Shown: piece after piece, positions 1 to 64,000 of the stretch | How positions within the stretch are numbered: the first letter of the stretch is position 1 | How the letters are laid out: each line of letters begins with the position of its first letter | IMG/VR virus record: IMGVR_UViG_3300044700_000691 | Span: 1 to 64,000 of that record | Direction: 5' to 3' (one strand) | Length of the DNA: 64,000 nucleotides | Notes under the pieces: generated by a model | What the model saw: the letters and a program-made list of their open reading frames with translations, nothing else | Database searches by the model: none | Told to the model about the DNA's origin: nothing | Program-made: the position numbers and the translations under genes

Positions 1-20
1 GTTACTTGATTTTCTTGCAT
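1..20 (-). CDS. 5' end of a gene running off the left edge (MQENQV...)
   Basis: ATG at 20, about 28 nt downstream of an early promoter box (48-56), same geometry as the other cassettes. Confidence 0.5.
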
Positions 21-47
21 ATTGTATATAGTTTAATTGATTATAAA

Positions 48-66
48 GTAAATATAAGTATTTTAT
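48..66 (-). promoter_or_regulatory. early promoter cassette, partial copy
   Basis: minus strand TATATTTAC box. Confidence 0.6.
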
Positions 67-314
67 TGATAAAATTGTATTTCGTCCACTATAAAAAAAT
101 GCTCCAAAATTAATACGTTTCTCAGATTGTTGAATTCCACAAAATCATCAAGATCATCAACATCCCATCCATCGGCCTCTCCTATTTCAGAAAAGAGTTT
201 TAATGACTTACTGATAATATCACCATATGACTCGGGAGACCAGGTATTTCCTATACATTCAACGACTTTTAACAGTCCAACCTCGTTGCTTTCGTTTTTT
301 ATTTGAAAAATCAT
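63..314 (-). CDS. hypothetical early protein, acidic, 83 aa
   Basis: ORF directly downstream of cassette 340-406. Confidence 0.75.
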   Translation of the reverse strand: MIFQIKNESNEVGLLKVVECIGNTWSPESYGDIISKSLKLFSEIGEADGWDVDDLDDFVEFNNLRNVLILEHFFIVDEIQFYQ

Positions 315-339
315 CTTTATTTGTTTTAATTAGTTATAA

Positions 340-406
340 GTAAATATAATACTTTTATTTGACAGTAAAAAACTTTTTGTTACTTATTTTCAAAAAGTTA
401 TTAACA
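340..406 (-). promoter_or_regulatory. early promoter cassette, full copy
   Basis: minus strand TGTTAATAAC-TTTTTGAAAATAAGT...TTTTTACTGTCAAATAAAAGTAT-TATATTTAC; resembles the Bacteroidota -33/-7 (TTTG/TAnnTTTG) promoter. Confidence 0.8.
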
Positions 407-423
407 CTGTAACTAAGTATAAC

Positions 424-936
424 CTATACCCCGATTGGGGTAAAGGTGTCGAAAAAGTCTACTGATGTCATTGCGGCTTTTACTCTCTCCAAACAAACAG
501 GTCCCATTGCAGTATTGATACTTTCTGGATGGGTTAATGGCAAGCCACATTTGCAGCAGGTCCCATTATGAAATAGACCTACTCGGGTTCCCAAAATTGT
601 AGGGTCCTTAATAGCAGCTACCACCCAGCCTAGAGCCTGTGCCAGTCGCGAGCTTGGTGTAACTCCTTTGCCCAATACATAGGTTAAGGGCTCGGCAAAT
701 AGGGTACCTGCAAACTGATGACCGCTACGCCCGTCCGCCAATAGAGAGATATTGACGTAGTAAATAGGCAGCATCTTTTTGCGATCCTCCTTGTCACGTA
801 ACTGCTTGATACGCACGTTCATGTGGGTAAGTTGTTCATTATTGCGGAAGGTGATGTTGGCTCTACCTGCAAGCGCCAAGGTTGGTAGTGACTTTGGATT
901 AAGGTTTGGCCGAGCTGCTCTGATTTGATTTGTCAT
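424..936 (-). CDS. DUF6011-like zinc-ribbon protein
   Basis: C-terminal CCKCGLPLTHPESINTAMGPVC motif. Confidence 0.7.
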   Translation of the reverse strand: MTNQIRAARPNLNPKSLPTLALAGRANITFRNNEQLTHMNVRIKQLRDKEDRKKMLPIYYVNISLLADGRSGHQFAGTLFAEPLTYVLGKGVTPSSRLAQALGWVVAAIKDPTILGTRVGLFHNGTCCKCGLPLTHPESINTAMGPVCLERVKAAMTSVDFFDTFTPIGV

Positions 937-959
937 ATGTAGTTAAGTTAATTGGTTAA

Positions 960-1026
960 GTAAATATAAGCAATTAGTTTGACAATAAAAAACTTTTATA
1001 CACTTATTTTCAAAAAGTTATTAACA
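960..1026 (-). promoter_or_regulatory. early promoter cassette, full copy
   Basis: near-identical to 340-406. Confidence 0.8.
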
Positions 1027-1118
1027 ATTTTCCTGTAATCCTAGCCAAATATAGAGGTAGGTCGGAGTATACCTCCCGCTTCCTTGTTCAGAACCGTCCC
1101 GTCTTATTGATTGATTGA
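1027..1118 (-). ncRNA. candidate small RNA or empty cassette (promoter with no ORF)
   Basis: full cassette at 1123-1190 points into about 90 nt of GC-richer sequence with only tiny ORFs and a GGAG/CTCC or GAGGTA/TACCTC hairpin. Confidence 0.3.
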
Positions 1119-1122
1119 CATA

Positions 1123-1190
1123 GTAAATATAAACAAAAAACCCCAAACTAAAAAATCTGGGGTCAATTATTTTTCAAAAAGTTATTAACA
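1123..1190 (-). promoter_or_regulatory. early promoter cassette with embedded terminator hairpin
   Basis: TATATTTAC and TGTTAATAAC boxes; minus strand stem CCCCAGA/TTTGGGG followed by T6. Confidence 0.75.
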
Positions 1191-1216
1191 AAAAAAGGGA
1201 GAACTTTCGCTCTCCC
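1191..1216 (-). terminator. intrinsic terminator
   Basis: minus strand GGGAGAGC-GAAA-GTTCTCCC followed by a T run. Confidence 0.75.
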
Positions 1217-1239
1217 AATTCTATCAATTAACTACTAAA

Positions 1240-1656
1240 CTAAAACTCACTTCGTAATACATCGAGTCTGGATTTTTCGTCGACGGTTAGTCCACTTAAA
1301 CCTTTAACTGAAATCAATTCCAATAAGTCATCCATTGTTAAGTGTGATGTGGAACTTGTTGGTGATGAGGTTTCACCTAAACCAAAAACTGATTTACGAA
1401 TTTTTTCTGGAAGATTAATATCGAAATCTTCTAAGGTCGTAACCATAAATGGAACTTCATTTAACTCACTATCGTTTTTAAAACGATCCCGAATTTGAGT
1501 TGGTGTCAACTCACTTTTAAAAACTGAGATAATAATTCCAGGAAGTGGAAGAATTTTTGCGTCAGTTTTGTTTAAAATAATTTCAGACATTAATACTTCT
1601 GAAACTCTTGGGTCTGGTCCCATTCCGAAACGGGCGAACACGATTTGATTTGACAT
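1240..1656 (-). CDS. hypothetical protein with DUF6576-like C-terminal motif
   Basis: MDDLLELISVKGLSGLTVDEKSRL resembles the Bacteroidota DxILDKIxxxGxxSLTxxEK motif. Confidence 0.6.
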   Translation of the reverse strand: MSNQIVFARFGMGPDPRVSEVLMSEIILNKTDAKILPLPGIIISVFKSELTPTQIRDRFKNDSELNEVPFMVTTLEDFDINLPEKIRKSVFGLGETSSPTSSTSHLTMDDLLELISVKGLSGLTVDEKSRLDVLRSEF

Positions 1657-1681
1657 ATGTTATTTTTTAATTGGTTATAGA

Positions 1682-1748
1682 GTAAATATAATACTTTTAT
1701 TTGACAGTAAAAAACTTTTTATTAATTATTTTCATAAAGTTATTAACA
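1682..1748 (-). promoter_or_regulatory. early promoter cassette, full copy
   Basis: repeat match. Confidence 0.8.
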
Positions 1749-1760
1749 ATTTGGGAGAGA

Positions 1761-1979
1761 CTAATCTTCTCTCTCCCATTCTTCAATGATCTCCGCACCA
1801 TAAAGTTCGCCACGACTTCCAAATCCAAATGTTCCTTCAAGAGTTGGACGACATAGGATTACTTTGAAGTTATATTCGTCTTCTTTGCAACACTCATTAA
1901 ACTCCGCTTGGGCTTTGTCTAGGTTTTCAGTTAAGAAATAGGAATCACCATCGTGATTAAGATTAATAATTACATACAT
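1761..1979 (-). CDS. hypothetical early protein, 72 aa
   Basis: ORF downstream of a cassette. Confidence 0.75.
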   Translation of the reverse strand: MYVIINLNHDGDSYFLTENLDKAQAEFNECCKEDEYNFKVILCRPTLEGTFGFGSRGELYGAEIIEEWERED

Positions 1980-2009
1980 ACATTTAAGGGTTTAGTTGAT
2001 TAATATAAA

Positions 2010-2066
2010 GCTAATATAATAAAAATAATTGACAGTAAAAAATATTTGAGCACGTATTTTCAAAAA
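2010..2066 (-). promoter_or_regulatory. early promoter cassette (TATATTAGC variant)
   Basis: repeat match, lacks the TGTTAATAA box. Confidence 0.7.
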
Positions 2067-2067
2067 A

Positions 2068-2223
2068 TTATGGGACTATAAAATCCCATAGCTCTTCGCC
2101 CGTAGGCTTGCCATCTCGCAGGATCTCGTAATTTGGATCCATGCCGCTGGACATGACATCATCGATAAGTTCTTGTAGAGTTGAGAATTCTTTCTTGTAG
2201 TAGCTGCAATCTAGTGTCCACAT
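2068..2223 (-). CDS. small hypothetical protein, 51 aa (MWTLDCSYYKKEF...WDFIVP), not in the ORF track
   Basis: translated by hand; sits directly behind cassette 2250-2317. Confidence 0.75.
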   Translation of the reverse strand: MWTLDCSYYKKEFSTLQELIDDVMSSGMDPNYEILRDGKPTGEELWDFIVP

Positions 2224-2249
2224 ATCTTCTTTAGTTAATTGGTTATAGA

Positions 2250-2317
2250 GCTAATATAATAAAAAATCCTCAAAGAAAAAAATCTTTGAGGACTTATTTT
2301 AAGAAAAGTTATTAACA
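2250..2317 (-). promoter_or_regulatory. early promoter cassette with embedded terminator hairpin
   Basis: stem TCCTCAAAG/CTTTGAGGA plus T6 on the minus strand, between the two boxes. Confidence 0.75.
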
Positions 2318-2321
2318 ATTC

Positions 2322-2549
2322 TTATAGTTCCATAACCAACTGGGCTAGCGTGCTAGCAAGCCAGTCTTGAATCTCCTTAAAAGCAGAGTCTGCTTCTTCT
2401 TGAGTGCCAAACGAAATGGTCTTAATTTGACGAGTAGTTTCCGGAAATGTAATACGGATTACCGCATTATTCAATTGGATTTCTTCGCCACCACCTAGGC
2501 AATATATTACCTTTGTGTCTTCTCTGTGTAGTACTAGTGTCTTTACCAT
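2322..2549 (-). CDS. hypothetical protein, 75 aa
   Basis: ORF translationally coupled to the upstream gene. Confidence 0.7.
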   Translation of the reverse strand: MVKTLVLHREDTKVIYCLGGGEEIQLNNAVIRITFPETTRQIKTISFGTQEEADSAFKEIQDWLASTLAQLVMEL

Positions 2550-2908
2550 TACTTAGTTGTGTTAGTTGTATTGGACTTAGGTGTAGTCTTTGCAGCTGGC
2601 TTGCCAGCCTTCTGCGCAGGTTTTGTAGAGGGCTTAGACGTCTTTGCAGTTGTCTTAGTTGTCTCTTTAGCAGGCTTCGTTGAATCTTTCTTACGAGAGT
2701 TCTTCTCAGCTTTAGTAGGGGCAGGCTTTACAGTTTCTTCGGCTACGATTGGATAAGGTTTTTTAACCTCTTCAACTTTTGCTTTAGGAATCTCATTAAC
2801 AACAGTTGACCATTTCTCGAATGAATCTACTACTTGCTTGTCCTTAACTACTTCTTGTTCTGCTTTACCTAACAATCCTTTAAACCAGTTTGCGATCGCT
2901 TTAAACAT
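2549..2908 (-). CDS. protein with Lys/Thr/Ala/Pro-rich basic tail (possible DNA binding)
   Basis: low-complexity KPAKETTKTTAKTSKP tail. Confidence 0.7.
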   Translation of the reverse strand: MFKAIANWFKGLLGKAEQEVVKDKQVVDSFEKWSTVVNEIPKAKVEEVKKPYPIVAEETVKPAPTKAEKNSRKKDSTKPAKETTKTTAKTSKPSTKPAQKAGKPAAKTTPKSNTTNTTK

Positions 2909-2972
2909 GAATATAAGTATTATTTTGATATCTTTTATTAGAATAAGCCAAAAGGTTTTAATACTAACCCAG

Positions 2973-3000
2973 AACAGGAGGTCGCTGGGACACTCCTGTT
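2973..3000. other. intergenic hairpin without U-tract
   Basis: AACAGGAG-GTC...GAC-A-CTCCTGTT inverted repeat upstream of 2549..2908. Confidence 0.45.
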
Positions 3001-3032
3001 GGATTATATTTCTTGATATAATAGAAACTATA

Positions 3033-3335
3033 TTACTGTGCTAAGAGTGCTGTCAACTCAATGAGAGCTTGCTCTGTAACAATATGGTTGTAACCACCAA
3101 TATGCCATTCAATCATTTCGTCTTTCCCAATTGGTCTATACTCTTTCCAATCATAAATTGTAAATATCTGTCCGTCTTCCAACTCGCACCTCCAGTCGAA
3201 GTTTACTTTATCCTCGCCAGTATTATCGCTATGCTGGGGCTCACCAATTGCTTGGGCTAATTGGTTATAAGAACATGTAATTACAGTGTCGTGGAACGAG
3301 GTTCCTGATCCAGGGTTAAAGCTTAGTTTTGCCAT
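3033..3335 (-). CDS. hypothetical phage protein, 100 aa
   Basis: ORF in leftward operon. Confidence 0.8.
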   Translation of the reverse strand: MAKLSFNPGSGTSFHDTVITCSYNQLAQAIGEPQHSDNTGEDKVNFDWRCELEDGQIFTIYDWKEYRPIGKDEMIEWHIGGYNHIVTEQALIELTALLAQ

Positions 3336-3356
3336 AGTTATATTTGATTTAATTGA

Positions 3357-3596
3357 TTACTTTAATTTCTTATACCATTCTAATATACCCACCATTTTTT
3401 GAATCTTTAGCTCTAGACCAAAGTTGCTTCCAACGAGACGACCTACTTTCATAGGATAATATCCCATCCCGTCTTTACCAGTTTCGTCCTTATCGATTTC
3501 TTTAATGGAGTTAGAGTGTTCCTCTAATTGAGTAATAAAGGAATCTATATCCTTCATTAATTCGTCATAGGCTCTCGCCTTTTCGTGTATCTTCAT
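3357..3596 (-). CDS. hypothetical protein, 79 aa
   Basis: ORF in operon. Confidence 0.75.
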   Translation of the reverse strand: MKIHEKARAYDELMKDIDSFITQLEEHSNSIKEIDKDETGKDGMGYYPMKVGRLVGSNFGLELKIQKMVGILEWYKKLK

Positions 3597-3602
3597 ATCT
3601 TT

Positions 3603-3914
3603 TTATTTTAATAGTTTAGTTGGTATTCCTACATTATAGACTAAGTTTGCAAAGAATTTTAATCCTTTGTATGTTGTATAATCTGCGCGACCAATCGCAC
3701 CCATAAGATCGTTAGCAACAAAGCTCTGTACAAAGCTTCCACCTTCATATCCTACCTTCCACTTAGTGCAGAGAATCGAGGTTCCTATATCAATAATATG
3801 AACTCTTTCACTTTCCGATAGGTCGACGAGTTCTGTCCATTGAGCATTATTATCAAGGTATATTTCTACCTCTGCCCTTACGATGTTAATCTGTTCTTCT
3901 CTTGTCATTTTCAT
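3603..3914 (-). CDS. hypothetical protein, 103 aa
   Basis: ORF in operon. Confidence 0.75.
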   Translation of the reverse strand: MKMTREEQINIVRAEVEIYLDNNAQWTELVDLSESERVHIIDIGTSILCTKWKVGYEGGSFVQSFVANDLMGAIGRADYTTYKGLKFFANLVYNVGIPTKLLK

Positions 3915-3930
3915 ATTGATTTGTTTATTA

Positions 3931-4212
3931 TTAAATTGCCTCAGTCAAACTAAGTGGAGCGATTATAATGCCTAATTTACCAGCTTCTTTTAAATGTATT
4001 TTGGTGCGGTTGATTTTAACAACTTCGAACGTTTTACCCGCAGCTTTAGGATGGTTAACTCTAACCGACATCCCAATTATTAAAGAACGTTTTACCATAC
4101 GCGCTTCTTGTCTGCGACGTAATTTAATAATGTCAATAAGATCTGCATTTAACTTTGAAAGGTCAGCAGTAGAAAGGGTGTTGATTTGAGAAAGGATTTG
4201 TGAGTAGTTCAT
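3931..4212 (-). CDS. hypothetical basic protein, 93 aa (SH3-like C-terminal half possible)
   Basis: first gene behind cassette 4239-4306. Confidence 0.75.
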   Translation of the reverse strand: MNYSQILSQINTLSTADLSKLNADLIDIIKLRRRQEARMVKRSLIIGMSVRVNHPKAAGKTFEVVKINRTKIHLKEAGKLGIIIAPLSLTEAI

Positions 4213-4238
4213 ATTATATCTTTGTTAGTTTGTTATAT

Positions 4239-4306
4239 GTAAATATAATAAAAAAACCTGAATTAAAAAAATCCAGGTTCATTTATTTTTAAAAAAGTTA
4301 TTAACA
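4239..4306 (-). promoter_or_regulatory. early promoter cassette with embedded terminator hairpin
   Basis: stem AACCTGGA/TTCAGGTT plus T run on the minus strand. Confidence 0.75.
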
Positions 4307-4308
4307 TT

Positions 4309-4452
4309 TTATTCTTCAGGTTTTCCATCTGGTCCCCATCTCTCTTTTTGTTCTTCTTCAAGATTATCAAGTTCTTTATCAAGATCCTTTAACCATTGGT
4401 CTAGCTCTTGTTGCGCAGCTGAGTCTGCCCCTTCTTTTTCTTTTGGATCCAT
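4309..4452 (-). CDS. small acidic protein, 47 aa (MDPKEKEGADS...), not in the ORF track
   Basis: hand translation; fills an operon gap. Confidence 0.6.
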   Translation of the reverse strand: MDPKEKEGADSAAQQELDQWLKDLDKELDNLEEEQKERWGPDGKPEE

Positions 4453-4461
4453 ACATCGAGA

Positions 4462-4626
4462 TTATTTTTTGCTTACTGCCCATATTTGTAAGAATGCCTT
4501 TAGCGGCAGATTCTTACGGTTTGCGAAGTGTTTAGCGGCGGCCAATCTGCCAGTTGTAAAAACTTTATCAACAGCCTCGGTTGATTTATCTAGTTTTGAG
4601 TAATAGTAATAGGTTCCTACTGACAT
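4462..4626 (-). CDS. small basic protein, 54 aa (MSVGTYYYYSK...), not in the ORF track
   Basis: hand translation; fills an operon gap. Confidence 0.65.
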   Translation of the reverse strand: MSVGTYYYYSKLDKSTEAVDKVFTTGRLAAAKHFANRKNLPLKAFLQIWAVSKK

Positions 4627-4663
4627 GATTCCTGGTTATATTATAGTATTATCTATTATTGTA

Positions 4664-4975
4664 CTATCGATTCGACTGCCGGGTTTCGCCTGTGCGACGA
4701 TTATATGCAAACTTTTCTCTTAGGCCAAGGTCTTCGTAAAGTAATATACCATTATTAAAAGAGAGAGGTTCTTGATTGGGTAATCCTAATCTATACATAC
4801 CTCTATTCTCGCCGGTTGCAGTAAAGAAATTAACCTCGCCTGTTTGAGACATGCAGCAGACCTCTTCTGAATCCCAACCTATAAGTTCATAGTTACCTAA
4901 TACAAACTGGGTTCGGGTCCCGTTGTCGTGCACCACGCTTGCAATACTACCCTGTTCTTCGACATAACTTATCAT
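4664..4975 (-). CDS. hypothetical protein, 103 aa
   Basis: ORF with 4-nt overlap with the upstream gene. Confidence 0.75.
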   Translation of the reverse strand: MISYVEEQGSIASVVHDNGTRTQFVLGNYELIGWDSEEVCCMSQTGEVNFFTATGENRGMYRLGLPNQEPLSFNNGILLYEDLGLREKFAYNRRTGETRQSNR

Positions 4976-5373
4976 AGTTTTCCTCCTTTTAATTGTTTAG
5001 TAAAGTCTTCTGGCTTTATGAATCCATCTTGAAGCATGTCTTCGTAGGCTGCGCCTTTTGCAGACTGCTTGTACATTACCTCGCCTGATTCGCTAAGCGC
5101 TGCATCAATTAATCCAGCGTCTACCATTTCAGAAATAGTATTTCTTATTTGGGCTTTCGCTGCAGAGTCTATCACTGCACTGACCTGCTCTTCAGTCAAG
5201 TTAGGATTTACAAAAGGAACTATATCATCCTTCATATTTTCCAGTGCAGCATTAGTTATATCAAGTAAAAGAGTTTCTTGATCTAGATCCCCTGCCTTAT
5301 CATTCTCTATAATTACTTCTGTTACTTCTAGCGCATAGCCTTTAGCTATCCATTGTTTAATTTGATCTGACAT
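4972..5373 (-). CDS. hypothetical acidic protein, 133 aa
   Basis: ORF downstream of the sigma gene. Confidence 0.75.
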   Translation of the reverse strand: MSDQIKQWIAKGYALEVTEVIIENDKAGDLDQETLLLDITNAALENMKDDIVPFVNPNLTEEQVSAVIDSAAKAQIRNTISEMVDAGLIDAALSESGEVMYKQSAKGAAYEDMLQDGFIKPEDFTKQLKGGKL

Positions 5374-5389
5374 TTTCTTTAGGATTTAA

Positions 5390-6106
5390 TTAGTTAAAAG
5401 TTTTACGTAATTTGTGACGAGCTAATCGAAGAGTTTGATTTACTTTAGAAACTTCCATTCCTAATTCATCAGCAGTTTCTTTAGCAGAGCGAGCTTCGCC
5501 TCTGTCGATTCCATAGAAAGTCTCGATTACCTTGCGATCATGGTCATTTAATTTGCTTAACACTGCGGCAACTTGTTGCTCAACGCTTTGTTCTTCAAAT
5601 GGATCCACGAATTCTGCACGAAGAATAAGATCGCCTAAGGTATTAGAACCATCTTCGCCGATTGGCTTGTCTAATCTAATATTAGTTAAGTTGATATCTT
5701 CGCCAGCCATTTTGCGCTTGTAGATATCGTATTCCTGATTCATAGGTAATCGTACAGTACGACCATACTCGCCTAGTGCAGTATTTAACTTCTTACGAAT
5801 CCAGAACTGTGCATAGGTAATAAACTTAACATCTTTTTCTGGAGTAAAACGCTTTGCAGCTTCGATAAGACCGCAGTTAGCTTCCATAATAAGATCGTCG
5901 ACAGGCAAGCCTAGTCCAATAAACTTATTCGCTAAGCTGACAGCGAACTTAAGGTTAGCATTTACTAGGGAGTGCATTGCAGCCTCGTCGCCGGCCTGAA
6001 TCCGGATAGCTAATTCTTTTTCCGCAGCCTTGCTTAAAGGCTTCGCCAGTTTGTCAATACTTTTAAAGTATGCTGGTAAGTTGGTTGATGCTTCAAATTT
6101 TGCCAT
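5390..6106 (-). CDS. RNA polymerase sigma-70 family factor (RpoD/RpoS-like, no region 1.1)
   Basis: region 1.2 (YFKSIDK..LSKAAEKELA), region 2 (LVNANLKFAVSLA, DDLIMEANCGLIEAAKRF, KFITYAQFWIR) and region 4 HTH. Confidence 0.92.
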   Translation of the reverse strand: MAKFEASTNLPAYFKSIDKLAKPLSKAAEKELAIRIQAGDEAAMHSLVNANLKFAVSLANKFIGLGLPVDDLIMEANCGLIEAAKRFTPEKDVKFITYAQFWIRKKLNTALGEYGRTVRLPMNQEYDIYKRKMAGEDINLTNIRLDKPIGEDGSNTLGDLILRAEFVDPFEEQSVEQQVAAVLSKLNDHDRKVIETFYGIDRGEARSAKETADELGMEVSKVNQTLRLARHKLRKTFN

Positions 6107-6137
6107 AGTTATTTTTTTAGATTGATTGATTTATAAT

Positions 6138-6194
6138 TTAAATATAATACTTTTATTTGACATAGTACAATGTTTTTTAATAAAGTTATTAACA
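6138..6194 (-). promoter_or_regulatory. early promoter cassette driving the sigma gene
   Basis: TATATTTAA box; TGTTAATAAC about 10 bp closer than in most copies. Confidence 0.75.
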
Positions 6195-6225
6195 TTGTCT
6201 ACTAGGGAGTGGCCCTAGCCGGGGT

Positions 6226-6618
6226 CTAGCCAAAGATTATATCTTCAAAGAACACGCTTTGTAGTACAACATCCGCAGTGCATGCATCGTCGTTTTCGTT
6301 TATCATATCTAGGAGATGGCTGGCTGGGGTCAAGGCCACGCGTTCATGTACATCCGCTAGGGTTACAGATCTAGTGTATTCGCCTTCACAGCCAATATCT
6401 ACTAGGGTAATCTTGTTACCATCACGTAAGATCTGCATTAAGACATCTTCAAAACAAGGGCTAGCACCGCCTGCTTTTAGTTTTGCAGCTGCGGTTTGGT
6501 ATTCCTTGTCGTCGAAATCCAGTTCTAAATCATAACCGCTAGTTACGTAGCCTAAGCCGTTACACATTGCGTTAAAGAATATTTCTTCCGCTTCATTTTT
6601 TTCTAAGAGTATTTTCAT
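6226..6618 (-). CDS. hypothetical protein, 130 aa
   Basis: ORF behind a cassette. Confidence 0.8.
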   Translation of the reverse strand: MKILLEKNEAEEIFFNAMCNGLGYVTSGYDLELDFDDKEYQTAAAKLKAGGASPCFEDVLMQILRDGNKITLVDIGCEGEYTRSVTLADVHERVALTPASHLLDMINENDDACTADVVLQSVFFEDIIFG

Positions 6619-6636
6619 GTTTGTTTATTTTATAAA

Positions 6637-6692
6637 GTAAATATAACTAAAATTATTGACAGTAAAAAATCTTTTTTCAAAAGTTATTAATA
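6637..6692 (-). promoter_or_regulatory. early promoter cassette
   Basis: repeat match. Confidence 0.75.
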
Positions 6693-6693
6693 A

Positions 6694-6900
6694 TTAGTCT
6701 TGTTCTAATATCTCAGTTACTTCAAATGTAACCATGTCAAAGGTTTCATCAATTGTTTCTTTATCATAGCCGGACTCTACTAAATGTTCGCGCGTACACT
6801 TCTCAGCATCGTCCGTTGTTTCGGCACGGATGTGGAAGATAATTGGACTTTCAAAATTTCCATCAAAGTCTGTAACTGATGTACAAAATAATCTTTTCAT
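6694..6900 (-). CDS. hypothetical acidic protein, 68 aa
   Basis: ORF behind a cassette. Confidence 0.75.
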   Translation of the reverse strand: MKRLFCTSVTDFDGNFESPIIFHIRAETTDDAEKCTREHLVESGYDKETIDETFDMVTFEVTEILEQD

Positions 6901-6926
6901 AATCTATAGGGTTTAATTGGTTATAA

Positions 6927-6994
6927 GTAAATATAATACTTTTATTTGACAGTAAAAAACTTTTAGGCACTTATTTTCCTAAAAGTTATTAACA
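6927..6994 (-). promoter_or_regulatory. early promoter cassette, full copy
   Basis: repeat match. Confidence 0.8.
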
Positions 6995-6996
6995 AT

Positions 6997-7176
6997 TTAC
7001 AGGATCTGCATCCCTACGTTTAATAATTCGTTTTTTAGGTTTCCATGCATTTTTTCAGTGCCACTAATTGAGAGAATTATCGTTGGCCCCTGTAGGGAAA
7101 CTATGTAATCCTGTTGGGTAAATCCATAAAGCTTTAGGAAAGCCTCTGCCTTTTCAATAATTTGCTTCTTTTTCAT
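6997..7176 (-). CDS. hypothetical protein, 59 aa (start moved to MKKKQII)
   Basis: track start 7212 lies inside the promoter; ATG at 7176 has the usual leader. Confidence 0.7.
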   Translation of the reverse strand: MKKKQIIEKAEAFLKLYGFTQQDYIVSLQGPTIILSISGTEKMHGNLKNELLNVGMQIL

Positions 7177-7198
7177 GTTATTAGGTTTTAAGTTATAA

Positions 7199-7235
7199 GT
7201 AAATATAACCAATTAAGTTGACACTAAAAAACTTT
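7199..7235 (-). promoter_or_regulatory. early promoter cassette, short copy
   Basis: TTTTTAGTGTCAA...TATATTTAC. Confidence 0.7.
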
Positions 7236-7238
7236 GTA

Positions 7239-7427
7239 TCACTTTTTTTCTTTCATTAAATAAATCGAAAGGAATGGGGTGCCAAAGATTATAACATAAA
7301 AACAAATAGCAACTAGGATTGGCGACGAGGGTTTGGCTGGAATTTCCATTGGACCATCAGTTGCGCACATAAGAATAAAGACTAATAACCAGCTAAAGAA
7401 TAAAAGGGTTCCGATAAATTGTTTCAT
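7239..7427 (-). CDS. small two-TM membrane protein
   Basis: two hydrophobic segments. Confidence 0.7.
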   Translation of the reverse strand: MKQFIGTLLFFSWLLVFILMCATDGPMEIPAKPSSPILVAICFYVIIFGTPFLSIYLMKEKK

Positions 7428-7455
7428 AGTAAAAGGTTTAATTATTAATTGATAT

Positions 7456-7495
7456 GTAAATATAACTAAAATACTTGAAAGTAAAAAATTTATTT
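7456..7495 (-). promoter_or_regulatory. early promoter cassette, short copy
   Basis: repeat match. Confidence 0.65.
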
Positions 7496-7569
7496 TAGGG
7501 AATCTTTCCTAAAAGAAAAAGGCCCTATTACTAGGACCCTCTCTCATTATTAACCAATCAATCAAACTA

Positions 7570-7959
7570 TTATTTCTTCTCTCTACTAATAACTATCTTA
7601 CCAACTTTAGAATCTCTTTTGGCAATAGCGACATCAACAGTTAGGATTCCGTCGATAAGCTTGGCTGTAATAGATTCTCTACGGCTAGGCAGACCAAACT
7701 GGAATTCCTGCGCAGGAATCCAACTGGCTTTCTTAGCCTTAACAACTAGATAATCATTAACAATATCGATATCAATTTCTTCTTCAGTACGGCCAGCAAT
7801 AATCATTCGATACTGTGCAAGTTCGTCTGTAATTTTGACATCATAGTTGTCTGACTGATGTGTAGTTGACATTAGTGTAGACCACATTGGGTCGCGTAAT
7901 CCTTTTAGGATTTCTTGAGTTAGGCTCGGTTCTCCCGAGAAAAAAGTACGTAATAACAT
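7570..7959 (-). CDS. small heat-shock protein (Hsp20/alpha-crystallin)
   Basis: AGRTEEEIDIDIVNDYLVVK, ITAKLIDGILTVDV and a C-terminal IxI. Confidence 0.8.
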   Translation of the reverse strand: MLLRTFFSGEPSLTQEILKGLRDPMWSTLMSTTHQSDNYDVKITDELAQYRMIIAGRTEEEIDIDIVNDYLVVKAKKASWIPAQEFQFGLPSRRESITAKLIDGILTVDVAIAKRDSKVGKIVISREKK

Positions 7960-7988
7960 GTTACATATAATTATTTTAATATTAATAG

Positions 7989-8062
7989 ATCAAATTTGGT
8001 GCCAAATACTATTTTATGACAAAGTGTCCTACCAACTCAAGGTCAATAGGACAATGTGTCAT
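7989..8062 (-). promoter_or_regulatory. sigma54-like promoter with paired upstream palindromic sites
   Basis: minus strand TGGCAC-N5-TTGAT (7989-8004); inverted 16-mers at 8016-8031 and 8047-8062, each containing GACA-N3-TGTC. Confidence 0.5.
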
Positions 8063-8075
8063 GTTAAATATAGTA

Positions 8076-8315
8076 TTACTTATATTTAGATAGGATTTCT
8101 CTATGGACATGGTTAGCCCAACTATTAAAATCCGCCTGCTCCTTTGGTTCAACCGTTCGCATAACACGAGGACCATTACCATAGCTAAGATCTAAGGTTT
8201 CGCCAACCGGCTCAGTTATCATGTTCCTACGAATTAACATCTCTATTCCGCTTAGGAATCTTATGATACCTGTTTTTACCTTTTTCACTGCCGATTGTTG
8301 TTTATTATTTGTCAT
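8076..8315 (-). CDS. hypothetical protein, 79 aa
   Basis: ORF in operon. Confidence 0.7.
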   Translation of the reverse strand: MTNNKQQSAVKKVKTGIIRFLSGIEMLIRRNMITEPVGETLDLSYGNGPRVMRTVEPKEQADFNSWANHVHREILSKYK

Positions 8316-8316
8316 A

Positions 8317-8493
8317 TTATTGAACTTTAAGTTTAGTTAATAATTCTTTCTTAATCATTTCTGGCCAGGCTTTCGCAAATAGCGGGGTCTTGCCTTGATC
8401 TTCGATTGCTTGAATCTCCTTTTGGACTCCTTCGACCCATAATTCTAATCCAGCCCTTAGTGCTTCTTTTTCTACGTTAGTTAGTTTTGCCAT
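8317..8493 (-). CDS. small protein, 58 aa (MAKLTNVEKEAL...), not in the ORF track
   Basis: hand translation. Confidence 0.7.
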   Translation of the reverse strand: MAKLTNVEKEALRAGLELWVEGVQKEIQAIEDQGKTPLFAKAWPEMIKKELLTKLKVQ

Positions 8494-8498
8494 AACCT

Positions 8499-8645
8499 TT
8501 ATTTTTTATTTACTTCGTAATTATTGACTGCATCAATTACTATTTTACAAATGGTATCAAGTACTTCGTCATCATGTCCATCTAAGTAAGTAATTAGGTT
8601 AAACTGTAAAATTTCTTTTAACTCTCTTGTTGTTTTAATTTCCAT
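8499..8645 (-). CDS. small protein, 48 aa (MEIKTTRELKEIL...), not in the ORF track
   Basis: hand translation; first gene behind cassette 8673. Confidence 0.7.
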   Translation of the reverse strand: MEIKTTRELKEILQFNLITYLDGHDDEVLDTICKIVIDAVNNYEVNKK

Positions 8646-8672
8646 ATCCTTTTTGTTTTTATTGATTATACT

Positions 8673-8722
8673 GTAAATATAATACTTTTATTTGACAGTA
8701 AAAAATTTTTAATAGATTATTT
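8673..8722 (-). promoter_or_regulatory. early promoter cassette
   Basis: repeat match. Confidence 0.75.
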
Positions 8723-8851
8723 TTAATCCATCCATTTACCATCATGTATCAAATGCCAAAACCTATGCTTTAATACTTCGATTATTAGGGAACCTAAGCT
8801 ATCGCACTTGTAAACTCCAGCACCTTTTACTATAAGTTTGAATTTAGACAT
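8723..8851 (-). CDS. small protein, 42 aa (MSKFKLIVKGAG...), not in the ORF track
   Basis: hand translation; AT-rich start region. Confidence 0.6.
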   Translation of the reverse strand: MSKFKLIVKGAGVYKCDSLGSLIIEVLKHRFWHLIHDGKWMD

Positions 8852-8873
8852 TATATTTGTTGTTTAATAATTA

Positions 8874-9158
8874 TTACTTCATTTTAATTAAGGGTACGAT
8901 CGAGACCTGGCAGTGCTGGGCTTCGGGATTGTATAATGCTTCTTCTTCAGTATTCCACTTGCTCCTATCCCATAGGAGAACTGGCCTGCTCGCCGCTTCT
9001 CGACATAGGGTTTTGTATTCAATATTTAGGGTCTTTGCATCCAGTTGGACCTTAGTAAATTGGTGTACCCCTTTCAGTGTGGTTAGCACGCTGCGACCGG
9101 TTAGGATATCTGAATTCCAGATCTCGACTAACCATAGCCTGTCTTTCTTTGTCTTCAT
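8874..9158 (-). CDS. hypothetical protein, 94 aa
   Basis: ORF in operon. Confidence 0.7.
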   Translation of the reverse strand: MKTKKDRLWLVEIWNSDILTGRSVLTTLKGVHQFTKVQLDAKTLNIEYKTLCREAASRPVLLWDRSKWNTEEEALYNPEAQHCQVSIVPLIKMK

Positions 9159-9159
9159 A

Positions 9160-9369
9160 TTATCTTATACTCCCTTTAGTATCACTAGATTCTCTTGAGA
9201 ATCCAGCAATCGCGTATAGTATTCCCATTGCTCCGCTTAACATAAAGAATCCCATTTCATTTAATGTTCCTGCAAATGGGATAACCTTTCCGACATGACC
9301 GCTCGCAGTTAAGAACGCAATTGATAAGAATAAGACTGAACCCAATAAAAATTTAATAGATGCTTTCAT
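9160..9369 (-). CDS. small two-TM membrane protein
   Basis: two hydrophobic segments; behind cassette 9398. Confidence 0.7.
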   Translation of the reverse strand: MKASIKFLLGSVLFLSIAFLTASGHVGKVIPFAGTLNEMGFFMLSGAMGILYAIAGFSRESSDTKGSIR

Positions 9370-9397
9370 AATAGATTGTTTAGGTTATTAATGATAT

Positions 9398-9455
9398 GTA
9401 AATATAAACAATTAAGTTGACACTAAAAAACTTTTTATTACTTATTTTTCAAAAA
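9398..9455 (-). promoter_or_regulatory. early promoter cassette
   Basis: repeat match. Confidence 0.75.
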
Positions 9456-9479
9456 AAAACCTGCCTTACGGGGCAGGTT
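9451..9479 (-). terminator. intrinsic terminator
   Basis: AACCTGCC/GGCAGGTT stem with a T run on the minus strand. Confidence 0.75.
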
Positions 9480-9501
9480 CAAGGCTTAAGAGATTCTCTA
9501 C

Positions 9502-9810
9502 TTAGACAAGTTGAGAATTCTTGATACGACCGCGGGTCATATCGAAAGCTTTGTTTACAATCTTTGCATTTTGGTACAAGCCACCGATAACTTCACTTGT
9601 GTAGTTAGGCGAGAATCCAGTACGTGCAGCTACTTTCACTAAGTCGCCTTGACGTAGACGAGAGTTAATAACTGCTAATTTTGCTGTGTAAGGCAATTTG
9701 CGATAGGTCATGCCTATCTTGGTTTGGTTTGCTGTGTTTGACATTGTAGTCGGTTTGGTTTTAAATTTTGCAGTAAATGCTGCAAATGCTTTCTTTATAG
9801 ACATAGACAT
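9502..9810 (-). CDS. small basic helix-turn-helix DNA-binding protein
   Basis: GDLVKVAARTGFSPNYTSEVIGG HTH-like segment; true start may be further in. Confidence 0.6.
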   Translation of the reverse strand: MSMSIKKAFAAFTAKFKTKPTTMSNTANQTKIGMTYRKLPYTAKLAVINSRLRQGDLVKVAARTGFSPNYTSEVIGGLYQNAKIVNKAFDMTRGRIKNSQLV

Positions 9811-9834
9811 TTTATATTGTTTAGATTATTATAC

Positions 9835-10062
9835 CTACCCCTTTGGCTTATTGGCATCTGCGATAGCACTCCTAATTGCACCAGTTCCCATTACTGTCTT
9901 GCCGATAACCATCCAGCCCATTGCGGAGAGCCAGGTAATTTCGTGTAGACCTTGATCAGGGCCAATGCTATTCCATATTACCTTAAGAAAAAAGGCTTCG
10001 AGCATAAAGCTACAGACACCGACAAATAGTTTGTAAATTGCTTCTTTTGTTTTAGTTGACAT
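9835..10062 (-). CDS. small membrane protein, 75 aa
   Basis: hydrophobic segments. Confidence 0.7.
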   Translation of the reverse strand: MSTKTKEAIYKLFVGVCSFMLEAFFLKVIWNSIGPDQGLHEITWLSAMGWMVIGKTVMGTGAIRSAIADANKPKG

Positions 10063-10127
10063 ATTATATCCAGTTTAAGATTTTAAATAATACTTTCGCG
10101 ACTATAAAGAACACGATTATCTTTAGG

Positions 10128-10158
10128 GCTAATATACCCAATTTCTCGATAGTTGACA
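10128..10158 (-). promoter_or_regulatory. degenerate early promoter cassette
   Basis: TGTCAA...TATATTAGC. Confidence 0.45.
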
Positions 10159-10167
10159 AGAGGCTGG

Positions 10168-10470
10168 TCATATGCTGCTGTTGAAAAATAGCTTTACCTC
10201 TTTACGACCTCTAGTATTACCAAGCTTTACCTCGCTCTCGGTAATTTCTATTTCAATTACCCTGACCCCATTTGCAAAATGGTGCTTATCAAATCTGAGT
10301 CTCCCTTCGTTGGTAAATCTCTCGACAACTTCGCCACCTCTTAGCCTGCTAAACTCGGCCTCGCTAAGGGTTAACTCTTGCCCAATACTCCAGTGGACAG
10401 GCTTTACACTACGACCTGACTCTTCGCGAATAGGTTCGGTAACGGTTAATTTAAATTCTTTGTGTATCAT
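10168..10470 (-). CDS. hypothetical protein, 100 aa
   Basis: ORF behind cassette 10492. Confidence 0.7.
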   Translation of the reverse strand: MIHKEFKLTVTEPIREESGRSVKPVHWSIGQELTLSEAEFSRLRGGEVVERFTNEGRLRFDKHHFANGVRVIEIEITESEVKLGNTRGRKEVKLFFNSSI

Positions 10471-10491
10471 CGTATATCATTTAGTTATAGA

Positions 10492-10538
10492 GTAAATATA
10501 ACCAATTAACTTGACACCCAAAAATAAAGTTATTAACA
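10492..10538 (-). promoter_or_regulatory. early promoter cassette
   Basis: TATATTTAC, with TGTTAATAAC about 20 bp closer than in most copies. Confidence 0.75.
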
Positions 10539-10718
10539 ATTATCCCAGCTAGTCGGGCTATCTTCAGCTGTTACCTGCCAAAACTGGCCAAGGTTATCGC
10601 GCACAGTTAGCACGTCTGGTGCTACTACTTCTACAATACCCGTGATAGGGGCTTCTAGCTCTTCGAATTTCTGTAACCATTGGATAGTATCTCCCGGTTT
10701 AAAGTCTTGTATCTGCAT
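10533..10718 (-). CDS. small SH3/KOW-like protein, 61 aa
   Basis: FKPGDTIQW...GIVEVV pattern. Confidence 0.65.
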   Translation of the reverse strand: MQIQDFKPGDTIQWLQKFEELEAPITGIVEVVAPDVLTVRDNLGQFWQVTAEDSPTSWDNC

Positions 10719-10721
10719 ATG

Positions 10722-11027
10722 TTATAGTTTGTTTATAGCTGCTTCGCGTTTAACCCGATAGAATAACTCAGCAGCCCATTCATATTCTTCCCTAGCAACC
10801 GCCACGTCGAGCGCAGTAATACAGGCATGGTATAGAGCATGTAATAAGTATTCAAGATACTCTGCACTCCAATCCTCTTCGCCTGCTGTTTTACCTAGGT
10901 CTTCGACTATCTTGCCTAGACAGTGGCGTATCGCCTGCTGGTCTCGACCTACTCCTTCCAGCCCAGTAAGGATTCGGTCTTTAATTAGTGTAGATAAGTA
11001 TTCAGGCATCTCCTTTTGGTTTAGCAT
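10722..11027 (-). CDS. hypothetical protein with UVR-like motif
   Basis: AVAREEYEWAAEL. Confidence 0.7.
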   Translation of the reverse strand: MLNQKEMPEYLSTLIKDRILTGLEGVGRDQQAIRHCLGKIVEDLGKTAGEEDWSAEYLEYLLHALYHACITALDVAVAREEYEWAAELFYRVKREAAINKL

Positions 11028-11033
11028 TATAGT

Positions 11034-11041
11034 TATTATAC
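11034..11041 (-). promoter_or_regulatory. middle-class promoter box GTATAATA (representative; also at 9827, 18326, 19157, 33941, 38341, 40537, 41136, 47538, 48458, 63979)
   Basis: exact 8-mer just upstream of minus-strand non-structural genes. Confidence 0.6.
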
Positions 11042-11094
11042 TAGGCTAGGGGTATAGGTTTACCTGCGCAGAGTAGGTACAGGGCTAGTGCAAT

Positions 11095-11492
11095 ACCTCC
11101 TGCTGGACCGGCTGGAGACCTGCCTGGAGCTGCTGGTCAGGCTAGCCCAGGAGGCTATATAATACCTACCCAGGACCGGTCTGGTACTGCTCCTGGCTGC
11201 CCTGGGGACCGTCCTGGCAGCTGTCTCCAGGTGACTCCTGGGGTACACCAGGACAGGTCCAGACTGCTCCTGGGTGACCCTGGGGAGCTGTCCAGGGGCT
11301 GCCCCGGGGCCTATCCCTGGTATAAGTTTTTGTAGCCAGGGGGAAGCAAGCATTTTTACTTTTTTCTCTTGTCTCCCCGGCTTGGCTAGTGGTCCAGACC
11401 TTTTTGCCTAGATTCATTTATCCAGGGGCTTTTCCTCGGGGCATTTCTACTGGTGGCGAATTTCCCCTGGCTTGGGGGCTGTTGTCCAGGTC
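11095..11492. repeat. GC-rich non-coding array of 17 CCWGG motifs at the strand switch
   Basis: CCWGG at 11123, 11147, 11170, 11192, 11201, 11213, 11227, 11237, 11248, 11269, 11279, 11292, 11316, 11336, 11422, 11466, 11486. Confidence 0.8.
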
Positions 11493-11500
11493 TTTTGCTA

Positions 11501-11507
11501 ATAAATA
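11501..11507 (+). promoter_or_regulatory. late-class promoter ATAAATA (representative; also + at 14318, 18367, 19195, 24669, 25548, 28288, 33961 and - at 13964, 32561, 33122, 42451, 46450, 50213, 53610, 57118, 63909)
   Basis: resembles T4 late TATAAATA; precedes structural and leader-bearing genes. Confidence 0.65.
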
Positions 11508-11532
11508 TCTTTATAACTATAACAATATTATT

Positions 11533-11958
11533 ATGAACAGGATTAAAAGATTTAGTGAGTATCTAGTAGAGGCAGTAGCCTTAGATCAATTGGCTACTCA
11601 ATTAGGTGGTACCGTGGAACCTATCGAGGGGGTAACAGACTGGTCAGCAGTTAGAGGTTATCTAGATATTAACCGTGAAAAACTTAAGACCAGCTTAGAA
11701 AAGGCAACTGGAGATAAGATAACTGCCATGGTAGTTATTAAGGTTACTGATATCTATGCTGAAGACAAGAGGGACGGGGTAACTCCTGATCCAGACTGGT
11801 TAGGTGCAGATCCAATTGTAGACGATGCAACTCCAGATCTACAAGAAATGGTTAAGGTAGTTATTTCAGCAATACAGCAGAGTCTTGCTAAATCCGATAC
11901 AGCAACCCTAGCTAAGTTTAGTACAGCAGGTAAAGGCATCAAAACAAGTAGATATTAA
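11533..11958 (+). CDS. putative capsid-internal protein (leader MNRIKRFSEYLVE), 141 aa
   Basis: start moved from 11389 to the ATG after the late promoter; capsid-targeting-sequence (CTS)-like leader. Confidence 0.75.
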   Translation: MNRIKRFSEYLVEAVALDQLATQLGGTVEPIEGVTDWSAVRGYLDINREKLKTSLEKATGDKITAMVVIKVTDIYAEDKRDGVTPDPDWLGADPIVDDATPDLQEMVKVVISAIQQSLAKSDTATLAKFSTAGKGIKTSRY

Positions 11959-11961
11959 TCT

Positions 11962-12612
11962 ATGAAACATATCAGACTATACAAAGATTTTATTACCGAA
12001 GAGGTCCAGTCTGGTGTTGTGCACTGCAGTGGTAAAAGCTGTAACTGGAGTTGGAATCTAGCGGATGGCTTGGATGGCGGCGAAACCAATCCCTATCTAT
12101 GTCACAAGTGCTGGCATGACAATACCCCTGCTATTACCGAATCTGCGGATCCTTTCTGGACCCAATATGTTAGACTTGTTGATCTAGGTATGATTGATCT
12201 AGAGGATTGGAGCAAGATTAAAGATGATGTAGTATTGCTAGTTAAGGAGCGGTTAGCCAGTCACTACCCTAATTTAGATGTAGAAAAACTGGCATTTGAC
12301 GAAATCAGGATCCACCAGCAGGGTAAAGGCGGGCGCGATCCTTATTATAGTGTCTATATTGATAAGGGCGTTAACTATAGTTATAAGGTATGGAATTGCA
12401 GATTGGTAATTCGTTTTCAAAAGGCAGCCGGTCGACTTGATAGTAGTCAGCTTATTACGGTACCTGACTATTTCTGGGAAAGACCAATTGGTGGGTATCA
12501 ATGGATACCAAGCACGGTTGCACAGAGTAGGTGGATAGCAGACGAAATTATCAAGTGGATGGACAAGGTCTTTGTACCATTTATCGGTGTTGAAATAGAA
12601 GAAACCAACTAA
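11962..12612 (+). CDS. putative capsid-internal protein with N-terminal Cys cluster (zinc ribbon)
   Basis: leader MKHIRLYKDFITE; CxxxxC...CxxC; RLVDLGM motif. Confidence 0.75.
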   Translation: MKHIRLYKDFITEEVQSGVVHCSGKSCNWSWNLADGLDGGETNPYLCHKCWHDNTPAITESADPFWTQYVRLVDLGMIDLEDWSKIKDDVVLLVKERLASHYPNLDVEKLAFDEIRIHQQGKGGRDPYYSVYIDKGVNYSYKVWNCRLVIRFQKAAGRLDSSQLITVPDYFWERPIGGYQWIPSTVAQSRWIADEIIKWMDKVFVPFIGVEIEETN

Positions 12613-12614
12613 CT

Positions 12615-13187
12615 ATGAAATATTTAAAACCATACCGCCTATTTGAATCCGCTGAAGAGATTGCCGCAGCTAGGCGCATGTTGGCACTAGGCTTAATAGA
12701 ACCCGAGGATTTTAAACAGAAATTACAGGAGCTTGGTTTGGATAAACAGTATCGTAGCGAATTTGTTGCCGCCCTCAAGACCCTATTTGCGGATCTTGGG
12801 CTAGAGTGGCGGGATTGGGCAACAGGCCGCCAGGCGGATAATGGTACAGTCGTGCTTAAAATTAGCCCAGCTGATGCAGCCGAAATTCTCTTTACTGCTG
12901 ACTTGCCTAAGGGCTTAAGCCCTGCTCAAGAGGCACGCTATGCAAAGATAAAAGGGGAGCTGCAGCAGTGGCAGCGTCAAATGGAGATGGAGACCTCATT
13001 GAGCTCTAGGTTTGAATACTGGATTTTCCCAGGTTCTCTACGTAACTCTGGTCGAATTGGCCAACCAACCTCTAACCGTCAGGTTATATTCGATGGCTTA
13101 ACTGAGCCGGGTACAGCCCTGGCCAGATTTATGTACCAAGTTGCACTTGATGCCCATGGTCGTAGTTGGCGCTGGGGTAGGCGCTAG
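12615..13187 (+). CDS. putative capsid-internal protein
   Basis: leader MKYLKPYRLFE; RMLALGL motif. Confidence 0.75.
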   Translation: MKYLKPYRLFESAEEIAAARRMLALGLIEPEDFKQKLQELGLDKQYRSEFVAALKTLFADLGLEWRDWATGRQADNGTVVLKISPADAAEILFTADLPKGLSPAQEARYAKIKGELQQWQRQMEMETSLSSRFEYWIFPGSLRNSGRIGQPTSNRQVIFDGLTEPGTALARFMYQVALDAHGRSWRWGRR

Positions 13188-13253
13188 GCCTCACCACTCT
13201 TAACCCCAACCCCCTTGCGCGGGCGCACTCGGCGGGGTCCAGGAATACTGCAT

Positions 13254-13278
13254 AAAAAAAGAGGCTAGGCGCCTCTTT
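13254..13278. terminator. terminator between convergent genes
   Basis: AAAGAGGC/GCCTCTTT stem with an A run on the left. Confidence 0.65.
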
Positions 13279-13305
13279 AGTAATTTAAGATATAGGTGAG
13301 TCTAG

Positions 13306-13941
13306 CTAGGCTAGGTCTCCACCAATAAGATCCGCCTCAACCTGGGCTGGGGTCTTATCAAAATTTTCTCGCCAGTAATCAACTATAGTTTGGCCCTCAG
13401 TTGCCTGTTTATTATAGGTTACTTCACCATGTCCCCAAACTGCATCCTTTTCATAACCAAGATATTTCATTAGTTTAAAAGCTGCAACCACCTGGATAGG
13501 TAAAACATCAGCATCGTCTTTAGCAATAACCTCTACGCCCTGAGCAGTTTGATTCTGCAAGTCATGTGGGGCATCCTTTTGATCACTATGACCAGCATGC
13601 CAGCCAACTACACCATCAGGTAAGGTTTGAAATACTTTACCATCACGATCAATAACCCACTGGACTCCAAGTCCGCGATCATTTAAAACATTAACTACAT
13701 CCTCAGCACGGCCTCGACCTGCAGTATGGTGTACAACAAAATATTTGTCGTCTTTTAGCGGGTCCATTCGTGGCTGGGTCGCTTGGGCTGAAATATCTTC
13801 AATTTCTTGTTTAAACTCCTGTTTAAATTCCGAATCTGAGACTTCGGCAGAGTCTGCTCCCGGTTCGCCAGTAAAGGCAGACTTTACCTTATCTGCGATA
13901 TCGCCTAACCAGCTTTCAAATAATTTAATGTGTTGTGGCAT
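13306..13941 (-). CDS. N-acetylmuramoyl-L-alanine amidase (Amidase_2) with CTS-like leader
   Basis: VVHHTAG, WVIDRDG, GWHAG, GVEV and WGHGE motifs; leader MPQHIKLFE. Confidence 0.85.
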   Translation of the reverse strand: MPQHIKLFESWLGDIADKVKSAFTGEPGADSAEVSDSEFKQEFKQEIEDISAQATQPRMDPLKDDKYFVVHHTAGRGRAEDVVNVLNDRGLGVQWVIDRDGKVFQTLPDGVVGWHAGHSDQKDAPHDLQNQTAQGVEVIAKDDADVLPIQVVAAFKLMKYLGYEKDAVWGHGEVTYNKQATEGQTIVDYWRENFDKTPAQVEADLIGGDLA

Positions 13942-13976
13942 CCTATAATAGATTTATTTGAGTTATTTATTTGCCA

Positions 13977-14255
13977 CTATTCAGTCTGATGATCATAGTA
14001 CTGACTAAACTGAATAAATGCTGGTGGATTGACCTCGTTTAGCCACTCGAGCGTAAATTCAGTACGGGCAATTGTAACATTGGCAATAAATAGTTCGGCA
14101 TGCAGCGAATCAATTAGGGCCTCGCGCTGTTCAATAAATTGCTTTTGTGCGGCGACTTGCCCAGCCAGTTTGCGGTTTGACACAATTGAGCTAACCGCAA
14201 TGGTTAAAAGTACTAACCCAGTTGCAACGGCGGCAACAATACTTGATTTTTTCAT
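13977..14255 (-). CDS. N-terminal TM/signal plus coiled-coil protein
   Basis: hydrophobic N-terminus. Confidence 0.7.
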   Translation of the reverse strand: MKKSSIVAAVATGLVLLTIAVSSIVSNRKLAGQVAAQKQFIEQREALIDSLHAELFIANVTIARTEFTLEWLNEVNPPAFIQFSQYYDHQTE

Positions 14256-14347
14256 TATATTAAATTTTGTTCAAGATCTTATACCTAAGTATAATAAACA
14301 AGATCTTTCCTGGAAAGATAAATAACTACAAATAAACTAAAAAGTTA

Positions 14348-15892
14348 ATGGAAATTAAGAAATACCACGATTGGTTATTTGAAAAACAAAACCCAATTAG
14401 CGAGTGCGGTTGTGCAAGTCACTCATTTATTACCGAAAGTATTAGTATTGACCAGGTAATGGCCAATCACGAAGCAAATGCGATTCAACCAATTGACGAA
14501 GCCGGCGAGACATTTGGCCCGTTTGTTGCAGGCAAAGGCGGAAACTCTAAAGATATTTTATGTCTTTATGGATCAGGTTACTATTCAGTAGACCATACAA
14601 CCAAACCAAAGGTTGGCGAGCCTAAAACATTTAAAAACTCAGACAGATTTAAAGAAACTCTTGATAATATGATAGCTTTCCTTAAAGCGGAACCTGCTAA
14701 AACTTGGGTATCTAAAGTTATTATTAAATCTAGCGAATCAATTATTCCAAACTTTGATATGGAAGGCGGCACTGGCCAAAAGGCAACCGGTTGGTTATCT
14801 GAAAAGCGTAAAGAGAAAATTGCAGCATATGTTAGTGATGTACTTAAACCATTATTTCAGGCTGGAACTATTTCTAAATTACCAGAGGCTAGACTTATTT
14901 TTGAAGAGGCCAAAACCTTAACTGAACCGTCTGGCGGCTGGGATGATTATCGCACATGGATGAGAGAAGCTGACCCTGTAAAAAAGGCAGCAATGGCAAT
15001 TAATCTTGAATATACTAGACTTAAAAAGGGTTATGACGCAGATCAAAAAACAACTGTTCAATTTATAGTAGTTCAAGATGCAGGAATAGGTCAATGCGCA
15101 TTAGGTATGAAAATTTATGTTAACTATGATGATACAACAATTGGTCATTCATGTGACCATGCAAATTTTGAAATAACCGTGAATGGAATTCCTCTAAAAA
15201 CTTCATATGGTGGAAAGACTGAGTCGGGCTATATTCCAGCCGGTCTGCCTTTTGCAAGTATGAGTAATTCAAAAGGGCCAACCGATGAATTATACAAAGT
15301 CTATAGCGGTGCGGTTAACGGCGGTGTTAGACGAAACGTATTTCGTTTAGATGATGCTGCCCTAGTTAAGAAAATTGCATCAGCCGGCGACGGTAAGACA
15401 CTGGTAGTTAGAGCTAGGTGTATAAAAAATGGTGATGGCTATAGTGTACCTAAAGGGTTAGCTTGTCATACAGATGCACCTCACGTATGGATATATGGAT
15501 CTGACGGTAATATTACAAAAGGTTTCCCAACTTATCCTAAAACTGATAATGGCGAACTTGCTAAAACTGACCTATGCGGAAATAACCTAGGAGTTCAAAA
15601 TACAGCGGTTCCAAAAAGTGCAGACGCTAAAGGAGCAGTTACTACTGCAACCGGGCCTACCTTAACTGGAGTTAAAGTAGCATTTGCAGCAAATAAAGTT
15701 GGAACACTTAATTCTGACCAAGCTCTTCAAAATTACCTAACAAACGGCACAGTTGCTAAACAAAAAGATAATACCTATCTAGTAAATAAGGTATTTACAA
15801 TAAATAATGTTCAATACAATAAAGGTGATGTTATTAATAAAATTTTACCTAAGGGAACAGTTATAGCTCAGCCAGCTGTCCCTAACAGTTAA
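14348..15892 (+). CDS. putative virion/ejected protein, 514 aa, with a possible OmpA-like peptidoglycan-binding region
   Basis: leader MEIKKYHDWLFE; IKSSES..PN...LSEKR pattern; several Cys. Confidence 0.7.
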   Translation: MEIKKYHDWLFEKQNPISECGCASHSFITESISIDQVMANHEANAIQPIDEAGETFGPFVAGKGGNSKDILCLYGSGYYSVDHTTKPKVGEPKTFKNSDRFKETLDNMIAFLKAEPAKTWVSKVIIKSSESIIPNFDMEGGTGQKATGWLSEKRKEKIAAYVSDVLKPLFQAGTISKLPEARLIFEEAKTLTEPSGGWDDYRTWMREADPVKKAAMAINLEYTRLKKGYDADQKTTVQFIVVQDAGIGQCALGMKIYVNYDDTTIGHSCDHANFEITVNGIPLKTSYGGKTESGYIPAGLPFASMSNSKGPTDELYKVYSGAVNGGVRRNVFRLDDAALVKKIASAGDGKTLVVRARCIKNGDGYSVPKGLACHTDAPHVWIYGSDGNITKGFPTYPKTDNGELAKTDLCGNNLGVQNTAVPKSADAKGAVTTATGPTLTGVKVAFAANKVGTLNSDQALQNYLTNGTVAKQKDNTYLVNKVFTINNVQYNKGDVINKILPKGTVIAQPAVPNS

Positions 15893-15918
15893 TAGTATCA
15901 AGCTTAATATAAAACAAC

Positions 15919-15946
15919 AAAAGTCCTGCCAATGGCAGGACTTTTT
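15919..15946. terminator. bidirectional terminator
   Basis: AAAAGTCCTGCC-AAT-GGCAGGACTTTT between convergent genes. Confidence 0.85.
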
Positions 15947-15962
15947 ATTTAAATAGAGTCAA

Positions 15963-16364
15963 TTATAATTTAGAACCTGTGTAGTGGATAACACTTTCCA
16001 TATTGGATATGTGCAATACTACGGCAGTCGTGTTATTATCTGTAGTAAAGAATTCAATATTGTAGAATTTACCAGATAAATCGTTGATTACAAAAAGCTT
16101 AATAGTAGTTTCGGTAAATCCAGTTGAAGTAGTTAGGACCCGATAGTTAGTTTCTTTACCAATATCGTCAGTTAATACTACACAGCTGTCAGTGATTAAG
16201 GCCGATGATTTAGTGTTAATTTGATTACTCCATACTAAATATCCATTAACTTTACTAACACTTGCAGTTTCAACTGCACTTAAACTTAAGTTAATTTCGG
16301 TAGTTTGCGAAAATACTGTGATTGACGCTAAACAGGTTAAGATAGTTAAAATTTGCTTTTTCAT
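15963..16364 (-). CDS. secreted beta-rich protein with signal peptide
   Basis: MKKQILTILTCLASITVFSQ (Bacteroidota-style signal ending before Q). Confidence 0.75.
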   Translation of the reverse strand: MKKQILTILTCLASITVFSQTTEINLSLSAVETASVSKVNGYLVWSNQINTKSSALITDSCVVLTDDIGKETNYRVLTTSTGFTETTIKLFVINDLSGKFYNIEFFTTDNNTTAVVLHISNMESVIHYTGSKL

Positions 16365-16399
16365 ATTAAATCTAATTTTGGTTAAATTTAATATACTAA

Positions 16400-16771
16400 C
16401 TACTCTGCGCCTTTGGCAAGTTCATATTGTTTTAGGAATTCCCAAGTAGATTCATGAGAATAGCAAATAGGTTCGCCATTTTCGTCATGTGCTCCCCACC
16501 TGTCCCCTTCGACTTTAACCATTTTGCCATCGACCTTTTTATAACTTGGGGTTTTGCTAAAATCTTTGGTGCCAAAGTCAGCTTCCCACATAAACCAGGT
16601 TAGCCAGTCGACACCCTCGGGAGTCCAGATTTCACCCAATAGGTTATGGATGATTGTACTATAAGGATCAGTAAAATCAATCAGGTCGACCCCTAATTTA
16701 TTGAGGTCTTCTAATTGTCTAGAGGTCTTTTGTAGACCCAGTGTCAGTTTTAAGAAATTTTCGTATGTCAT
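16400..16771 (-). CDS. hypothetical protein, 123 aa
   Basis: ORF in operon. Confidence 0.75.
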   Translation of the reverse strand: MTYENFLKLTLGLQKTSRQLEDLNKLGVDLIDFTDPYSTIIHNLLGEIWTPEGVDWLTWFMWEADFGTKDFSKTPSYKKVDGKMVKVEGDRWGAHDENGEPICYSHESTWEFLKQYELAKGAE

Positions 16772-17007
16772 GATTTATTATAAATTTTTTCTTCTAAAAA
16801 TTTTAAGAGTAGTCTCTTGTCTGCAAATGATAGCCGATCCGCTACTGCTAAATCAAGCTCATCTTCAGTTGCAGTTTCGCATAGTAGATCCAATTCATCT
16901 TCACTAATTCGGCAAGTCTCCTTAATTAGGGAATCAAATAGCCCAAACATGCCGCCTTGTCGGTCTTCACCTAGGTCAACTCCCTTTCTTGATAGTCTAG
17001 TCTTCAT
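16768..17007 (-). CDS. hypothetical protein, 79 aa
   Basis: ORF with 4-nt overlaps. Confidence 0.7.
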   Translation of the reverse strand: MKTRLSRKGVDLGEDRQGGMFGLFDSLIKETCRISEDELDLLCETATEDELDLAVADRLSFADKRLLLKFLEEKIYNKS

Positions 17008-17612
17008 GCTGATATGTATAAAATTGTTGGATTATCTTTATGTACATCAACCTCTGGAAATTCTTCCTTAAATTTTTGTAGATTAAATGGTCGACAAATA
17101 ATATGAACTCCGCTGCGAGTCTTAATAAAATCCATTCGTGGTTCTCCACCAATTTCAAGCTGTAGTTCAATAATCTTTTCTCTTAATGCAATCATATCAG
17201 GGCTATGATTAAATCCATCAAGCGAAATATTGTCAATATCAATTATCCAACTTTTGTTAGGTTCATTTGAGTAGGCTCCACAAACTGATTCATAAGCTTT
17301 ACGAACAGACCTAAAATCCCTGTTCATAATTTGATCAGTTATTTTCTTTAGGGTATGAAAAGCCATCCTTTCAAATGATCGACGATTAAGATTAATACAG
17401 GCTCGCGCTCCATGAAAATCGCAAAGTGCAATAATTTCTGGGCCAACTTTGGCTAAGTGGTCATGGGACTTAATATAATATGTCTTGACCACAAGCGAAT
17501 TTGATCCAATTTCTGGATGGTCCTTTTTACGCTTGATAATTTGTAGATGATAGAAATCATCATCACTTCGGAATTGAAGTAGCTTGGAAATTTGGCTAAA
17601 ATTATTAGTCAC
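17004..17612 (-). CDS. archaeo-eukaryotic primase (prim-pol)-like protein
   Basis: WIIDID (motif I) and KTRSGVHII (motif II). Confidence 0.55.
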   Translation of the reverse strand: MTNNFSQISKLLQFRSDDDFYHLQIIKRKKDHPEIGSNSLVVKTYYIKSHDHLAKVGPEIIALCDFHGARACINLNRRSFERMAFHTLKKITDQIMNRDFRSVRKAYESVCGAYSNEPNKSWIIDIDNISLDGFNHSPDMIALREKIIELQLEIGGEPRMDFIKTRSGVHIICRPFNLQKFKEEFPEVDVHKDNPTILYISA

Positions 17613-17923
17613 TAGTCATCTATTTTAAAGGTTAAGACCTTCCAGTTAAAGTTAAACCAAACTTTAATCCAGATTAGGTCGAATCCAATATACCAACTTG
17701 GCGATAGGTTTGACTTGGCAAACATCGCCTTACCCTTTTTACGGGTGCCGACTGCCATGTCTTTTTTAAACCAAATACCTAACTGATAACGTCGATGCCA
17801 TAGTGTAATGTCATCCATCATTTTGGTTGAGTATTCAGAATTTCGGTAATTTTCCCACTTGTGACGAATTACCATGGTCGCTTTAAAGTGACCTAAATTA
17901 AGTGATTTAACTATGCCAGCCAT
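17612..17923 (-). CDS. hypothetical Trp-rich protein
   Basis: ORF in operon. Confidence 0.7.
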   Translation of the reverse strand: MAGIVKSLNLGHFKATMVIRHKWENYRNSEYSTKMMDDITLWHRRYQLGIWFKKDMAVGTRKKGKAMFAKSNLSPSWYIGFDLIWIKVWFNFNWKVLTFKIDD

Positions 17924-18321
17924 TGATTAGTTAGTTGTATTAATAAGTATGAAAGTTTATATCCAGTAAAAGCACCCAGTGCACTAGGAATTGGAAACAC
18001 TACCAATTTACCAAGGTCAGTTACATATTTAGGTCGATTGACAATTCGGCCCATATAAAAATAATAGGTAATATAGCCGATAAAAACGGCAAGGTCTGTT
18101 CGCGTTGCAATAAACACCACTAGGGTAGCACCAATAAATCCAAAGAGAAAATTATCTCTTACCCCTTCCCAAACCTCAGCCGGACTAGCCTCTTGCCAAT
18201 CCCTGACAATTTGCTGTATTTTTGTTTTCTTTTTCATCTTAAATCGTGGATCGAGTTTTGTTACGATCGGTATATTTGCACCTTTAATCCTGTGCCACAG
18301 TTCCCAGTTAATGATCGACAT
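17911..18321 (-). CDS. membrane protein (about 3 TM)
   Basis: hydrophobic segments; GTATAATA box upstream. Confidence 0.7.
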   Translation of the reverse strand: MSIINWELWHRIKGANIPIVTKLDPRFKMKKKTKIQQIVRDWQEASPAEVWEGVRDNFLFGFIGATLVVFIATRTDLAVFIGYITYYFYMGRIVNRPKYVTDLGKLVVFPIPSALGAFTGYKLSYLLIQLTNQWLA

Positions 18322-18378
18322 GTTTTATTATACACAAATTAGGCTATTTGATCCTCTATTGCGCAAATAAATATAATT

Positions 18379-18936
18379 ATGAAAGCACTAAAATTTAAAC
18401 AGTTTCTTAACGAAGGGGTCTTTGATTCTCCAGAAGAAGAAAAGATAAAGGCCAGACTAGGTGAATTAGGCCTGCGCCCTAAGCGTGAAATTGATTTAGA
18501 CGATCCAACTTCTTGGCAAGGTCTACACTCAAATTGTTGTGGAGCTCAATTTAATTTAAACTACGGCGTTTGTTCAGACTGCGGCGATTTTGCAACTCCA
18601 GAAGAAGCTGACGCCGATTATGAAGGAGGCGACGTATATGAAAGTGAAGAGGATTCTGCTAAAATTGAAGACCGCCTTAGAGACCTAGGGCTTGCGCCTA
18701 AGGAAGAATTTGACGAGCGTTGGGATAATATGATAGACGAGTGGGGTAGCGATCCAGAAATTGACCAAGCAATCCAAGCTCTTAGAAGAAAAACTAGCGA
18801 AATTATCAATAAGCATATTGATTTTGGCGATCCGGAGGACGAAGTAGAGTGGGACCAACGCCGTGAATGGATGAACGAACAAGGTGTTGACGATCTTGGC
18901 GAACTAGAATTTATGATTGTACAAGGTAACTACTAA
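18379..18936 (+). CDS. putative capsid-internal acidic protein with internal duplication and Cys cluster
   Basis: leader MKALKFKQFLNE; RLGELGLRPK and RLRDLGLAPK repeats; SNCCGA...CSDCGD. Confidence 0.8.
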   Translation: MKALKFKQFLNEGVFDSPEEEKIKARLGELGLRPKREIDLDDPTSWQGLHSNCCGAQFNLNYGVCSDCGDFATPEEADADYEGGDVYESEEDSAKIEDRLRDLGLAPKEEFDERWDNMIDEWGSDPEIDQAIQALRRKTSEIINKHIDFGDPEDEVEWDQRREWMNEQGVDDLGELEFMIVQGNY

Positions 18937-19151
18937 TTCTTTACTGGCACCTTTCGTGCAACTTGTGGTTTTTCTATCTGTATTCTAATAGTATCGCCAG
19001 CCTGGTGTGCAGTTCTACAATACACAGTTCCTTCAATACAGGTTTCTGCATCATATACACTATATTGGTATGTACCTTGAAAATCTGGTGTACCTGAGCC
19101 AGATGTTACTACTAAAACCAAATACGTAAAAAGTTTTCCTAATTCTATCAT
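18933..19151 (-). CDS. small exported protein
   Basis: hydrophobic N-terminus; GTATAATA box upstream. Confidence 0.6.
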   Translation of the reverse strand: MIELGKLFTYLVLVVTSGSGTPDFQGTYQYSVYDAETCIEGTVYCRTAHQAGDTIRIQIEKPQVARKVPVKN

Positions 19152-19222
19152 AATTCTATTATACCTAATGTCAGACTAATAGTACTAGATCTGGATAAAT
19201 AACTACAAATAGGATAAATTCA

Positions 19223-19852
19223 ATGTCATACTTTAAAAAATTTGGTGCATTTATCAATGAAGACGAATCTTCCGAAGAGAAATTGGCCAAGCTTGCTAGA
19301 TTAAAGGAACTTGGTTTACTTGATACAGATCAATATAGACAAGATTCCAAGAATATCCGAAAGGATGCAATGCTTTCGGCTACGTCTAGAGGCGAACACG
19401 CAGGAACAGCGCTTCCGGAAATTAGAGAAGTTTTAGATTCACCAGAAGCTCAATTACTAAAGGCCAAAGGTCTTGCAGTAGTTTCAAGCCCAACTCAACT
19501 CTTAAATGGTACCCTTGTTTGGGCAAAACCGGGTTATACAAGATCAACTGGTTGGGGTATAGGATTTTTTCCCGGTCCAAGTAAAATTCGCAGAATGACT
19601 CCTAAAGGAATTAATATTGGAGTATGGGGCCGCCGTATAGGTTCAATGGATATCGAAATGAAAGCTATCCCAAAATCAGCGTACTCGAATGAAACTGAAT
19701 TTTATAGAGTTGCAATGAAATGGGCAGCTGAACATATTGATTGGGATCAATTGGAAATGGCTGAAAGAAAGAGTCGTGAAGATTGGAGATATTATGTAAA
19801 AGGAAAAACTAAACAAGGTTATTTTAACGATGAGAATAATAGAATCATTTAA
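19223..19852 (+). CDS. putative capsid-internal protein
   Basis: leader MSYFKKFGAFINE; RLKELGL motif. Confidence 0.8.
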   Translation: MSYFKKFGAFINEDESSEEKLAKLARLKELGLLDTDQYRQDSKNIRKDAMLSATSRGEHAGTALPEIREVLDSPEAQLLKAKGLAVVSSPTQLLNGTLVWAKPGYTRSTGWGIGFFPGPSKIRRMTPKGINIGVWGRRIGSMDIEMKAIPKSAYSNETEFYRVAMKWAAEHIDWDQLEMAERKSREDWRYYVKGKTKQGYFNDENNRII

Positions 19853-21461
19853 TAGCTGGAAACGTTCGAGCAGACTCTTAACTGAGAATGTTCAGGCAGC
19901 TAAGCAATATATGTTAAAACGTTTTGCACAAGCAAAAGGAATTGAAGTTTCTGAAATTGCGCCAGAGGATCAGGCTAGAGTTTTTGCAAATGAAGATTAT
20001 AAAAAAGTTCTTCAGTTAATTCAGCCACTTCCTGGATATGCTTCAACCTTTGTTAAATTTAAATTTGACCACCGAGTTTCATTTGAACAGTTGCAGCAAT
20101 TGCTTGATAAAATCAAAGCAAATTCCCAATTTCTTGGAGAATTATCAATTCCACTTATTGAGTTTCCAAATCAAGATAAAGTAAATGGAGTTCCTGCATT
20201 TGAAGCCTTAATGGATGAGTTTAGTCAAATTGAAACTCGCCGTAAATCAAAATGGATTCTTAACGAATTGCCAGGAAATTTACGTAGAGCTGCTAGAGAA
20301 TTACCAAAAGAAGACTTACAGAGACTATTTAATGCAGCAACAATCATGAATGATTTAGGTCAAGAAGTTAAAGTGCGTCTCTTAAAGAAAGCAAAAGCTT
20401 TTACTAATCCAATTGATTTTATTGTTTATGCTGAAAGCTATGTTAAAGGTTACCTAAATTCTGATGTTCAAAGTAAAATTGATAAATTAGAAGAATTAGA
20501 ACCAGAAGGTTCTGTAATTTATGCAGATGATCGCTACTTAATGTTAAGTGCCCGAACTGAAAAAGCTCAAAAGGAATTATGTTCAGTTGCAAGTTGGTGT
20601 ATTAACAGAGGAAGTTTTAATAATAGTTCATATGGCGGAGGCGCTGTGCAAATTAATACATTTGATTTTGGTTTACCGCCAACTGATCCACGTCACCTAA
20701 TTGGAACAACTATTTCCTATGATGGTAAAGTTACATATAGTCATGATATTAATGATAAAAGTGTTAAACAAACTGACGATATTACTAAACACTTTAACCA
20801 GTTTGGCTATCCAGAAAAATTAATCAAAACCTTAATTACAGTATTTCCAATTGAAGCAATGATTAAAAAGGTAATTACTGAATTAAACCTTGATAAAAAA
20901 TCTCCAATCCAAGTATTGGAATCAGTTATTAAGGCAAGTTATAAAGTAAATCCAGAAGACGACCAAGAATCTGCTAGAGTAATTCTTAATATCCTAATGG
21001 AAAGAATTGCACCAGCAGTTAAGGAAGAAGAGATTGTTACTCTATATATGAAGTTTGGTGTAATGTCAATTTTCTCTGCTAAACTATTTAATATGTTACT
21101 TCCAAATATTAATCCTCAAACCAAAGCTGAGGTTATTCAAAATGCAAAGGCAATTTTAGATGAGATTAAAGGTTATGCCAGTACTGGATTATTTAAATAT
21201 CCACAATTACTAAATGCCGTTAAGAGTGAACCTAAAATTTTAGAACTACTTGGTGAAAGTATTGTAAATGAGTTCTATGCAGCTGAACCTGCAATTAAAG
21301 AGCCAGTAACTAAACCTAAAGTAACACCAAGACCAGGGCCAATCCCAACTAAAAAACCATCAGTTAAGCCTGAACCAAGCGCAACTGCTGAAGATGTTAT
21401 TAAGAGGTTTGAAATGGAATTAAAAAAATTAGGTACTACACCAAAGGAATTCCTTAAGTAA
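19830..21461 (+). CDS. large putative capsid-internal protein, 543 aa (helical, with WC motif)
   Basis: leader MRIIESFNSW...LLTE; ELCSVASWCI; Pro/Lys-rich linker. Confidence 0.8.
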   Translation: MRIIESFNSWKRSSRLLTENVQAAKQYMLKRFAQAKGIEVSEIAPEDQARVFANEDYKKVLQLIQPLPGYASTFVKFKFDHRVSFEQLQQLLDKIKANSQFLGELSIPLIEFPNQDKVNGVPAFEALMDEFSQIETRRKSKWILNELPGNLRRAARELPKEDLQRLFNAATIMNDLGQEVKVRLLKKAKAFTNPIDFIVYAESYVKGYLNSDVQSKIDKLEELEPEGSVIYADDRYLMLSARTEKAQKELCSVASWCINRGSFNNSSYGGGAVQINTFDFGLPPTDPRHLIGTTISYDGKVTYSHDINDKSVKQTDDITKHFNQFGYPEKLIKTLITVFPIEAMIKKVITELNLDKKSPIQVLESVIKASYKVNPEDDQESARVILNILMERIAPAVKEEEIVTLYMKFGVMSIFSAKLFNMLLPNINPQTKAEVIQNAKAILDEIKGYASTGLFKYPQLLNAVKSEPKILELLGESIVNEFYAAEPAIKEPVTKPKVTPRPGPIPTKKPSVKPEPSATAEDVIKRFEMELKKLGTTPKEFLK

Positions 21462-21462
21462 T

Positions 21463-22752
21463 ATGAAAACAATAAAACAATTTTTACAAGAGGCAAGTTT
21501 ACAGGGAAATCCTGGCACGCCTGGCGAATATTTAAAAGGAGTTGAACGCCGAGCAATGCAAGATGTTCAAGGTACTGAGCAGAGACTGGGCAGAGAAATG
21601 GGTCAGTTTATGCAGTTGGTTGGACAAGTTCAGCAAATGCAAACCCCTCAGGTTAAGGCTCAATTAGAAAAACTTGCAGAATATATTATTTTGCAACAGT
21701 ATGGTTCAATCTTGGGTCAAACTAAATTAATTATTAAATTTCCAAAAGAGGGAGAAATCCAACAAATGATGGAACCAGTTGAAATGGAAACACCAGCTGA
21801 CCAAAAGGAAATTACTGATGCAGGTACAATTGCCGCAATTAATAAACGTAAAATAGGCAATGCAATTATGCAGGGCGAAGCTAAAAATGCAAAACTTATG
21901 TTAGCTTTACCTGAAACTATGGATGGAATGATTAAGATTTTTGGACCAGCTGGTGCTGCAAAAATGATAGATCTTCTTAAGAAAATTACAGATATTGCAT
22001 CTGCACTTGATTGGAGAATTCCAATGGAAGTTCAAAAGCAGATGTGGGAACGAGATAAGAGTGGATTTAGTGGTTCAGTTGATGTTGATTGGAAACCAAT
22101 TAAGAATGACGAGCAAACTGCAGACGAAATCATTAAGTCCTTAGAGAGTGGAGATATCCAAACTCCAGAAATCGAAGATTCGCTTAATGAAATGGAACCT
22201 ACCATTACTGCACTTGGTACAGATTTTGCAATGTTATTACATGAAACAATTAAAGGTATTTACAAATTAATTGGTGCTGCTGCAATTCCCGAAGATGAAG
22301 AAGAGGCAGAAAAGGTGATTGCAAGTACTGGAACACTTAGCGATGAATTAGAAGATTTAAGATATGGGCCATATTTAGCGGCAGATCTTAGAGATTTTAT
22401 AAACAGATTTACAGATAACGTTGAGGTTGAAAATATTAGAGAACATGTATTTGGCAAACTAATGCAAATGGAATCTACGCAATTTTTACAGTTAATGAAA
22501 GAAATCTTTAGTGAAGATGCTGGAGCAACTGCAAAAATAAAAGATATTATTCTAGAAATTCAACAAGAGATAAAGGATTGGGAAAGAGGCCAATTTGATG
22601 AAGAGGTTCCAGATTTTGGAATGGCTCCTACTCAAAACGAACCAGCTGACCTATCACAATTAAGTAAAAGAGAAATTCAGGAATTACTGGATGCTGCTCT
22701 AGATGCAGGCGATTACGCTGAGGTTGGAAAACTTGCAAAATATTTAGATTAA
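21463..22752 (+). CDS. putative capsid-internal protein, 429 aa, with HE motif and C-terminal UVR-like helix pair
   Basis: leader MKTIKQFLQE (close to T4 MKTYQEFIAE); LLHETIKG; LDAALDAGDYAEVGKL. Confidence 0.8.
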   Translation: MKTIKQFLQEASLQGNPGTPGEYLKGVERRAMQDVQGTEQRLGREMGQFMQLVGQVQQMQTPQVKAQLEKLAEYIILQQYGSILGQTKLIIKFPKEGEIQQMMEPVEMETPADQKEITDAGTIAAINKRKIGNAIMQGEAKNAKLMLALPETMDGMIKIFGPAGAAKMIDLLKKITDIASALDWRIPMEVQKQMWERDKSGFSGSVDVDWKPIKNDEQTADEIIKSLESGDIQTPEIEDSLNEMEPTITALGTDFAMLLHETIKGIYKLIGAAAIPEDEEEAEKVIASTGTLSDELEDLRYGPYLAADLRDFINRFTDNVEVENIREHVFGKLMQMESTQFLQLMKEIFSEDAGATAKIKDIILEIQQEIKDWERGQFDEEVPDFGMAPTQNEPADLSQLSKREIQELLDAALDAGDYAEVGKLAKYLD

Positions 22753-22753
22753 T

Positions 22754-23389
22754 ATGAAAATTAAAAGATTTAATCAATTTATAAATGAAAGCGACGGTTA
22801 TCTAGAAGAACCAGCCGATTCAGCATTTAACGAAATCTTAGAACAAATTGCAGATGGTATGGATAGCTGGAGCGGTTACCGGGCATATCTAGATGAAAAT
22901 AATAGCACGCTACATATTGATCAGGATTGGAATATTGATGACCTAAACTTTCAGGGCGAAGAACCTAGGGTTTATGCAAGTTATGCAGTTAGACTTAGGC
23001 TTGCTTTTCAAGATGATGAATCCGAATTATCACCAGAATTAGTTAGACTTTGGAAATTGGGCTTAGCCCCAGTTACAGATTTAATTAAAGGATTTAACCA
23101 TTCATGGGCATTTCAAATTGATTCAAAGGACGTTTCGCAATTAGACATTGCCGATGGCGATTTAAGTAGTTATGAATTTATATCAATTGAAGATCTTACT
23201 GGCGGTTCCATGAATAATTTAGATGATATTGACTCTTTTTGTAGTGAACTTGTAGAAACTCTTAACGATTGGCGAGATGAAAATACTTGGATGTTACACG
23301 AGAGAGTTCAAGAAGAATTAGACGAAATCTCTGGACCAAATGAAGACGATGAAGAAGACGACGACGAAAAAGATCCTGATAAAGATTAA
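22754..23389 (+). CDS. very acidic putative capsid-internal protein
   Basis: leader MKIKRFNQFINE; D/E-rich; RLWKLGL motif. Confidence 0.8.
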   Translation: MKIKRFNQFINESDGYLEEPADSAFNEILEQIADGMDSWSGYRAYLDENNSTLHIDQDWNIDDLNFQGEEPRVYASYAVRLRLAFQDDESELSPELVRLWKLGLAPVTDLIKGFNHSWAFQIDSKDVSQLDIADGDLSSYEFISIEDLTGGSMNNLDDIDSFCSELVETLNDWRDENTWMLHERVQEELDEISGPNEDDEEDDDEKDPDKD

Positions 23390-23393
23390 GATA

Positions 23394-23478
23394 GTTGAGG
23401 TTTAATACCTCACTTTAGGACCGGGACTAGTTCACGGGTTGGGCAGAGAAAAGTTCGCTACTATCTCTGCCCTTTTTT
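23394..23478 (+). ncRNA. candidate structured RNA complementary to 23S rRNA H69-H70
   Basis: three hairpins; TTAGGACCG, TAGTT-C-ACGG and TTCGCTAC are reverse complements of the conserved 23S segment CCGUAACUAUAACGGUCCUAAGGUAGCGAA. Confidence 0.5.
23441..23478 (+). terminator. intrinsic terminator with a 14-nt loop
   Basis: GGGCAGAGA/TCTCTGCCC plus T6. Confidence 0.75.
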
Positions 23479-23959
23479 ATTTACGAGGTTCAGTGTTACC
23501 AATAAATTGGTTAAAGACATGTTGGACTAACCATGGTTCAACGTTTGGAATCATTTGTAAAAATTCAAGTTCCCATAAATAGCAGTCTGCCTCTTCTGCA
23601 CTACCGCTACTATAATTAATAGTATTAATAGAGATCCATAGGTGTTTGCTCTCGTGAACAATTACTGCAGCTATATTGTTTATTGAATTTAATTTAAAAT
23701 CATCCCTGGATATTACGATTGTACCCAGTTCACTTCCTTTGCCAGGTTGTGTAGTTGAAGTTTTTCCATTCCACATTGAAATATGATTGCACGATTCTTG
23801 AACCATTTGCCAATGCTTCGGCGAAGTTTTCTTAATTAAAACTAGAGCTGAATCAACTTTAGTCGACCAACTGTCTCCGCCTTTATCGACAACTATTTGA
23901 GCATTTGCCCAATTAGTTATAAAAAACAGGATAATTATAATTAAAAAATGTCTCAACAT
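23477..23959 (-). CDS. secreted zincin-like metallopeptidase
   Basis: signal peptide; IVHESKH...EEADCY. Confidence 0.7.
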   Translation of the reverse strand: MLRHFLIIIILFFITNWANAQIVVDKGGDSWSTKVDSALVLIKKTSPKHWQMVQESCNHISMWNGKTSTTQPGKGSELGTIVISRDDFKLNSINNIAAVIVHESKHLWISINTINYSSGSAEEADCYLWELEFLQMIPNVEPWLVQHVFNQFIGNTEPRK

Positions 23960-23963
23960 AGCT

Positions 23964-23992
23964 AAAAAAAGCCGAGGTTTTACGCTCGGCTC
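23964..23992 (-). terminator. intrinsic terminator
   Basis: AGCCGAG/CTCGGCT stem with a T run on the minus strand. Confidence 0.7.
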
Positions 23993-24003
23993 TAAATTTT
24001 TAA

Positions 24004-24627
24004 TTAAAGATCTTTTGGTTCTTTGCCGGTCGCTTTTCTTATAAAAGCAGCGGCTGCTGCTTCAGGATCCTTCGCCCAACCAAAATATTTTTTAGATTTT
24101 TGTTTAAAATCTTTTGAGCCAGCTTCCTGATCTCTAAGCATTTTTTTCATTTCTGCTTTTTTTAGATTTGGAAATTTCTTATCGGCATCCTTTAAAACTT
24201 CTGCTCTTTTCTTTTCTAAGATAATAAAGTCTGAGCACTTCATAACACGTCTACTTTCAAAACCATTGTAGGAGGGCTCGTCGTCTACTACAGAATCAAT
24301 CCATTGCTGTTTTTTCTGATTCGCTCTTTGCGCTTTTACTTCAGCCTGTTCTCTACGGCTATTATAACCAGTATCTTCGGCTGAAAGTTTTTTATGTAGA
24401 TCTAGTATTTTAATTGCAAGATCTTTTTTCATAGGGTGACCTTTTGGAAGTTCTCTAAGTTTAGCTTGTAGTGATTTTAGCTCAGCTTCATCACCAGATC
24501 CATACTCTGGTTCTTCTTTTTCAATTGGTTCAAACTCATCTGCAAAATCAAAGTTTGCAGCTGGAATTGTGTCAAAGTCGTCTGGGTTGAACTCCAGGTC
24601 GTCTTCTTCATGGAATCTAGGTTTCAT
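24004..24627 (-). CDS. hypothetical protein with acidic N-terminus and basic C-terminus
   Basis: internal CTS-like segment VMKCSDFIILE. Confidence 0.75.
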   Translation of the reverse strand: MKPRFHEEDDLEFNPDDFDTIPAANFDFADEFEPIEKEEPEYGSGDEAELKSLQAKLRELPKGHPMKKDLAIKILDLHKKLSAEDTGYNSRREQAEVKAQRANQKKQQWIDSVVDDEPSYNGFESRRVMKCSDFIILEKKRAEVLKDADKKFPNLKKAEMKKMLRDQEAGSKDFKQKSKKYFGWAKDPEAAAAAFIRKATGKEPKDL

Positions 24628-24703
24628 TGGAATAGACTCGTTATTTTAGTTTATCTATCTTAGTGACGATAAATAATAATGTAGTACAAGATAATTAAAC
24701 AAT

Positions 24704-25555
24704 ATGCAAAACATGCAAGTTAAACAATTTACTGACTGGATAACCGAAGCAATCGCACCAGCAAAGCCATATACAAAAAAACTGTCTGAGCTGAATCCTC
24801 AACGTAAATACATAGGTGATACTTATAATACAGACCTGTTTTTAAGGTTTAAGCACCTAGCCTCAATTCGTGATAAACACGGAAAAAGAATTGGAGTTGA
24901 GAAATGGTTTGAAATTGCGCAAATCGAAGACAAAGGATTTTATTCAGCCGCGTTAGCCGATCAAATGGGCCAGCCTGATGTTAGAGAATTATGGAGAGAC
25001 ATGATGGGTCGTAATGCAAGCAAAGTCAAGGGCCAAGTTAATTTTAAAGATCCATTTAAGGGAAACGAAGATACTGAAGATGAAGTTAGAGACCTAAGCC
25101 TTAGTGAAAGTATTGAAGAACCTATTACAATGTCAGCTCAACTGGATCCAAGCTGGACTCTAGTTATTACCTATCCAAATGATAGTTTATACAATACTAC
25201 TAAACCATACTTTGAAAAACTTGGAATTGCATTTGCCAATTTAGAAAATCAAACTATCTATTTTGATGGATCAGAGGTAAGCGAATCATATTTTACAAAG
25301 GATCATATGCTTGCGGTTGAGGCTCATGAAATTGGTCACTCAATTGCAAATCATCAAGGCGAACCTTACTATTCAACAAGACAGGAGCAGGAGGCAGATT
25401 GGCTTGGTATTAATCTATTAATTCAGCACAATAAAACAAAGGCTTCTAATCTATTAGCCGAAAGATTTAACCAACAATACAAAATGGATTACACAGAATT
25501 ATCTGATTCCGAGAAGCTTACTGAGTTCCTTGAAGATTACTTATCAGATAAATAA
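24704..25555 (+). CDS. putative capsid-internal protein with C-terminal zinc metallopeptidase domain
   Basis: leader MQVKQFTDWITE; AHEIGH...EQEAD. Confidence 0.75.
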   Translation: MQNMQVKQFTDWITEAIAPAKPYTKKLSELNPQRKYIGDTYNTDLFLRFKHLASIRDKHGKRIGVEKWFEIAQIEDKGFYSAALADQMGQPDVRELWRDMMGRNASKVKGQVNFKDPFKGNEDTEDEVRDLSLSESIEEPITMSAQLDPSWTLVITYPNDSLYNTTKPYFEKLGIAFANLENQTIYFDGSEVSESYFTKDHMLAVEAHEIGHSIANHQGEPYYSTRQEQEADWLGINLLIQHNKTKASNLLAERFNQQYKMDYTELSDSEKLTEFLEDYLSDK

Positions 25556-25572
25556 TAAAAAATCCTTTAATT

Positions 25573-25869
25573 ATGGCAATACCTAAAATCGGAGATATTA
25601 AGAAGTTTTCATTTGGTGAAATGACTTCAAACGATACTGGCAAAACTTCTTCTACCTCAACGGCTGGAGTTTACATTATTTTTATTGGAGGTCTATGTTT
25701 CCTATTAGGTTGCATTGACAAAATGTTTTTAGATAAATCTATTGACATTATCAACCAATCTGTAATGTTTACAACAATCGGAGCAGCTTTGCTTGGTGTT
25801 AAGAATATTGTGGGAGGTAAGAAATCTGAAACTTTAACCGAAGAAACTCCAACTGACGAACCTAAATAA
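25573..25869 (+). CDS. two-TM membrane protein, holin candidate
   Basis: two TM segments, charged C-terminal tail, late promoter upstream. Confidence 0.55.
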   Translation: MAIPKIGDIKKFSFGEMTSNDTGKTSSTSTAGVYIIFIGGLCFLLGCIDKMFLDKSIDIINQSVMFTTIGAALLGVKNIVGGKKSETLTEETPTDEPK

Positions 25870-25892
25870 GATTATCCAATATTGATAAACTG

Positions 25893-25920
25893 AAAGAGGA
25901 GACCCAGTCTCCTCTTTTTT
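25893..25920 (+). terminator. intrinsic (possibly bidirectional) terminator
   Basis: AAAGAGGAGAC/GTCTCCTCTTT plus T run. Confidence 0.8.
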
Positions 25921-26179
25921 ATTTTAACATGTTTGTAAGGTAGTGTCCAATAAAGCAGTGTATTCTGGGCCAGCCTAATTTTGCCCTAAATGAATTTTCT
26001 AAATCAGTTAGTGGTTGAGCGCCTCCAGTCCAAATAAAATTTATTAACATAAAGATTACTGGAAATGCAACCCATGCTGGAGAATGTATGAGTAGATGAG
26101 GTAGGTAGCATGCCATACAAAAAAGTAAAAGTCCATGCAGTGTAATTGTTAGGGTTAGGCAGAGTTTGTGTGTTATCAT
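25919..26179 (-). CDS. membrane protein (DUF2784-like)
   Basis: two TM segments then PLTDLENSFR...FIGHY. Confidence 0.65.
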   Translation of the reverse strand: MITHKLCLTLTITLHGLLLFCMACYLPHLLIHSPAWVAFPVIFMLINFIWTGGAQPLTDLENSFRAKLGWPRIHCFIGHYLTNMLK

Positions 26180-26364
26180 TTTATGGGGTCTATGTAAAAC
26201 TTTTTATAGTCATAAAGATCCGCACACTTTTCATATTCTTCCCTGGATTCTAACCAGTGGATTACTTCATCTATTCTTGACCAGTATTTGGAATTATATC
26301 CATACTTATCAAGGTCCTTAAAGACCTTTTCCATTTCCTCATCGGACGTATTCTTCTTTACCAT
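26176..26364 (-). CDS. small protein with UVR-like motif
   Basis: LESREEYEKCADL. Confidence 0.7.
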   Translation of the reverse strand: MVKKNTSDEEMEKVFKDLDKYGYNSKYWSRIDEVIHWLESREEYEKCADLYDYKKFYIDPIK

Positions 26365-27316
26365 GCGAATATGAATATTTTGGCTGTACCTTTATAGTAT
26401 ATTTAACCTCAAGGTTAAGCAAAATATTCATGCACTCAACAAAGTCCGCTGTATGCAAATTCAAGACACTTTGATAATCGTCTTTACGATATCCTCCAAA
26501 TAGAGCGCAACTTACTGGAAGAGGCCTGCCTAACTTTTTATCCATGGATTTAACCCAATTCCAAAAAATTGTAGAGCACTCTAACCATTGTTCAGTTGAA
26601 CACTGAAATCCTAAATCATCCCATTCATGCGAGTCTGCACCATGACACCATACAACATATCCAATTTGGCCAGTTAAGATAGCCTCTTCTAATTTTTGTA
26701 GATTCCATTTAAGATTATTAATATATGAAGTACCTCTGCCAATTGGATTAATATTAAATTCAGAAGGAACAGCTTTATCTAAATCTTTAACAAATGCCCT
26801 AGCATCTTCAACCGAATTTCCAAAGTGTCCGTCTAGATCTAAATAAGCTCCGCTTAATCCAAACTCTTGTAGGATTTTAATTGATGCAATAACTTGACCA
26901 CTAAATGTACAGAAGCCGCTGCCTCCATCTGGTCGAGCATGGTGAAATCCGCTAGTTGGACTAAAATGAACCTGATCTGGTTCTACAATAGAACCCCGTA
27001 TTGCAGCGTGCAGTGATGCATTAGTATAGCGAACTGACTCTGCAAATTGAGTAGACCAGTCGAGTCCATTTGATTCACAGCCTTTTTGTCCACTAAAGAA
27101 TGAATTTACATATCTTTTAGTGTGGGCAATCTTAAAATCTTTATTTGTATATGGTGTAAAATCTTCAACAATATCAAAATGTTCGCCTAATCCCTCTGCC
27201 TCAAAATTTTCAAGTAACCTCTTTGGTTTTAGCGGAGACTTGCTAAAATTACCACCGGAGTCCTTTGCTAGGACCTGTTTAGGTGTGTAGTGTACTTTAA
27301 TTGTATTTTTTCTCAT
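26339..27316 (-). CDS. histone deacetylase family (HDAC/AcuC-like) amidohydrolase
   Basis: GFHHA...GFCTF, LDLDGHFGN, GADSH..D and GGY. Confidence 0.9.
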   Translation of the reverse strand: MRKNTIKVHYTPKQVLAKDSGGNFSKSPLKPKRLLENFEAEGLGEHFDIVEDFTPYTNKDFKIAHTKRYVNSFFSGQKGCESNGLDWSTQFAESVRYTNASLHAAIRGSIVEPDQVHFSPTSGFHHARPDGGSGFCTFSGQVIASIKILQEFGLSGAYLDLDGHFGNSVEDARAFVKDLDKAVPSEFNINPIGRGTSYINNLKWNLQKLEEAILTGQIGYVVWCHGADSHEWDDLGFQCSTEQWLECSTIFWNWVKSMDKKLGRPLPVSCALFGGYRKDDYQSVLNLHTADFVECMNILLNLEVKYTIKVQPKYSYSHGKEEYVR

Positions 27317-27522
27317 AATCCTTGTAATATAGTGATACCAGAAATGGCCGAGACCAATTGGTCTAGCCTTTCTATATCTAATAATACCAAAAGATCTGTA
27401 AAAATGGCACCTGGGTATTCGTATTCAATTAGACTCTCTAGCTGCTCCAGGGCTACTCTGGTGACTGCCAGGGACTCATTTGGAACCCGAATTAGGTAAC
27501 TAGTTGTCATCGTCCTCATCAT
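27313..27522 (-). CDS. hypothetical protein, 69 aa
   Basis: ORF in operon; contains a GC-rich CCWGG patch. Confidence 0.55.
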   Translation of the reverse strand: MMRTMTTSYLIRVPNESLAVTRVALEQLESLIEYEYPGAIFTDLLVLLDIERLDQLVSAISGITILQGL

Positions 27523-28237
27523 CTAAGAAATCATCTGGTGAGCCGATTTCTATTTCTTTACTAAGCTCTTCAATTTCATCAACATATTCCATTAATTCAG
27601 TAAATGAAAGCTTAGCTTCTTTATTTAGTTCGTCAATCATATATTCTTTTTCTTCTGGCGAACCGTACCTTGCAATTTCAAGCAAAAACCCAGAAATAAT
27701 ATCAAATAGGGTCCATCTGCGTTCAGCTTCAACTGCAATTTCATAAGTTTGATCGTTTGGAATATCTAGAGCAGTCTGTTCGCATATTACAAATTTACAT
27801 AGGTCCCTTAACATAATAAAATCTAGGTCAGTAATAACATCCGAGTCACTGCCTACTATTGTGCTAACTCCAAGTAGATTTGGAACAATATCTAAAATCG
27901 TCATATCCGAAGATGCCGTCATTCTGACTTTCCACGCCAATTCGATATAATCGAGCGCCGGTTGTTTAATTGAGGCCATATACGCCTCTTGTAAAAAAAG
28001 GTCAAAATCTACTTCATTAAGATAACCATTAAAAATTAAGTTAACTTCATCAGCAAAGTCTCCAATTATTAAAAGAAGATTGCTAACTGTAACGTCATTA
28101 TCAAATTCAGCAAAATTACCAAAATAGCTTGATAGTCTTCCAGTTATTCTGGTTTCTTTAATGGGCTGGCCAGTTTCTGGATCCCAATCAACTTGATAGA
28201 ATCCATCGGACTTTATTAAAATGCTCTTGTGTATCAC
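27500..28237 (-). CDS. hypothetical acidic protein, 245 aa
   Basis: long ORF. Confidence 0.8.
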   Translation of the reverse strand: MIHKSILIKSDGFYQVDWDPETGQPIKETRITGRLSSYFGNFAEFDNDVTVSNLLLIIGDFADEVNLIFNGYLNEVDFDLFLQEAYMASIKQPALDYIELAWKVRMTASSDMTILDIVPNLLGVSTIVGSDSDVITDLDFIMLRDLCKFVICEQTALDIPNDQTYEIAVEAERRWTLFDIISGFLLEIARYGSPEEKEYMIDELNKEAKLSFTELMEYVDEIEELSKEIEIGSPDDFLDDEDDDN

Positions 28238-28317
28238 AGGTACCGAATTTTTATTTTTTATACTCTAGAAAAATATTTTGAACCCAAATAAATATCTATA
28301 GAAATATTTAATAAACT

Positions 28318-30129
28318 ATGCACAAATCATTCCTGGACCTAGTACTAGAGTCTAATCAAGTCGAAGAAATGGCTCTACAGCCAGAACAGTTTCCAGATAA
28401 TTATCTAAAGAAGGCAAAGGACCGTCAAGCCCTTGCTAGAGAAATTGCGCCATTGGCTAAAAGCTTTCAAGAAGCTTTGGTTAATTTAAATTGGAGAGAA
28501 ATTACCTGGCAAACCAGAGGAAGCTCATTCTATCCACTGCTGCCTGCACCAATTATGGCAATCTATACTGAGGCTAAAGGTAAAATTACTGGAGGCGGCG
28601 ATTCATTTATTAGTAATTATATGAATAGTAATTTTGGTAAATGGGCTGATGCTAATAACCAAAGCGACTGTATTCATATGGAAGTAGACTCAAGCGGTCG
28701 TTCACACTTTCCAGGTGGAGGAATTCCAAGTTCGCTCAGAGGAGCTCGGCTTGGTTATAAATTGTATAGAGCCCTACTTGAACAAAAGAAATGGTTAAAA
28801 TCAAATACGGCTGGAACCCTAGAAAAAGATAATGCATGGGCATCTTTAATTTCTCCAAAATTAAATGCAGACGGATCCCTTAGTGAGGATGACGTACATG
28901 CAATTCTTGGACCAGACTGTGTATTTGCAATGATTAAAACAATCAGTAATGATCAAAAAATTAGATTTGCAACAAGTTTCCTAGATAATAATGTTAGCTA
29001 CAATAATGTAACTCCAAGAAATTTTGGAATTGATGATGAATTAAAAGCTATTTTACCAGCTGATGTAATGGCAAGGTTTGATCCAGCTGAAAGAGAAAGA
29101 TTAGAACGCGAACGTAGAGAAAGAGAAAATCTTGAAGCAGCTGAACGCGCAAGAGCATATGGCACTGAACGAGGAATTCAATGGGAAGCTCAACCAGAAA
29201 TTGGAGATATTGTTTATGTTAGACAATATGCAAACGGCAGAGATACCTCAATTCCAGTTAGGGTATTAGCCGGAGTTCTTAATAATACTGTAATTGCAAT
29301 TACAGTTCCAAATTATATTGATTGGGTTGAAAGAGGTAGCGAGGCAAGCCAACTTTCTTCTTTTGATACTAGAACCTGTAACAATAATCCTGAAGCAATT
29401 AAAGCTCAATTTGTTAAAGTAGATCCTGCACAAATCCCAGGAATCGAGGATGATTCAACTGTGATTAGAAGCAGATATAGTTCAACTGATTGGCGAATAG
29501 TTAAAGATTTTATTATAAACCTAATTGATCCAGAAGTTGCAGCTAGAATAAGAGCTGAACGTGAAGAAAGGGAACGTACTGAAAGAGAAGAGCGCGAAAG
29601 AATTGAAGCTGAACGTCAAATACAGCGTGCACAAAATGAAGAAAGATTTGGGCCAAGCGTAGAAACTTTCTTAGACGATCAATATAAAGCATCACTAGAA
29701 GGTCGTAGTCCAGGTGGAACATACGGTACCAAGCAACTTAAGCGTGGTCAAATGACAGATATTGCACTTTCACCAGATCAAATGGATAGATTTAATAGAA
29801 GAAAATCTACACCAGTATTTGCACCAGTTAGAACCAACTATTTAAATACAATCAATGGATATTCAATCGAAGAACCAATTGATGGATTAGGTCTTACAAG
29901 ATTCCGTTTAGAAAGATTTGATAGCAAGCGTGCAACTACACCAAACGAAATGCTCTATATTGCATCGCATAATACATATTATGGAATTGTTGCACCAGTT
30001 GACTATTATGTAGTTAACCGTGCTAGAAACGAAGAGTATATTTACTTAAGAGTTTTTGATAATACAAGCGGTCGTGCAAGAAAAATTGCAATTAGGGTTG
30101 CTGCACTACGTAAAATCGTTGCCTATTAA
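28318..30129 (+). CDS. putative capsid-internal multidomain protein with GNAT-like acetyltransferase domain
   Basis: leader MHKSFLDLVLE; IPSSLRGARLGYKLYRALL (GNAT motif A-like); two E/R-rich single-helix linkers. Confidence 0.7.
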   Translation: MHKSFLDLVLESNQVEEMALQPEQFPDNYLKKAKDRQALAREIAPLAKSFQEALVNLNWREITWQTRGSSFYPLLPAPIMAIYTEAKGKITGGGDSFISNYMNSNFGKWADANNQSDCIHMEVDSSGRSHFPGGGIPSSLRGARLGYKLYRALLEQKKWLKSNTAGTLEKDNAWASLISPKLNADGSLSEDDVHAILGPDCVFAMIKTISNDQKIRFATSFLDNNVSYNNVTPRNFGIDDELKAILPADVMARFDPAERERLERERRERENLEAAERARAYGTERGIQWEAQPEIGDIVYVRQYANGRDTSIPVRVLAGVLNNTVIAITVPNYIDWVERGSEASQLSSFDTRTCNNNPEAIKAQFVKVDPAQIPGIEDDSTVIRSRYSSTDWRIVKDFIINLIDPEVAARIRAEREERERTEREERERIEAERQIQRAQNEERFGPSVETFLDDQYKASLEGRSPGGTYGTKQLKRGQMTDIALSPDQMDRFNRRKSTPVFAPVRTNYLNTINGYSIEEPIDGLGLTRFRLERFDSKRATTPNEMLYIASHNTYYGIVAPVDYYVVNRARNEEYIYLRVFDNTSGRARKIAIRVAALRKIVAY

Positions 30130-30881
30130 TTAACAGGAAACATTTCGTAGAATTTATCAAGCCTTTCTAAGAATTTATTATAATACAATTTAAGATCCTC
30201 AGTATTCATTTCGAAATATTGAGGATCCATTGTTTGCTCGTTAGAGATCCAAATCTGTGCCTGAGAAATCTTAATTTTATATCTATCCCAAACCGCAACT
30301 GAGTACGCTGCAACTTGAAGTTTATAATCTTCAATCCACTCTTCCCTTTTTGGTTTACGTGAAGTTTTAAAATCAATTACCGCAAACGAACCATCAACTA
30401 ATTCTGAAACATTATCAACAGTTCCAGCATATCCGCCGTTTCTATGAGTCCACAGAAACTGTTCCTGCATTACAGTTTTCTTGATTCGGTCAAACGAACC
30501 TGATCTAATGTAATTATAGAACATCATTCCGCCAACAATCTTAGCACGATTATCCTGTTTGTCAATTTCCTCGTCTAATCGGGTAAGTCCCAATGTTTCC
30601 TCTAATCGAGTTTGAGTAGTCATTGAACCTGGAAGATTAAGATAAATTTCGCAAAGTCTGTGCATAATATTGCCACGGTCTAGTGCATTTTGACTTACTC
30701 GAGTTGCCTCAGCTTCGCCAACCCGTTCTTTCCATTTATCAATACCTGTAGTATCGGCAGTTGATCCTAAAATAGTCGTTACACTTGGAAATGGTCCCAA
30801 TTGACCATGTTCTTCAGAATTTACTTGGTAATATCTTTTATTGTTAAGCGTTACTCGCTTAATTGTGTCGTTAGTTTGCAT
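30126..30881 (-). CDS. PD-(D/E)XK exonuclease (RecB/Cas4-like phage family)
   Basis: PSVTTIL, RGNIMH, GYAGTVD, VIDFKTS, QVAAY. Confidence 0.85.
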   Translation of the reverse strand: MQTNDTIKRVTLNNKRYYQVNSEEHGQLGPFPSVTTILGSTADTTGIDKWKERVGEAEATRVSQNALDRGNIMHRLCEIYLNLPGSMTTQTRLEETLGLTRLDEEIDKQDNRAKIVGGMMFYNYIRSGSFDRIKKTVMQEQFLWTHRNGGYAGTVDNVSELVDGSFAVIDFKTSRKPKREEWIEDYKLQVAAYSVAVWDRYKIKISQAQIWISNEQTMDPQYFEMNTEDLKLYYNKFLERLDKFYEMFPVN

Positions 30882-31480
30882 CGTAGTTCTTCTATCTTGT
30901 CAATCATCCAATCGACGTTGACTGGTTTATAATCTGTTATACACGCACAAGCTGACATGGTTCCCGCTAATGGGTGGATGTGCCTGTGAGAGTGTCCATA
31001 TAGGTGGTATGCTCCACGATATTTGCCATTCCATTCATAAAGAGGATAGTGAAATAGCACAAATCTTTTAAAACCCCAATCGCTATCGTCTTTAATCATA
31101 ATTTCTTTGTAGTTTGTAAATTCTACAATATCCATTACTTCTCTTAAATTATAGAGCCAGGCTTGATCTATGTGAAGATCATGGTTACCAATAATCCAGT
31201 GGACTTTTCCAGGAAGTTTTCCAAATTTTCCTAGGTTTTCACGAATGTGTTTAAATTTAGTTCGCTCCATTGCAAGATCACCTAAGAAAAAAACGTGATC
31301 GTCTTCGCCTACTGTCTCATGCCAGTTTTTGGCAATGGTTTGGTCGTGCTCTTTAATATCAGCAAAGTTGTGTAATCCTTCTTCGAATCGTAAGACATTT
31401 CCATGTCCTATATGTAAATCGCTAATGAACCAAGTGGTGGCTCTGTCAAATGTGTTTTCTGCACTAAATATTTGTTCCAT
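30851..31480 (-). CDS. calcineurin-like metallophosphoesterase
   Basis: SDLHIGH, LGD, GNHD, HYP, GHSH. Confidence 0.9.
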   Translation of the reverse strand: MEQIFSAENTFDRATTWFISDLHIGHGNVLRFEEGLHNFADIKEHDQTIAKNWHETVGEDDHVFFLGDLAMERTKFKHIRENLGKFGKLPGKVHWIIGNHDLHIDQAWLYNLREVMDIVEFTNYKEIMIKDDSDWGFKRFVLFHYPLYEWNGKYRGAYHLYGHSHRHIHPLAGTMSACACITDYKPVNVDWMIDKIEELRCKLTTQLSE

Positions 31481-32540
31481 CTAATAGTTTATTACTAACA
31501 TACTCGAATGCAGTTTCAGCGTCTTGCATTACTTTATCTTTCTGTTGGTTAGCTAAATCAGTTAAGGCTTTATCGTATTTAGATGAAGTTCTGTGTTTAT
31601 GTAGTTTTTGTGCATAAATCTTAACAACCTCTTCTAAAAGTTCCTTTGAACTATTATACTTAAAATTTGGTAAATCATACGTGCCAGTTTTTTCAAGAGT
31701 TCTGGCAAATCCTAAGATTCCATTACAAATTTGTTCAAGTGAAAGTTGTGTTACATCAATTCCAGGATGTTCATTTAGGTAATCATCAATTACAAGTTCG
31801 CGTTTAGTTCCAGAGAATTCATCAACAAATTCAGCAAGATGTAAAATAAATTTAGAGAAATCTCTTGTGATAATCTTTTCCTCAACATCTTTACGCATAT
31901 TGGGTCCAACCAATTCTCCATTTTTAATTTTAGCAACAACTCCACGATCAGTAACAGATACGTCTAGCGCATTGCCAAAAGATTGATATAAAAATCCTAC
32001 TACAAAACCTTTAATTCCTCTAATTGGAGTATATCGAGCCTTTGCCCATTCGGCTGAATAGGTAAATGTTGGAATAATATCAACTTGAACTGGGCCTGCG
32101 CTTAGGTTAATTACAAGTTTTAGACTGCCATCTGAAATTGCATCGCTCTCCTCTGCATCAATTTCAGGTTGAGGATTTGCCTGAATCCACTTCAGCATAA
32201 GCTGATTGTATTCTTTCATGGTATCAATTTCAACTCGTCTTGATTGAGGTTCAGTTAATGGATATTCAACTAAAATGTCAACGTCGCCGTATGCTTTGTC
32301 TGGGTTCTCTTCTAAATCCTGTTTAAAATAAACGCCAGATCCACCTGGACCAAGTACTTTTAGCGGAGCCATATCCAATTTTTCTAGATGAGTATTAAAT
32401 TTACCAAAAATAAATTCCAATACTTTAACTGACTCCTGTAGAACAGTTGGTGTAATTTTAGTCCCCTGAGTTTTTGTTGTTGCCCAACCTCCCATTTCCT
32501 GTATTTTTAAAAATCCTGTAAAAGATTCAATGATTCTCAC
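31464..32540 (-). CDS. pol-beta superfamily nucleotidyltransferase-like protein with CTS-like leader
   Basis: GGSG...YGDVDILV...VQVDII; leader MRIIESFTGFLKIQE. Confidence 0.65.
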   Translation of the reverse strand: MRIIESFTGFLKIQEMGGWATTKTQGTKITPTVLQESVKVLEFIFGKFNTHLEKLDMAPLKVLGPGGSGVYFKQDLEENPDKAYGDVDILVEYPLTEPQSRRVEIDTMKEYNQLMLKWIQANPQPEIDAEESDAISDGSLKLVINLSAGPVQVDIIPTFTYSAEWAKARYTPIRGIKGFVVGFLYQSFGNALDVSVTDRGVVAKIKNGELVGPNMRKDVEEKIITRDFSKFILHLAEFVDEFSGTKRELVIDDYLNEHPGIDVTQLSLEQICNGILGFARTLEKTGTYDLPNFKYNSSKELLEEVVKIYAQKLHKHRTSSKYDKALTDLANQQKDKVMQDAETAFEYVSNKLLDGTNI

Positions 32541-32559
32541 TGCGATTAAGTAATTTTAG

Positions 32560-33117
32560 TTATTTATCGAAACCTAATTTCTTTAGCTCTGCAATAGTTT
32601 CCTTGGCACTAGTATGTAAAATGCCAGTTCCTCCAGCTGCAATCCATGCATCTAATTTCTTTGGAGTATCATCAATCAAGATATCGCTTGGGCCAGTTGC
32701 AAATTCAAATTTGTTACTATAAAAAATAGTCCTTTCTTTACCGGTCCAGTCCTCTAGTTTTGTAATATATGGAAAGTCCCAGTTTAGATTGCGCTTAAGC
32801 CATTTTGCTTTACCTGTAATTGAATTAGGATCAAGCGATGGTGAAGACAGGATAGTTGGGTTAAACTTTCGAATAAATGTCCAAAGGTCAATACCATCAG
32901 TCATCCATTCCATGCCGGCCCAAAATGGTTCGCCGGCTTTTCCAACCAGTTTCCAACTTGCATTTTTTGAATATTCCTTTTGAAATTCAGCTATTGTCAT
33001 TCCAGCCTCCTTTTCAAACTGAGAATCCCAATCTGAAAGTACTCCATCCATATCGCAAAATATTCGCGCTGTCTGGACACTCTCATTAAATTGTGTGTAT
33101 GGTTTAATGTGTTGCAT
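32560..33117 (-). CDS. HAD-family 5'(3')-deoxyribonucleotidase with CTS-like leader
   Basis: FCDMDGVL, ILSSP, K..W, ILIDD; leader MQHIKPYTQFNE. Confidence 0.85.
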   Translation of the reverse strand: MQHIKPYTQFNESVQTARIFCDMDGVLSDWDSQFEKEAGMTIAEFQKEYSKNASWKLVGKAGEPFWAGMEWMTDGIDLWTFIRKFNPTILSSPSLDPNSITGKAKWLKRNLNWDFPYITKLEDWTGKERTIFYSNKFEFATGPSDILIDDTPKKLDAWIAAGGTGILHTSAKETIAELKKLGFDK

Positions 33118-33124
33118 ATTATAT

Positions 33125-33925
33125 TTATTGTTGTAGGCTTGGTACCCAATGAGTAGTTCTGCCGTCTGCTGTTTTTTCTCTAATTACTGTATTTCCATGA
33201 GGATCTTCCCGTTTGCCATATACTTCAAATTCAAACACAAAGTCGCCAGTTTCGCCTGTCACCTGTTGATAGTTTCTAATACTTGCTCCACCTTGCTTAT
33301 AGGATGACCTACTTATTAGCTTAGCATAATCCCATAATAAAGAAACGTCATTATCAGTAAGGTCTCTAACTAATCTATGTGGGGAGATCTTTGTTCTGTA
33401 TAACATTTCGCATTTAATATAGTTTCCTATTCCTGCAAAAAGGCGCTGATCCATTAGTGCCTCAACTATAGTTTTGTTTGGAACCCGTTCAAACGATCTT
33501 ATTGTATCATACATAGTTGCACTTTGGTCATTGAGTGCATCAACCCCTAGGGTTTTTAATTTTGCATCCAATTCAACCTTAGTTGCAAATTTAAGCGTAC
33601 CAAATCGGCGCTGGTCAACAAAAAATAGCTCTAGGCCATCATCAAATACTAATTTAATATGAGAATGCGGCTTTTCATAGATTGACCAAAAGCCGCTCAT
33701 ACCTAGAGTAATCCAGATAGACATGCCCTCTTCTAATTCCAGCCAGATGAATTTACCCTTAACTCCGCCTCCAACTACCTCCAGGGGCAGCCCCAGGGTC
33801 TCCAGGCCGCTTGGGGGAGTCTTTAGGAAGCGCCCTCCAAGTATTTCTACGTTAACTAATTTTTTATTAATGCAGTGGTTTCTTAAACCTTCATATACTC
33901 GTCTGCACTCAGGTCCTTCTGGCAT
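33125..33925 (-). CDS. Fpg/Nei family DNA glycosylase/AP lyase
   Basis: N-terminal MPEGPE, KGK, DQRRFG, H2TH LMDQRLFAGIGNY, C-terminal GRTTHWVP without zinc-finger cysteines. Confidence 0.92.
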   Translation of the reverse strand: MPEGPECRRVYEGLRNHCINKKLVNVEILGGRFLKTPPSGLETLGLPLEVVGGGVKGKFIWLELEEGMSIWITLGMSGFWSIYEKPHSHIKLVFDDGLELFFVDQRRFGTLKFATKVELDAKLKTLGVDALNDQSATMYDTIRSFERVPNKTIVEALMDQRLFAGIGNYIKCEMLYRTKISPHRLVRDLTDNDVSLLWDYAKLISRSSYKQGGASIRNYQQVTGETGDFVFEFEVYGKREDPHGNTVIREKTADGRTTHWVPSLQQ

Positions 33926-33990
33926 AATTGTTGTTTTTAATATTATACCTATTTGCGCAAATAAATAACTGTAAAATAGATCTATTTAAA

Positions 33991-34413
33991 ATGATTTACA
34001 ATTTCAAAGATTTCGTTACTAAGGTTGACGAGAACGTAAACTCTAATGAGTTTTTAAACAAATTCGGTTTAACTGAAGAAGAAGATGCGGCAGAAGCTGA
34101 TGCTCCAGTTGAAGAAGAGCCAACTGAAGAAGCTCCTGAAGAAGGTGCTGATTTAGAAGCTTTCAAAAAAGAACACCTTGATGTAATGTTCAATGAACTT
34201 TCATCTGATGATTTCGATTCATTCTATTCTAGCGAATTCAAAGAGTGGAAAGAAATGGAAGATGGTGAAGAAAAGGAAGCTAAAAAAGAAGAGATTCTTA
34301 ATAAAATTAAGGATATGTTCCAATTAGGCGAAGAAGAGAAAGAAGAAGAAGCTCCTGAAGAAGGTGAAGAACCTGCTGAAGAACCAGCTGCTGAGGAAAC
34401 TCCAGAAGCATAA
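33991..34413 (+). CDS. extremely Glu-rich late protein, 140 aa (core/scaffold or DNA-mimic candidate)
   Basis: start moved to the ATG after the late promoter; leader MIYNFKDFVTKVDE; EEAPEEG repeats. Confidence 0.75.
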   Translation: MIYNFKDFVTKVDENVNSNEFLNKFGLTEEEDAAEADAPVEEEPTEEAPEEGADLEAFKKEHLDVMFNELSSDDFDSFYSSEFKEWKEMEDGEEKEAKKEEILNKIKDMFQLGEEEKEEEAPEEGEEPAEEPAAEETPEA

Positions 34414-34426
34414 TTAAATTTTTCCT

Positions 34427-34834
34427 ATGAAATCTCAACAAAAAGCAAAGCTTAAAGAAGAGGGTATCAAAATTGTTGAATTTGCAAAAGCAAATAAAAG
34501 TAAGTGGCGCTATATTCTATATGTAATAGGCGGCCTACTTGTTTTTTATGGATTAGTTTATGTTTTTACTCCAAAGCCACAAATGCCAGTAGAGTATAAA
34601 GCAATTATTGATTCGTTAACTGTTGCAAATAAAGAGTTAGAGGCAAAACAACTAAAAATCGATAGTTCAATTAAGGTTTATGAAACCGAAGTAAAGGCGA
34701 TTGATTTTCAGGTTGATAATATTAAAGAAAAGACTACAATTATTCGTGAATTTTATCATGAAAAAAGCGCAGCCGCTTCTACTTACAATTCAACCCAAAT
34801 TGATTCTTTCTTTAAAGCTAGATACAATTATTAA
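34427..34834 (+). CDS. TM-anchored coiled-coil protein (i-spanin-like candidate)
   Basis: single TM then coiled coil. Confidence 0.65.
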   Translation: MKSQQKAKLKEEGIKIVEFAKANKSKWRYILYVIGGLLVFYGLVYVFTPKPQMPVEYKAIIDSLTVANKELEAKQLKIDSSIKVYETEVKAIDFQVDNIKEKTTIIREFYHEKSAAASTYNSTQIDSFFKARYNY

Positions 34835-34835
34835 T

Positions 34836-35237
34836 ATGAAGAACTTACTTTTTATAATTGCACTATTTCCAGTTTTTGCATTTGCACAAACTGCACCACA
34901 AGATACAGTTAAAATTCCAGCACCTGTTGCAAAACAGATTGTTAAAGATTTAATTAGTGGTGATAGCGCAAAAGCTGAACTTACTCTTGTAAATAAACAA
35001 CTTTTTTTACTTAATCAAAAAATAGTATTAAAGGACAGTATTATTTCTGGACATGTTCAAAAGGGCAGTATGTACGAAGATCGTATTAAAAACGAGCAAT
35101 TGAAATTTGAAACTCAAGGATTATGGGTTAAAGATCTTCAAAAGCAAAATAAGAAACTTAAAACCAAATTAACATTTACTAAAGTTATTAGTGGAATATT
35201 AATTGGTAGCTTAGGATATCTCTACATTATGAAATAG
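34836..35237 (+). CDS. signal peptide + coiled coil + C-terminal TM protein (lysis accessory candidate)
   Basis: start moved to MKNLLFIIALFPVFAFAQ. Confidence 0.65.
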   Translation: MKNLLFIIALFPVFAFAQTAPQDTVKIPAPVAKQIVKDLISGDSAKAELTLVNKQLFLLNQKIVLKDSIISGHVQKGSMYEDRIKNEQLKFETQGLWVKDLQKQNKKLKTKLTFTKVISGILIGSLGYLYIMK

Positions 35238-35276
35238 TTTAACTGTAACAAATATTGAATAAATTTGTTACACAAT

Positions 35277-35313
35277 AAAAAAGGGACAGCTATTAGCCGT
35301 CCCTTTCTTTTTT
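35277..35313. terminator. bidirectional terminator
   Basis: AAAGGGAC-AGCT/AGCC-GTCCCTTT flanked by A and T runs. Confidence 0.75.
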
Positions 35314-35328
35314 ACATGAGGTATAAGA

Positions 35329-35526
35329 TTATTCGATAATTCCAAGAATCTTAGATTCTTGAACTGCTTCAACTGTCATTGCTGAAATTCCATCTCCAAA
35401 TCTAGCTCGGATTTTTGATTCTGCATCAGATACAGAGGTTGCACTTACGACATACAATTCTTTAATGAATTTACGTTTACCGCTTTCGGTTTCGGTCTCA
35501 AATTTGATTCTTACTAAATAATACAT
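35329..35526 (-). CDS. DUF4494-like protein (Bacteroidota family)
   Basis: RIKFETETESGKRKFIKELYVVSATSVSDAE. Confidence 0.7.
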   Translation of the reverse strand: MYYLVRIKFETETESGKRKFIKELYVVSATSVSDAESKIRARFGDGISAMTVEAVQESKILGIIE

Positions 35527-35549
35527 AGGTTTTTGATTTATAGGTTATT

Positions 35550-35765
35550 CTACTTTAACATTGATTTAAGTTCTGTTAAAACTTCCTCGTTTGTGCGACC
35601 GGCTCTGACCATTTCATACATTTTATCGAGCATATCTACAGATAGACTATCGCCCATTACTGCATCAATTTTTTTAATTGCAACAAACTCTCTAGGGCCA
35701 GTGCCAGTTTCAAGTCGTTCAATAAAATCAATAGGGTCTGGAATAAAATACTTGTTGAATCCCAT
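35550..35765 (-). CDS. hypothetical protein, 71 aa
   Basis: ORF in operon. Confidence 0.7.
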   Translation of the reverse strand: MGFNKYFIPDPIDFIERLETGTGPREFVAIKKIDAVMGDSLSVDMLDKMYEMVRAGRTNEEVLTELKSMLK

Positions 35766-35768
35766 GGT

Positions 35769-35984
35769 TTATGATTTAAGGTAATCGTATGTGCCTTTGA
35801 TATTGGCGTTTAGAAATTTACCAAATGATTCAGCTTCACACAACTCAGCATAGACTGATTCGGAAACTCCAACATAGGTATAGGTTGTGCCACTTTTAAA
35901 TTGAACGTAAAGTTCGTTTAGGGACTGGTCATATCCAAATGCATCAACAGTTGATGATGTTACTGAGGTTAATTCTACATTCAT
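35769..35984 (-). CDS. KTSC domain protein
   Basis: VTSSTV..FGYD....LYVQFKSG.TY.Y.GV....Y..L..AESFGKF. Confidence 0.9.
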   Translation of the reverse strand: MNVELTSVTSSTVDAFGYDQSLNELYVQFKSGTTYTYVGVSESVYAELCEAESFGKFLNANIKGTYDYLKS

Positions 35985-36010
35985 ATTAATAAGTTTATAG
36001 AGATAATATA

Positions 36011-36235
36011 CTAAGATTTCTTTGGTTTTTCCCTAAAGAATAAAAAATAAAGTCCAAAAAAGAATGCCGATAGGCAATAGAAAATAGCGTCCGTAATCCA
36101 GTATGAACCGGTCCATTTCATTACCAGAGCAAAGAGGGCATCGAATCCAAGAGGGTTGAAGAATGTAGCTAGGATCAGGATCCATGTCCCTATCAGGCTC
36201 TTCTGATTGTTTTTTAATTTGGTGAATACTGTCAC
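36011..36235 (-). CDS. small two-TM membrane protein
   Basis: hydrophobic FFNPLGFD...; GTG start. Confidence 0.6.
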   Translation of the reverse strand: MTVFTKLKNNQKSLIGTWILILATFFNPLGFDALFALVMKWTGSYWITDAIFYCLSAFFFGLYFLFFREKPKKS

Positions 36236-36317
36236 TTTCCATGGTATTAGATATTTTCTCAGTAGAGAAAAGGATTAATTGAATAAACTGAGGATTTGTA
36301 GAAATCTTAATTATTTA

Positions 36318-36551
36318 TTACCACTTAGGTTCTTCCAATGGACAGGCCTCGCCTTTAGTTGCAGTCTTTGCAAAAATATAGCAGCCGCACTCACCGCACT
36401 GACCACTTGCTCCTAGAAATTTGTCGCACTCATAACAAATAGAGAGCCTTTCATTTCTAATATCGTCGCCAACAAATAAATCATCAAAGATTCCTTTGAT
36501 TTTTGTTCGTACCTCGGTTGAGTTACAGTTCTTGCAATCGCTCATGATCAA
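36318..36551 (-). CDS. DUF6171-like Cys-rich zinc-binding protein
   Basis: RLSICYEC...CGECGC...ACP..PKW. Confidence 0.7.
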   Translation of the reverse strand: MIMSDCKNCNSTEVRTKIKGIFDDLFVGDDIRNERLSICYECDKFLGASGQCGECGCYIFAKTATKGEACPLEEPKW

Positions 36552-37482
36552 GTTGAATATAATTTTCTAATAAAGTATTATACTGCTCACGATATTTTAG
36601 AACAGCTAAGTCTTTGGCTTTTGCCTCGACCTCAATATCTAGAGTTAGGCCATATGGATTAATTTTTTCATAGATATAATCAGCATGGGATCTGGCAATA
36701 ACTGAAGAATCCTCGAATGTTTTCCTTGAACTTGAGTAGTGAGTTAGCGGCGTACATGACCAAGTTGAAGCTGCAAGTTTTAGTGCAGCCTCTTCAGTTA
36801 AGCCACTAGTATTAAATCGGTGATGGTGAAAATCAAAGGTGATTGGTGTACCAATTCTTGCAGTAATTAAGTCAAACAAGTCTTGTACTGAGTATTGAGT
36901 AGCCTTATCATCATTTTCAACCACAAGCCGGCTTTGCGCAGCTTTACTGAGTAACCTAAAATTTTGGCAAAATCTATCAGCTGCGGATTCTTTATCTCCA
37001 TATGTTCCACCTACATGGATATTAATAGGAAATCTATGATCGGTTGGTAAACCCATAAGATCCATAATTTCAGCGTGTTGGTTTAGATCCTTGATTGTTT
37101 TAGTAACAACACTTGGCGTTGGTGATGGTAAAACATCAAACTGACCTGGGTGCATTGATAACCTGATATTATTTGCAAGTACAAATTTGCCAATGGCCTG
37201 CATATCTGGTAAAATTTCTTGGAAATTAGGAAGCTCTTGAATTTCATATTCTGACATCCATGGAAAAACATCGCTAGACATACGATAAACGTAAATGCCA
37301 TTTGCAAGATTCCATTCCAAAATAGTTAAGATATCTTTGATATTTTGATGAGCCAACTCGCTGCAATATTGCACGCCCTTTTGTTGAAAGGTTTTTTTAA
37401 TCATTCCACGATTTGCAGTAACCTTTCTATCTAGTGACAAGTTAATGCAGCAATAGCCAAGGCGAGTTGTTTCGTTTATCAT
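36523..37482 (-). CDS. uvsE: UV damage endonuclease (UVDE)
   Basis: RLGYCCIN, YRMSSD.FP, RLSMHPGQF, LVVENDD, FDFHHH, HADY, EVEAKAKD. Confidence 0.93.
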   Translation of the reverse strand: MINETTRLGYCCINLSLDRKVTANRGMIKKTFQQKGVQYCSELAHQNIKDILTILEWNLANGIYVYRMSSDVFPWMSEYEIQELPNFQEILPDMQAIGKFVLANNIRLSMHPGQFDVLPSPTPSVVTKTIKDLNQHAEIMDLMGLPTDHRFPINIHVGGTYGDKESAADRFCQNFRLLSKAAQSRLVVENDDKATQYSVQDLFDLITARIGTPITFDFHHHRFNTSGLTEEAALKLAASTWSCTPLTHYSSSRKTFEDSSVIARSHADYIYEKINPYGLTLDIEVEAKAKDLAVLKYREQYNTLLENYIQLDHERLQEL

Positions 37483-37494
37483 AAAACTAATATA

Positions 37495-37713
37495 CTAAAT
37501 ACTATTCATTTTTGTGAGCTCTTCACACTTTTCAAATTCTTCCTTTTCTTCAAAATAGTCAATCATTTCAACTAAAAGGTCTGCTTTTTCTTTTTCATCA
37601 AATGGAATATCAGTTGGCCATGTAAAAGAATTTGCACTTAGGTGTTTGTACATTTCTTCCATCATGTCAAGGTACATGCTTTCTAAAGCTGCACTATAAT
37701 CAATAGTTCGCAT
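37495..37713 (-). CDS. small protein with UVR-like motif
   Basis: FEEKEEFEKCEEL. Confidence 0.7.
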   Translation of the reverse strand: MRTIDYSAALESMYLDMMEEMYKHLSANSFTWPTDIPFDEKEKADLLVEMIDYFEEKEEFEKCEELTKMNSI

Positions 37714-38323
37714 TCTGATAATTATTTGTGGCTTTACGGATTACCTCAACAACATCAATTGCATCATCTAATCCATCGTGCGTAACATGATTTTCAAGAC
37801 CAATGCGTTCTTTGCATTTTCCAAGACCAGGCAAAGCTTGATCGTTTTTCCAATCTGTAACCAATACAGCTGGATCAATAATACGATTTCTAATTTTAAT
37901 CTTAGTATTCCAAGTTGGAATTAGCGTCTCTAACCAAACTTTATCAAATGCTGCAAAGTTTTTACCCGCTGCATTAATAATTACTCTGTCACCATCTACT
38001 TCACAACCATTAAATGCTGCCCAATTTGCAAACGCAGTAGCAACCATTTGTGGAGTTAAGATATTGTGTTTTTTGCGATAATCTCCGCGCTCTTCTCTTG
38101 GAATCTTTTCCATGCCAGCAATTATCTTAATAAGGTTCATGTTCATATTAAAAGCATATGCTGAACCGCTATAGTGTGGATGTTCAATTACACAATTGAA
38201 AGTAGGCAACTCTGAGATTGGCTTAACATCATTTGTATCTTCAATTATTGCGCCAATCTGTAAGACCTGACAAGTCTGTGGATCTAATCCAGTTGTTTCT
38301 AAATCAATTGATATGTATTTCAT
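37700..38323 (-). CDS. DEDDh 3'-5' exonuclease (DnaQ-like)
   Basis: SIDLETTGL, GKNFAAFD, HDGLDDA. Confidence 0.88.
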   Translation of the reverse strand: MKYISIDLETTGLDPQTCQVLQIGAIIEDTNDVKPISELPTFNCVIEHPHYSGSAYAFNMNMNLIKIIAGMEKIPREERGDYRKKHNILTPQMVATAFANWAAFNGCEVDGDRVIINAAGKNFAAFDKVWLETLIPTWNTKIKIRNRIIDPAVLVTDWKNDQALPGLGKCKERIGLENHVTHDGLDDAIDVVEVIRKATNNYQNANY

Positions 38324-38347
38324 TTCTTTATATTTTATACTATTATA

Positions 38348-38758
38348 CTAATCTAAGATATCCCATGGCAAATCTCCGTCTTCAATCGGCGTAGATTTCT
38401 TTGGTGTATTCGGAGATGCTCCAAATAAGTCATTCATGATTTCATCGTCAGTCATGTCTTGCTCATCTAAAATTTGATTAGATTTTGCAATATGAATTTG
38501 AGTTGCTTCAATTGTATTGAAGTATTTGATTTGGCCGCTAGGACTTTCCCATTTACGACCGGCTAATTTATAGCCAACCTGAATTTGATCTCCAGGCTTT
38601 GCTGGATCCAGCATTTCGCATTTTTCTTGGATTGCAACAAAGGTTACATACTGTGGGTACTTATCGTTAGTCCCGACTACAAATTCTCTTTTTTTGAATT
38701 TGGCTGATACAAATTGAGTATCGTCTACGTTAATTAAGGTTCCGCTAAATGTTGACAT
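38348..38758 (-). CDS. DUF3127-family OB-fold protein (SSB-like)
   Basis: FKKREFVV...YPQYV.F...GRKW....YFNTI plus acidic tail DLPW. Confidence 0.8.
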   Translation of the reverse strand: MSTFSGTLINVDDTQFVSAKFKKREFVVGTNDKYPQYVTFVAIQEKCEMLDPAKPGDQIQVGYKLAGRKWESPSGQIKYFNTIEATQIHIAKSNQILDEQDMTDDEIMNDLFGASPNTPKKSTPIEDGDLPWDILD

Positions 38759-38759
38759 A

Positions 38760-39236
38760 TTAAAAGTTTGGGTTTGTTATTTTTAAATCATAATTATTAA
38801 AGTTTGCAAATAATTCTTTATCTGCTTGTAGTCGAGCATCGACTGTGTGACCTGGCATAACTCTTTCAGTAAGGCGTTGTCTGCGTGGATCTTCTGCGAT
38901 ATCAAAAAATATTACAAATGATTTTGCACGATCCTCTGGCGAAAGATGTGATAGACCACTCGGCGTCATAATAAAAACATCATCACGATAAAACTGTTCG
39001 ATCGTGGTGCCGTACGTCCAACCATTAAAATCAATTACTTCATAAAATTTACCGGAGTCAATCATTTGCTGACACTCAGTTTGACTTAAAAAGAAGTAAT
39101 CCTGGCCGTCTACTTCACCCGGTCTTGGTGGACGTGTTGTATAACTTACAGCATAAGTCATGCCTCTTTCCTCAAGGCGTTTTCTCATATAATCTTTACC
39201 TGATGCGCCAGGTCCCGCTAAAATAATTCTTGGCAT
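38760..39236 (-). CDS. gmk: guanylate kinase-like protein
   Basis: GPGASGKD, SYTTRPPRPGEVDGQDYFF, YGT. Confidence 0.85.
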   Translation of the reverse strand: MPRIILAGPGASGKDYMRKRLEERGMTYAVSYTTRPPRPGEVDGQDYFFLSQTECQQMIDSGKFYEVIDFNGWTYGTTIEQFYRDDVFIMTPSGLSHLSPEDRAKSFVIFFDIAEDPRRQRLTERVMPGHTVDARLQADKELFANFNNYDLKITNPNF

Positions 39237-40546
39237 TATATTGTTCTTGTTTTTTCGTAAATTGCTTTAATAACTGGAAATCTTAAAGAGTGCTGACCAT
39301 GTTGGTCGGTTGTTTCTTCAAAATATTGAACTGTAATTGTTTTACCAATAATTTGACTAGGGTTTTTGTAAAATTGTCGACGCTGTTCAATTGAAAAACC
39401 TGAACCTACTCTAACTTGATTTCCTCTATGCGTAATAAAAATATTACCTAGCATTTCTTCTTCGACTTCGCGACCATCTTCAATAACTCTATGAGTTGAA
39501 TTTTCAACTCCTTCTACAATGTATTCAGCATCCCAGAATTTTTTAACTTTAAGAATTTCATCACTGCGTTTTCCAATATATGGGGTATCTTTTCTTAACA
39601 TTAAGCCTTCCCAACCTTGAGCAGTTGAATTAGTAATTTCAGTTTGCAGGTGCTCCTCTGACTCTATTAGTGTCTGCTTTAGTAGAGTAGTATTTTTTAA
39701 GTCAATTCCACTAAACAGTAGAGCCGCAATTGTAATACGATCCCTAAATTTTCTGTCACTAGTTGAAGTTTGGCTATTAAACTCTTCTAGGGTTAAACAG
39801 TCAAATACTAAATATTTTGGATTTTTTATGGTATGGTTTTTTCGGCCAATTTCTTTAATAATTCCTTGAAAATCTTCTTGACCTGCATCATTCATCATGC
39901 AAACCTCGCCGTCAAGCACAGTATCTACTAAATTTAATTTTTTAATATCTGCCTTTAAGGTAGCTAGAGTTAGGAACTCATTACCACCTCTAGAAAAGAA
40001 CTTAACTTCTCCATCTGCATCAATTATTGCAGCACAGCGAACTCCATCTAATTTACGGCTCATGTACCAGTGATCTTCTAGCCTAACTTTCTTTTTAGTC
40101 CTATCATCATATGGCATGGCTAGTGCAACGTCAAAGGTTGGAATTGTTCCAGGTAAGATTGAATTAATTAAGGTCGTAGTTGCTCTAGTTTTTAGGTTGC
40201 GATCTAAGATACTATAGATCACTTCTGAGAACTCCAAATTCTTAGCTATAAAACCATTAACACAAGCTATTGCAGAGTTGCCAGTGACACGACGTTCATT
40301 CAGGTCGTTTAACAGACTAAATAGATCATCATAATTATCAAAAGAGAGCTCCTGTCTCTTTTTTAAGTTGGCCGGCGTAACATAATACTGCTTGAATGGA
40401 GAGTATGTATACTCTAGGATCTTTCTAAGATATGGGCTATTGAATTGTTGCAGGACTGCCTTTTTATCGTTGGTCGACGAAGTTACATTCATTGCCTCAA
40501 TAAAGTCCTGTATTGATTTGAGATTGTTCATATACATATTATACAA
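39236..40546 (-). CDS. ATP-dependent DNA ligase (start may be 40531)
   Basis: KLDGVR, LDGE, FD, EGLMLR, LKVK, SLRFP. Confidence 0.93.
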   Translation of the reverse strand: MYNMYMNNLKSIQDFIEAMNVTSSTNDKKAVLQQFNSPYLRKILEYTYSPFKQYYVTPANLKKRQELSFDNYDDLFSLLNDLNERRVTGNSAIACVNGFIAKNLEFSEVIYSILDRNLKTRATTTLINSILPGTIPTFDVALAMPYDDRTKKKVRLEDHWYMSRKLDGVRCAAIIDADGEVKFFSRGGNEFLTLATLKADIKKLNLVDTVLDGEVCMMNDAGQEDFQGIIKEIGRKNHTIKNPKYLVFDCLTLEEFNSQTSTSDRKFRDRITIAALLFSGIDLKNTTLLKQTLIESEEHLQTEITNSTAQGWEGLMLRKDTPYIGKRSDEILKVKKFWDAEYIVEGVENSTHRVIEDGREVEEEMLGNIFITHRGNQVRVGSGFSIEQRRQFYKNPSQIIGKTITVQYFEETTDQHGQHSLRFPVIKAIYEKTRTI

Positions 40547-40572
40547 AAAAGGAGACCAAATAGGTCTCCTTT
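40545..40572 (-). terminator. intrinsic terminator
   Basis: AAAGGAGACC/GGTCTCCTTT with T6 on the minus strand. Confidence 0.8.
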
Positions 40573-40596
40573 AGCTATATAAAAGACGCCAATTAA

Positions 40597-41112
40597 TTAG
40601 GCGGGAGTTTCCTCAGTTTGCGGAGCCTCTACTGGAGTTTCCAAAGTCTTAATTGCCTTGTCTAACTCATGTACTTTAGAGTATGCAGTGTTTAATTGGA
40701 AAGAAACTTTGAATAGAGCCTGTGCATTGTGTAAACCTGTGAATTTTGCACGGTTTAGGAAATACAGACAAGATTCAATACATGCGGCCGGCAATCTAAC
40801 CGAGCTAACCTCAGAGTTTTTACCTTCGCCTTTATGGTTTTCAATTTCTCCCAATAACATATTGTGATTTTGTAGAATAACGAAAGCTTCGTTAGGTCCA
40901 GTAAATTCAACACTATTTTTTAGGAAATTTCTTAACCACTTAAGATCTTCTTGCGTCATTGATGGAACATCAAAATGACCACGTCTTTGTGCTTTAAGTT
41001 TTTCAATTTCGGATAATTCTGGTTGAGGCTCTTCCACCTCTGGAGTTGCATCAGTAATTTGATCAACCTGTTCTAAAATTTGCTCGTCTTGAGTTACAGT
41101 TTCGTTTGACAT
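40597..41112 (-). CDS. hypothetical protein (start moved to MSNETV)
   Basis: GTATAATA box at 41136 lies inside the longer track ORF. Confidence 0.7.
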   Translation of the reverse strand: MSNETVTQDEQILEQVDQITDATPEVEEPQPELSEIEKLKAQRRGHFDVPSMTQEDLKWLRNFLKNSVEFTGPNEAFVILQNHNMLLGEIENHKGEGKNSEVSSVRLPAACIESCLYFLNRAKFTGLHNAQALFKVSFQLNTAYSKVHELDKAIKTLETPVEAPQTEETPA

Positions 41113-41149
41113 AAATATCTTTGTTTTTGTTAAGATATTATACCAAACT

Positions 41150-41632
41150 CTATTCGATAGTTTCAATCAATCGTTGAGCAATTATCTGCTGAGAACGCGA
41201 TAATTTAGTAATTGCCTCTTGTATTGGGATAAATCCAGCCCAATCTACCTCCTCGGCCTGTAGTTGTTCTTTAGGTACCTTCGGCGAAGCAAGGCCAATT
41301 TGTTCAAGGCTCTCAATGCGTACGTCAAAATAAGCGCAGCGACTGTGAGGAATACCGCGACGGTAAAATACAAAATATTTCTCATGTTTATCAATTAGTT
41401 CTGGATCTACCGTAATCCCGGTCTCTTCCCTTGTCTCACGAATTGCGCAAGTTAAAAGATCTTCACCATCTTCGATTCCACCTTTAGGAATGCCAAATGG
41501 TTGGTTCTTCCAACTTGCATCAGAAGGATGAATTAATAAAAGTTTTCCTTCCCAGATAATAGCCAAGCCGGCTGCTCGAATTTCAAGCTGCTTTTCGCTC
41601 TCTGCTAAATAATCTGTGAATGTAAAAATCAT
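41150..41632 (-). CDS. NUDIX hydrolase with CTS-like leader
   Basis: PKGGIEDGEDLLTCAIRETREETGI Nudix box; leader MIFTFTDYLAE. Confidence 0.9.
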   Translation of the reverse strand: MIFTFTDYLAESEKQLEIRAAGLAIIWEGKLLLIHPSDASWKNQPFGIPKGGIEDGEDLLTCAIRETREETGITVDPELIDKHEKYFVFYRRGIPHSRCAYFDVRIESLEQIGLASPKVPKEQLQAEEVDWAGFIPIQEAITKLSRSQQIIAQRLIETIE

Positions 41633-41823
41633 TTATTGTCTGCATCGTTCTTTTTTTGAATGTACTTTGCTTTATTAATTTCAGATCTTCTTTTAACACT
41701 AGGTTTTACAAATTCTTTACGATCACGTAAATTTTGTAACTGTTTAGTGTCAATGACCTTTCTTTTTAATTGTTTGAGTGCTCTTTCCAAAGACTCTGAA
41801 TTTCTTATATCAATTATTAACAT
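41629..41823 (-). CDS. rpsU: ribosomal protein bS21
   Basis: MLII.I...ESLERALKQLKRK....LRDRKEFVKPSVKRR (Bacteroidota type). Confidence 0.9.
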   Translation of the reverse strand: MLIIDIRNSESLERALKQLKRKVIDTKQLQNLRDRKEFVKPSVKRRSEINKAKYIQKKNDADNK

Positions 41824-41826
41824 AAA

Positions 41827-42432
41827 TTAAAAATCAGTGTCAATTGACTTTGAAACTGGCCCAGTTGAAAAGTTAAGCGTCCATGAAAAGGTGTCTGAGT
41901 CGTTAGCTCCTTCAAAAGTATCGAAAAGACTATCATCAGCTCTGCCAGTCATCCATCCAGAAACTTCAGTTAAATTTAAATTCATTTTCTTTGAAAGAGA
42001 TACCATTGTAGCATCACTTGCATATTTACCATTTGCTGCAACATCCTTGGTTAATTGTGCAAGAGTCGTAGTAAGATCATCCAATGTAGGTTTGCAGTCC
42101 AATTCCCATTGCTGTTCTAGTGCGGCCCAAGCCGTTTTTTCATTATCGTTCCACGTGCTTTTGAATTTATTCCAAAATGGATTTGCTTCAACAAACATAG
42201 CGATTAACCAATCTTGTAGTTTCTTAAAACCTGCGTCTAGCTTAGCGGTTAAAGCCTCTTTTTCTTTGGCAATAGCCTCTGCAGTAGGACCTGCTGGCGT
42301 ATTATTTGCGGGCTCTGCCTTTTTTGAAGCCACGGTACTGCTTTTTTGACCAGATGAGCTTGCGGAAGAAGCTTGTCCAAATCTTCCTGTTTGTTCGACT
42401 AAAAAGTCTGAAAATCTTTTAATATTTTTCAT
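41827..42432 (-). CDS. putative capsid-internal protein
   Basis: leader MKNIKRFSDFLVE. Confidence 0.8.
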   Translation of the reverse strand: MKNIKRFSDFLVEQTGRFGQASSASSSGQKSSTVASKKAEPANNTPAGPTAEAIAKEKEALTAKLDAGFKKLQDWLIAMFVEANPFWNKFKSTWNDNEKTAWAALEQQWELDCKPTLDDLTTTLAQLTKDVAANGKYASDATMVSLSKKMNLNLTEVSGWMTGRADDSLFDTFEGANDSDTFSWTLNFSTGPVSKSIDTDF

Positions 42433-42453
42433 TTTTTAATTTATTTTAATTAT

Positions 42454-43854
42454 TTATTTAATTGGAGAGGCTGTTATGGCAGATTTAATAATTGTAAGCA
42501 AACCATCATCAAATTTTCCAGCAGCTGTTCCCTTTACTACAGATTCAAAATCTTTAAATCCTTTTGATTCACTATACGTTTGACCGTGTTTAAATCCTGA
42601 GAATTTTTTAATAGCGGCAAACATATTTTCATACGACCCTGCACTATTTTTATTCATATTGGTTTTAAAGTAAGTTTTAACTTTATCTATTGTAGAAACA
42701 TCTGGGGTTCCCCAAGTTGTCTTGTCAGATACAACTACTCCTGCAAAAATCTTTAACACTTGATCTTCAGTTGTTATATTAGTTCCATCAAATCCAGCAG
42801 TGGCGGCTGCTGAGGCTGTAGCAGCAGTTGGATCAACAATTGCGCCGGCTGCTAAATCCGAGATTATGAATGGAGCATAATATTCCGCACTTTCTGGATC
42901 TTTCATAAATTCTAGTGAATTTAACTTAATTTTTCCAGCGTTTAATCCTAATACCACTACGGCATGCGCCATTTTAGAGTAAAGATCTTGTGTTAATTCA
43001 TTAACGTTGACTTTAGAAAAATTTGACTGGTCGAATTTGGCAGCTTTGGCAAACAGATTTATTAAAGCGGCCTGAAGTGGTTCCGAATAAATTAGGTTCT
43101 GCCCAGCAGCGCCTGGCTCAGCTTTAGCCATTCCATCTGGTAGTTTAGAAATAAATTTCCAAAATATTGGAACAATATCACCGCTTGTTGTAACTGCAAC
43201 CCGTGCCTTTCCAATCTTCTTAGTGACTTTCTTTATGTAAGTTGAGTACAGACCAATATCATTATAATACCATTTGTATGCTGGACCGTCTCCATCTAAG
43301 AATGACGCTGCCGTAAATACAGTCGCAGGTTTTGTATCAGCTGCGATTTTCTTATCGTCGGCCGGCTTACCTGTGCCTGGCTCCTTAAAATACTTTTGAA
43401 ATGAACCATCTGCACCCATTAAATAAGTCATTCTGTTATCAATACCAGAGGCTATTTTTTGATTTGCTGGAATAGCTTGAGTATTAATTGTATCAGGATA
43501 AAAAAGATAGATCCATCCTGTAAATTCTCCTAGATCTTTTCCAATTATTCTATTTTTTTGAGTTGATACATTAGCTCTAATAATACCTACTTCATGCGTT
43601 GGGTCAGATCCTTTAATTGCAGTTAGGACCTGCTGAGCATCACCGTCCTTAGCATTATTAATTGTATTAATTAACTCCTTAACATCTCCCAATAATGGAT
43701 TTTTAGCTGGCCAGCTAAATTGGTATTGCCATTTTATTCTAATGCTACCTTCGCCAGCTGGTAAAGTGATAGGCTGCGCAAGCAGCTTAAACTTAGTTTC
43801 AGTTTCAGTAGCAGTTTGCTCAAATAGAGCAGTTATGTTTTTTATGGTTTTCAT
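42454..43854 (-). CDS. putative virion/ejected protein, 466 aa
   Basis: leader MKTIKNITALFE; late operon. Confidence 0.8.
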   Translation of the reverse strand: MKTIKNITALFEQTATETETKFKLLAQPITLPAGEGSIRIKWQYQFSWPAKNPLLGDVKELINTINNAKDGDAQQVLTAIKGSDPTHEVGIIRANVSTQKNRIIGKDLGEFTGWIYLFYPDTINTQAIPANQKIASGIDNRMTYLMGADGSFQKYFKEPGTGKPADDKKIAADTKPATVFTAASFLDGDGPAYKWYYNDIGLYSTYIKKVTKKIGKARVAVTTSGDIVPIFWKFISKLPDGMAKAEPGAAGQNLIYSEPLQAALINLFAKAAKFDQSNFSKVNVNELTQDLYSKMAHAVVVLGLNAGKIKLNSLEFMKDPESAEYYAPFIISDLAAGAIVDPTAATASAAATAGFDGTNITTEDQVLKIFAGVVVSDKTTWGTPDVSTIDKVKTYFKTNMNKNSAGSYENMFAAIKKFSGFKHGQTYSESKGFKDFESVVKGTAAGKFDDGLLTIIKSAITASPIK

Positions 43855-43858
43855 TATA

Positions 43859-46426
43859 TTAAAACATTTTAAGTAAGTCGCTAGCAGTCACCGAACCTCC
43901 AAAGAAATTTGGTCTATACGATGGATCGGCATCCAGTTTTTCAAATTCAGATTTGATTAATTGTGCTTCTCCAGGAGATGGATAAAAACTAATTGAGCCA
44001 GTTGTTGCTACATTGCCGGCTGTACGTTTATAATTATTTTCATACTCTTTAAGGGCACTCTTAAGTTTAGATTTAATTGATTCATATTCCATGTCCTGTG
44101 TCATTACCGCAGCTAACATATACCATAGTCCGCCGTGTTGCCAGTCGGTTCCGACTCTTTCTGAAATTACTTCTTGAATAGTGGCATCGGCTGGTAATTC
44201 GGTCATCATACCTGCATCTGAAATTGGAGAAGATATTCCCATTTGTTTTAGGGTAGCATCGACTGCTTCTTGATTAGCAATAGTAGCTTCACTACTAACT
44301 CCAGCTGCAACAAAATCTTGTTTTGGGCCGTTTTTAACTAGTGCACTATCCTTAGATGGAACGGTTGCGGCTAGCGCAAGTTCGTCTATTGCTTTATTTA
44401 CGTGACTTTGACAAATATCAACATAGCTAAGAGGACCTACTATTGCATTACCTCTTTTTGCTTTTTCTAATTCTTGTGATATTTCATCTGCTGCCGTAGT
44501 AGGTGTAGCATCTTCTGCCTCTAACAAAAACTGAGATCGACTTAGGATAAATTTAGTAGATTCCTTTTTTAAACCTAACGTACCCAATGCCTCAATACCT
44601 CCCATATCGCCTTGACCTAACTCTGCAATTGGACATCTAAGCGGAGCACCAATTACGTTTTTAGCAATAATTAGTTTATTTCGCATAACTCTACTTTTTC
44701 TAAGAGCTTGTGACCAGGTTCCTCCAACTTTTGCTAAATCGTCAAACCTTTTAATTGCACTAGATCCAGCTTTTGCAATATCAGCATATACCTCTGGATT
44801 TTTTGCAAAAAGTCTATACATTCCAACTACACCTGGGCCAGCTTCTTCTAATTTGGCTAGCGCCGCGGGGTTAGACAAAATTCCATTAAAAAATTTACTT
44901 AATTTGGCTGGATCATCTGAAATCTCTGCAACCAATCTAGCACTAAAGTTTGCACCTTTTTTAGTTGATATTTCAGCTGCATTGCCAGTTAATCTAATTA
45001 AATCATCGGCTGGTAAATCGCTAATACGTTTCATTCCAGCAAATAGCGCCTCAGCTTTACGACCCTCCATCCAAGCAGATTTAAGCTTTTCAATTTGGCT
45101 AAGGTCGCTTGCTGTAAGAGGAACACCGTCAACTTTTTTAATTTCTTTCCATACAGAAATATATTCATCCCAACCTTTTTCTAAGAATTTGTCTAGATCC
45201 TTTCCTCCTGTTTTAAGAAGATCATCACTAATTTTAAGATTTGAATTTATAACGTCAATTAGTCTGCCGCCTTTAACAAAGCGCCCTGCTCCAGGTAATC
45301 CCTTTTCAATACGAGTTTGAAGAATTCCTTCAATACGTTTAACTTCTGCCATATTACCTGCGGCTTTTGCTGCAGTTAATTCAGACATTTTAGTTACTAC
45401 TCCAGCATCATTAACTACATCTGCTCCGATCTTAGTAACAATATCACTTCCAGTATCTGCTACTTTACTGGCATCTCCACTCTTGATTGCAGCTGTAATA
45501 TCATCTGAACCCTTAGTTGTAAGAGCTGCCATATCATCAATTGCAGAATCTAGATTTTTGGTAATTGGCGTAACTGCCGTGTCTAGCCATTTTCCAAGCT
45601 TTTTACCAAGCCCGCCGAATAACATACTTACTGGCCATGATCTCAATAGTGCTTCAATGCCTCGACCTACTCCTTTTGCAAGGTTTATAAAAAATGTAAT
45701 AACTGGCTTTGCTCCAGAAAATATCTGTAAGAATTTAGCAAGTGTTGTAGGATCTTCTTTGGCAAGAGCCTTAACAATGCCTGCGTCAGCTTTACCTGTT
45801 TTAAATGCAACTTCAGCTAAATTGTTTATTTTCTTAAAGCCTTTTGCTAATTTTAATGCTTTGGCTGCATCACCAATTCCCGGTAGAGCTGCTGCAATTA
45901 CACTAATTAATGCTGATCCGTATTGACCTTCTAGTAAGTAAATTACCGCGTTTAGTCCATCTGCAACAATATCAATAGGAAAGCCAAAATATGAAGCTGG
46001 AATAAATCCAATAATATCTAATAATAAGTGTACGATACCTAGCGGCGAACCATTTTCGGTTAGGGCGTTCCAAATTGATCTAAGAGTATCAAAAAAGTCC
46101 TCGTTAACTGAATAGTAATGTTCAATTACTGAATCAAGGTTAAAATTAGATTCTGTAAATAGGGTAACACCAGTCGTTCCCATTGCATATAAAATATGCT
46201 CTAATTTAGAATTTTCAGAAAATCCAGACTGGCTAAGAGCAGCATCGTATCTTTGCGAATTTTCAATAAATTCATCTGATACTGATTCAGGCAAGACTGG
46301 TTTAATTGTGTCCAGCATTTGCATTAGGTCTGGACCAACTTCATTTAAGAAGTCAAATAGTGGATTAGAGTTATCAGATTCGTTAATTACAAATTGATCT
46401 CTACTTAAAATATATTTTGATGCCAT
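43859..46426 (-). CDS. large putative ejected protein with pre-toxin TG-like hydrophobic hairpin, 855 aa
   Basis: HLLLDIIGFIP...ADGLNAVIYLLEGQY..ALIS..AALPGIGDAAK; leader KYILSRDQFVINE repeated internally as KFILSRSQFLLE. Confidence 0.75.
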   Translation of the reverse strand: MASKYILSRDQFVINESDNSNPLFDFLNEVGPDLMQMLDTIKPVLPESVSDEFIENSQRYDAALSQSGFSENSKLEHILYAMGTTGVTLFTESNFNLDSVIEHYYSVNEDFFDTLRSIWNALTENGSPLGIVHLLLDIIGFIPASYFGFPIDIVADGLNAVIYLLEGQYGSALISVIAAALPGIGDAAKALKLAKGFKKINNLAEVAFKTGKADAGIVKALAKEDPTTLAKFLQIFSGAKPVITFFINLAKGVGRGIEALLRSWPVSMLFGGLGKKLGKWLDTAVTPITKNLDSAIDDMAALTTKGSDDITAAIKSGDASKVADTGSDIVTKIGADVVNDAGVVTKMSELTAAKAAGNMAEVKRIEGILQTRIEKGLPGAGRFVKGGRLIDVINSNLKISDDLLKTGGKDLDKFLEKGWDEYISVWKEIKKVDGVPLTASDLSQIEKLKSAWMEGRKAEALFAGMKRISDLPADDLIRLTGNAAEISTKKGANFSARLVAEISDDPAKLSKFFNGILSNPAALAKLEEAGPGVVGMYRLFAKNPEVYADIAKAGSSAIKRFDDLAKVGGTWSQALRKSRVMRNKLIIAKNVIGAPLRCPIAELGQGDMGGIEALGTLGLKKESTKFILSRSQFLLEAEDATPTTAADEISQELEKAKRGNAIVGPLSYVDICQSHVNKAIDELALAATVPSKDSALVKNGPKQDFVAAGVSSEATIANQEAVDATLKQMGISSPISDAGMMTELPADATIQEVISERVGTDWQHGGLWYMLAAVMTQDMEYESIKSKLKSALKEYENNYKRTAGNVATTGSISFYPSPGEAQLIKSEFEKLDADPSYRPNFFGGSVTASDLLKMF

Positions 46427-46452
46427 TTAGTAGTAGGGCCATTTTTCTTTAT

Positions 46453-47559
46453 TTATCTACACGGAAACAGGTTTGAAATACATTTAGAATAGATGGCAGC
46501 TCGGTCAGAGGGGCTAGAATCTTTAAAAAATGCTAAAATTTCTTCTAACTTATGTAAATCTGTAAATCCAAGAGCTTCATGGATACGATAGTCCATATAA
46601 GATACCGGTATTGCACCAAAAATAAGGCTTTCGTATACCCTGGCTGGATAAAATCCTCGCTCTAGATATAGATCCTTTGAGATATTTAGACTTATTGCTG
46701 AACCTGCATATTCATTCCAAATATCAGATCGGTCAGTTCTCTTTATTAATTTAATATTCTTTTCTTGAAAATCACTAGTTAGGGCCGGATCAAGTTTACC
46801 AGCAATTGCAACATCGTATTTTTTACCAGTGAATGATTTAAAATCAGCAGACGTCTTTATTGCATCAACCACAATTGGATTTTTAGCATGACCTACTTTA
46901 TAATTACCAAATGAAATATTTCCATAATAAAATACTTTGTCATTTCTTTCAAATCTGTCAGTTTCGTCTAACCATACCTTTTCACAGGCTTTAATAAAAT
47001 CCTTTGATACATTTGGATAGTCTATTGATGGAATTTCAAATGTTATTCCTTGAGATTTACAAAAATCAACAAATTCTGGATCAAGTGAAAGATCTGTATC
47101 TAATATTACAACTTTATTGGCTTGACCAGTTTGAATTGCTGCTTTAATAAGAAGTTCAAACTGTCGCGCATCAGTTAACTGTTTAGTTAAGGTTGAAAGA
47201 TTTCTAAATCTGGCTTTTAGGAAAATTTTATCGTATCTGCCCTTTTCAATATTTTCAGCAACTTTAGCAAATCCTAAATTATAGGACCTGATTCTTTCTT
47301 TAGTAAACTTTTCAAATACTGGAGTAACTGGGCTGGTTGGCCAAATTGGAGACTTTTGAGTTGCGCCAACTTGATCGTGTGATAAGTATGAATAAAAATC
47401 TACCTTATCAATATGGTGATGATTACACAATTGATCTATTAAACCAATTTGGTAAAAAGTATGTCCTGGTATATCAGTTGAAAAATCTCCAAGATATCCA
47501 AAATATGCATATAGTGCAGCTGGCGTGTTCATATCTTTATTATACAATAGTTTCATCAT
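46453..47559 (-). CDS. GT-B glycosyltransferase-like protein (start may be 47532)
   Basis: FYYGN...ISLNISK...FYPARVYESLIFGAIP, typical of GT-B C-terminal domains. Confidence 0.65.
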   Translation of the reverse strand: MMKLLYNKDMNTPAALYAYFGYLGDFSTDIPGHTFYQIGLIDQLCNHHHIDKVDFYSYLSHDQVGATQKSPIWPTSPVTPVFEKFTKERIRSYNLGFAKVAENIEKGRYDKIFLKARFRNLSTLTKQLTDARQFELLIKAAIQTGQANKVVILDTDLSLDPEFVDFCKSQGITFEIPSIDYPNVSKDFIKACEKVWLDETDRFERNDKVFYYGNISFGNYKVGHAKNPIVVDAIKTSADFKSFTGKKYDVAIAGKLDPALTSDFQEKNIKLIKRTDRSDIWNEYAGSAISLNISKDLYLERGFYPARVYESLIFGAIPVSYMDYRIHEALGFTDLHKLEEILAFFKDSSPSDRAAIYSKCISNLFPCR

Positions 47560-47567
47560 AAGATTAC

Positions 47568-47594
47568 AAAAAAAGCCGAGTATTACTCGGCTTT
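47568..47594 (-). terminator. intrinsic terminator
   Basis: AAAGCCGAGTA/TACTCGGCTTT with a T run on the minus strand. Confidence 0.8.
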
Positions 47595-47613
47595 AATAAA
47601 AAGTTAATTTAGA

Positions 47614-48432
47614 TTAGCCTCTCTTTACTGCAGCAAAGTGAGTAATCCAGGTTTTAGTGTTTTCAACATTTGGACATACATAAATGTCATCAAAGTTGGC
47701 TTTAAAAATATCTAAGATTTCATTAAATTTTTCAACTCGGCCTTTAGATAAGTTACGATAGTGGAAGTGGTATTCAATAATTGCGATTCTGATATTTGAC
47801 CAATCCTCTACAGATTTAATCAAGTCATATTCTAAGCCTTCAACATCCATTTTTAGGCAAGTTGCCTCTTTAAGAGCATCTTTAAAGTTTTTAGCTGGAA
47901 CTGTTACTTGAGTACGGCCTCTAACTGGAAGCAGTGAGTGTTTGCCTGAATCCCATGCTAAAAAGAAATCTACATTTTTTGTATCATCATCTGATACAAG
48001 TGCAGCTTCAATCATTTCGCATCGATCAGCTACGCCATTTTCTCCAAGATTAAGTTCAGCAAACTCAATATTATTATGGAAAGGCTCATATGACAAAACC
48101 TTCTTGATACGAGGAAACTGTGTTAAGAGTCTAGTTGCAAAAATGCCGATATGCCCGCCTGCATCTAACCAAACGTCTTCCTGATCTAAATTTTCTAGTT
48201 GAAATTGATGACCATTAGTATTCCAATCGGTTCTAAATAGTGGACTAAAGTATTCCCCGCCTGTAGCAGTTTTACTGATGTTTTGATTAATATTGTATTT
48301 AACTTCATCTTCTGATCTTACGAATAAACTGTAATTGAAATAGGGTGTGTCTTTTTTAGTATGGATTAAGAGTCCGCGTTCTCTAGCTTCTTCTAAACTA
48401 ATCAATACATCTGCTGTTTTCTGTTTTGCCAT
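47614..48432 (-). CDS. FkbM-family SAM-dependent methyltransferase
   Basis: WLDAGGHIGIF, SYEP, LKMDVEGLEY, IIEYH. Confidence 0.88.
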   Translation of the reverse strand: MAKQKTADVLISLEEARERGLLIHTKKDTPYFNYSLFVRSEDEVKYNINQNISKTATGGEYFSPLFRTDWNTNGHQFQLENLDQEDVWLDAGGHIGIFATRLLTQFPRIKKVLSYEPFHNNIEFAELNLGENGVADRCEMIEAALVSDDDTKNVDFFLAWDSGKHSLLPVRGRTQVTVPAKNFKDALKEATCLKMDVEGLEYDLIKSVEDWSNIRIAIIEYHFHYRNLSKGRVEKFNEILDIFKANFDDIYVCPNVENTKTWITHFAAVKRG

Positions 48433-48469
48433 GTTACTACTTTAAGTATGTTTAGAATATTATACTAAT

Positions 48470-48496
48470 AAAAAAGCCCGAGTTACCTCAGGCTTT
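48470..48496 (-). terminator. intrinsic terminator
   Basis: minus strand AAAGCCTGAG/CTCGGGCTTT plus T run. Confidence 0.75.
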
Positions 48497-48522
48497 AAAA
48501 AAATATTTAGGTATTCTAAAAA

Positions 48523-50190
48523 TTACATAGTTTCAACTTCTGGCGTAATCTCCTTTTCTGGAGCAGTTTTACCATTACTTAGTTGATATTCTTTAGACGC
48601 AGTGTCTACTCCAGAGATTTCAACTGGTTCGCCTTCATGCATTACTTTATCACCAATCGAAAATGCTGTACCAGCTTCTCCAATAATTGGGTCAGTCTCT
48701 AAACTATCATCTAGTGTAAGATATTCGTCTTTAAGACCTACTATACTTGAGTTAATTGTATGCTTAAGAGTTTCAAGTTGATCTTGAGTTTCTTCGTCAG
48801 CTTCAGCAATTACTGAATCTAATTGTTCAATAGACTCTTCTAATTTAGCAATATCAGATTTAATTACTAATTTTCTTTCATTAACACTTTTAATAAATTC
48901 TTGTCTTTCAGAAAGTTGGATTGCAAAAAGATCGCTTACGTCATAGTTAAAAGTTTCAGCAACATATTTGTGGAAACCTAGCGTATCGTATTTTCTAAGA
49001 CCTTGTCTGTCTAAAACAAAGATACCAGATTTTTCAGTATTGATTGCATAGCTTTGTGCACCTTCAGTAACAAATCTTTGAACGAATTCAAATTGAGCAA
49101 CCATATTTGCATTTTCTAAAATCTTTGCAACATTTTGCTTAAACGCAATTGTTTCAACAACTAGAGTTTTATAAATTTCTGAGCTATTTAAGTCTTCTGC
49201 GATATTACCATTGATTTCAAATGAAACTTCGCCTTCTGGAGAAACTTTAAATGCAATAGTATTTGCTTTACCTTTAGCTTCAACTCCATGTTCAGTTGGT
49301 TTAAAACCTAATTCTGTGTAAGCCTTTGCAGTTTGAGCAAATTCATCTTCTTGAGGAATTGATGCGAATGGAACCATTTCAGCTTCTTCTTCATCATTCA
49401 TATCAATAATATGGTTTTCAATTAACACTCTAACTCCCTTAGCAGTTTTAGTATAAATTCCAATTACTGGGTTAATTTTAGTAGAACCGTTACCTGAACC
49501 TAAACTAAATCCTCCATTTTGAGAAGATTCAAATTGAGCAAGTCTATTTAATAGGTTTTTAATAACTGGCTGTGCAGTAGCTTCAGCAAGAATCATAGTT
49601 AAGGCATCAACTGAAGTTCTACCTTCAAGTATAGCGGTTTCTAATTTTTCAGAAACTTTAGCATAGTATGCATTTGGAGCTTTCTTTAAATCTGCAATAG
49701 TATTAAAGATTGCAAGAGTTGCTCTATTTTCGGCAACATATTTAGTTAAGTCTGCAACTACAGCTTTAACGGTTGAATCAAATGAAAACGGAGAAAGTTT
49801 TGCAATAACTGATTCTATTACAATTGGCTCTGAATTTACAGAAGCATATTTCTCAATACCAGAAATAATAGTCTTAAGGATAGGATCAGCGTATGCGGCA
49901 GATTCTTTGATTTGAGCAATCTTAGGAAGAATTGCTGCACCATTTTCAATCATTTTTAACTTTTTGGCCGGTGTGTTTGACAATTCGTTAAATTTCTTAA
50001 CGATTGCATCAAGCTCACTATTTTGTAATTTTTCACTAACTTCAGCTAGATCGGCTAGTGCCTGCTCGATGTCGCCAGAAGCAGTAACGTTGGCTTCAAT
50101 GCCAGCGACGAACATCTGTAGCATTCTGCTCTCAGATACAGCGGTAGCTGTTTTTAATTCTTTGATTAAGTTTTTTGTTAAGTCGTTCAT
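48523..50190 (-). CDS. late coiled-coil protein, 555 aa (head core/structural candidate)
   Basis: late promoter; helical composition. Confidence 0.75.
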   Translation of the reverse strand: MNDLTKNLIKELKTATAVSESRMLQMFVAGIEANVTASGDIEQALADLAEVSEKLQNSELDAIVKKFNELSNTPAKKLKMIENGAAILPKIAQIKESAAYADPILKTIISGIEKYASVNSEPIVIESVIAKLSPFSFDSTVKAVVADLTKYVAENRATLAIFNTIADLKKAPNAYYAKVSEKLETAILEGRTSVDALTMILAEATAQPVIKNLLNRLAQFESSQNGGFSLGSGNGSTKINPVIGIYTKTAKGVRVLIENHIIDMNDEEEAEMVPFASIPQEDEFAQTAKAYTELGFKPTEHGVEAKGKANTIAFKVSPEGEVSFEINGNIAEDLNSSEIYKTLVVETIAFKQNVAKILENANMVAQFEFVQRFVTEGAQSYAINTEKSGIFVLDRQGLRKYDTLGFHKYVAETFNYDVSDLFAIQLSERQEFIKSVNERKLVIKSDIAKLEESIEQLDSVIAEADEETQDQLETLKHTINSSIVGLKDEYLTLDDSLETDPIIGEAGTAFSIGDKVMHEGEPVEISGVDTASKEYQLSNGKTAPEKEITPEVETM

Positions 50191-50253
50191 TATTCGACGA
50201 TCTATTTTTTATTATTTATCTGTGTAGTTTAATACGAATACACCAAATTAAAA

Positions 50254-52287
50254 CTATTGAAGAAGTTCACTTGACCCATACTGTTCACCGCTGTCAAACC
50301 GTGGTTTTCTTGGATATCGTACTGGTGAAGATTGTCTAATAGGATTAGTATTTGTTCTTGGAATATCTTCAACATTACCAGCTGGCTGCGATACTATGTC
50401 TTTAACCGAAGATGTTTTAAGTTTGGCATTTTCTGACTCAAGCTCAGTTATTCTAACCTTTAGCGATTCTACAGTATCTGTCAAATCTGATTCAGCTCTG
50501 GCTTTACTTAGTTGCTGAGCATTTTCTGTGTCTGCTGTTGAAATCTCATCTGATTTATACCACTTTCCAGTATATAGGGCAGAACGGCTGCCGTCTTTAC
50601 CTACGGTAACTATATAGAATTTAGCATCATCTAGGTTTTGAATTTTAGCCGTGATTGCAGAATCTACCTTAAATAATATTTCACCAAGATCAATATTTGC
50701 TTGAGCAGGGTCAGTAACATTGGCAACCGTTACCTTCGATGCAGCTGAGCCAAATACTAGTTCAAATCTACTAAATTGAGTTAAATCCATATTGTTTAAT
50801 CTAACCGCGCCTTGATTAGTAGTCGATTCAGTTTTTACCTGAAACATAAATGTGTTATCGAACGGCGTTACTGCAATTGATAGTAAACCTTGACCGTATG
50901 AAAGATTTGATACTTTGCCAGATCTTACTAGGTGATTTTTTTGAGATATTGCAATTGAATTTCTAACATAGAAAACTGGCACATATTGAGTAACTGTGTT
51001 TGTTATTACAGTAGGTTGAACTGCGGCGACAGCCGGTTGTTGAATTGCAGCAGGTTTAACCATTGATGGATCATTAAACACTTGAACTGAATCTGTTAAT
51101 TTTTTAACAATCACATTTGATATTTTATATGAATTTGGTTTATCTGCAAGATCCAATTTAAGTAGAGATTTTCCGTATTTGTTTGGATTAACTACAGTTA
51201 GGGATGCTGTTCTGATAATTTGTTCGTTAGTTACTCTATTTACAAGTCTAACTGAATAGTCTACGACCATTGTCACAGCTTCATTTGCATTCTTAAGAAT
51301 TGGTCTAAATATTAAAGGCTCATCAAAGTTAGTTTCTTGAAAAAACGTTGCATCACCGCTTTTAATAAAAGAGGATCCAATTTGTTCAAAGATAGTTAAT
51401 TGGTGAAAAATTATCCAGTCTTGACCAGTTCTTTTTTCAAGAATTCCGATAAACTCTTCTGGAAAACCCTGATCCCAAGTTGCAAAAAATTCTAAATAGT
51501 CGCCGTCTATAGCTTCTCTAACCTTTGCTCCAACCAGATCAAAGTCGTTTCCTTGTGAAATTTGTGCATTATACGCTTGTGTAATATCAATTGTAGTATA
51601 AATTTCATCTTGAGTCGCTAGGTCTGGCCCAAATGCACACTCAAATAAATTTACAGTAATTGGATTATCTTTAACTAAACCTATACCATTTGTAATTTGG
51701 TAAGCAAACGTATTTGCCTGGTTTGGCGAAGTATAGAAAGCCTCATCCATATTTTTTATAGATGGGACAATTATATCAATATATCGATCATATAGGGTAT
51801 TTCCAATAATAAGCGGCCGTGTAGTGTAGAGAAGAACATCGCCGAGGGTTGTTGCATTTAATAAAATATTTGCTAAAATCAGTGAATTACCATTGTTCAT
51901 GTCCTGTCTAATTGATAGGACCATATTGGTAAACTCTGTGAATTGAAAGCCGGTTGCAATATAAAATCTAACTCTATCTGCTATAATTGATCCACCTGGA
52001 ACAACAGTTTCGGTTAATGTTGTATCGTATTCAGTATAGTTTGGACTGTTTTCTGAATCAAGATATACAAAGCGGCCTCCATTAGTTGCCTGAGGAATGA
52101 CAGTTAAGTCTTTAATGTTTCCAGTTTCATATAGTGCAGAATCTGGATTATACATGAATATTTCGTTATCACCATTCTTTAATGTATAAAATGGTGAAGT
52201 TATTATGATTGGATTAGATGGTGATAGAGACTCGTATTGATACTCTAGCAAACAATATTCCGTTAACTTAATAAATCTAGATTGCAT
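50254..52287 (-). CDS. putative structural protein, 677 aa
   Basis: long beta-rich ORF in the structural cluster. Confidence 0.75.
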   Translation of the reverse strand: MQSRFIKLTEYCLLEYQYESLSPSNPIIITSPFYTLKNGDNEIFMYNPDSALYETGNIKDLTVIPQATNGGRFVYLDSENSPNYTEYDTTLTETVVPGGSIIADRVRFYIATGFQFTEFTNMVLSIRQDMNNGNSLILANILLNATTLGDVLLYTTRPLIIGNTLYDRYIDIIVPSIKNMDEAFYTSPNQANTFAYQITNGIGLVKDNPITVNLFECAFGPDLATQDEIYTTIDITQAYNAQISQGNDFDLVGAKVREAIDGDYLEFFATWDQGFPEEFIGILEKRTGQDWIIFHQLTIFEQIGSSFIKSGDATFFQETNFDEPLIFRPILKNANEAVTMVVDYSVRLVNRVTNEQIIRTASLTVVNPNKYGKSLLKLDLADKPNSYKISNVIVKKLTDSVQVFNDPSMVKPAAIQQPAVAAVQPTVITNTVTQYVPVFYVRNSIAISQKNHLVRSGKVSNLSYGQGLLSIAVTPFDNTFMFQVKTESTTNQGAVRLNNMDLTQFSRFELVFGSAASKVTVANVTDPAQANIDLGEILFKVDSAITAKIQNLDDAKFYIVTVGKDGSRSALYTGKWYKSDEISTADTENAQQLSKARAESDLTDTVESLKVRITELESENAKLKTSSVKDIVSQPAGNVEDIPRTNTNPIRQSSPVRYPRKPRFDSGEQYGSSELLQ

Positions 52288-52314
52288 TTTTGCTCTATAC
52301 TAATTTTTATGGAC

Positions 52315-52539
52315 TTACGATAAAAGTTCGTTTAACGTAATTTTTTTATCGACTATTCCTATATTATCTATTAGCATGTGTTCGCGATCTCTTAGCGACT
52401 CTAGTCTGCTCAATAATAAATCTTTTTGTAATTCTAGGTTAGAAGCCATCATTTCAAGCCTTTCTAATTCTTCAAATATTTGAGAATATTCAAGGACGAT
52501 ACCCTTTGCTTCAATTTTGATATTTGTTGGTATTTCCAT
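52315..52539 (-). CDS. small coiled-coil protein
   Basis: heptad pattern. Confidence 0.7.
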   Translation of the reverse strand: MEIPTNIKIEAKGIVLEYSQIFEELERLEMMASNLELQKDLLLSRLESLRDREHMLIDNIGIVDKKITLNELLS

Positions 52540-52543
52540 ATTA

Positions 52544-53593
52544 TTATAATTTAACTCTAAGTTGGCCAGACTTCATTAAGTTTAGCATTTGCATAAGATA
52601 TACTGCTGAATTATCCGACTGTCCGCCTGGCATAACCACAGTATTTCCGCCGCCGGCTGTTGGCATTTCCATATTAGGTTGAGCTTGGCCTTGATTAACT
52701 GTATTAGTATTATACTGAGAATTTTCGCTTGTTACAAAATTTGATGAATTAGTTAAAGTTTGGGTATTTTCTGCCATTTGCTTAAGTGCAGATAACGAGG
52801 CAGCTCCAAAATCGGGTTTAACAATATCCTTTGTAATTTGAAGCGTACTTTTATTTGGTTCGCTAAATGTCATATTTTTACTAACTTCGCCTGGGGCTGA
52901 GGTGGCTCCGCCTACCCCGCCGTTAAGTATATTTGTTGCAAAGTTAGAAATAGTTTCAGATAGATTTGAAACATTCTGTGAAGTTTGGTCAAATCTAGTC
53001 TCTTGTGAATTTATTAAGTTAGTTGATGCAACTGCAGCAATATTTTCAGGCTGAGTCAGTTTAGGTTTTTCAGTTAACTCTGTAACCAGTGCGCCTATTG
53101 TATTTGAGATTGAACTTATTGAACTTTCTTTTTCAAGTTCAGCTGTTTGGGTAAGTTGATTAGTTATAATAGATTGAATATCAGAAAATCTGTTATCGGA
53201 TTGTCCCTGAATTAATTGTCGAATCTCTTCTTTATCACTAGTAATAGTTTCGATTTTATTAAATCTTTGCTCAAAATAGGATGCAAGTGGATCAAGCGCA
53301 GCATTTGAATTTTGCTGAACTGCCTGAAAGGTTTTAACATCATCTTTAATAGAAACTGACTCCTGTGCCGATTTAATTTTAGCAAATTCAGCTTGGATTT
53401 GAGCAAAATACTCTAGCGGATTAAAATTAGGTATAGTTAGCTCGGTTTCAGTTTTTAACTGACCTTGTGCAACATTAGGAGACTCTTCTGGCTTGTTAAA
53501 ATTAACGAGTCCAGATAGATTTAAATTTATCCCAGGCAGAATAGGTTCTGGCTGACCCTCGGCAATCTTAGCAAGATCAATAAAAAGTTCCAT
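52544..53593 (-). CDS. Q/S/T/N-rich late protein (tail/baseplate hub associated candidate)
   Basis: late promoter; follows the hub chaperone genes. Confidence 0.7.
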   Translation of the reverse strand: MELFIDLAKIAEGQPEPILPGINLNLSGLVNFNKPEESPNVAQGQLKTETELTIPNFNPLEYFAQIQAEFAKIKSAQESVSIKDDVKTFQAVQQNSNAALDPLASYFEQRFNKIETITSDKEEIRQLIQGQSDNRFSDIQSIITNQLTQTAELEKESSISSISNTIGALVTELTEKPKLTQPENIAAVASTNLINSQETRFDQTSQNVSNLSETISNFATNILNGGVGGATSAPGEVSKNMTFSEPNKSTLQITKDIVKPDFGAASLSALKQMAENTQTLTNSSNFVTSENSQYNTNTVNQGQAQPNMEMPTAGGGNTVVMPGGQSDNSAVYLMQMLNLMKSGQLRVKL

Positions 53594-53637
53594 CTATACT
53601 TCTTTTTGTTATTTATTGAAATTTTTTCGAAAATTGA

Positions 53638-53829
53638 TTACGCCAACTTTCCTGGTAAATTTGGAAGACCAGCGTCTAGCTCAGATTCAATTCGAGCATT
53701 GTTATCAGAAATCTGTTTATTTGTGATAGTTAAGTAGATTGAATATTCATAAAATGGTAGGCTGTACAATACATCTAGCGATTGATTCAGCTTCACGGCT
53801 AAGAACTTGTTAGTTTCAAACAAGTTCAC
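53638..53829 (-). CDS. small baseplate hub/tail assembly chaperone partner (possibly a frameshift extension)
   Basis: NLFETNKFL...SLDVLYSLPFYEYSIYL resembles the small ORF that follows gp26-like genes in T4-like phages. Confidence 0.6.
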   Translation of the reverse strand: MNLFETNKFLAVKLNQSLDVLYSLPFYEYSIYLTITNKQISDNNARIESELDAGLPNLPGKLA

Positions 53830-54769
53830 TAAATCCAGTTGAAATAAGGAAAAGATCTTTAACAGTGAAGCTGGAGTCCAAAAAAATTCGTGAGTCTATT
53901 TTAGATCCACACAGAGGGCAGTCTGCTTTAAGCAACTGTCTTTTGGCCTTTTGTATTTCATCCGCAAATTTTGAAATAAAGGTAAATTTCGGAATATTCC
54001 AGGTTAAACTTTCATGATTTAGAGCAGAATATGCTGAAATATCTAAAGATTCCCAATTTCCAACTAGATAAGGTACAATCTTTATAAAGGCTTTGTCTAT
54101 TTCTTGGCCAGTCGCAGTTAATTCAATTATGATTTCTCTAAGTCTATTCATAGTACCTAGAGTTGGCATATAGATATTAAATTCTGCATTCATTTTTTCA
54201 GATTTAACTGAATAGGCTCTATCTTCGCTTGAATAAAACTGTGTTAATTCATCTGGAAAATCAAATATTCTAAGCATTGAACTTTCAATTGGAAGCCTTT
54301 CAGAATATTTAGTCTCGCTACAGTTACACTCAAATCGGTGTGGCAGGTGGTTTTCACCATTTGGAAAAGTTAATTCTTGTATTTTGAAGATAATAAAGAA
54401 TCTGTCAATTTCTAAGATTTCTTTCCATGAAACAATTTCATCATCTATTCTAACCTCAGAACAGCGTTCTAAGATATAGTTTAATTGATCATCGATTGAT
54501 AACATATCAGTTTCATCGATGGTTGACCAGTGTCTAATTTCAGCAACAGTTGCTGATTTAATAGCTAGACTAAAACCGTCTACGTAAAATTTGCCTTTAC
54601 TTGGAAGATTTTCAAGTGGAATATTCTTTAACCCAAGTTCGTTAGGTTGAGAAAGTTTCGCCTTTGTTTTAGATTTTTCTTTAGTTGCAGCTTTGCCAGT
54701 ATTTACGCCTGACTTTTTATCTAGTTGGTCTAGATATTCTTGAGCCGCATTTGGATCGATTTCTTGCAT
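53816..54769 (-). CDS. T4 gp26/gp51-like baseplate hub assembly protein
   Basis: LPSKGKFY, IKSATVAE, IDRFFIIFKIQELT, CxC, CPLCG. Confidence 0.7.
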   Translation of the reverse strand: MQEIDPNAAQEYLDQLDKKSGVNTGKAATKEKSKTKAKLSQPNELGLKNIPLENLPSKGKFYVDGFSLAIKSATVAEIRHWSTIDETDMLSIDDQLNYILERCSEVRIDDEIVSWKEILEIDRFFIIFKIQELTFPNGENHLPHRFECNCSETKYSERLPIESSMLRIFDFPDELTQFYSSEDRAYSVKSEKMNAEFNIYMPTLGTMNRLREIIIELTATGQEIDKAFIKIVPYLVGNWESLDISAYSALNHESLTWNIPKFTFISKFADEIQKAKRQLLKADCPLCGSKIDSRIFLDSSFTVKDLFLISTGFSELV

Positions 54770-54789
54770 TGTATTAATACAGACCTTTT

Positions 54790-55248
54790 CTAGTCTTGTA
54801 TTAAAAACTGAATAAAGGTTTTTGTATGACTAGATGAACCTTCGTTAACTGTCATAAGGGAAGATGCGTATACTTCAACCTTTTTATTAGATTGAGAGTC
54901 TCTAATAAAAGCTCTAATTACCTGGTGTTTTCTGTCTAGTTCAAATCCCATGAAACGACCAAATACTTTAGCTGAACCGCCTTTTTGGTGTTGAGAATTT
55001 ACTTCAACTCCGCTTAGTCTTTTACCTGGTCTAAATTGATCATTGAGTTCCTGTACAAGTGCATCAAATTCAGAAGTTTCAACTTCCTGTGGAATCGATA
55101 AGTCCGCTAGTGGTAAAAGCTTAATTGTAATTCCAGGACTAAATGACGAGGTTGATGCAGAAAAGCCATAGTCACCACGGCCTTGAAATGGAATACTGCT
55201 TATAAAGCTATTCTTTTGTCCAAATGACATTACTGGTCTCATTAACAA
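54790..55248 (-). CDS. hypothetical protein, 152 aa
   Basis: ORF in late operon. Confidence 0.7.
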   Translation of the reverse strand: MLMRPVMSFGQKNSFISSIPFQGRGDYGFSASTSSFSPGITIKLLPLADLSIPQEVETSEFDALVQELNDQFRPGKRLSGVEVNSQHQKGGSAKVFGRFMGFELDRKHQVIRAFIRDSQSNKKVEVYASSLMTVNEGSSSHTKTFIQFLIQD

Positions 55249-56030
55249 TCACAATTATTTGGGTCAGCGTCAGTTTTTGTTTTAATTAATAAAACACTAA
55301 CATTAACACTAAATGCTGAGCTTGGGTTAGCCAGCGTTAAGCTATTTAAAATTTTAGTAGGATCCGCCGTATCTTCTGGTGCAAAGTACATATAGGCAGG
55401 TCCAACACTAAAGTTAGATGCGCTTGTTCCGCCATTTGCAAGAACTGAAGATATTCCACAGGTTAAGTGGTATTGATCTGGAGAAATTTCTGCGCCATCT
55501 TCATCAAGGGTAGGATAGTTTACATATACAATAATACCCTTTACATAAGCTTTATTTAGATTTAATACTTCAGTAAAAGTTAATACAGAAGCAGCTGCGG
55601 TTGCAGTCGCCTGTGCAGATAAAGTTAAGGCTGTTCCAGCAATTGCTAAAACCGTTGTTCCTGCTAAAATACCGCTTCCTGAAACTTTAGTACCAACTTT
55701 AATTAGTGGATTGGCTGCGGCTAGGGTTACTGCTGCACTATTAAGTGTAGTAGCAGCGGTTGAGGTTGTTCCTCCAAATAAACTATTTGTAAATATTGTT
55801 GCTGTTTCGCCTTGACAAATTTCCAACTCTTGTTTAGCATATGAATCGGTTGGATAAGCTAATTTGCCGAAATCACATAAATCAACTTGGCTAACATTTT
55901 TGTCTACTATTGAAAAGCAGTTATCAATAAGTCTAAGTGACTTTTTGACAGGCACTGGATCGCATAACCTAGCCATGCCAGCGTTAACTCGCTTATAGCT
56001 CGGATCACCTTTAAATTTAACGTAAGACAT
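55242..56030 (-). CDS. putative structural (fibre/decoration) protein
   Basis: KVGTKVSGSGILAGTTVLAI...LTLS..ATAT module seen in virion proteins. Confidence 0.65.
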   Translation of the reverse strand: MSYVKFKGDPSYKRVNAGMARLCDPVPVKKSLRLIDNCFSIVDKNVSQVDLCDFGKLAYPTDSYAKQELEICQGETATIFTNSLFGGTTSTAATTLNSAAVTLAAANPLIKVGTKVSGSGILAGTTVLAIAGTALTLSAQATATAAASVLTFTEVLNLNKAYVKGIIVYVNYPTLDEDGAEISPDQYHLTCGISSVLANGGTSASNFSVGPAYMYFAPEDTADPTKILNSLTLANPSSAFSVNVSVLLIKTKTDADPNNCDC

Positions 56031-56063
56031 TAGCAGTCGTTCTTTTTATTATTTACCTCCAAA

Positions 56064-56819
56064 TTATTGGGTAATTCCTCTAGAGAGTCTTTCATCTGCG
56101 GAGAGTCTTCGGGTATCTCTATCTGGAATTTCCAGTAAATCAATATGCCTAGGTTTAGTTAAGTCAACTTCAATTGGTCCAGTAGATTTCACTGATTCTG
56201 GCTGAGTCTCCTTTTTAACCTTAGGCGTTTTAATTGGTTTCGGTGATTCTATTTTAGGTTCATCTGTGTGTTCGTATGCACCGCTGTTTCCAATTTGAAA
56301 ATCATCACTAACTTGAGGAATGACAGATTCAGGTAAATCTGATATTTTAGGTTCTTCTGCCAAAATTTCTGGTTCAGCCTTAGGCTCTTCTGGTTTAATA
56401 TAGTCAACCAGAGATTTAATAAAACCTAACGCGACAATTGGTAAAACTGCGCCTGAAATAATCGCAAGGATACGCTTTTGATAAATTAGGTCCTCTTCTT
56501 GAAGGCCAAACAGTTCAACCCAACCTGTAAAATTTTCTAGGTGTGAAAATGCATAATAGGTATTTCCCATTGCCTGCATAGCAGTTAAAAGTATAAAAAG
56601 TCCCCAAACAATACCCTTATTCATTTTATCTAAAACAATAATAGATGCTAAGGAAGCTGCTGCTCCGACTTCAAATCCAATTGCTAGAGAAATGGCTAGC
56701 CACGTTGGATTAGACAATTTAAAAAAGTCTACTACGTGGATTGTTGAAATAATTGATACTAGGAGATATAGAGTAACAAAAGAACCAATTATAAAGTAAT
56801 GGGCTGCTCTAGATTTCAT
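56064..56819 (-). CDS. multi-pass (4 TM) membrane protein with Pro/Glu/Lys-rich tail
   Basis: four hydrophobic segments. Confidence 0.8.
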   Translation of the reverse strand: MKSRAAHYFIIGSFVTLYLLVSIISTIHVVDFFKLSNPTWLAISLAIGFEVGAAASLASIIVLDKMNKGIVWGLFILLTAMQAMGNTYYAFSHLENFTGWVELFGLQEEDLIYQKRILAIISGAVLPIVALGFIKSLVDYIKPEEPKAEPEILAEEPKISDLPESVIPQVSDDFQIGNSGAYEHTDEPKIESPKPIKTPKVKKETQPESVKSTGPIEVDLTKPRHIDLLEIPDRDTRRLSADERLSRGITQ

Positions 56820-57094
56820 TATTGTGCTCCAAGTTTTTTTAATTCAACATCAATTTCAGATTGACGCTGAACATCTAGCATTTTACGATCGGTTGCTTGA
56901 ATCATTCGTTTTTCTGCTTTAAGACCCTCTATTTCAAGGTCCTTTTTTGTTGCTATCGAATCTAGAGTTGTTAATTGTTTCTTTATTTTAACAACCTCGC
57001 GATCTACACCGCAAGATTTCATATAGGTTAAAATTAATAAGAATATTACTACCTTTAATCCGTGTTTCTGTAAAAATTGTTCTACTTTGTTCAT
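56819..57094 (-). CDS. small lipoprotein-like coiled-coil protein
   Basis: hydrophobic stretch ending YMKSC, then coiled coil. Confidence 0.65.
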   Translation of the reverse strand: MNKVEQFLQKHGLKVVIFLLILTYMKSCGVDREVVKIKKQLTTLDSIATKKDLEIEGLKAEKRMIQATDRKMLDVQRQSEIDVELKKLGAQ

Positions 57095-57120
57095 AATTTA
57101 ATATTATTTGATACTGTTAT

Positions 57121-57618
57121 TTATTTGGCATTTAACATGTTCCAAACATATGCCCAATCCACTAGACTACCTGCTGGCAGTACAAACTGCATAATTATAA
57201 ATGCGGCAATTAGCGGATACGCTATTACATAAAAAAATCTTTCAAGATTAATTTCCTTAAACTCAAAATCCATCCATATTAAATATGCATAGACCTCTGG
57301 CGTTTTAATTCTCCTAAAGCCGGTTTTAACAAAATCGATAATTCCCAATTTTGTAATTGGGTCATTATAATCGGCAAGCGATTCTTTAACCTGGTTTATT
57401 TCAAATCCAAGCAAATCATCCGTATTCAATAAGACCTCAGGTTGAAGATTTTTAACATAGTATAGTCGACCAAAGCTAGTTCGTCTTAAGTTAAGCTTTT
57501 GAAGGTCGCCGGCTGCTTCTAATTCGGTAATTATCCCAAGATATTTTCTAAATAGGGCTAATTCTTTGATTAGCGCAACTAGTTTCTTAATAAAGACTAT
57601 TGGATTTACGTATTTCAT
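57121..57618 (-). CDS. hypothetical protein with C-terminal TM
   Basis: ORF; hydrophobic C-terminus. Confidence 0.7.
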   Translation of the reverse strand: MKYVNPIVFIKKLVALIKELALFRKYLGIITELEAAGDLQKLNLRRTSFGRLYYVKNLQPEVLLNTDDLLGFEINQVKESLADYNDPITKLGIIDFVKTGFRRIKTPEVYAYLIWMDFEFKEINLERFFYVIAYPLIAAFIIMQFVLPAGSLVDWAYVWNMLNAK

Positions 57619-58262
57619 TAAAAAAGATCCTTTATTTTTTCGACTAGTTCCGGATTAGTTTCCAAAACCGAGTCTTTTAGTATTTTACGAGCTTTTCGTA
57701 TTTTAGTTTTAACTGTATTAAGGTTCATATCGTATTTGTTTGCGATATCAGCGCCTTTCATTTTATTTAGTTCCTTATCAATTAGGATAGATTTTTCCAA
57801 AGACTCTGGCATTTCTTCAATTGCAAGCATAGTTGCAGTGTATAAGTTTTCCAAAGAATACTCCTTTTCTAAATTATCTCGACTATCATCAACTAAAAAC
57901 AGAGAATTTCCAATTAAATCAATATCAGTAGTCGTGTGCTGCTTAAGTTTATGCAAATGTAATAGTGATTCATTTCGCGCAATAGTATAGATCCAAGTAG
58001 TAAATCTGTATTTTGGATTGTAACTATCAAGCGACTTAAATATCTTAAAGAACGTATTGTGTAGAGCCTCTTCAGTTTCGTCCTTATCTTTAAAGAACTT
58101 CCAAATAAAGTATTTAAGTTTCGGTTCCATAATACGAACCAATCGGTTCCGGTCCCTTTCGGAGAAAGTTTTTGCTAAAATTGCCTCAGCTAACTGTTGC
58201 ATTTCATCGTTAAGTCGACGGTTTAAATCTTCGTAACCCGTTAGCTTTTTGTTTATTGCCAT
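57618..58262 (-). CDS. ECF-type sigma-70 factor
   Basis: ETEEALHNTFFKIFKSLDSY...FTTWIYTIARN; region 4 IANKYDMNLNTVKTKIRKARK. Confidence 0.88.
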   Translation of the reverse strand: MAINKKLTGYEDLNRRLNDEMQQLAEAILAKTFSERDRNRLVRIMEPKLKYFIWKFFKDKDETEEALHNTFFKIFKSLDSYNPKYRFTTWIYTIARNESLLHLHKLKQHTTTDIDLIGNSLFLVDDSRDNLEKEYSLENLYTATMLAIEEMPESLEKSILIDKELNKMKGADIANKYDMNLNTVKTKIRKARKILKDSVLETNPELVEKIKDLF

Positions 58263-58304
58263 AAAAGTGTTTTTCTAGATAGTGTTATTGTGTACTAGGT
58301 TAAT

Positions 58305-59006
58305 TTACCAATTAATTTTATTTGTGGTCTTCCATTTCTCATATCTTTCTGTAATTTCTATTAAAATTTTATTACGAACGATATCTGAGTCTCCAAATGT
58401 GTGAATTCCCATTCCTTTAATACCATTCATCATTTCAATAAATTTAGGAAGTGCCACTTTGTCTCTTGATATGTCATATTGACTTACATCTCCGCAAATT
58501 AATACCTTTGAATTTTTTCCCATTCTGGTAATAAACAGCATCAACTGTCTAAAATCTGCATTTTGTGCTTCATCTAATACCATTAGACAATTGTCAAATG
58601 TTGCTCCTCGCATATATGCCATTGGTCTAAATTCAATAAGACCATCACCTTCTAATTTAACTAAGTTATCCCAGCCAATAATTTTTTCAAAGTTAGTTCG
58701 ATAACTTTCCATAAATGGATCGATTTTCTCTTTAATATCTCCTGGCAAAAATCCAAGCTTTTCTCCAGATTCCTGAATTGGTTTGGATAAAATTATTTTC
58801 TGTATTTTGTCTTCTGTGTGTAATTTCATAGAAGCATAACATGCTACAAACGTTTTACTTGTTCCAGCTGGTCCATAACATAAAGTTATATCATTATTTA
58901 GAATAGTATCAAGATAGTCTTTTTGTGAAGGCTTTAATGAAACCTGTTTTAGCAAGTCTGGAATCGACTGTGCAGCAGTACCTCTTCTTTTTGTGGATCT
59001 TTGCAT
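58305..59006 (-). CDS. phoH: PhoH-family ATPase
   Basis: GPAGTSKT, LGFLPGD, AYMRGATF, LDEAQN, GDVSQ.D, DIVR. Confidence 0.93.
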   Translation of the reverse strand: MQRSTKRRGTAAQSIPDLLKQVSLKPSQKDYLDTILNNDITLCYGPAGTSKTFVACYASMKLHTEDKIQKIILSKPIQESGEKLGFLPGDIKEKIDPFMESYRTNFEKIIGWDNLVKLEGDGLIEFRPMAYMRGATFDNCLMVLDEAQNADFRQLMLFITRMGKNSKVLICGDVSQYDISRDKVALPKFIEMMNGIKGMGIHTFGDSDIVRNKILIEITERYEKWKTTNKINW

Positions 59007-59272
59007 TAGTTAATGTTATTTTTAATTTGCTCAATTAGTGACATACAAGTATGACACATTTCGTAATCTTCGAGTTCTTCGAAGTGTTTTTTTGCTTTTT
59101 CAATTGCATCTTCCCATCCATCTCTTAACACAAATGCATCAATTTCGGATTCGGCAACTTTAACATTTGGCAATTCAGCAACATCAGTATTCTTCTCTAT
59201 TGCTAGTTGAATTGCTGAGACAGTTCTTCTAAAAATAACATCTCTATCTCGAGTTAAGTCAAAATTAATCAT
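59006..59272 (-). CDS. small protein with UVR-like motif
   Basis: FEELEDYEMC. Confidence 0.7.
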   Translation of the reverse strand: MINFDLTRDRDVIFRRTVSAIQLAIEKNTDVAELPNVKVAESEIDAFVLRDGWEDAIEKAKKHFEELEDYEMCHTCMSLIEQIKNNIN

Positions 59273-59278
59273 TCTCCA

Positions 59279-61237
59279 CTAGTTTTTTTGATCTCCATAA
59301 AATCCAGACAAAGTCTGCTTATATGAATCTAAGTAATTTGCATCGAACACTTGTCTTTGTCCTGGTTTTTTCATTTGTGGCGTATCGTTTAGATAACCTA
59401 CTAAATCTGATGTAATCTTGGATGAGCCGTCTCCCTGAATTGAATTTAAAATTGTTTCAGTTACGGCCTTTTTATATTCTTCACTAGTTCTATCCCAAAC
59501 CTCTGTACCTAACTCTAAAAAGCTTGGAGAGTCAAAAAACGCCGCCGAGTTGACGCAAGTCATTGCTAAGTCGTCATTACCGCTTTGGCTTCGGTATGTA
59601 CCATTGGTTGATCTACCAAATGAACCAAGTTCCATTACGGTTTTACTTTCGTTTGGCAAAATCTTATTTACGTTAACATGATACTTAAATCTTTCGCAGA
59701 ATTTAATTTTATTAGTAACACTTAATTTAAGACCTGGTTTAAGTAGTTTAGTTGCTTCAGTATGTTTAGAGTGGATTAACTGGCCCGGCCAATACTGTTC
59801 GTTGCTTGAGATCTTATCCAAAATAAAGTCCCCCTTGTGGTTTAATTCTATTAGGACTTTAATATTTTCAAAATTAAATAGTCTGTAAACTAAATATTCT
59901 AATACTTGAGCATATTCATTAATTGTTTGTCGATTACTTCTCCAAGTTGCAACCTGTACAAGAGAAATACAGTCTAATTCAGATTTAATTAGATTTTTAA
60001 TTGGCTCTAGCGTTTTTATTGGAAGGGCTACTGCTTTAAAAATATTAATAACTGAAAAGTCTTTGCCTGTTCCATCTGCAGTATCGACTGAAAATACATA
60101 TTGATCTGGAGAATTTCTAAAGTCCTGTTCGTCCCAATCCTTTAGGTTAGGGTGAACTGTAAAATTACCTTCCATTAAGGCAAGTACTTCTGGATCCCAA
60201 TTGATTTTAAGAGGTTCTTCGTATTTGGTTGCAATACTAAATATTTTCTTAAGATCCTTTGACGATAATAGTAATCTATCTGAAGAAAAGAATTGCAATC
60301 CATATTCCTGGTTAAAATCTTCTTCTGATCCCATGTTTGCAATAGTTTCAGCTTTCCATTTATCATCTCTGCCTGGAACTTGCCACCAGTCAACTCTAAG
60401 TGGAGCATAGGTATTTAGTCCATTTAGTGCATCCATATAGATTTCATAGAATCTGTTCATTCCATTTGGAGTTGATGTAATAATAATCTTGGATGTAGTT
60501 GATGCAGAAATAGTAGGGTAAATTGCTCGATAAAAGAAATCTAGGTAAGCTGGCGAAATATGCGCAAACTCATCAATGTATAGTAGGTGAATGGTAAAAC
60601 CAATACCTGTATTTTTAGTGGTGGTACGTCCAATTAATCTACAGCCATTATCGAACTTCATCGACATAACGTTATTTGAAATACAGCCGGGTTTTAGGAA
60701 AAATGGCAGATTTTCAAAAATAGATTTGATTTTATCAACAACCTCTTTGGTGGTTGACGCAATATTGGCAACAGCTAATACGTTTTTATCAGTATGGAAA
60801 ATAAGATACCATGCAACAAACACGCCAGACATTACAGTTTTACCAATTTGGCGGCTTGCCATTAAGATATTAAATCGACTTGCGCCAAATCCTCTAATAA
60901 TTTCCTCTTGGTAATCACGTAAGATAATTTGTTCAACACCATATTCAGTTAAAACCTGAGCATACTTATTTGCAAAGTAGACAACGTCAGATTTACACTT
61001 TTTTATCTCTTCGAGTTCTTCTGGAGAATATTCAAATACTAAGTTTGGTTTTTTCCAAGCGGGATCATTGTCTTTAAATGGCGAGTTTTTGATAGTTTTA
61101 ATATCAATTAAACCATTTTCAAAATCAGCTAGTAACTGATCAATCTTTTTAGTAGTCCAAACTGAACTATTTTCAGTGTCATCTAGTTTAGATAGTTGTA
61201 CGCTGGTTCGACCGCCCGATGCTATAAAGTCTTTCAT
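59279..61237 (-). CDS. terL: terminase large subunit (T4 gp17-like)
   Basis: LRDYQ, ASRQIGKT, LLYIDEFAH, TSTPNG, FNQEY, VDTADG.G.D, DDLAM. Confidence 0.95.
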   Translation of the reverse strand: MKDFIASGGRTSVQLSKLDDTENSSVWTTKKIDQLLADFENGLIDIKTIKNSPFKDNDPAWKKPNLVFEYSPEELEEIKKCKSDVVYFANKYAQVLTEYGVEQIILRDYQEEIIRGFGASRFNILMASRQIGKTVMSGVFVAWYLIFHTDKNVLAVANIASTTKEVVDKIKSIFENLPFFLKPGCISNNVMSMKFDNGCRLIGRTTTKNTGIGFTIHLLYIDEFAHISPAYLDFFYRAIYPTISASTTSKIIITSTPNGMNRFYEIYMDALNGLNTYAPLRVDWWQVPGRDDKWKAETIANMGSEEDFNQEYGLQFFSSDRLLLSSKDLKKIFSIATKYEEPLKINWDPEVLALMEGNFTVHPNLKDWDEQDFRNSPDQYVFSVDTADGTGKDFSVINIFKAVALPIKTLEPIKNLIKSELDCISLVQVATWRSNRQTINEYAQVLEYLVYRLFNFENIKVLIELNHKGDFILDKISSNEQYWPGQLIHSKHTEATKLLKPGLKLSVTNKIKFCERFKYHVNVNKILPNESKTVMELGSFGRSTNGTYRSQSGNDDLAMTCVNSAAFFDSPSFLELGTEVWDRTSEEYKKAVTETILNSIQGDGSSKITSDLVGYLNDTPQMKKPGQRQVFDANYLDSYKQTLSGFYGDQKN

Positions 61238-61239
61238 AC

Positions 61240-61965
61240 TTAAATAATTTCAAAAATGGTTGAGTTTAGATCTTCATCATCTTCATCACGTTGAATTAAA
61301 TGTTCCAATCCGCGCTCAGTCATTAGCGAATTTTTTTCGTTTGGATTAGTTAACCTATTATCAAACTCTTGATCACTCCTTTCTCCTTGAATTTCTTTCA
61401 TAATATTCTTGGTTCCAGCTGTGACATAATATTCGCCAGCTTTAATTGCATTTACTGAAGAGGCTGGAAGACCTGCTTGGTCTCCTCTTGAATCAACTTC
61501 GCTACGCATTTTCCTGTACGTATCCTCTAGGAAAAGCATATAGTTGGCTTGAGTTTTAGTAACCATAGTAAGACGATCCTGTAATTGAGACATTACTTCA
61601 AATAAACGCGGATGTGCTGCACCCTGGTTTATTTCTTCCATAATTCTTTCAATTGCCATCTTAATAGTTTTATGCTGAAAGAACATAGTCTCGATATTCA
61701 TATTATCGAGGTCTTTCTTTTGTTTTAGGTAATCATGTTGAGTAATTAAACCTAAGTCTACATAAAATTTAAATAGGGAATCTGTGATCTCAAGAGCTTT
61801 AGTCTTGAAGCCTGAACTCATTTCTTCAAAATCAATTGGTGGATTTTGTTCAAGTTCGTTAAAACGATCGTCGACTATATCATTTTCTGAAGTATCTCCA
61901 GAATATGAGCTCAAAAAGCTTTCGAGTTCGTTTTTTATTTGTGTTTTCTTCTCTTTGCTGATCAC
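61240..61965 (-). CDS. terS: terminase small subunit candidate (T4 gp16-like)
   Basis: immediately upstream of terL; HPRLFEVMSQL and AGTKNIM resemble gp16 motifs. Confidence 0.65.
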   Translation of the reverse strand: MISKEKKTQIKNELESFLSSYSGDTSENDIVDDRFNELEQNPPIDFEEMSSGFKTKALEITDSLFKFYVDLGLITQHDYLKQKKDLDNMNIETMFFQHKTIKMAIERIMEEINQGAAHPRLFEVMSQLQDRLTMVTKTQANYMLFLEDTYRKMRSEVDSRGDQAGLPASSVNAIKAGEYYVTAGTKNIMKEIQGERSDQEFDNRLTNPNEKNSLMTERGLEHLIQRDEDDEDLNSTIFEII

Positions 61966-61972
61966 TGGACTT

Positions 61973-62218
61973 TTAGTTTAGTTTTGTCGTGTTCTTATCC
62001 AGGGCTGGGTTAGCAAATATTTTTATTTTTTTGACCGCTTCAATATTGTTAAAAACTATTGCATCTAGTTTTAATAAAAATCTATCCATAAAGGCAGACA
62101 CTCCAAGCATATATGGAGATACTGTTTTTTCAATAATCTTATCTTTATATGAAAACCCTAAATATAGGCGATTTTCTTTTCTCTCAATGGATTTTCTAAA
62201 AATTGAATCTCTATGCAT
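61973..62218 (-). CDS. hypothetical protein, 81 aa
   Basis: ORF between the baseplate and terminase genes. Confidence 0.65.
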   Translation of the reverse strand: MHRDSIFRKSIERKENRLYLGFSYKDKIIEKTVSPYMLGVSAFMDRFLLKLDAIVFNNIEAVKKIKIFANPALDKNTTKLN

Positions 62219-62220
62219 AG

Positions 62221-63888
62221 TTAGTTTAATCTTGTTTCATCTCTAAAGAAGATGTTAATTGCACAAAGTTTATCATCTGACATTCCAGATTCATAAACGT
62301 TGCCAGTTTTATCCCTAAAACCGCCTCTAATAATTGCAAACTCATTTGGCTTAATAATAATATCATTAAATGAATCTAGTCCATCCAGTGGCGCATTTAC
62401 CATATTTGGATTGTTAATTGCAGATGCCTCATTAGCTTCACCGATAATTTGAATACTAACTGAATCGACTCCGCTAATTCCCTCTACTAGTTTAATTAAA
62501 TCACTTTTTGGAATACGATCTTTACGCGTGTTATTAACAAAATAGGATCCTATTTGTTCAACGATTTGACCTTTAATTGAATCTTTATCGTAATCCGCAA
62601 ATGTAACCAAGCTAATATTTAAAGCATATTTCTTTGGAATTGGATCTAGTAGTCTAACTGTGGTTGATATAAGTTCGGTTCCAGATTTTTTAATATATTT
62701 TAATAATTCTGTTTTTTGGAATGCAGTTAACTTAAATCGATCCTCGATTAGGTTAAAGTAGTCAACTCCACGTGCAAATATTTTAGTAATATCTGGTACT
62801 AAGAATATATTAATTACCCGATTGTCATCAGGATCTAGCGTAACCCTAACCGAAGAAAACATTTGTAGTTTTCTCATTAGGACTTCATAATTATCAACAT
62901 TAACCAGTGCAAAGTTTTTACTTGCCTTTGGCGCAAGCAGTCTAGTTAAAGCTAGTGACTCTGGATCTGTTCCAAAATTTGGCGAATTTACACAGCTTAC
63001 TGTTACCATATCAGTAAGAGTTACCTCTTCACCTATTGTGTTTAGTGCAGTATCAGTAAATGTAAAAATTAATTCAGATAAGGCATCTGTAACAATATTA
63101 CCAACTGCACCTTCTGTTATTAAATATTCAACAATAATTTCAGCTCCAGTTGGTGGAATTTTTCCAAATGAACCATTTCCAAAATAGATATCAAGACCAT
63201 TAGTAATACCAGTTTTGCAAACATAACAGTTACCATTTCTTGGAATATCTAGCATTGATTGGTAATTTTCCCAGCGCTCTCCATTAACATAGACGTTAAC
63301 TAGGAACTGGTCAATTAAAAAGTTATTTGGATATCCTAACTGTAAACTTTGAAAAGCTTCTCCAGTACTACCAAAGGTTTGTTGCTGAAGTCTACCCTGT
63401 CTAATTGTAAAGTTTAAGCCAGTCGTACCTTTCATATCTAATCGAGCTTCGTCTCCTGGCATTTCCACTACATAATTTAATCCATTGTTTTCACAATTAA
63501 GATTCATGTATTTTGTAAAAATTAATCTATTGCCTGGAATTTTAGTAAAGTCTACTTTTAAACTTGGCTTAACCTGAATCGTGCCGACTGCTGATAGAGC
63601 TCGGCTGGGATTGTGTCCAGATAGTGAAGCTAGTGAATAGACTGAAGATGGGCGGTTTGCCTCATAAATATTAAGTTCAGTAATCGAGTCTTCTATATAG
63701 AATAAAATCAGCTCAGTTAAGTTATGTAAAACTATCAAAAGCTGACCAAACGGGGAAGCTAACGTAAAAATGTCGCCGCTCGTTTTAAATTTCTGTTGTA
63801 GAAACTGCACAGACTCCCTGTATAGTTCGGTAGCATTTGTGCTTAGCCCTTTAAAAAGCTTGTATGTTGGTGAAAGTGTTTCAGCCAT
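62221..63888 (-). CDS. baseplate wedge subunit (T4 gp6-like)
   Basis: A...SSVYSLA...GH.P, IYFGNG.FGKIP..GA.I.VEYL.T.G..GN, G.DPES. Confidence 0.85.
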   Translation of the reverse strand: MAETLSPTYKLFKGLSTNATELYRESVQFLQQKFKTSGDIFTLASPFGQLLIVLHNLTELILFYIEDSITELNIYEANRPSSVYSLASLSGHNPSRALSAVGTIQVKPSLKVDFTKIPGNRLIFTKYMNLNCENNGLNYVVEMPGDEARLDMKGTTGLNFTIRQGRLQQQTFGSTGEAFQSLQLGYPNNFLIDQFLVNVYVNGERWENYQSMLDIPRNGNCYVCKTGITNGLDIYFGNGSFGKIPPTGAEIIVEYLITEGAVGNIVTDALSELIFTFTDTALNTIGEEVTLTDMVTVSCVNSPNFGTDPESLALTRLLAPKASKNFALVNVDNYEVLMRKLQMFSSVRVTLDPDDNRVINIFLVPDITKIFARGVDYFNLIEDRFKLTAFQKTELLKYIKKSGTELISTTVRLLDPIPKKYALNISLVTFADYDKDSIKGQIVEQIGSYFVNNTRKDRIPKSDLIKLVEGISGVDSVSIQIIGEANEASAINNPNMVNAPLDGLDSFNDIIIKPNEFAIIRGGFRDKTGNVYESGMSDDKLCAINIFFRDETRLN

Positions 63889-64000
63889 CTTGGCGAATTC
63901 TTTTTTATTATTTATTAGGGATAATTGAACTTTGGAAAAGATTTTACGTCGCTCAAGACTAAATAGATAATTCTTTAGTATTATACTAAGAAATATGGGG

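What the first reader, a model, noticed from the sequence alone, without database searches (positions are those of the whole stretch)
398..10538. DnaA-box-like site TTATTAACA is helically phased to the early promoter
Seen: exact TTATTAACA at 398, 1018, 1182, 1740, 2309, 4298, 6186, 6986 and 10530 (variant at 6684). Its offset from the promoter box is 58-59 bp in seven copies, 47-48 bp in two and 38 bp in one, i.e. it moves only in whole helical turns. Known: face-of-helix dependence marks upstream activators contacting RNA polymerase, and the motif matches the relaxed DnaA box TT(A/T)TNCACA at 8 of 9 positions. Inference: early genes are switched on by one factor, possibly host DnaA. That would couple lytic commitment to host replication state and could titrate DnaA away from oriC.
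Basis: partly seen in the sequence, partly recalled or inferred. Interest (0 to 1): 0.7.

Follow-up and report, generated by a model that had tools for sequence, protein, structure and literature searches.

The report
Phased DnaA-box-like site on phage promoters
A freshwater Bacteroidota jumbo phage and its relatives place a 10-base site, resembling the host replication initiator's (DnaA) binding site, upstream of most early promoters at distances that change only in 10-base steps, so a protein bound there probably touches RNA polymerase, though which protein is untested.

Summary
The genes in 1-11 kb lie on the minus strand. Read in gene direction, the site is TGTTAATAAC. It sits upstream of 10 of 16 copies of a Bacteroidota-type early promoter (T-run/TGTCAA, then TATATTTA). 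In the window it lies 58/59 (x7), 48, 47 and 38 bp from the -7 box.

In related phages whose sigma protein is only 50-62% identical, 81 non-redundant units with a recognisable box have the site at 38 (15), 48 (19) or 57-60 (about 45), plus 2 tandem copies at 70, and never in between. The step is 10.4 bp. It is produced by adding or removing about 10-bp A/T-tract modules.

The DnaA idea fares better than a match to the E. coli consensus suggests:
- Bacteroidota DnaA boxes tolerate A at position 6.
- They carry the same CTT flank as the phage site.
- TTATTAACA itself occurs inside 11-bp-phased DnaA-box arrays.

Three points count against it:
- That variant makes up only about 5% of host boxes, yet the phages use it in 69 of 69 sites.
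- This choice creates a palindrome, GTTAnTAAC.
- About 40% of promoters, and one whole lineage, lack the site.

Verdict: a real, conserved, phase-locked upstream promoter element. DnaA is the leading but unproven ligand.

The parts
397..406 (-). site TGTTAATAAC (gene direction); 58 bp from its 5' end to TATATTTA at 341-348
1017..1026 (-). site TGTTAATAAC; 58 bp to TATATTTA at 961-968. It follows the small non-coding unit.
1181..1190 (-). site TGTTAATAAC; 59 bp to TATATTTA at 1124-1131. Its first T ends the T-run of the terminator at 1216-1197.
1739..1748 (-). site TGTTAATAAC; 58 bp to TATATTTA at 1683-1690
2308..2317 (-). site TGTTAATAAC; 59 bp to TATATTAG at 2251-2258
4297..4306 (-). site TGTTAATAAC; 59 bp to TATATTTA at 4240-4247
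6185..6194 (-). site TGTTAATAAC; 48 bp to TATATTTA at 6139-6146. This is the promoter of the sigma-factor gene at 5390-6106.
6683..6692 (-). variant site TATTAATAAC; 47 bp to TATATTTA at 6638-6645
6985..6994 (-). site TGTTAATAAC; 59 bp to TATATTTA at 6928-6935
10529..10538 (-). site TGTTAATAAC; 38 bp to TATATTTA at 10493-10500. It also supplies the stop codon of ORF 10533-10718.
340..396 (-). long-class promoter body. In gene direction: CTTTTTGAAAATAAGT module, AAAAAG module, TTTTTTACTGTCAA (-33 region), then the -7 box TTATATTTAC at 340-349. The same layout occurs at 960-1016, 1682-1738 and 6927-6984.
1123..1180 (-). long-class promoter in which a GC hairpin plus T-run (1164-1139) replaces the TGTCAA element, while the loop keeps TTTTTT at the -33 place. 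The same occurs at 2250-2307 (hairpin 2295-2264) and 4239-4296 (hairpin 4280-4254).
6138..6184 (-). medium-class promoter body, one 10-bp module shorter. The same occurs at 6637-6682.
10492..10528 (-). short-class promoter body, in which the site abuts the T-run/GTGTCAA element
48..57 (-). -7 box TTATATTTAC of a promoter copy without the site
2010..2019 (-). -7 box of a promoter copy without the site. The terminator at 2090-2069 occupies the site's place.
7199..7208 (-). -7 box of a promoter copy without the site
7456..7465 (-). -7 box of a promoter copy without the site
8673..8682 (-). -7 box of a promoter copy without the site
9398..9407 (-). -7 box of a promoter copy without the site. The terminator at 9480-9457 abuts the A/T module.

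Best explanation
TGTTAATAAC(TTT), read on the gene (minus) strand, is a protein-binding upstream element of the phage's early promoters.

The promoters. They are of the host (Bacteroidota primary sigma) type: a T-run plus TGTCAA around -33, and TATATTT(A/G), which matches TAnnTTTG, at -7.

The spacing. Between the site and the -33 region lie zero, one or two A/T-tract modules of about 10 bp each. The site centre therefore falls near -45, -55 or -65. These positions are inferred, because the transcription start is not mapped. In all three cases the site faces the same side of the helix.

The ligand. The site is a rare variant of the extended Bacteroidota DnaA box, TGT(G/T)NATAA-CTT. The most likely ligand is host DnaA. 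Bound weakly to a single low-affinity box, DnaA would depend on, and in turn stabilise or gate, RNA polymerase at the adjacent promoter. That mutual dependence would explain the phase-locking.

Shown: the anatomy, the conservation, the 10.4-bp quantisation, and the fit to host DnaA boxes including the flank.
Inferred: that a protein binds (about 0.8), that it is DnaA (about 0.45), and that the effect is activation rather than timed repression.
For: - Enrichment and co-orientation of the site.
- It is part of a repeated promoter unit restricted to the first 10.5 kb: 16 of 22 minus-strand box matches in 217 kb fall there.
- The region encodes a sigma-70-family protein and many small ORFs, as early regions do.
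- The same 10-mer lies upstream of the same promoter in more than 10 relatives whose sigma protein is only 50-62% identical. Neighbouring module positions vary, but the 10-mer does not.
- Distances fall only at 38, 48 and 57-60.
- Host comparison: the partner-box profile is TTAT-N-(C/A)-ACA. The host flank is C 64-68%, T 52-70%, T 52-75%, against phage 97/99/93%.
- TTATTAACA lies in DnaA-box clusters upstream of dnaA in all 5 occurrences among 30 loci, and 3 of these are in 11-bp tandems.
- It appears in a trio TTATCAACA-cc-TTATTAACA-ac-TTATACACA.
- 39 tandem pairs against 0 controls in 251 genomes, of which 2 contain TTATTAACA.
- DnaA is a known transcription factor that can stabilise RNA polymerase (nrdAB) and stimulates lambda pR through the beta subunit (PMC8203912).
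Against: - The phages use the TA variant exclusively (69 of 69). Host tandem partners are CC 18, CA 13 and TA 2 of 39. Selection for a generic DnaA box would allow or favour CC and CA.
- T5/A6 is exactly the pair that makes the palindrome GTTAnTAAC, which hints at a dimeric reader.
- A lone weak box is normally poorly occupied by DnaA.
- About 40% of promoters, and all those seen in lineage L009, lack the site.
- The box repertoire of the predicted host order could not be established. Flavobacteriales dnaA loci have almost no canonical boxes, and tandem pairs there barely exceed the control (18 against 9).
- The site is not enriched in five Bacteroidota genomes apart from phage contigs binned with them.
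- No binding, transcription-start or activity data exist. RNA contigs break at the repeats.
Confidence: 0.45

Rival explanations
1. The site is read by another sequence-specific protein that recognises the 9-bp palindrome GTTAnTAAC. Candidates are a host transcription factor, a virion-delivered phage protein, or an early phage protein that later shuts the early promoters off. On this view the likeness to DnaA boxes is partial convergence on an A/T-rich sequence.
For: - T5 and A6, the two positions DnaA leaves free, are invariant in 69 of 69 sites. They are exactly what completes the palindrome.
- Lineage L009 keeps the promoter and its modules but has no site, as expected if a lineage-specific factor was lost.
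- The site is not a common element of the Bacteroidota genomes tested.
Against: - T1 is invariant (69 of 69 by construction of the search, and T in the aligned consensus) but lies outside the palindrome. Its mirror position is T, not A, so the conserved 10-mer is asymmetric.
- The CTT flank match to host DnaA boxes would be coincidence, at roughly 2% by composition.
- No DNA-binding domain other than sigma was found among about 30 early ORFs.
- No literature reports such a motif.
Confidence: 0.3
2. DnaA binds the sites, but their purpose is not transcription initiation. They would recruit DnaA for phage replication (transcription-activated origins), or soak up DnaA to block host initiation.
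For: The DnaA-box likeness is as above. There are ten sites per genome copy. DnaA-dependent transcriptional activation of ori-lambda is a precedent (PMC8203912).
Against: Replication or titration does not need a fixed helical face relative to the -7 box. No cluster of canonical boxes exists anywhere in the 217-kb record. A weak variant is a poor sink for DnaA.
Confidence: 0.1
3. No dedicated factor is involved. The site is the distal part of an UP-element-like, intrinsically bent A/T region contacted by the RNA polymerase alpha C-terminal domains, which also work only at whole-turn displacements.
For: The modules between the site and the -33 region are A- and T-tracts of about 10 bp, placed where UP subsites lie. 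Motif-less promoters keep these modules.
Against: UP subsites are degenerate A/T tracts. Here a 10-mer with an invariant G and C is conserved while the neighbouring A/T modules drift.
Confidence: 0.08
4. The site is a boundary or RNA-level element of recombining gene cassettes (terminator arm, stop codons, recombination hotspot) with no role in initiation. It would be conserved by concerted evolution of the repeats.
For: - It lies at the 5' edge of the repeat, right after terminators.
- In relatives an inverted copy plus the site forms the terminator hairpin of a small RNA, with G-U-preserving changes.
- Two ORFs use its TAA as their stop codon.
- Metatranscriptome contigs show alternative joints between promoter repeats.
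Against: Only the small-RNA unit has the complementary arm. The stops fall in one frame only. Concerted evolution does not explain invariance across genomes whose adjacent bases differ, nor the strict 10-bp classes.
Confidence: 0.07

Closest known systems
DnaA boxes and DnaA as a transcription factor (E. coli dnaA and nrdAB promoters; DnaA-stimulated lambda pR / ori-lambda)
   Same: A 9-mer of the TTATNCACA type with a G flank. A DnaA box next to a promoter can stabilise RNA polymerase, and a phage promoter (lambda pR) is DnaA-stimulated (PMC8203912). The phage site fits the Bacteroidota box profile and flank.
   Different: A single box of a rare variant (T5 A6) is used, never the consensus. 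It is repeated on most early promoters of a lytic jumbo phage, lies upstream at three phased positions (in lambda the boxes act from downstream), and has no binding data.
Class I / class II activator sites such as CRP (own knowledge: functional at -41.5, -61.5, -71.5 and so on, but not at half-turn offsets)
   Same: Discrete positions one helical turn apart, with A/T-rich DNA between the site and the -35 or -33 region where alpha-CTD could sit.
   Different: A 10-bp asymmetric site rather than a 22-bp palindrome. The factor is unknown, and activation has not been shown.
UP elements of rrnB P1 and T4 early promoters (own knowledge)
   Same: A/T-tract modules at about -40 to -60 on strong phage early promoters, with dependence on whole-turn displacement.
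   Different: The TGTTAATAAC block is sequence-invariant and contains G and C, unlike degenerate UP subsites.
PeSL (promoter-early stem-loop) cassettes of T4-type phages (Arbiol et al. 2010, own knowledge)
   Same: Repeated early promoter plus stem-loop units flanking small early ORFs. Alternative joints between repeats in related strains suggest shuffling.
   Different: Bacteroidota -33/-7 promoters, and an extra phased upstream site that PeSLs lack.
bS21-encoding freshwater Bacteroidetes myoviruses (Chen et al. 2022, PMC9723584)
   Same: This phage encodes bS21 (window 41662-41814). It is a large freshwater myovirus-like genome (baseplate and terminase). Predicted hosts are Bacteroidetes, with one Flavobacterium spacer link.
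   Different: That paper does not mention promoters, early genes or sigma factors (0 occurrences). The promoter architecture is not described there.

Membership tests
DnaA box | Matches the general 9-mer consensus TTATNCACA / TT(A/T)TNCACA | tested here: not met
   8 of 9: position 6 is A, not C (sequence). From own knowledge, C6 is required by E. coli DnaA.
DnaA box | Matches the box repertoire actually used in the host phylum | tested here: met
   Partners at +/-11 bp of canonical boxes in 30 Bacteroidota dnaA loci: position 5 is C27/T5/G4/A3 and position 6 is C29/A10, so TTATTAACA fits at 9 of 9. Among 39 tandem partners in 251 genomes: CC 18, CA 13, TA 2.
DnaA box | Extended flank of host boxes (TGTNNATAA followed by C-T-T) | tested here: met
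   Host: C 64-68%, T 52-70%, T 52-75%. Phage: 97%, 99%, 93%.
DnaA box | The same 9-mer occurs inside authentic phased DnaA-box arrays | tested here: met
   L051 TTATTAACA-ac-TTATTAACA and L059 TTTTCCACA-ac-TTATTAACA, both upstream of dnaA. L078 trio, and three pairs with TTATCCACA. 5 hits against 1 control in 401 genomes.
DnaA box | Copies vary at the positions DnaA leaves free, and include consensus boxes | tested here: not met
   69 of 69 phage sites are T5 A6. No canonical box lies at the phased positions, and only 2 scattered TTATCCACA occur in 217 kb.
DnaA box | Bound by DnaA | not testable with these tools
   The complex prediction with DNA was not folded and gives no evidence.
Face-of-helix-dependent upstream activator site | Allowed positions differ by whole helical turns | tested here: met
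   38, 48 and 57-60 only, in 81 units from more than 10 genomes. Period 10.4 bp. One outlier at 12 bp (L030).
Face-of-helix-dependent upstream activator site | The site raises promoter activity, and half-turn insertions abolish the effect | not testable with these tools
   No transcription-start or activity data; RNA contigs break at the repeats.
Bacteroidota primary-sigma promoter (-33 TTTG / -7 TAnnTTTG; own knowledge, Bayley et al. 2000) | A -7 element TAnnTTTG, with a -33 TTTG 19-21 bp upstream | tested here: inconclusive
   -7: TATATTTA here and TATATTTG in relatives. -33: a T-run (TTTT/TTTA) at the right distance, but G is usually missing, and a conserved TGTCAA fills the spacer.
UP element | Degenerate A/T tracts at -40 to -60 without invariant G/C | tested here: not met
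   The site has an invariant G2 and C10. The modules between the site and the -33 region do fit.

The most novel reading that the evidence does not exclude
A whole family of freshwater Bacteroidota jumbo phages wires most of its early promoters to the host replication initiator. A deliberately weak, phase-locked DnaA box would let DnaA (probably the ATP form) and RNA polymerase bind cooperatively. Early transcription would then read out, or be timed by, the host's replication state.
Probability: 0.35. Interest if true: 0.8.

Novelty: new variant of a known kind. Interest (0 to 1): 0.62.

Why it matters
Almost nothing is known about how phages of Bacteroidota start their transcription programme. 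Upstream activation in this phylum's unusual -33/-7 promoters is also poorly understood.

Here the sequence data alone give a natural 'spacing mutagenesis' series: about 80 promoters with the site at 38, 48 or 58-60 bp. This makes a face-of-helix mechanism directly testable.

If the ligand is DnaA, this would be the first case of a phage gating its early gene set through the replication initiator. It would also show that Bacteroidota DnaA boxes have an extended, phylum-specific form (TGTKNATAA-CTT, with A tolerated at position 6).

If the ligand is another protein, the site is a handle for finding a new regulator by pull-down. Either way, the promoter modules are candidate strong, tunable parts for Flavobacteriia and Bacteroidota genetics.

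Tried and rejected
- Nucleotide search of the phage collection with 1-12 kb: no match.
- Exact promoter pattern in viral contigs: no match. Relatives were found through the sigma protein instead.
- Metatranscriptome contigs (X13, X16-X18) laid on 1-6000: the region is present in RNA libraries, but contigs break at the 31-mer repeats, so they give no transcription starts.
- Rfam on 1-14 kb: only sub-threshold noise.
- Literature search for the motif strings: only the GUIDE-seq tag oligo.
- Pfam on about 30 early ORFs: no DNA-binding domain except sigma.
- The phage encodes no DnaA C-terminal domain.
- Site counts in five Bacteroidota genomes: not above the reversed-pattern control, apart from binned phage contigs.
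- Distance from host DnaA boxes to the dnaA -7 box: only three related genomes gave a value (67 bp), which is uninformative.
- Flavobacteriales dnaA loci: almost no canonical boxes near dnaA. Tandem pairs number 18 against 9 control, 5 of them with TTATTAACA. Inspected cases are isolated pairs of unclear function, so this is inconclusive.
- Complex prediction with the DnaA DNA-binding domain plus site DNA: not folded, no verdict, no evidence either way.
- All-frame stop module: rejected, because the stops fall in one frame only.
- IHF and Fis consensus: rejected by inspection.
- Second cryptic DnaA box in the A/T module: rejected (14-bp offset, and two mismatches at conserved positions).

Full report
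**1. What is there**

The window is the first 64 kb of a 216,815-bp linear virus record, estimated 84% complete and about 36% G+C. It encodes a large terminase, a T4-type baseplate wedge protein and a DNA ligase. It also encodes ribosomal protein bS21. This places it among the freshwater bS21-encoding myoviruses predicted to infect Bacteroidetes (PMC9723584).

TTATTAACA occurs 12 times in the window, against 2.3 expected. Nine copies lie on the + strand between 398 and 10538. The ORFs in 1-11.4 kb are on the minus strand, so in gene direction the site reads TGTTAATAA. With its invariant next base it is the 10-mer TGTTAATAAC.

**2. Anatomy of the promoter unit**

The site is the 5' edge of a repeated intergenic unit. 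In gene direction the unit runs as follows:
- the stop codon of the preceding gene, often followed by a hairpin or terminator;
- TGTTAATAAC;
- a module like CTTTTTGAAAATAAGT;
- a module like nnnnAAAAAG;
- TTTTTTA(C/G)TGTCAA;
- about 11 nt;
- TTATATTTAC;
- a conserved leader (ATAACCAATTAA);
- ATG.

TATATTTA (TATATTTG in relatives) matches the Bacteroidota -7 element TAnnTTTG. A T-run lies where the -33 TTTG is expected. Both statements rest on my own knowledge of that promoter type; the transcription start is not mapped.

Sixteen such boxes lie in 1-10.5 kb, all on the minus strand, and nowhere else in the 217 kb beyond chance matches. The region has about 35 small ORFs. Among them are a sigma-70-family protein (5390-6106), an Hsp20-like protein and a DUF6011 protein. 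No other recognisable DNA-binding protein was found. This is the picture of an early region transcribed by the host polymerase.

Ten of the 16 promoters carry the site, one of them as the variant TATTAATAAC. Six do not. In three units (boxes at 1132, 2259 and 4248) a GC-rich hairpin plus T-run replaces the TGTCAA element, but its loop keeps TTTTTT at the -33 place.

**3. The spacing claim**

In the window, the distance from the site's 5' end to TATATTTA is 58 or 59 bp in seven units, and 48, 47 and 38 bp in one unit each. Three deviant copies alone would be only suggestive.

Using the early sigma protein as a probe, I fetched 24 related loci from IMG/VR, with 38-62% protein identity. The closer relatives (50-62%) have the same promoter and the same 10-mer, always in the same orientation, with up to 15 copies per 20 kb.

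Of 84 non-redundant sites, 81 have a recognisable box. After two mis-called first matches (listed at 21 and 51 bp, really 59 and 60) are corrected, the distances are:

| Distance (bp) | Units |
|---|---|
| 38 | 15 |
| 48 | 19 |
| 57-60 | about 45 |
| 70 (tandem duplicates; the inner copy is at 58) | 2 |
| 39-47 or 49-56 | 0 |

One-mismatch variants also sit only at in-phase positions. The mean of the long class is 58.8, so the step is 10.4 bp.

The classes differ by whole modules. The short class is the site plus TTTA plus the T-run. The medium class adds a module like nTGAAAATAAA. The long class adds a further module like TCACAAAAAG. Different genomes prefer different classes, and most have two or three of them.

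One exception is L030, a more distant relative, where the site lies 12 bp from a box.

The quantisation is therefore real, conserved and built from 10-bp A/T-tract modules. Within the units the 10-mer is invariant while the neighbouring module positions vary. This argues for selection on the site itself rather than mere repeat homogenisation.

**4. Is it a DnaA box?**

Against the E. coli-type consensus, the site fails at position 6 (A for C). By my own knowledge that base is critical in E. coli. I therefore derived the repertoire of the relevant phylum.

- *Box profile.* In 30 Bacteroidota dnaA loci, canonical boxes cluster beside dnaA. The 9-mers lying exactly 11 bp from canonical boxes give T, T, A>T, T, C>T/G/A, C(29)/A(10), A, C, A. 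A at position 6 is thus common (TTATCAACA), and TTATTAACA is allowed at all nine positions.
- *Occurrences near dnaA.* All five TTATTAACA occurrences in those loci lie in the box cluster upstream of dnaA, on the same strand as the canonical boxes. Three are in 11-bp tandems.
- *Flank.* In gene direction, host boxes are followed by C (64-68%), T (52-70%), T (52-75%). The phage site is followed by C, T, T in 97, 99 and 93% of copies. This match lies outside the 9-mer and would arise by composition only about 2% of the time.
- *Wider scans.* The pattern TTATNNACA-NN-TTATCCACA gives 39 hits and no control hit in 251 genomes, with NN being CC 18, CA 13, TA 2, GC 2 and four singletons. TTATTAACA-NN-TTWTNCACA gives 5 hits against 1 control in 401 genomes, including a phased trio.
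- *Other phyla.* A scan of 185,579 species' genomes for the site plus its first module also hit an oriC-like DnaA-box array in a Firmicute, and a Saprospiraceae locus with DnaA-type boxes. It further hit phage-like promoters on contigs binned with Bacteroidota MAGs.

TTATTAACA is therefore a genuine but minor (about 5%) member of the Bacteroidota DnaA-box repertoire, and the phage site shares the phylum-specific flank.

**5. What speaks against DnaA**

- The phages never use the common variants: 69 of 69 sites are T5 A6. No consensus box sits at a phased position, and no box cluster exists anywhere in the genome.
- T5 A6 is precisely the combination that turns G-TTATNNAC into the palindrome GTTAnTAAC. 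A dimeric reader would explain that invariance. However, the equally conserved T1 breaks the symmetry.
- About 40% of family promoters lack the site, and lineage L009 has the promoter and modules with no site at all. The site therefore modulates rather than defines early transcription.
- For the predicted host order I could not establish the repertoire. Flavobacteriales dnaA loci have almost no canonical boxes, and tandem pairs barely exceed the control. Five of the 18 pairs do contain TTATTAACA.
- A structure-based test was not possible, and RNA contigs gave no 5' ends.

**6. Mechanism proposed**

*Shown.* A conserved 10-mer lies at three positions one helical turn apart, upstream of host-type early promoters. 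It is separated from the -33 region by 0, 1 or 2 A/T-tract modules that resemble UP subsites.

*Inferred.* A protein bound to the site contacts RNA polymerase on one face, either directly in the short class or across alpha-CTD-bound modules in the longer classes. This is analogous to class II and class I activation.

DnaA is the best candidate (about 0.45). A single weak box would be occupied only cooperatively with polymerase. That would both explain the phase constraint and make output sensitive to the DnaA (ATP) level. The direction of the effect is open: it could be activation at infection, or shut-off when DnaA-ATP accumulates after host replication stops.

*Rivals.* These are another palindrome-reading factor (0.3), DnaA recruitment for replication or titration (0.1), a pure UP or curvature element (0.08), and a cassette-boundary or RNA element (0.07).

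**7. Comparison and novelty**

The components are all known: DnaA as a transcription factor, including at lambda pR (PMC8203912); face-of-helix activators; UP elements; and repeated promoter/stem-loop cassettes in T4-type phages. The combination has not been described in the literature I could search. That combination is a rare DnaA-box variant phase-locked to most early promoters of a phage family, in a phylum with unusual promoters. The paper on the related bS21 phages mentions neither promoters nor early genes. I rate it a new variant of a known kind, with interest 0.62.

Noticed in passing
window 1027-1121 (minus strand), after the promoter box at 1123-1132: A non-coding unit of about 95 nt with a core conserved in relatives L012, L015, L018, L023 and L025 (GACGGGACGGTTC..GAACAAGGAAGCGGGAGGTATACTCCGACC). 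There is no ORF and no Rfam match. In relatives its 3' hairpin is formed by an inverted copy of the site pairing with the next promoter's TGTTAATAAC, followed by a T-run, and A-to-G changes keep G-U pairs. It is probably a small early RNA.
   Followed up: partly
window 5390-6106 (-); also 57945-58142 (-) and genome 119731-119877 (-): A sigma-70-family gene (regions 1.2, 2 and 4) sits inside the early region, behind a medium-class promoter. Two further sigma-like genes lie elsewhere. This suggests a sigma cascade for middle and late genes.
   Followed up: partly
window 41662-41814 (-): A ribosomal protein bS21 gene. It links this genome to the bS21-encoding freshwater Bacteroidetes phages of Chen et al. 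2022 (PMC9723584).
   Followed up: partly
window 1139-1164, 2264-2295, 4254-4280 (-): Three promoter copies have a GC-rich terminator hairpin plus T-run embedded between the A/T modules and the -7 box, replacing the TGTCAA element. The hairpin loop keeps TTTTTT at the -33 position. These look like overlapping terminator/promoter units.
   Followed up: partly
window 34->959, 1706->4286, 1752->4242 (joints in run X13): Metatranscriptome contigs from another lake sample join different promoter repeats, with short unique linkers. This implies related strains in which gene cassettes between promoter units are deleted or swapped, as in PeSL-like shuffling. Assembly artefacts are not excluded.
   Followed up: no
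window about 6197-6240 (-), and upstream of short/medium-class promoters in L012, L013, L015, L018, L024, L025, L026 and L030: A conserved element GGCCGG(A/T)CTCCCTAGT lies 3-8 nt upstream of the site, or of the modules when the site is absent. In the window it forms part of CTAGGG..CCCTAG inverted repeats. Its function is unknown.
   Followed up: no
window 34075-34408 (+): A Glu/Ala/Pro-rich low-complexity repeat (GAAGAAG.. units) inside a coding region.
   Followed up: no
window 10000-14000: G+C rises to 0.44-0.45, against about 0.35 elsewhere, at the point where the coding strand switches near 11.4 kb (the end of the early block).
   Followed up: no
L048, L051, L056 (Bacteroidota dnaA upstream regions): A palindrome GTGAAACGTTTCAC lies immediately after the tandem DnaA-box pair in several unrelated Bacteroidota genomes. 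It may be a second conserved regulatory or origin element.
   Followed up: no
L048-L077 (30 Bacteroidota dnaA loci): Bacteroidota DnaA boxes have an extended consensus TGT(G/T)GATAA-CTT. TTATCAACA is nearly as common as TTATCCACA (25 against 44). This phylum-specific relaxation at position 6 does not seem to be built into the usual consensus.
   Followed up: partly

What the first reader, a model, noticed from the sequence alone, without database searches (positions are those of the whole stretch)
11095..11492. GC-rich array of 17 CCWGG sites with ~11-bp spacing at the early/late strand switch
Seen: in an AT-rich genome, a ~400-bp non-coding block holds 17 CCWGG. In the core (11192-11316), including near-matches at 11259 and about 11304, they recur every 9-14 bp, roughly one per helical turn, often as CTGYY-CCWGG units in both orientations. 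It lies exactly between the divergent early and late blocks. Known: CCWGG is the Dcm/EcoRII site; phased repeats are typical of iterons, centromere-like sites and packaging/injection signals. Inference: replication origin, genome terminus/pac or injection-stop signal, a nucleoprotein wrapping site, or a methylation/restriction decoy.
Basis: partly seen in the sequence, partly recalled or inferred. Interest (0 to 1): 0.72.

Follow-up and report, generated by a model that had tools for sequence, protein, structure and literature searches.

The report
Phased CCNGG box array in phage
A single-copy stretch of 14 short CCNGG boxes, spaced about 11.2 bp apart, sits just upstream of the first early gene in a clade of uncultured freshwater T4-like jumbo phages; it is most likely a docking array for a DNA-binding protein that controls early transcription and possibly replication start, but its binder and function are untested.

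Summary
There are 17 CCWGG in 11095-11492, against 1.2 expected from local composition and 3.9 from a dinucleotide model. No other such cluster exists in the 216.8-kb record.

The block is not an artefact: an independent DNA assembly reproduces it and 21 related contigs assemble through it. It is not coding: no frame is open in all relatives.

The core (11170-11320) holds 14 CCNGG boxes over about 146 bp, with a period of 11.2 bp rather than 10.5. Across 22 relatives the C and G positions almost never change. The central base flips A<->T freely, and half of the spacer columns vary. There is no indel in 210 columns.

The array recurs in distant phage families, always single-copy and always just upstream of, and in the same polarity as, a homolog of the 101-aa gene 10722-11027. 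There the central base can also be C or G.

Two metatranscriptomes cover both flanking genes but not the core. A small AT segment is inverted between families. Both points favour a double-stranded-DNA element over an RNA.

Best reading: a cooperative, iteron-like protein-binding array controlling the leftward early promoters. An early replication origin is the main rival or an additional role. Terminus/pac, centromere and Dcm/EcoRII readings failed their tests.

The parts
11170..11320 (-). Core array: 14 CCNGG boxes (12 CCWGG, plus CCAGA at 11259 and CCCGG/CCGGG at 11303/4). Spacings are 22, 9, 12, 14, 10, 11, 11, 10, 10, 13, 11, 13. That makes about 13 intervals of 11.2 bp, or about 7 double units of 22.4 bp. 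Unit polarity follows the minus strand, which is the sense strand of the 101-aa gene.
   Evidence: C/G columns vary in 7 of 52, W columns in 7 of 13, spacer columns in 43 of 88. No indel in 210 columns across 22 relatives.
11095..11155 (-). Promoter-proximal, loosely conserved continuation of the array: CCTGG at 11123, CCAGG at 11147, and GCTGG/TCAGG half-boxes. The sequence is only 47-62% conserved, but boxes are retained in the relatives.
11156..11165 (-). AT island inside the array. It is -10-like on both strands: minus-strand TATTAT at 11159-11164 (proposed distal leftward promoter P2) and plus-strand TATAAT at 11158-11163. The minus-strand pattern CAG-TATnnT is conserved and matches the proximal promoter of the distant homologs (L028, L029).
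   Evidence: RNA contig X13 reaches from the 101-aa gene up to 11127.
11035..11063 (-). Proximal leftward promoter P1: -10 TATAAT at 11035-11040 and -35 GTAAAC at 11058-11063, with degenerate boxes (CCTAG CCTAG; CCAGG in relatives) in the spacer. The -10 ends 7 nt before the ATG at 11027, so the mRNA would be near-leaderless.
   Evidence: the pattern AAACC-N-CCWGG-N5-TATAAT is kept in L029, L030 and L028. RNA contig X14 ends at 11013.
11064..11071 (.). Invariant 8-bp palindrome CTGCGCAG just upstream of the P1 -35 element. Possible separate operator.
11302..11309 (.). CCCCGGGG palindrome closing the array on the side distal to the gene. It is extended to a 15-bp perfect palindrome in L032/L048.
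11321..11335 (.). 15-bp AT-rich near-palindrome (CTAYA-A/T run-TATAG type) flanked by CCTGG and CCAGG. Its central A/T run is inverted between the window family and the L030/L044/L045 family.
11350..11369 (-). Two phased A-tracts on the minus strand (T-tracts on the plus strand). Nearly invariant in 22 relatives and recognisable in distant families as GGAAAAAnAGGAAAAAG. Candidate bend, UP-like element or unwinding segment.
11370..11497 (.). Distal conserved block with further boxes at 11422, 11466 and 11486. It includes a hairpin plus T-run at 11469-11497 on the plus strand; in L018, L022 and L023 the hairpin is kept with different stems.
11500..11507 (+). Late-type promoter word AATAAATA, 25 nt upstream of the 141-aa gene.
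   Evidence: A[AT]TAAATA lies upstream of 26 genes, including the endolysin and many genes of the structural region; the prohead protease upstream shows the exact T4 late word TATAAATA.
10722..11027 (-). 101-aa acidic four-helix protein, first gene of the leftward block. It is the only gene whose presence tracks the array.
   Evidence: present in 7 of 7 array-bearing loci and 0 of 7 array-less loci.
9502..9810 (-). 102-aa basic protein (pI 10.8) with an HTH-like segment, in the same operon. It is 50-71% identical in distant array-bearing phages. Candidate array binder by inference only.
   Evidence: Its family also occurs in array-less phages.
11533..11958 (+). 141-aa acidic protein of unknown function, the divergent neighbour in the window's own family only.
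   Evidence: It is not linked to the array in the distant families.

Best explanation
The block is the core of a roughly 500-bp, single-copy control module that acts as double-stranded DNA. Fourteen CCNGG boxes lie head-to-tail every 11.2 bp over about 146 bp.

I propose the following mechanism. A small DNA-binding protein reads little more than the four G:C pairs of each box. It polymerises cooperatively along the array into one complex of fixed size. Because 11.2 bp exceeds the 10.5-bp helical repeat, successive boxes rotate by about 24 degrees, so the 14 boxes make close to one turn around the helix. The DNA must therefore be wrapped or untwisted in the complex.

The complex sits directly upstream of, and replaces the -35 region of, the distal leftward promoter P2. 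A box also lies in the spacer of the proximal promoter P1. The complex would thereby set the firing or shut-off of the early operon that starts with the 101-aa gene. The best candidate binder is the conserved basic HTH-like 102-aa protein of that operon, which would make the circuit autoregulatory.

Shown: the array itself, its selection pattern, its single-copy status, its linkage to and polarity with the 101-aa gene, and the promoter-like elements.

Inferred: that a protein binds at all, which protein it is, and the regulatory outcome.
For: - Selection acts on the box, not the sequence. C/G columns vary in 7 of 52 against 43 of 88 spacer columns (Fisher p = 2e-5). The central base varies in 7 of 13 columns, mostly by A<->T flips that keep the palindrome.
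- Spacing and copy number are frozen: no indel in 210 columns across 22 relatives. The core spans 145-147 bp in three families.
- The period is 11.15-11.55 bp in 10 arrays from distinct families.
- The array is single-copy in the 216-kb record and in a 253-kb, 94%-complete relative.
- It always lies upstream of, and in the same polarity as, the 101-aa homolog: 7 of 7 array-bearing loci against 0 of 7 array-less loci.
- In L028 the array abuts the -35/-10 of that gene. A CCWGG-N5-TATAAT arrangement is shared by P1, P2 and the distant promoters.
- RNA contigs cover both flanking genes but not 11128-11578 in two metatranscriptomes, and one reaches from the gene up to 11127, which fits a start at P2.
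- The AT segment is inverted between families, and the A<->T flips are not compensated in the predicted stems. Both argue for DNA rather than RNA.
- The flanks of the boxes carry 0.3 bit or less, which fits avidity-driven cooperative binding.
Against: - No binder is identified.
- The adjacent 101-aa protein is acidic and a generic four-helix bundle.
- The HTH-like protein could not be modelled with confidence (pLDDT 54), and its family also occurs in phages without the array.
- In L032/L048/L049 the array lies 0.5-1 kb from the gene, and in L032/L048 (the same sequence) an early-type promoter lies between them. Direct control of that gene's promoter therefore cannot be universal.
- One metatranscriptome (X17) has a contig across the whole region.
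- The helical phasing is not statistically demonstrable in the window's own copy.
Confidence: 0.45

Rival explanations
1. Iteron-type early replication origin. The 14 boxes would act as seven ~22-bp iterons bound by an initiator. The adjacent A-tracts and AT segment would serve as the bend and unwinding element, and the early promoters would provide transcriptional activation or a primer. This may coexist with promoter control, as it does in iteron plasmids.
For: - The array is single-copy.
- In L049 and L044 it resolves into ~23-bp double units.
- An AT-rich segment and phased A-tracts lie next to the array.
- It sits at a strand switch and at a local minimum of cumulative GC skew in both the 216-kb and the 253-kb genomes.
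- The phage is T4-like. T4 oriE carries evenly spaced 12-nt repeats, lies near a strand switch and depends on an early promoter (PMC3016281).
Against: - No initiator-like protein is encoded next to the array.
- The GC skew follows gene orientation, so it is not independent evidence.
- The T4 oriE repeats lie inside gene 5, and their role is itself unproven.
- No replication data exist for this phage.
Confidence: 0.27
2. Structured non-coding RNA or long 5' leader. It would be transcribed rightward from the plus-strand -10 at 11158-11163 to the hairpin and T-run at 11497, or leftward as a leader of the early operon. It could act, for example, as a sponge carrying repeated protein-binding motifs.
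For: - The region is GC-rich in an AT-rich genome.
- Folding z-scores are -3.5 and -3.6 on the two strands.
- A terminator-like hairpin is conserved with different stems.
- Non-coding conservation exceeds that of the flanking proteins.
- RNA run X17 has a contig across the region.
Against: - No Rfam match at E <= 1.
- Of 124 predicted pairs, 78 are invariant, 6 show compensatory change and 21 are broken.
- The A<->T flips are uncompensated.
- Palindromic boxes inflate folding scores by themselves.
- Two RNA runs cover both flanking genes but not the core.
- The AT segment is inverted between families.
Confidence: 0.08
3. Packaging (pac) site, genome terminus, injection-stop signal or partition centromere.
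For: The array is single-copy and repeat-rich. Arrays with an 11-12-bp period are typical of type II/III centromeres such as R1 parC and tubC (own knowledge).
Against: - Assemblies run through the array, and contig ends of relatives scatter from 0.3 to 200 kb away.
- TerL lies 48 kb away.
- No tubulin, ParM, ParB or ParA domain was found in the 216 kb.
Confidence: 0.07
4. Methylation-sensing cluster or restriction-related element built on the Dcm/EcoRII word CCWGG, analogous to the GATC clusters of oriC or P1 pac.
For: The box is palindromic and its central W flips freely. Some array-less relatives are about 5-fold depleted in CCNGG, which suggests that restriction against this word exists among hosts of this phage group.
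Against: - No methyltransferase, EcoRII or Vsr domain was found in the phage.
- CCWGG is at its Markov expectation elsewhere in the genome.
- CCSGG occupies array positions in relatives: 8 of 19 in L030 and 8 of 24 in L032.
- The unit polarity and the fixed spacing are not explained by this reading.
Confidence: 0.05
5. Non-functional GC-rich minisatellite, or the remnant of a Pro/Gly-rich (collagen-like) coding repeat.
For: CCWGG reads as Pro-Gly, and spurious ORFs of 83-116 aa are called in the region.
Against: - No frame is open in all 22 relatives, and substitutions show no 3-base periodicity (28/16/28).
- The copy number is frozen and the boxes are strongly conserved across families whose proteins share only about 40% identity.
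Confidence: 0.02

Closest known systems
Iteron arrays of plasmid and phage origins (e.g. R6K gamma ori with seven tandem 22-bp iterons; lambda ori)
   Same: Both are tandem, same-polarity repeats covering about 150 bp (7 x 22.4 bp here). Both lie next to AT-rich or bent DNA and directly upstream of a promoter and gene. Both are single-copy.
   Different: The box here is only CCNGG, with uninformative flanks. No Rep-like initiator is encoded next to it. Replication function is untested.
T4 oriE 12-nt 'iterons' (PMC3016281)
   Same: The phage lineage is T4-like. Both are evenly spaced short direct repeats near a transcriptional strand switch and an early promoter, and the role of both is unknown.
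   Different: The T4 repeats lie inside the coding sequence of gene 5, with repEA/repEB antisense. Here the array is non-coding, has a different sequence, and is tied to an unrelated 101-aa gene.
Type II/III partition centromeres (R1 parC: ten 11-bp repeats flanking the par promoter; tubC 12-bp repeats) and omega/ParG-type operator arrays
   Same: Both have a 10-12-bp repeat period, cooperative coating by a small protein into a ring or superhelix, an overlap of the array with the operon's own promoter, and autoregulation.
   Different: No ParM, TubZ, ParA or ParB was found. No ribbon-helix-helix protein was recognised. The host is a lytic-type T4-like phage.
phi29 p4/p6 early-late switch nucleoprotein complex
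   Same: Both are multimeric protein-DNA complexes between divergent early and late promoters, with a binding period longer than the helical repeat (12 bp per p6 monomer), which implies a right-handed wrap.
   Different: phi29 p6 binding is largely sequence-independent and nucleates at the genome ends. Here there are discrete conserved boxes, and the phage is unrelated.
Dcm/EcoRII site CCWGG
   Same: The pentanucleotide is the same in the window.
   Different: Relatives use CCSGG as well. No cognate enzyme is encoded, and the word is neither avoided nor enriched elsewhere in the genome.

Membership tests
Iteron-type replication origin | Tandem direct repeats with regular spacing | tested here: met
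   There are 14 boxes with a period of 11.2 bp. About 23-bp double units are seen in L049 and L044.
Iteron-type replication origin | Adjacent AT-rich DNA-unwinding element | tested here: inconclusive
   A 15-bp AT segment (11321-11335) and T/A-tracts (11350-11369) are conserved. They are short and interrupted by GC-rich boxes.
Iteron-type replication origin | Cognate initiator gene next to the iterons | tested here: not met
   The adjacent gene encodes a 101-aa acidic four-helix bundle without Pfam, PHROG or structural matches to Rep proteins.
Iteron-type replication origin | Replication starts here | not testable with these tools
   This needs marker-frequency or 2D-gel data. GC skew is confounded by gene orientation.
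Partition centromere (parC/tubC/parS) | Array of 10-12-bp repeats overlapping the operon promoter | tested here: met
Partition centromere (parC/tubC/parS) | Linked partition NTPase (ParM, TubZ or ParA) and adaptor | tested here: not met
   PF00091, PF06406, PF02195 and PF13614 are absent from the 216 kb. The PF06406 search rang in no control genome, so that one result is weak.
pac/cos terminus | Physical DNA ends or contig breaks at the site | tested here: not met
   A DNA contig spans 9500-12363 with no differences. Twenty-one relatives assemble through the array, and their contig ends scatter.
pac/cos terminus | Proximity to the terminase genes | tested here: not met
   TerL lies at 59279-61237.
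Dcm/EcoRII-type methylation or restriction target cluster | Strict CCWGG word | tested here: not met
   CCSGG occupies homologous array positions in L030, L032, L044, L045 and L049.
Dcm/EcoRII-type methylation or restriction target cluster | Cognate methyltransferase or nuclease | tested here: not met
   PF00145, PF01555, PF09217, PF09019 and PF03852 are absent from the phage. The two EcoRII models rang in no control genome. A host enzyme cannot be excluded.
Dcm/EcoRII-type methylation or restriction target cluster | Boxes are methylated | not testable with these tools
   This needs long-read or bisulfite data.
Structured ncRNA | Match to a described family | tested here: not met
   Rfam 15 gave no hit at E <= 1.
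Structured ncRNA | Compensatory base-pair changes | tested here: not met
   Six pairs show compensatory change against 21 with breaks, and the W flips are uncompensated.
Structured ncRNA | Discrete transcript | tested here: inconclusive
   The core is absent from RNA contigs in X13 and X14 and present in X17. Contigs carry no strand and can miss low-coverage RNA.
T4 oriE iterons | Syntenic position inside gene 5 with repEA/repEB | tested here: not met
   In T4, oriE lies within gene 5. Here the array is in a non-coding region next to unrelated genes.

The most novel reading that the evidence does not exclude
The array may be a fixed-size DNA-wrapping site. Fourteen contacts over about 146 bp at an 11.2-bp period would give roughly one right-handed turn. 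The site would nucleate a nucleosome-sized particle built by phage proteins that have no known DNA-binding fold: the co-inherited 101-aa four-helix protein, with or without the basic HTH-like protein. The particle would mark the head of the long early transcription block and couple early transcription, local supercoiling and the start of replication. That would be a new kind of phage chromatin or origin particle, not a member of the Rep-iteron or ParR-parC families.
Probability: 0.1. Interest if true: 0.85.

Novelty: new variant of a known kind. Interest (0 to 1): 0.6.

Why it matters
T4-like jumbo phages are abundant in fresh water, yet almost nothing is known about their cis-acting control DNA. 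Even in T4, the role of the oriE repeats remains unresolved.

This module is a sharply defined target that can be synthesised: 146 bp, 14 boxes, fixed spacing. It comes with only two co-conserved small proteins to test.

Finding its binder would give three things. It would provide a handle on early-gene control and perhaps on origin firing in an uncultured phage clade. It would provide a natural example of very low-information boxes made specific by phased multiplicity. And it would provide a sequence signature, CCNGG repeated 14 times at 11.2 bp upstream of the 101-aa gene family, that locates the start of the early region in metagenomic contigs.

Tried and rejected
- Coding potential: six-frame translation and conserved-ORF tests found no frame open in all relatives. 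Rejected.
- Rfam scan: nothing.
- RNAalifold and my own pair counts: weak support only.
- Reference phage genomes: megablast and blastn found no match.
- Flanking and nearby small proteins: Pfam and PHROGs gave nothing useful. The protein atlas gave only weak HTH leads.
- 101-aa protein: the fold is confident (pLDDT 87), but PDB, BFVD and VIA-wide searches returned only generic helical bundles.
- HTH-like protein: the fold has low confidence (pLDDT 54), so I ran no fold search on it. The PDB profile search gave only non-significant Cro-like hits.
- Complex prediction with the HTH-like protein x2 plus array DNA: the job was not folded. The tool gives no verdict for DNA jobs, so this is no evidence either way.
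- Domain searches in the phage for methyltransferases, EcoRII, Vsr, tubulin, ParM, ParB and ParA: none found.
- HTH profile against bacterial genomes: none found, so no host clue.
- A different repeated word in the array-less HTH-bearing phages L050-L056: none found within +/-8 kb.
- L026 from the metagenome pattern scan was a chance match and was dropped.
- L004 and L005 matched only 15 residues and were ignored.
- Literature searches for CCWGG clusters or iterons in T4-like or jumbo phages found no description of this element.

Full report
WHAT IS THERE

The window is bases 1-64000 of a 216,815-bp IMG/VR virus record. The record is linear, estimated 84% complete, and 36% GC.

The region 11095-11492 holds 17 exact CCWGG. 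Its own base composition predicts 1.2. A first-order Markov model trained on the block itself predicts 3.9 +/- 1.8, with a maximum of 13 in 3000 trials.

No other 400-bp window of the whole record has 5 or more sites. This is also the only island with GC >= 0.6. No other CCNGG chain exists, apart from three sites inside a gene at 33781. Elsewhere in the genome CCWGG is at its Markov expectation.

NOT AN ARTEFACT, NOT CODING

An independently assembled DNA contig from a public freshwater run spans 9500-12363 without a single difference.

Twenty-one related contigs from other samples assemble through the same element.

Six-frame translation shows Pro/Gly-rich pseudo-ORFs. However, no frame is open in all 22 sequences, and substitutions show no codon periodicity (28/16/28 by phase).

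WHAT KIND OF PHAGE

- The record encodes a T4-type large terminase (59279-61237), a gp23-type capsid protein, a prohead protease, a gp46-like SMC ATPase, ribonucleotide reductase, a chaperonin, a ClpB-like ATPase and DNA/RNA ligases. The nearest cultured terminase is Sphingomonas phage PAU, at 33% identity.
- Only 10% of genes have a Shine-Dalgarno-like word.
- Three upstream motif classes are visible:
  - a T4-early-like TTTAC-N16-TATATT class in the left block;
  - an AG-TATAAT class;
  - a late-type A[AT]TAAATA word upstream of 26 genes, including the endolysin and many genes of the structural region; the prohead protease upstream carries the exact T4 late word TATAAATA.
- The 141-aa gene to the right of the array carries the late word at 11500-11507. 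The 101-aa gene to the left carries a sigma-70-like promoter.

COMPARATIVE ANATOMY WITHIN THE FAMILY

In 22 relatives the flanking proteins are 51-90% identical to the window's. All of them keep the arrangement 101-aa gene (-) | ~500-bp spacer | 141-aa gene (+), with 16-23 CCWGG in the spacer.

Within the core:

| Column class | Variable columns |
|---|---|
| C and G of the boxes | 7 of 52 |
| Central base (W) | 7 of 13 |
| Spacer | 43 of 88 |

- The difference between C/G and spacer columns is significant (Fisher p = 2e-5).
- The central-base changes are mostly A<->T flips.
- A 210-column stretch has no indel in any sequence, although it is a tandem repeat.
- The spacing pattern 9, 12, 14, 10, 11, 11, 11, 9, 13 is therefore frozen.
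- The box, its number and its spacing are under selection. The spacer letters largely are not.

PERIOD AND POLARITY

- The best period is 11.15-11.55 bp in ten arrays.
- The phase strength at 10.5 bp is only 0.04-0.31.
- In the window's own copy the phasing is not distinguishable from random 9-14-bp packing. In L032 it is nearly perfect: spacings of 11, 11, 12, 11, 11, 11, 12, 12, 22, 10, 11, 11 give R = 0.95, reached by 0 of 3000 null trials.
- The core spans 145-147 bp, or 13 intervals, in three families.
- The units are head-to-tail. On the strand of the 101-aa gene they read roughly RGTSAC-CCWGG.
- The pooled flanks carry 0.3 bit or less. Only the base 3' of the box avoids T.
- In L049 and L044 the array resolves into ~23-bp double units. 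The 14 boxes therefore equal about seven 22.4-bp units.

DEEP CONSERVATION AND LINKAGE

A profile of the 101-aa protein finds 30 distant homologs. Every context I could fetch carries a CCNGG array upstream of the homolog, in the same polarity (L028, L029, L030/31, L032/33).

- In L028 the array abuts the gene's -35/-10.
- In L030 and L032 about a third of the boxes are CCSGG. The selected word is therefore CCNGG.

A profile of the basic 102-aa HTH-like protein (9502-9810) finds 14 viral loci:

- Seven loci carry an array of 12-16 boxes, 0.9-4.8 kb upstream of the HTH gene (one further array-bearing locus, L043, is the window's own-family relative, with a 21-box chain).
- Seven loci carry none within 8 kb.
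- The 101-aa homolog is present in exactly the seven array-bearing loci, always just downstream of the array, and in none of the others.

In a 253-kb, 94%-complete relative the array is again the only CCNGG cluster. It sits at the head of a leftward block of about 83 kb, at a local minimum of cumulative GC skew.

The flanking non-coding blocks are also recognisable across families whose proteins share only about 40% identity. These blocks are an AGCCNGGGGAAATTC-type block, phased A-tracts, a CCCCGGGG palindrome, and a 15-bp AT near-palindrome.

DNA OR RNA?

- Folding scores are better than shuffles (z about -3.5 on both strands). Palindromic boxes produce that effect by themselves.
- Of 124 predicted pairs, 78 never vary, 6 show compensatory change and 21 are broken. 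The A<->T flips are not compensated.
- There is no Rfam match.
- Two metatranscriptomes have contigs on both flanking genes but none over 11128-11578. One contig runs from the 101-aa gene up to 11127. A third run has a contig across the whole region.
- The 15-bp AT segment next to the array has its A-run on opposite strands in different families. That is neutral for a double-stranded site but not for an RNA.
- I conclude that the element most likely works as double-stranded DNA. Transcription through it is not excluded.

PROMOTERS

P1 is conserved across families:
- -10 TATAAT at 11035-11040 on the minus strand;
- -35 GTAAAC at 11058-11063;
- 7 nt from the -10 to the ATG;
- a box (CCAGG in relatives, CCTAG here) 5 nt upstream of the -10.

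The AT island inside the array (11156-11165) repeats the same CCWGG-N5-TATnnT arrangement on the minus strand. It lacks a -35 element; boxes lie there instead. I call this P2. The RNA contig that reaches 11127 fits a start near 11150.

The island is also -10-like on the plus strand. A hairpin plus T-run at 11469-11497 is kept with different stems in some relatives. A rightward transcript therefore cannot be ruled out.

MECHANISM PROPOSED

A protein with low per-site specificity, reading four G:C pairs, binds cooperatively to 14 phased boxes and forms one complex of fixed size.

Because the period exceeds the helical repeat by 0.7 bp, the boxes spiral about once around the helix over the array. 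A continuous protein array must therefore wrap or untwist the DNA.

The complex lies where an activator or repressor of P2/P1 would lie. It would set early-operon expression. The conserved basic HTH-like protein of that operon is the most economical candidate binder, which would make the circuit autoregulatory.

These steps are inferred. The anatomy, selection pattern, single-copy status and linkage are shown.

RIVALS

- Iteron-type early origin. This is the main rival and is not exclusive of promoter control. The architecture (AT/A-tract segment, seven double units, promoter, gene) parallels iteron origins. T4 oriE has evenly spaced 12-nt repeats at a strand switch with an early promoter (PMC3016281). 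However, the T4 repeats lie inside gene 5, no initiator is recognisable here, and GC skew follows gene orientation.
- Terminus or pac: failed, see the membership table.
- Centromere: failed, see the membership table.
- Dcm/EcoRII-related: failed, see the membership table.

VERDICT

This is a real, strongly selected and previously undescribed (as far as my searches reach) cis-element. It is a new variant of the iteron/operator-array kind. It has an unusually minimal box, a fixed count of 14, an 11.2-bp period, and strict linkage to one small early gene family. Its binder and function are untested.

Noticed in passing
window 63-6618 (minus strand upstreams): A repeated early-type promoter, TTTTTTAC-TGTCAA-N10-TATTATATTTAC, stands upstream of at least five to seven small genes. 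The -35 word TTTAC resembles that of T4 early promoters. The same TTTTTTACTGTCAA word occurs in the distant relative L032 at about 3645.
   Followed up: partly
whole record; e.g. window 11500-11507 and upstream of 13941: A late-type word, A[AT]TAAATA (close to T4 TATAAATA), lies within 70 nt upstream of 26 genes, many in the structural region. Only 23 of 231 genes have a Shine-Dalgarno-like word, which hints at a host that does not rely on SD pairing, such as Bacteroidota.
   Followed up: partly
L050, L051, L052 (IMG/VR relatives carrying only the HTH-like gene): CCNGG is strongly depleted: 3 sites in 10-16 kb at 34-36% GC, against about 9-15 expected from base composition. This suggests restriction pressure on this word in some hosts of the wider phage group. 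The window's own genome shows no such depletion.
   Followed up: no
window 33781-33806, inside ORF 33125-33925 (-): This is the only other short CCNGG run in the genome: three sites, 12 and 9 bp apart, inside a coding region. It probably reflects a Pro/Gly-rich peptide stretch.
   Followed up: no
window about 11960-13200 and relatives L008-L013: The genes right of the 141-aa gene differ between close relatives (products of 111 to 216 aa). The DNA-run contig depth drops from 37 to 19 at about 12,340, which marks a strain-variable region directly next to the conserved module.
   Followed up: no
L047 6860-7010: Upstream of the array in this distant relative, a unit of about 58 bp is directly repeated twice. 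Each copy contains CCTGG and an ATAAAAGGGCAAATT segment.
   Followed up: no
window 11064-11071: The 8-bp palindrome CTGCGCAG is invariant in all 22 relatives. It lies just upstream of the P1 -35 element and may be a separate operator.
   Followed up: no
window 12800-13300: This is a second, milder GC-rich stretch (0.49-0.55). It covers the 3' half of the 190-aa gene and the spacer before the endolysin gene, and holds five CCWGG in 13-14 kb.
   Followed up: no
window 11579-11580: In two RNA runs the contigs of the 141-aa gene begin 47 nt inside the ORF, and one carries adapter sequence at that end. The cause is probably low 5' coverage, but the true transcript start is unmapped.
   Followed up: no

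Follow-up and report, generated by a model that had tools for sequence, protein, structure and literature searches.

An N-terminal tag matching the T4 capsid-targeting leader is shared by about 20 unrelated proteins of an uncultured phage of Bacteroidota

We found that an uncultured ~259-kb phage of Bacteroidota places the same ~12-residue N-terminal tag, matching the capsid-targeting leader of phage T4, on about 20 otherwise unrelated and apparently late proteins, including enzymes. The tag resembles a repeat unit of the phage's own protease-scaffold protein, suggesting how such tags may load cargo into the capsid. Packaging, cleavage and injection of the tagged proteins are inferred by analogy with T4, in the absence of virion proteomics or a cultured isolate.

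Results

We analyzed a 64,000-nucleotide stretch of the phage genome (IMGVR_UViG_3300044700_000691, positions 1 to 64,000; hereafter the window), in which an initial annotation had proposed 19 proteins with a T4-type leader. All 19 start positions open ORFs with the N-termini described, and eight fit the strict form of the proposed motif. The core [KR].[FY]..[FWY][ILV].E occurred 7 times in the 19,494 aa of 104 called genes, and all 7 hits started within the first 12 residues. As only about 6.4% of positions lie there, the probability of this arising by chance is about 4e-9. Using a leave-one-out 9-column matrix, 13 N-termini exceeded the 99th percentile of 1,300 internal windows, against about 1 expected. 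We then trained a Hidden Markov Model (HMM) only on leaders from relatives and from genome parts outside the window. This model scored 9 window N-termini above 10 bits (E<0.004, Z=104), and 11 scored above the best of 571 internal decoys. In relatives, N-terminal hits accounted for 4.1% of 1,494 ORFs, compared with 0.34% of internal windows. Overall, about 14 of the 19 proposed leaders hold, some only through ortholog conservation, whereas four or five could not be told from chance. The N-terminus of the DNA ligase also looked leader-like, but this segment is conserved in ligase relatives as part of the enzyme and is a false positive.

Nine leaders were strongly supported. The 141-aa protein at 11533..11958 (+), the first gene of an apparently late operon, fits the strict motif (leave-one-out matrix 14.1, HMM 10.8 bits) and has ATAAATA 32 nt upstream. 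It is followed in the operon by a 216-aa Cys-rich protein at 11962..12612 (+), which also fits the strict motif (HMM 13.1 bits) and carries an L..LG[LM] motif. The 514-aa protein at 14348..15892 (+), of unknown function, fits the strict motif (HMM 12.0 bits; promoter motif at -30) and is strain-specific, with no relative in IMG/VR apart from its own contig. The 185-aa acidic protein at 18379..18936 (+) scored 19.5 bits and has a promoter motif at -12 and LGL motifs at aa 27 and 100. The 209-aa basic protein at 19223..19852 (+), the first gene of an apparently late four-gene operon, fits the strict motif (HMM 11.4 bits; promoter motif at -28). The best independent HMM score, 27.5 bits (E 8.7e-9), belonged to a 211-aa very acidic protein at 22754..23389 (+). 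The 283-aa protein at 24704..25555 (+) fits the strict motif (HMM 10.7 bits; promoter motif at -35) and contains an HExxH motif, with weak M48/M78 and phrog_87 metalloprotease matches below the Pfam cut-offs. The 140-aa protein at 33991..34413 (+) is extremely acidic (36% Asp+Glu; HMM 10.2 bits; promoter motif at -30). Finally, the 201-aa protein at 41827..42432 (-), of unknown function, had the top leave-one-out matrix score (19.5), with an HMM score of 19.2 bits and a promoter motif at -25.

Seven further leaders were supported mainly by orthologs or by conservation of a variant. The 160-aa NUDIX hydrolase at 41150..41632 (-) has its domain at aa 20-143 (E 7.9e-15), and orthologs in relatives down to 48% ligase identity keep F-x-x-F-[ILV]-x-E while the other leader positions vary. 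In the family of the 466-aa basic protein at 42454..43854 (-), M1, K2 and E12 are invariant in 20 homologs (35-100% identity). The AF2 model of this protein (mean pLDDT 77) predicted aa 1-17 as a low-confidence detached helix, and no PDB fold match was found. This protein is missing from the 48%-identity relatives. The 855-aa conserved protein at 43859..46426 (-) has hydrophobic, membrane-helix-like segments and tandem N-terminal [IL]-N-E sites, with a promoter motif at -30; the [FL]-x-[IL]-N-E sites are conserved in orthologs of 17-68% identity. Interestingly, it contains an internal second copy of the leader at 44519..44554 (-) (aa 625-636; matrix 10.4), directly following an LGL motif. The position and motif of this copy are conserved, between variable linkers, in the four relatives that have the C-terminal domain. 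In the operon behind 19223, the 543-aa protein at 19830..21461 (+) has a borderline leader of the M-R-I-I-E-S-F type (HMM 7.8 bits, just above the best decoy at 6.8), and the 429-aa protein at 21463..22752 (+) has a shortened one (matrix 11.1, HMM 6.2 bits). The 185-aa 5'(3')-deoxyribonucleotidase (HAD) at 32560..33117 (-) matches phrog_2643 (E 1.2e-27) starting at aa 15; its leader is one residue short and its promoter motif lies at -11. The 211-aa N-acetylmuramoyl-L-alanine amidase at 13306..13941 (-) has an Amidase_2 domain at aa 66-175 (E 1.9e-11), ATAAATA 29 nt upstream, and a leader variant ending in Asp, in which K-L-[FY]-E-x-W-L-x-D is conserved in the orthologs listed at about 60-96% identity.

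Among the N-termini not distinguishable from chance were three proteins. The 190-aa protein at 12615..13187 (+) has a shortened, weak leader-like N-terminus and two LGL motifs and lies in the operon behind 11533. The 603-aa protein at 28318..30129 (+) fits only a loose form of the motif (matrix 4.3, HMM 1.7), although it has its own promoter motif at -30. The 358-aa protein at 31464..32540 (-) begins with GTG and has a promoter motif 27 nt upstream; its first seven residues match those of the 19830 protein apart from the start codon, but its leader has no statistical support.

Next, we asked whether the shared N-terminus could reflect paralogy. All-vs-all blastp found only one weak pair among the leader proteins (11533 and 22754, 31% over 52 aa from the N-terminus, E 0.005), and the Pfam domains differ between the proteins. 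Between conserved core genes, relatives carry different tagged genes. Although several leaders fit only loosely, chance resemblance or a paralogous family is contradicted by these results, by the confinement of the core to N-termini and by the independent HMM. Pfam, PHROGs and NCBIfam searches gave nothing for most cargo proteins or for the conserved neighbors of 368, 555 and 677 aa. The window had no near DNA match in the phage collection searched, where the 466-aa and 555-aa proteins also had no tblastn match. Flavobacterium phage MaF61 showed no leaders in 41 kb, and the 462-kb phage LR756500 showed only borderline ones in 42 kb.

We also examined the promoter context. ATAAATA occurs only 23 times in the window, and 17 of these lie 11-35 nt upstream of a start codon in the right orientation. 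Twelve of the 19 leader genes have their own copy and the other 7 follow directly in the same operons, whereas only 5 of 85 other genes have one, among them the baseplate wedge gene and others in the terminase/baseplate block. An isolated leader gene among replication genes outside the window also has the motif. Together with an encoded gp55-like late sigma factor, this is consistent with late expression from T4-like promoters. In principle, the shared N-terminus could serve something unrelated to the capsid, such as a signal tied to late translation with the phage's own ribosomal protein bS21, a membrane or localization helix, or a degron limiting the enzymes to a time window. A bS21 gene does sit among the leader genes, all of which appear to be late, and the leader is short and probably helical. 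However, 35 tail, baseplate and fibre genes lack the leader, as do the capsid and protease-scaffold genes. Moreover, conservation is at the peptide rather than the DNA level, with variable synonymous codons and a longest shared DNA word of 10 nt. As such a role also does not explain the match to T4 internal-protein leaders and to the scaffold repeat, we consider it very unlikely.

To test the similarity to T4, we scored 133 T4 ORFs with a matrix built from this window. T4 ipIII and ipII ranked first and second, with the residue-class pattern '+.a.Eah.E', and ipI ranked fifth. The best hit in the first 80 residues of gp23 ends at residue 65, which probably corresponds to its maturation cut. Notably, the four conserved positions are those that T4 mutagenesis assigned to targeting (two aromatics three apart, residues 4 and 7) and processing (an aliphatic residue and Glu, residues 8 and 10) (PMC9026906). 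[FY]-x-x-[FWY] and [ILV]-x-E are present in every strong leader, and the Glu falls at residue 11-15.

We then searched the genome beyond the window, walking about 90 kb along it. A Peptidase_S77 prohead protease of the T4 gp21 type was found on the same IMG/VR contig, in a segment designated L192 (L192:5316-7304; tblastn with T4 gp21, E 1.5e-9; PF03420, 46.9 bits against a cut-off of 27, E 2.9e-12). It lies next to a Gp23 major capsid protein (E 9.4e-48), the two together spanning L192:5316-8911. A 117-aa Lys-rich protein with a canonical leader sits directly after the capsid gene. The capsid protein itself has only weak candidate sites (V-L-E23, I-N-E53), not the full motif. T4 portal, tail and neck proteins gave no tblastn hit in the genome parts searched; about 76 kb of the genome was not seen. 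Of the 274-, 340- and 709-aa genes at the far end of the tail cluster, the first is the C-terminal part of a longer protein in relatives, and profile searches of PDB found nothing; these genes were rejected as protease, scaffold and capsid.

Interestingly, the protease is fused to a scaffold with about 11 tandem 14-residue repeats holding the leader core (Y-x-E-Y-[LVI]-A-E). The scaffold half has 7 exact and 2 near-exact copies of the core at 14-residue spacing, whereas the whole window proteome has 11, of which 9 are N-terminal. The DNA period is 42 bp. The repeats are conserved in 47 distinct relatives, and the motif does not vary among them, leaving no covariation with the leader to assess. 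The AF2 model of the protease-scaffold was unreliable (pLDDT 37.7).

Discussion

Taken together, these results support, with good though not full confidence, the shared N-terminus being a T4-type capsid-targeting sequence that doubles as a prohead-protease propeptide. In this model, the tagged proteins are made late together with the virion parts, and their first ~12 residues imitate one unit of the scaffold repeat (aromatic, x, x, aromatic, aliphatic, x, Glu). The two aromatic residues would let the tag join the scaffold core while the prohead forms, and the S77 protease would then cut after the Glu, the same kind of cut that would chop the scaffold into short peptides. The mature proteins would stay in the head with the DNA and would probably be delivered with it into the next cell. 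The proposed cargo includes small basic or acidic proteins, a conserved protein with membrane-type helices, a cell-wall amidase, a NUDIX hydrolase and a deoxyribonucleotidase.

The likeness between leader and scaffold could alternatively reflect only a shared protease site without any binding role. The tagged proteins would then enter the prohead by other means, or serve only in assembly and be degraded or lost. Consistent with this, the same heptad recurs in a scaffold that has to be destroyed, the 855-aa protein has tandem and internal copies like a polyprotein, and T4 gp23, gp21 and gp22 carry matrix hits that are not targeting tags. However, the two aromatic positions, which in T4 are needed for targeting and not for cutting (PMC9026906), are the best conserved positions here, and enzymes such as the NUDIX hydrolase, the nucleotidase and the amidase have no evident assembly role. 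In addition, the amidase family keeps the aromatics but has Asp at the cut position, a change that in T4 blocks cutting but not targeting. We therefore regard this alternative as unlikely.

The initial annotation had proposed that the leader is a portable tag grafted onto enzymes, and this interpretation was supported. The same nucleotidase and amidase families occur with canonical leaders, with variant leaders and with none; among nucleotidase homologs, the variants are [ILV]-x-E extensions. The catalytic domain starts 15-20 residues in for the NUDIX and nucleotidase proteins, and at residue 66 in the amidase. Of the enzymes it named, the amidase, NUDIX and HAD nucleotidase assignments were confirmed, the metallopeptidase is only a weak HExxH match, a nucleotidyltransferase with a loose leader lies outside the window, and no GNAT was found. 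The link to the scaffold repeats and the extension of the tagged set beyond the window had not been noted.

The closest known system is the capsid-targeting sequence of T4 internal head proteins, with which the tag shares its length of about 10-13 residues, its four key positions, otherwise unrelated and fast-evolving carriers in variable loci, a T4-like ATAAATA motif upstream of the transcription units, an S77 protease in the genome and a small basic protein among the cargo. The phage is nevertheless very distant from T4, with a capsid protein about 25% identical to gp23. About 20 tagged proteins were found in the ~170 kb seen, roughly 9% of the genes, against three internal proteins in T4, and the cargo includes recognizable enzymes. 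Furthermore, protease and scaffold are one polypeptide and the tag corresponds to a scaffold repeat unit, whereas T4 gp22 showed only one modest hit. In giant phages phiKZ, 201phi2-1 and SPN3US, many head-internal proteins are likewise processed after Glu by a gp21-related protease, their propeptides are thought to target them to the prohead, and some cargo has membrane helices and extra cleavage sites (PMC5694885). Those propeptides are mostly longer than 100 residues and their site is [S/A/G]-x-E, without the aromatic pair, and no shared short consensus tag has been described for them. Encapsulin cargo-loading peptides resemble the tag in working principle only, as short terminal peptides recruiting unrelated enzymes into an HK97-fold shell; they are usually C-terminal, bind the shell protein rather than a scaffold, are not removed, and deliver nothing to another cell. 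The ejection proteins of T7 (gp14, gp15, gp16) and P22 (gp7, gp16, gp20) are capsid-internal and ejected ahead of or with the DNA, and T7 gp16 probably carries a cell-wall hydrolase domain, as the tagged amidase would here. They have no common cleavable leader, and T7 and P22 have no prohead protease.

More tentatively, the tag may be literally one copy of the scaffold's own 14-residue repeat, so that cargo would be loaded by co-assembling with the repeat array and set free by the same cuts that dismantle the scaffold. If so, this is an ancient, portable mechanism shared from T4 to jumbo phages of Bacteroidota, which here would let roughly a tenth of the proteome, including nucleotide-metabolizing and cell-wall enzymes, enter the next host ready-made.

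How the T4 capsid-targeting sequence finds the prohead core has stayed open since the 1990s, it being known only that residues 4 and 7 matter and that internal proteins co-purify with the scaffold protein gp22 (PMC9026906). The heptad shared by tag and scaffold repeat in this phage gives a concrete binding model. Short portable loading tags are also useful for engineering phage capsids as protein carriers. Our findings further show that the tag is far older and more widespread than the T-even phages, that it can mark about 20 proteins in one genome, and that it can be read straight from sequence, which gives a way to predict from metagenomes the pre-made protein arsenal (likely counter-defence and take-over factors) of uncultured large phages.

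Genomic context of the leader-bearing phage

The IMG/VR contig IMGVR_UViG_3300044700_000691 is 216,815 bp long, and overlapping JGI contigs from freshwater samples put the genome at about 259 kb by our coordinate mapping. The large terminase is 31-37% identical to those of huge uncultured phages, Sphingomonas phage PAU and the Lak phages. The genes lack Shine-Dalgarno sequences, and some proteins carry Bacteroidota-style signal peptides. We also identified a phage-encoded ribosomal protein bS21 (Pfam PF01165, E 2.3e-12) at 41629-41823(-), between the 201-aa leader gene and the NUDIX leader gene. This places the phage among the bS21-encoding phages predicted to infect freshwater Bacteroidota (PMC9723584), although here bS21 lies on the same strand as its neighbours, unlike the arrangement described in that work. 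Parts of the genome outside the window (segments L095, L102, L103 and L185, about 121-153 kb) encode GroEL and GroES homologs, both ribonucleotide reductase subunits, gp32, a RecA/UvsX-like protein, DnaB, a split family-B DNA polymerase, thymidylate synthase and dCMP deaminase. In addition, small proteins with Bacteroidota-type signal peptides or membrane anchors are scattered among the leader genes, on the opposite strand or between them, at 15963-16364(-), 23477-23959(-) and 13977-14255(-) in the window and at 8775-9650 and 12233-12727 of L101, another segment outside the window.

A shared N-terminal leader on otherwise unrelated proteins

The initial annotation proposed that 19 proteins in the window share a T4-type leader, and all 19 positions open ORFs with the N-termini it described. 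To assess whether this sharing exceeds chance, we first searched for the core [KR].[FY]..[FWY][ILV].E, which occurs 7 times in 19,494 aa of 104 called genes, always within the first 12 residues, a distribution with a chance probability of about 4e-9 by our estimate. A leave-one-out matrix placed 13 N-termini above the 99th percentile of 1,300 internal windows. To avoid circularity, we then trained a Hidden Markov Model (HMM) only on leaders from relatives and from parts of the genome outside the window. Nine window N-termini scored above 10 bits, and 11 exceeded all 571 decoys. In 85 related loci, 4.1% of N-termini reached the threshold, compared with 0.34% of internal windows. Beyond the tag, the proteins are unrelated apart from one weak pair, 11533 and 22754. 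The DNA of the leaders shares no word longer than 10 nt and uses synonymous codons freely, indicating that selection acts on the peptide.

Support for the 19 proposed leaders was uneven. Those starting at 11533, 11962, 14348, 18379, 19223, 22754, 24704, 33991 and 42432(-) are strong. A second group is supported by conservation. Orthologs of the NUDIX protein at 41632(-), down to 48% ligase identity, keep F-x-x-F-[ILV]-x-E, and the 466-aa protein at 43854(-) has E12 invariant in 20 homologs. The 855-aa protein at 46426(-) has tandem N-terminal [IL]-N-E sites conserved at 17-68% identity, plus a conserved internal copy of the leader at aa 625-636. This group also includes 21463 and 19830, both borderline, the nucleotidase at 33117(-) and the amidase at 13941(-). 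In contrast, 12615, 28318 and 32540(-) are at chance level. The DNA ligase N-terminus, which looks leader-like, is a false positive, as the segment belongs to the conserved ligase fold. A 94-aa protein at 8874-9158(-), in the block of small minus-strand genes, scored 9.5 with the window matrix but -3.3 with the independent HMM and is probably a chance hit. The metallophosphatase at 30851-31480(-) has a 15-residue N-terminal extension absent from its orthologs in the 48%-identity relatives, but this extension is not leader-like.

Interestingly, a second short motif, roughly [RK]-L-x-[ED]-L-G-L (regex L..[LF]G[LM]), has 10 hits in the window proteome, eight of them in leader proteins and usually 10-25 residues after the leader Glu. 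It was found at 12615-13187, 18379-18936, 19223-19852, 22754-23389, 33991-34413 and 11962-12612, and at aa 614 of the 855-aa protein (43859-46426), where it directly precedes the internal leader copy. This motif may be a helix-extended-helix, SAP-like element.

Promoter context of the leader genes

Next, we examined the sequences upstream of the leader genes. ATAAATA occurs 23 times in the window, and 17 copies lie 11-35 nt upstream of a start codon in the right orientation. Twelve of these serve leader genes, and the other seven leader genes follow in the same operons. The remaining five copies precede other genes, among them the baseplate wedge gene and others in the terminase/baseplate block. 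Outside the window, a leader gene stranded between the ribonucleotide reductase and gp32 genes has its own ATAAATA at -26. The phage encodes two sigma-70-like factors (window 57618-58262(-) and 5390-6106(-)) as well as a gp55-like late sigma factor, the latter elsewhere in the genome (L095:9540-9959). Conversely, none of 35 tail, baseplate and fibre genes has the leader, indicating that the leader is not a general feature of late genes.

Comparison with the T4 capsid-targeting sequence

To test whether the leader is T4-type, we scored 133 T4 ORFs spanning 90 kb with the matrix built from this window. ipIII and ipII ranked first and second (12.4 each), inh fourth and ipI fifth; the probability of the top two arising by chance is about 1e-4 by our estimate. 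The best hit in the first 80 residues of gp23 ends at residue 65, which would correspond to its maturation cut. T4 nudE and the T4 ligase had no hit. In T4, the first 10 residues of IPIII suffice for packaging, with residues 4 and 7 governing targeting and residues 8 and 10 governing processing, and an Asp at position 10 blocks cutting but not targeting (PMC9026906). Those four positions are exactly the conserved ones here. Notably, the amidase family (13306-13941(-)) keeps the two aromatic residues and the aliphatic residue of the leader but has Asp in place of Glu throughout the listed orthologs of about 60-96% identity, suggesting a cargo that is loaded but not trimmed.

A fused prohead protease and scaffold with leader-like repeats

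Walking along the genome, we reached the head module at about 153-163 kb, contained in a segment designated L192. L192:7322-8911 is a Gp23-family capsid protein (Pfam E 9.4e-48). L192:5316-7304 (about 156.3-158.3 kb on the same contig as the window) encodes a 662-aa protein in which prohead protease and scaffold are fused, beginning with a Peptidase_S77 domain (T4 gp21 by tblastn E 1.5e-9; Pfam 46.9 bits) and continuing into a scaffold-like region. That region holds about 11 tandem 14-residue units with the consensus g-I-x-Y-s-E-Y-[LVI]-A-E-n-l-n-k. The heptad [FY]..[FWY][ILV].E occurs 7 times at exact 14-residue spacing, with two more copies that have His at one aromatic position, whereas in the whole window proteome it occurs 11 times, 9 of them at N-termini. 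The window-trained matrix gave five hits of 9.5-11.4 in the repeats, near or above the maximum of the internal background. Tandem Repeats Finder detected the 42-bp period at only 63-79% DNA identity. All 47 distinct protease-scaffold proteins of relatives (capsid identity 58-100%) keep the repeat, and full-length homologs exist in the 460-735 kb uncultured phages. Directly after the capsid gene lies a 117-aa Lys-rich repeat protein with a canonical leader, which resembles the small basic T4 internal proteins and is conserved in most relatives. We hypothesize that the tag works because it is one scaffold repeat, in which case the aromatic pair would pack into the repeat array. Alternatively, the two may share only the protease site.

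Portability and number of tagged proteins

We then asked how the leader is combined with recognizable domains. The NUDIX domain starts at aa 20, the nucleotidase match at aa 15 and the amidase domain at aa 66. Among 120 nucleotidase homologs, most have an N-terminal extension ending in [ILV]-x-E before the DxDGV motif; several of these are canonical leaders, and a few homologs have no extension at all. The deoxyribonucleotidases of the cultured T4-like marine and Baltic Sea phages Melnitz, HTVC008M and immuto also carry short extensions of this kind before the catalytic motif, and a capsid-loaded nucleotidase might therefore be widespread. More distant amidases carry canonical leaders, other extensions, or none. 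In relatives, the slots between conserved core genes hold different tagged genes, and the 514-aa cargo is unique to this contig.

In 217 distinct proteins from the ~170 kb of the genome that we read, 19-20 pass the thresholds. Six of them lie outside the window, at L099/L101 (three), L102 and L192 (one each), all designations of segments outside the window. Looser variants, including a nucleotidyltransferase at L101:14112-14876, come on top of that.

Possible roles of the tagged proteins

That diverse internal proteins share only a capsid-targeting sequence is established for T-even phages (PMC3012670, PMC9026906). We found no paper extending this concept to the present clade or noting a likeness to scaffold repeats, in a survey that covered few subscription journals. 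By analogy with T4 and the giant phages (PMC3012670, PMC5694885, PMC9026906), we infer that the tag brings the protein into the scaffold core, that the protease cuts after Glu, and that the mature proteins stay with the DNA and are ejected.

What the cargo may do is a matter of speculation. The amidase could help cross the cell wall, as the ejected T7 gp16 does, and the membrane-helix protein could form part of an ejection conduit. The basic and acidic small proteins resemble DNA-associated internal proteins or inhibitors, while the fold of the 466-aa protein is unknown. The NUDIX hydrolase and the deoxyribonucleotidase could act on nucleotides or nucleotide signals at the very start of infection.
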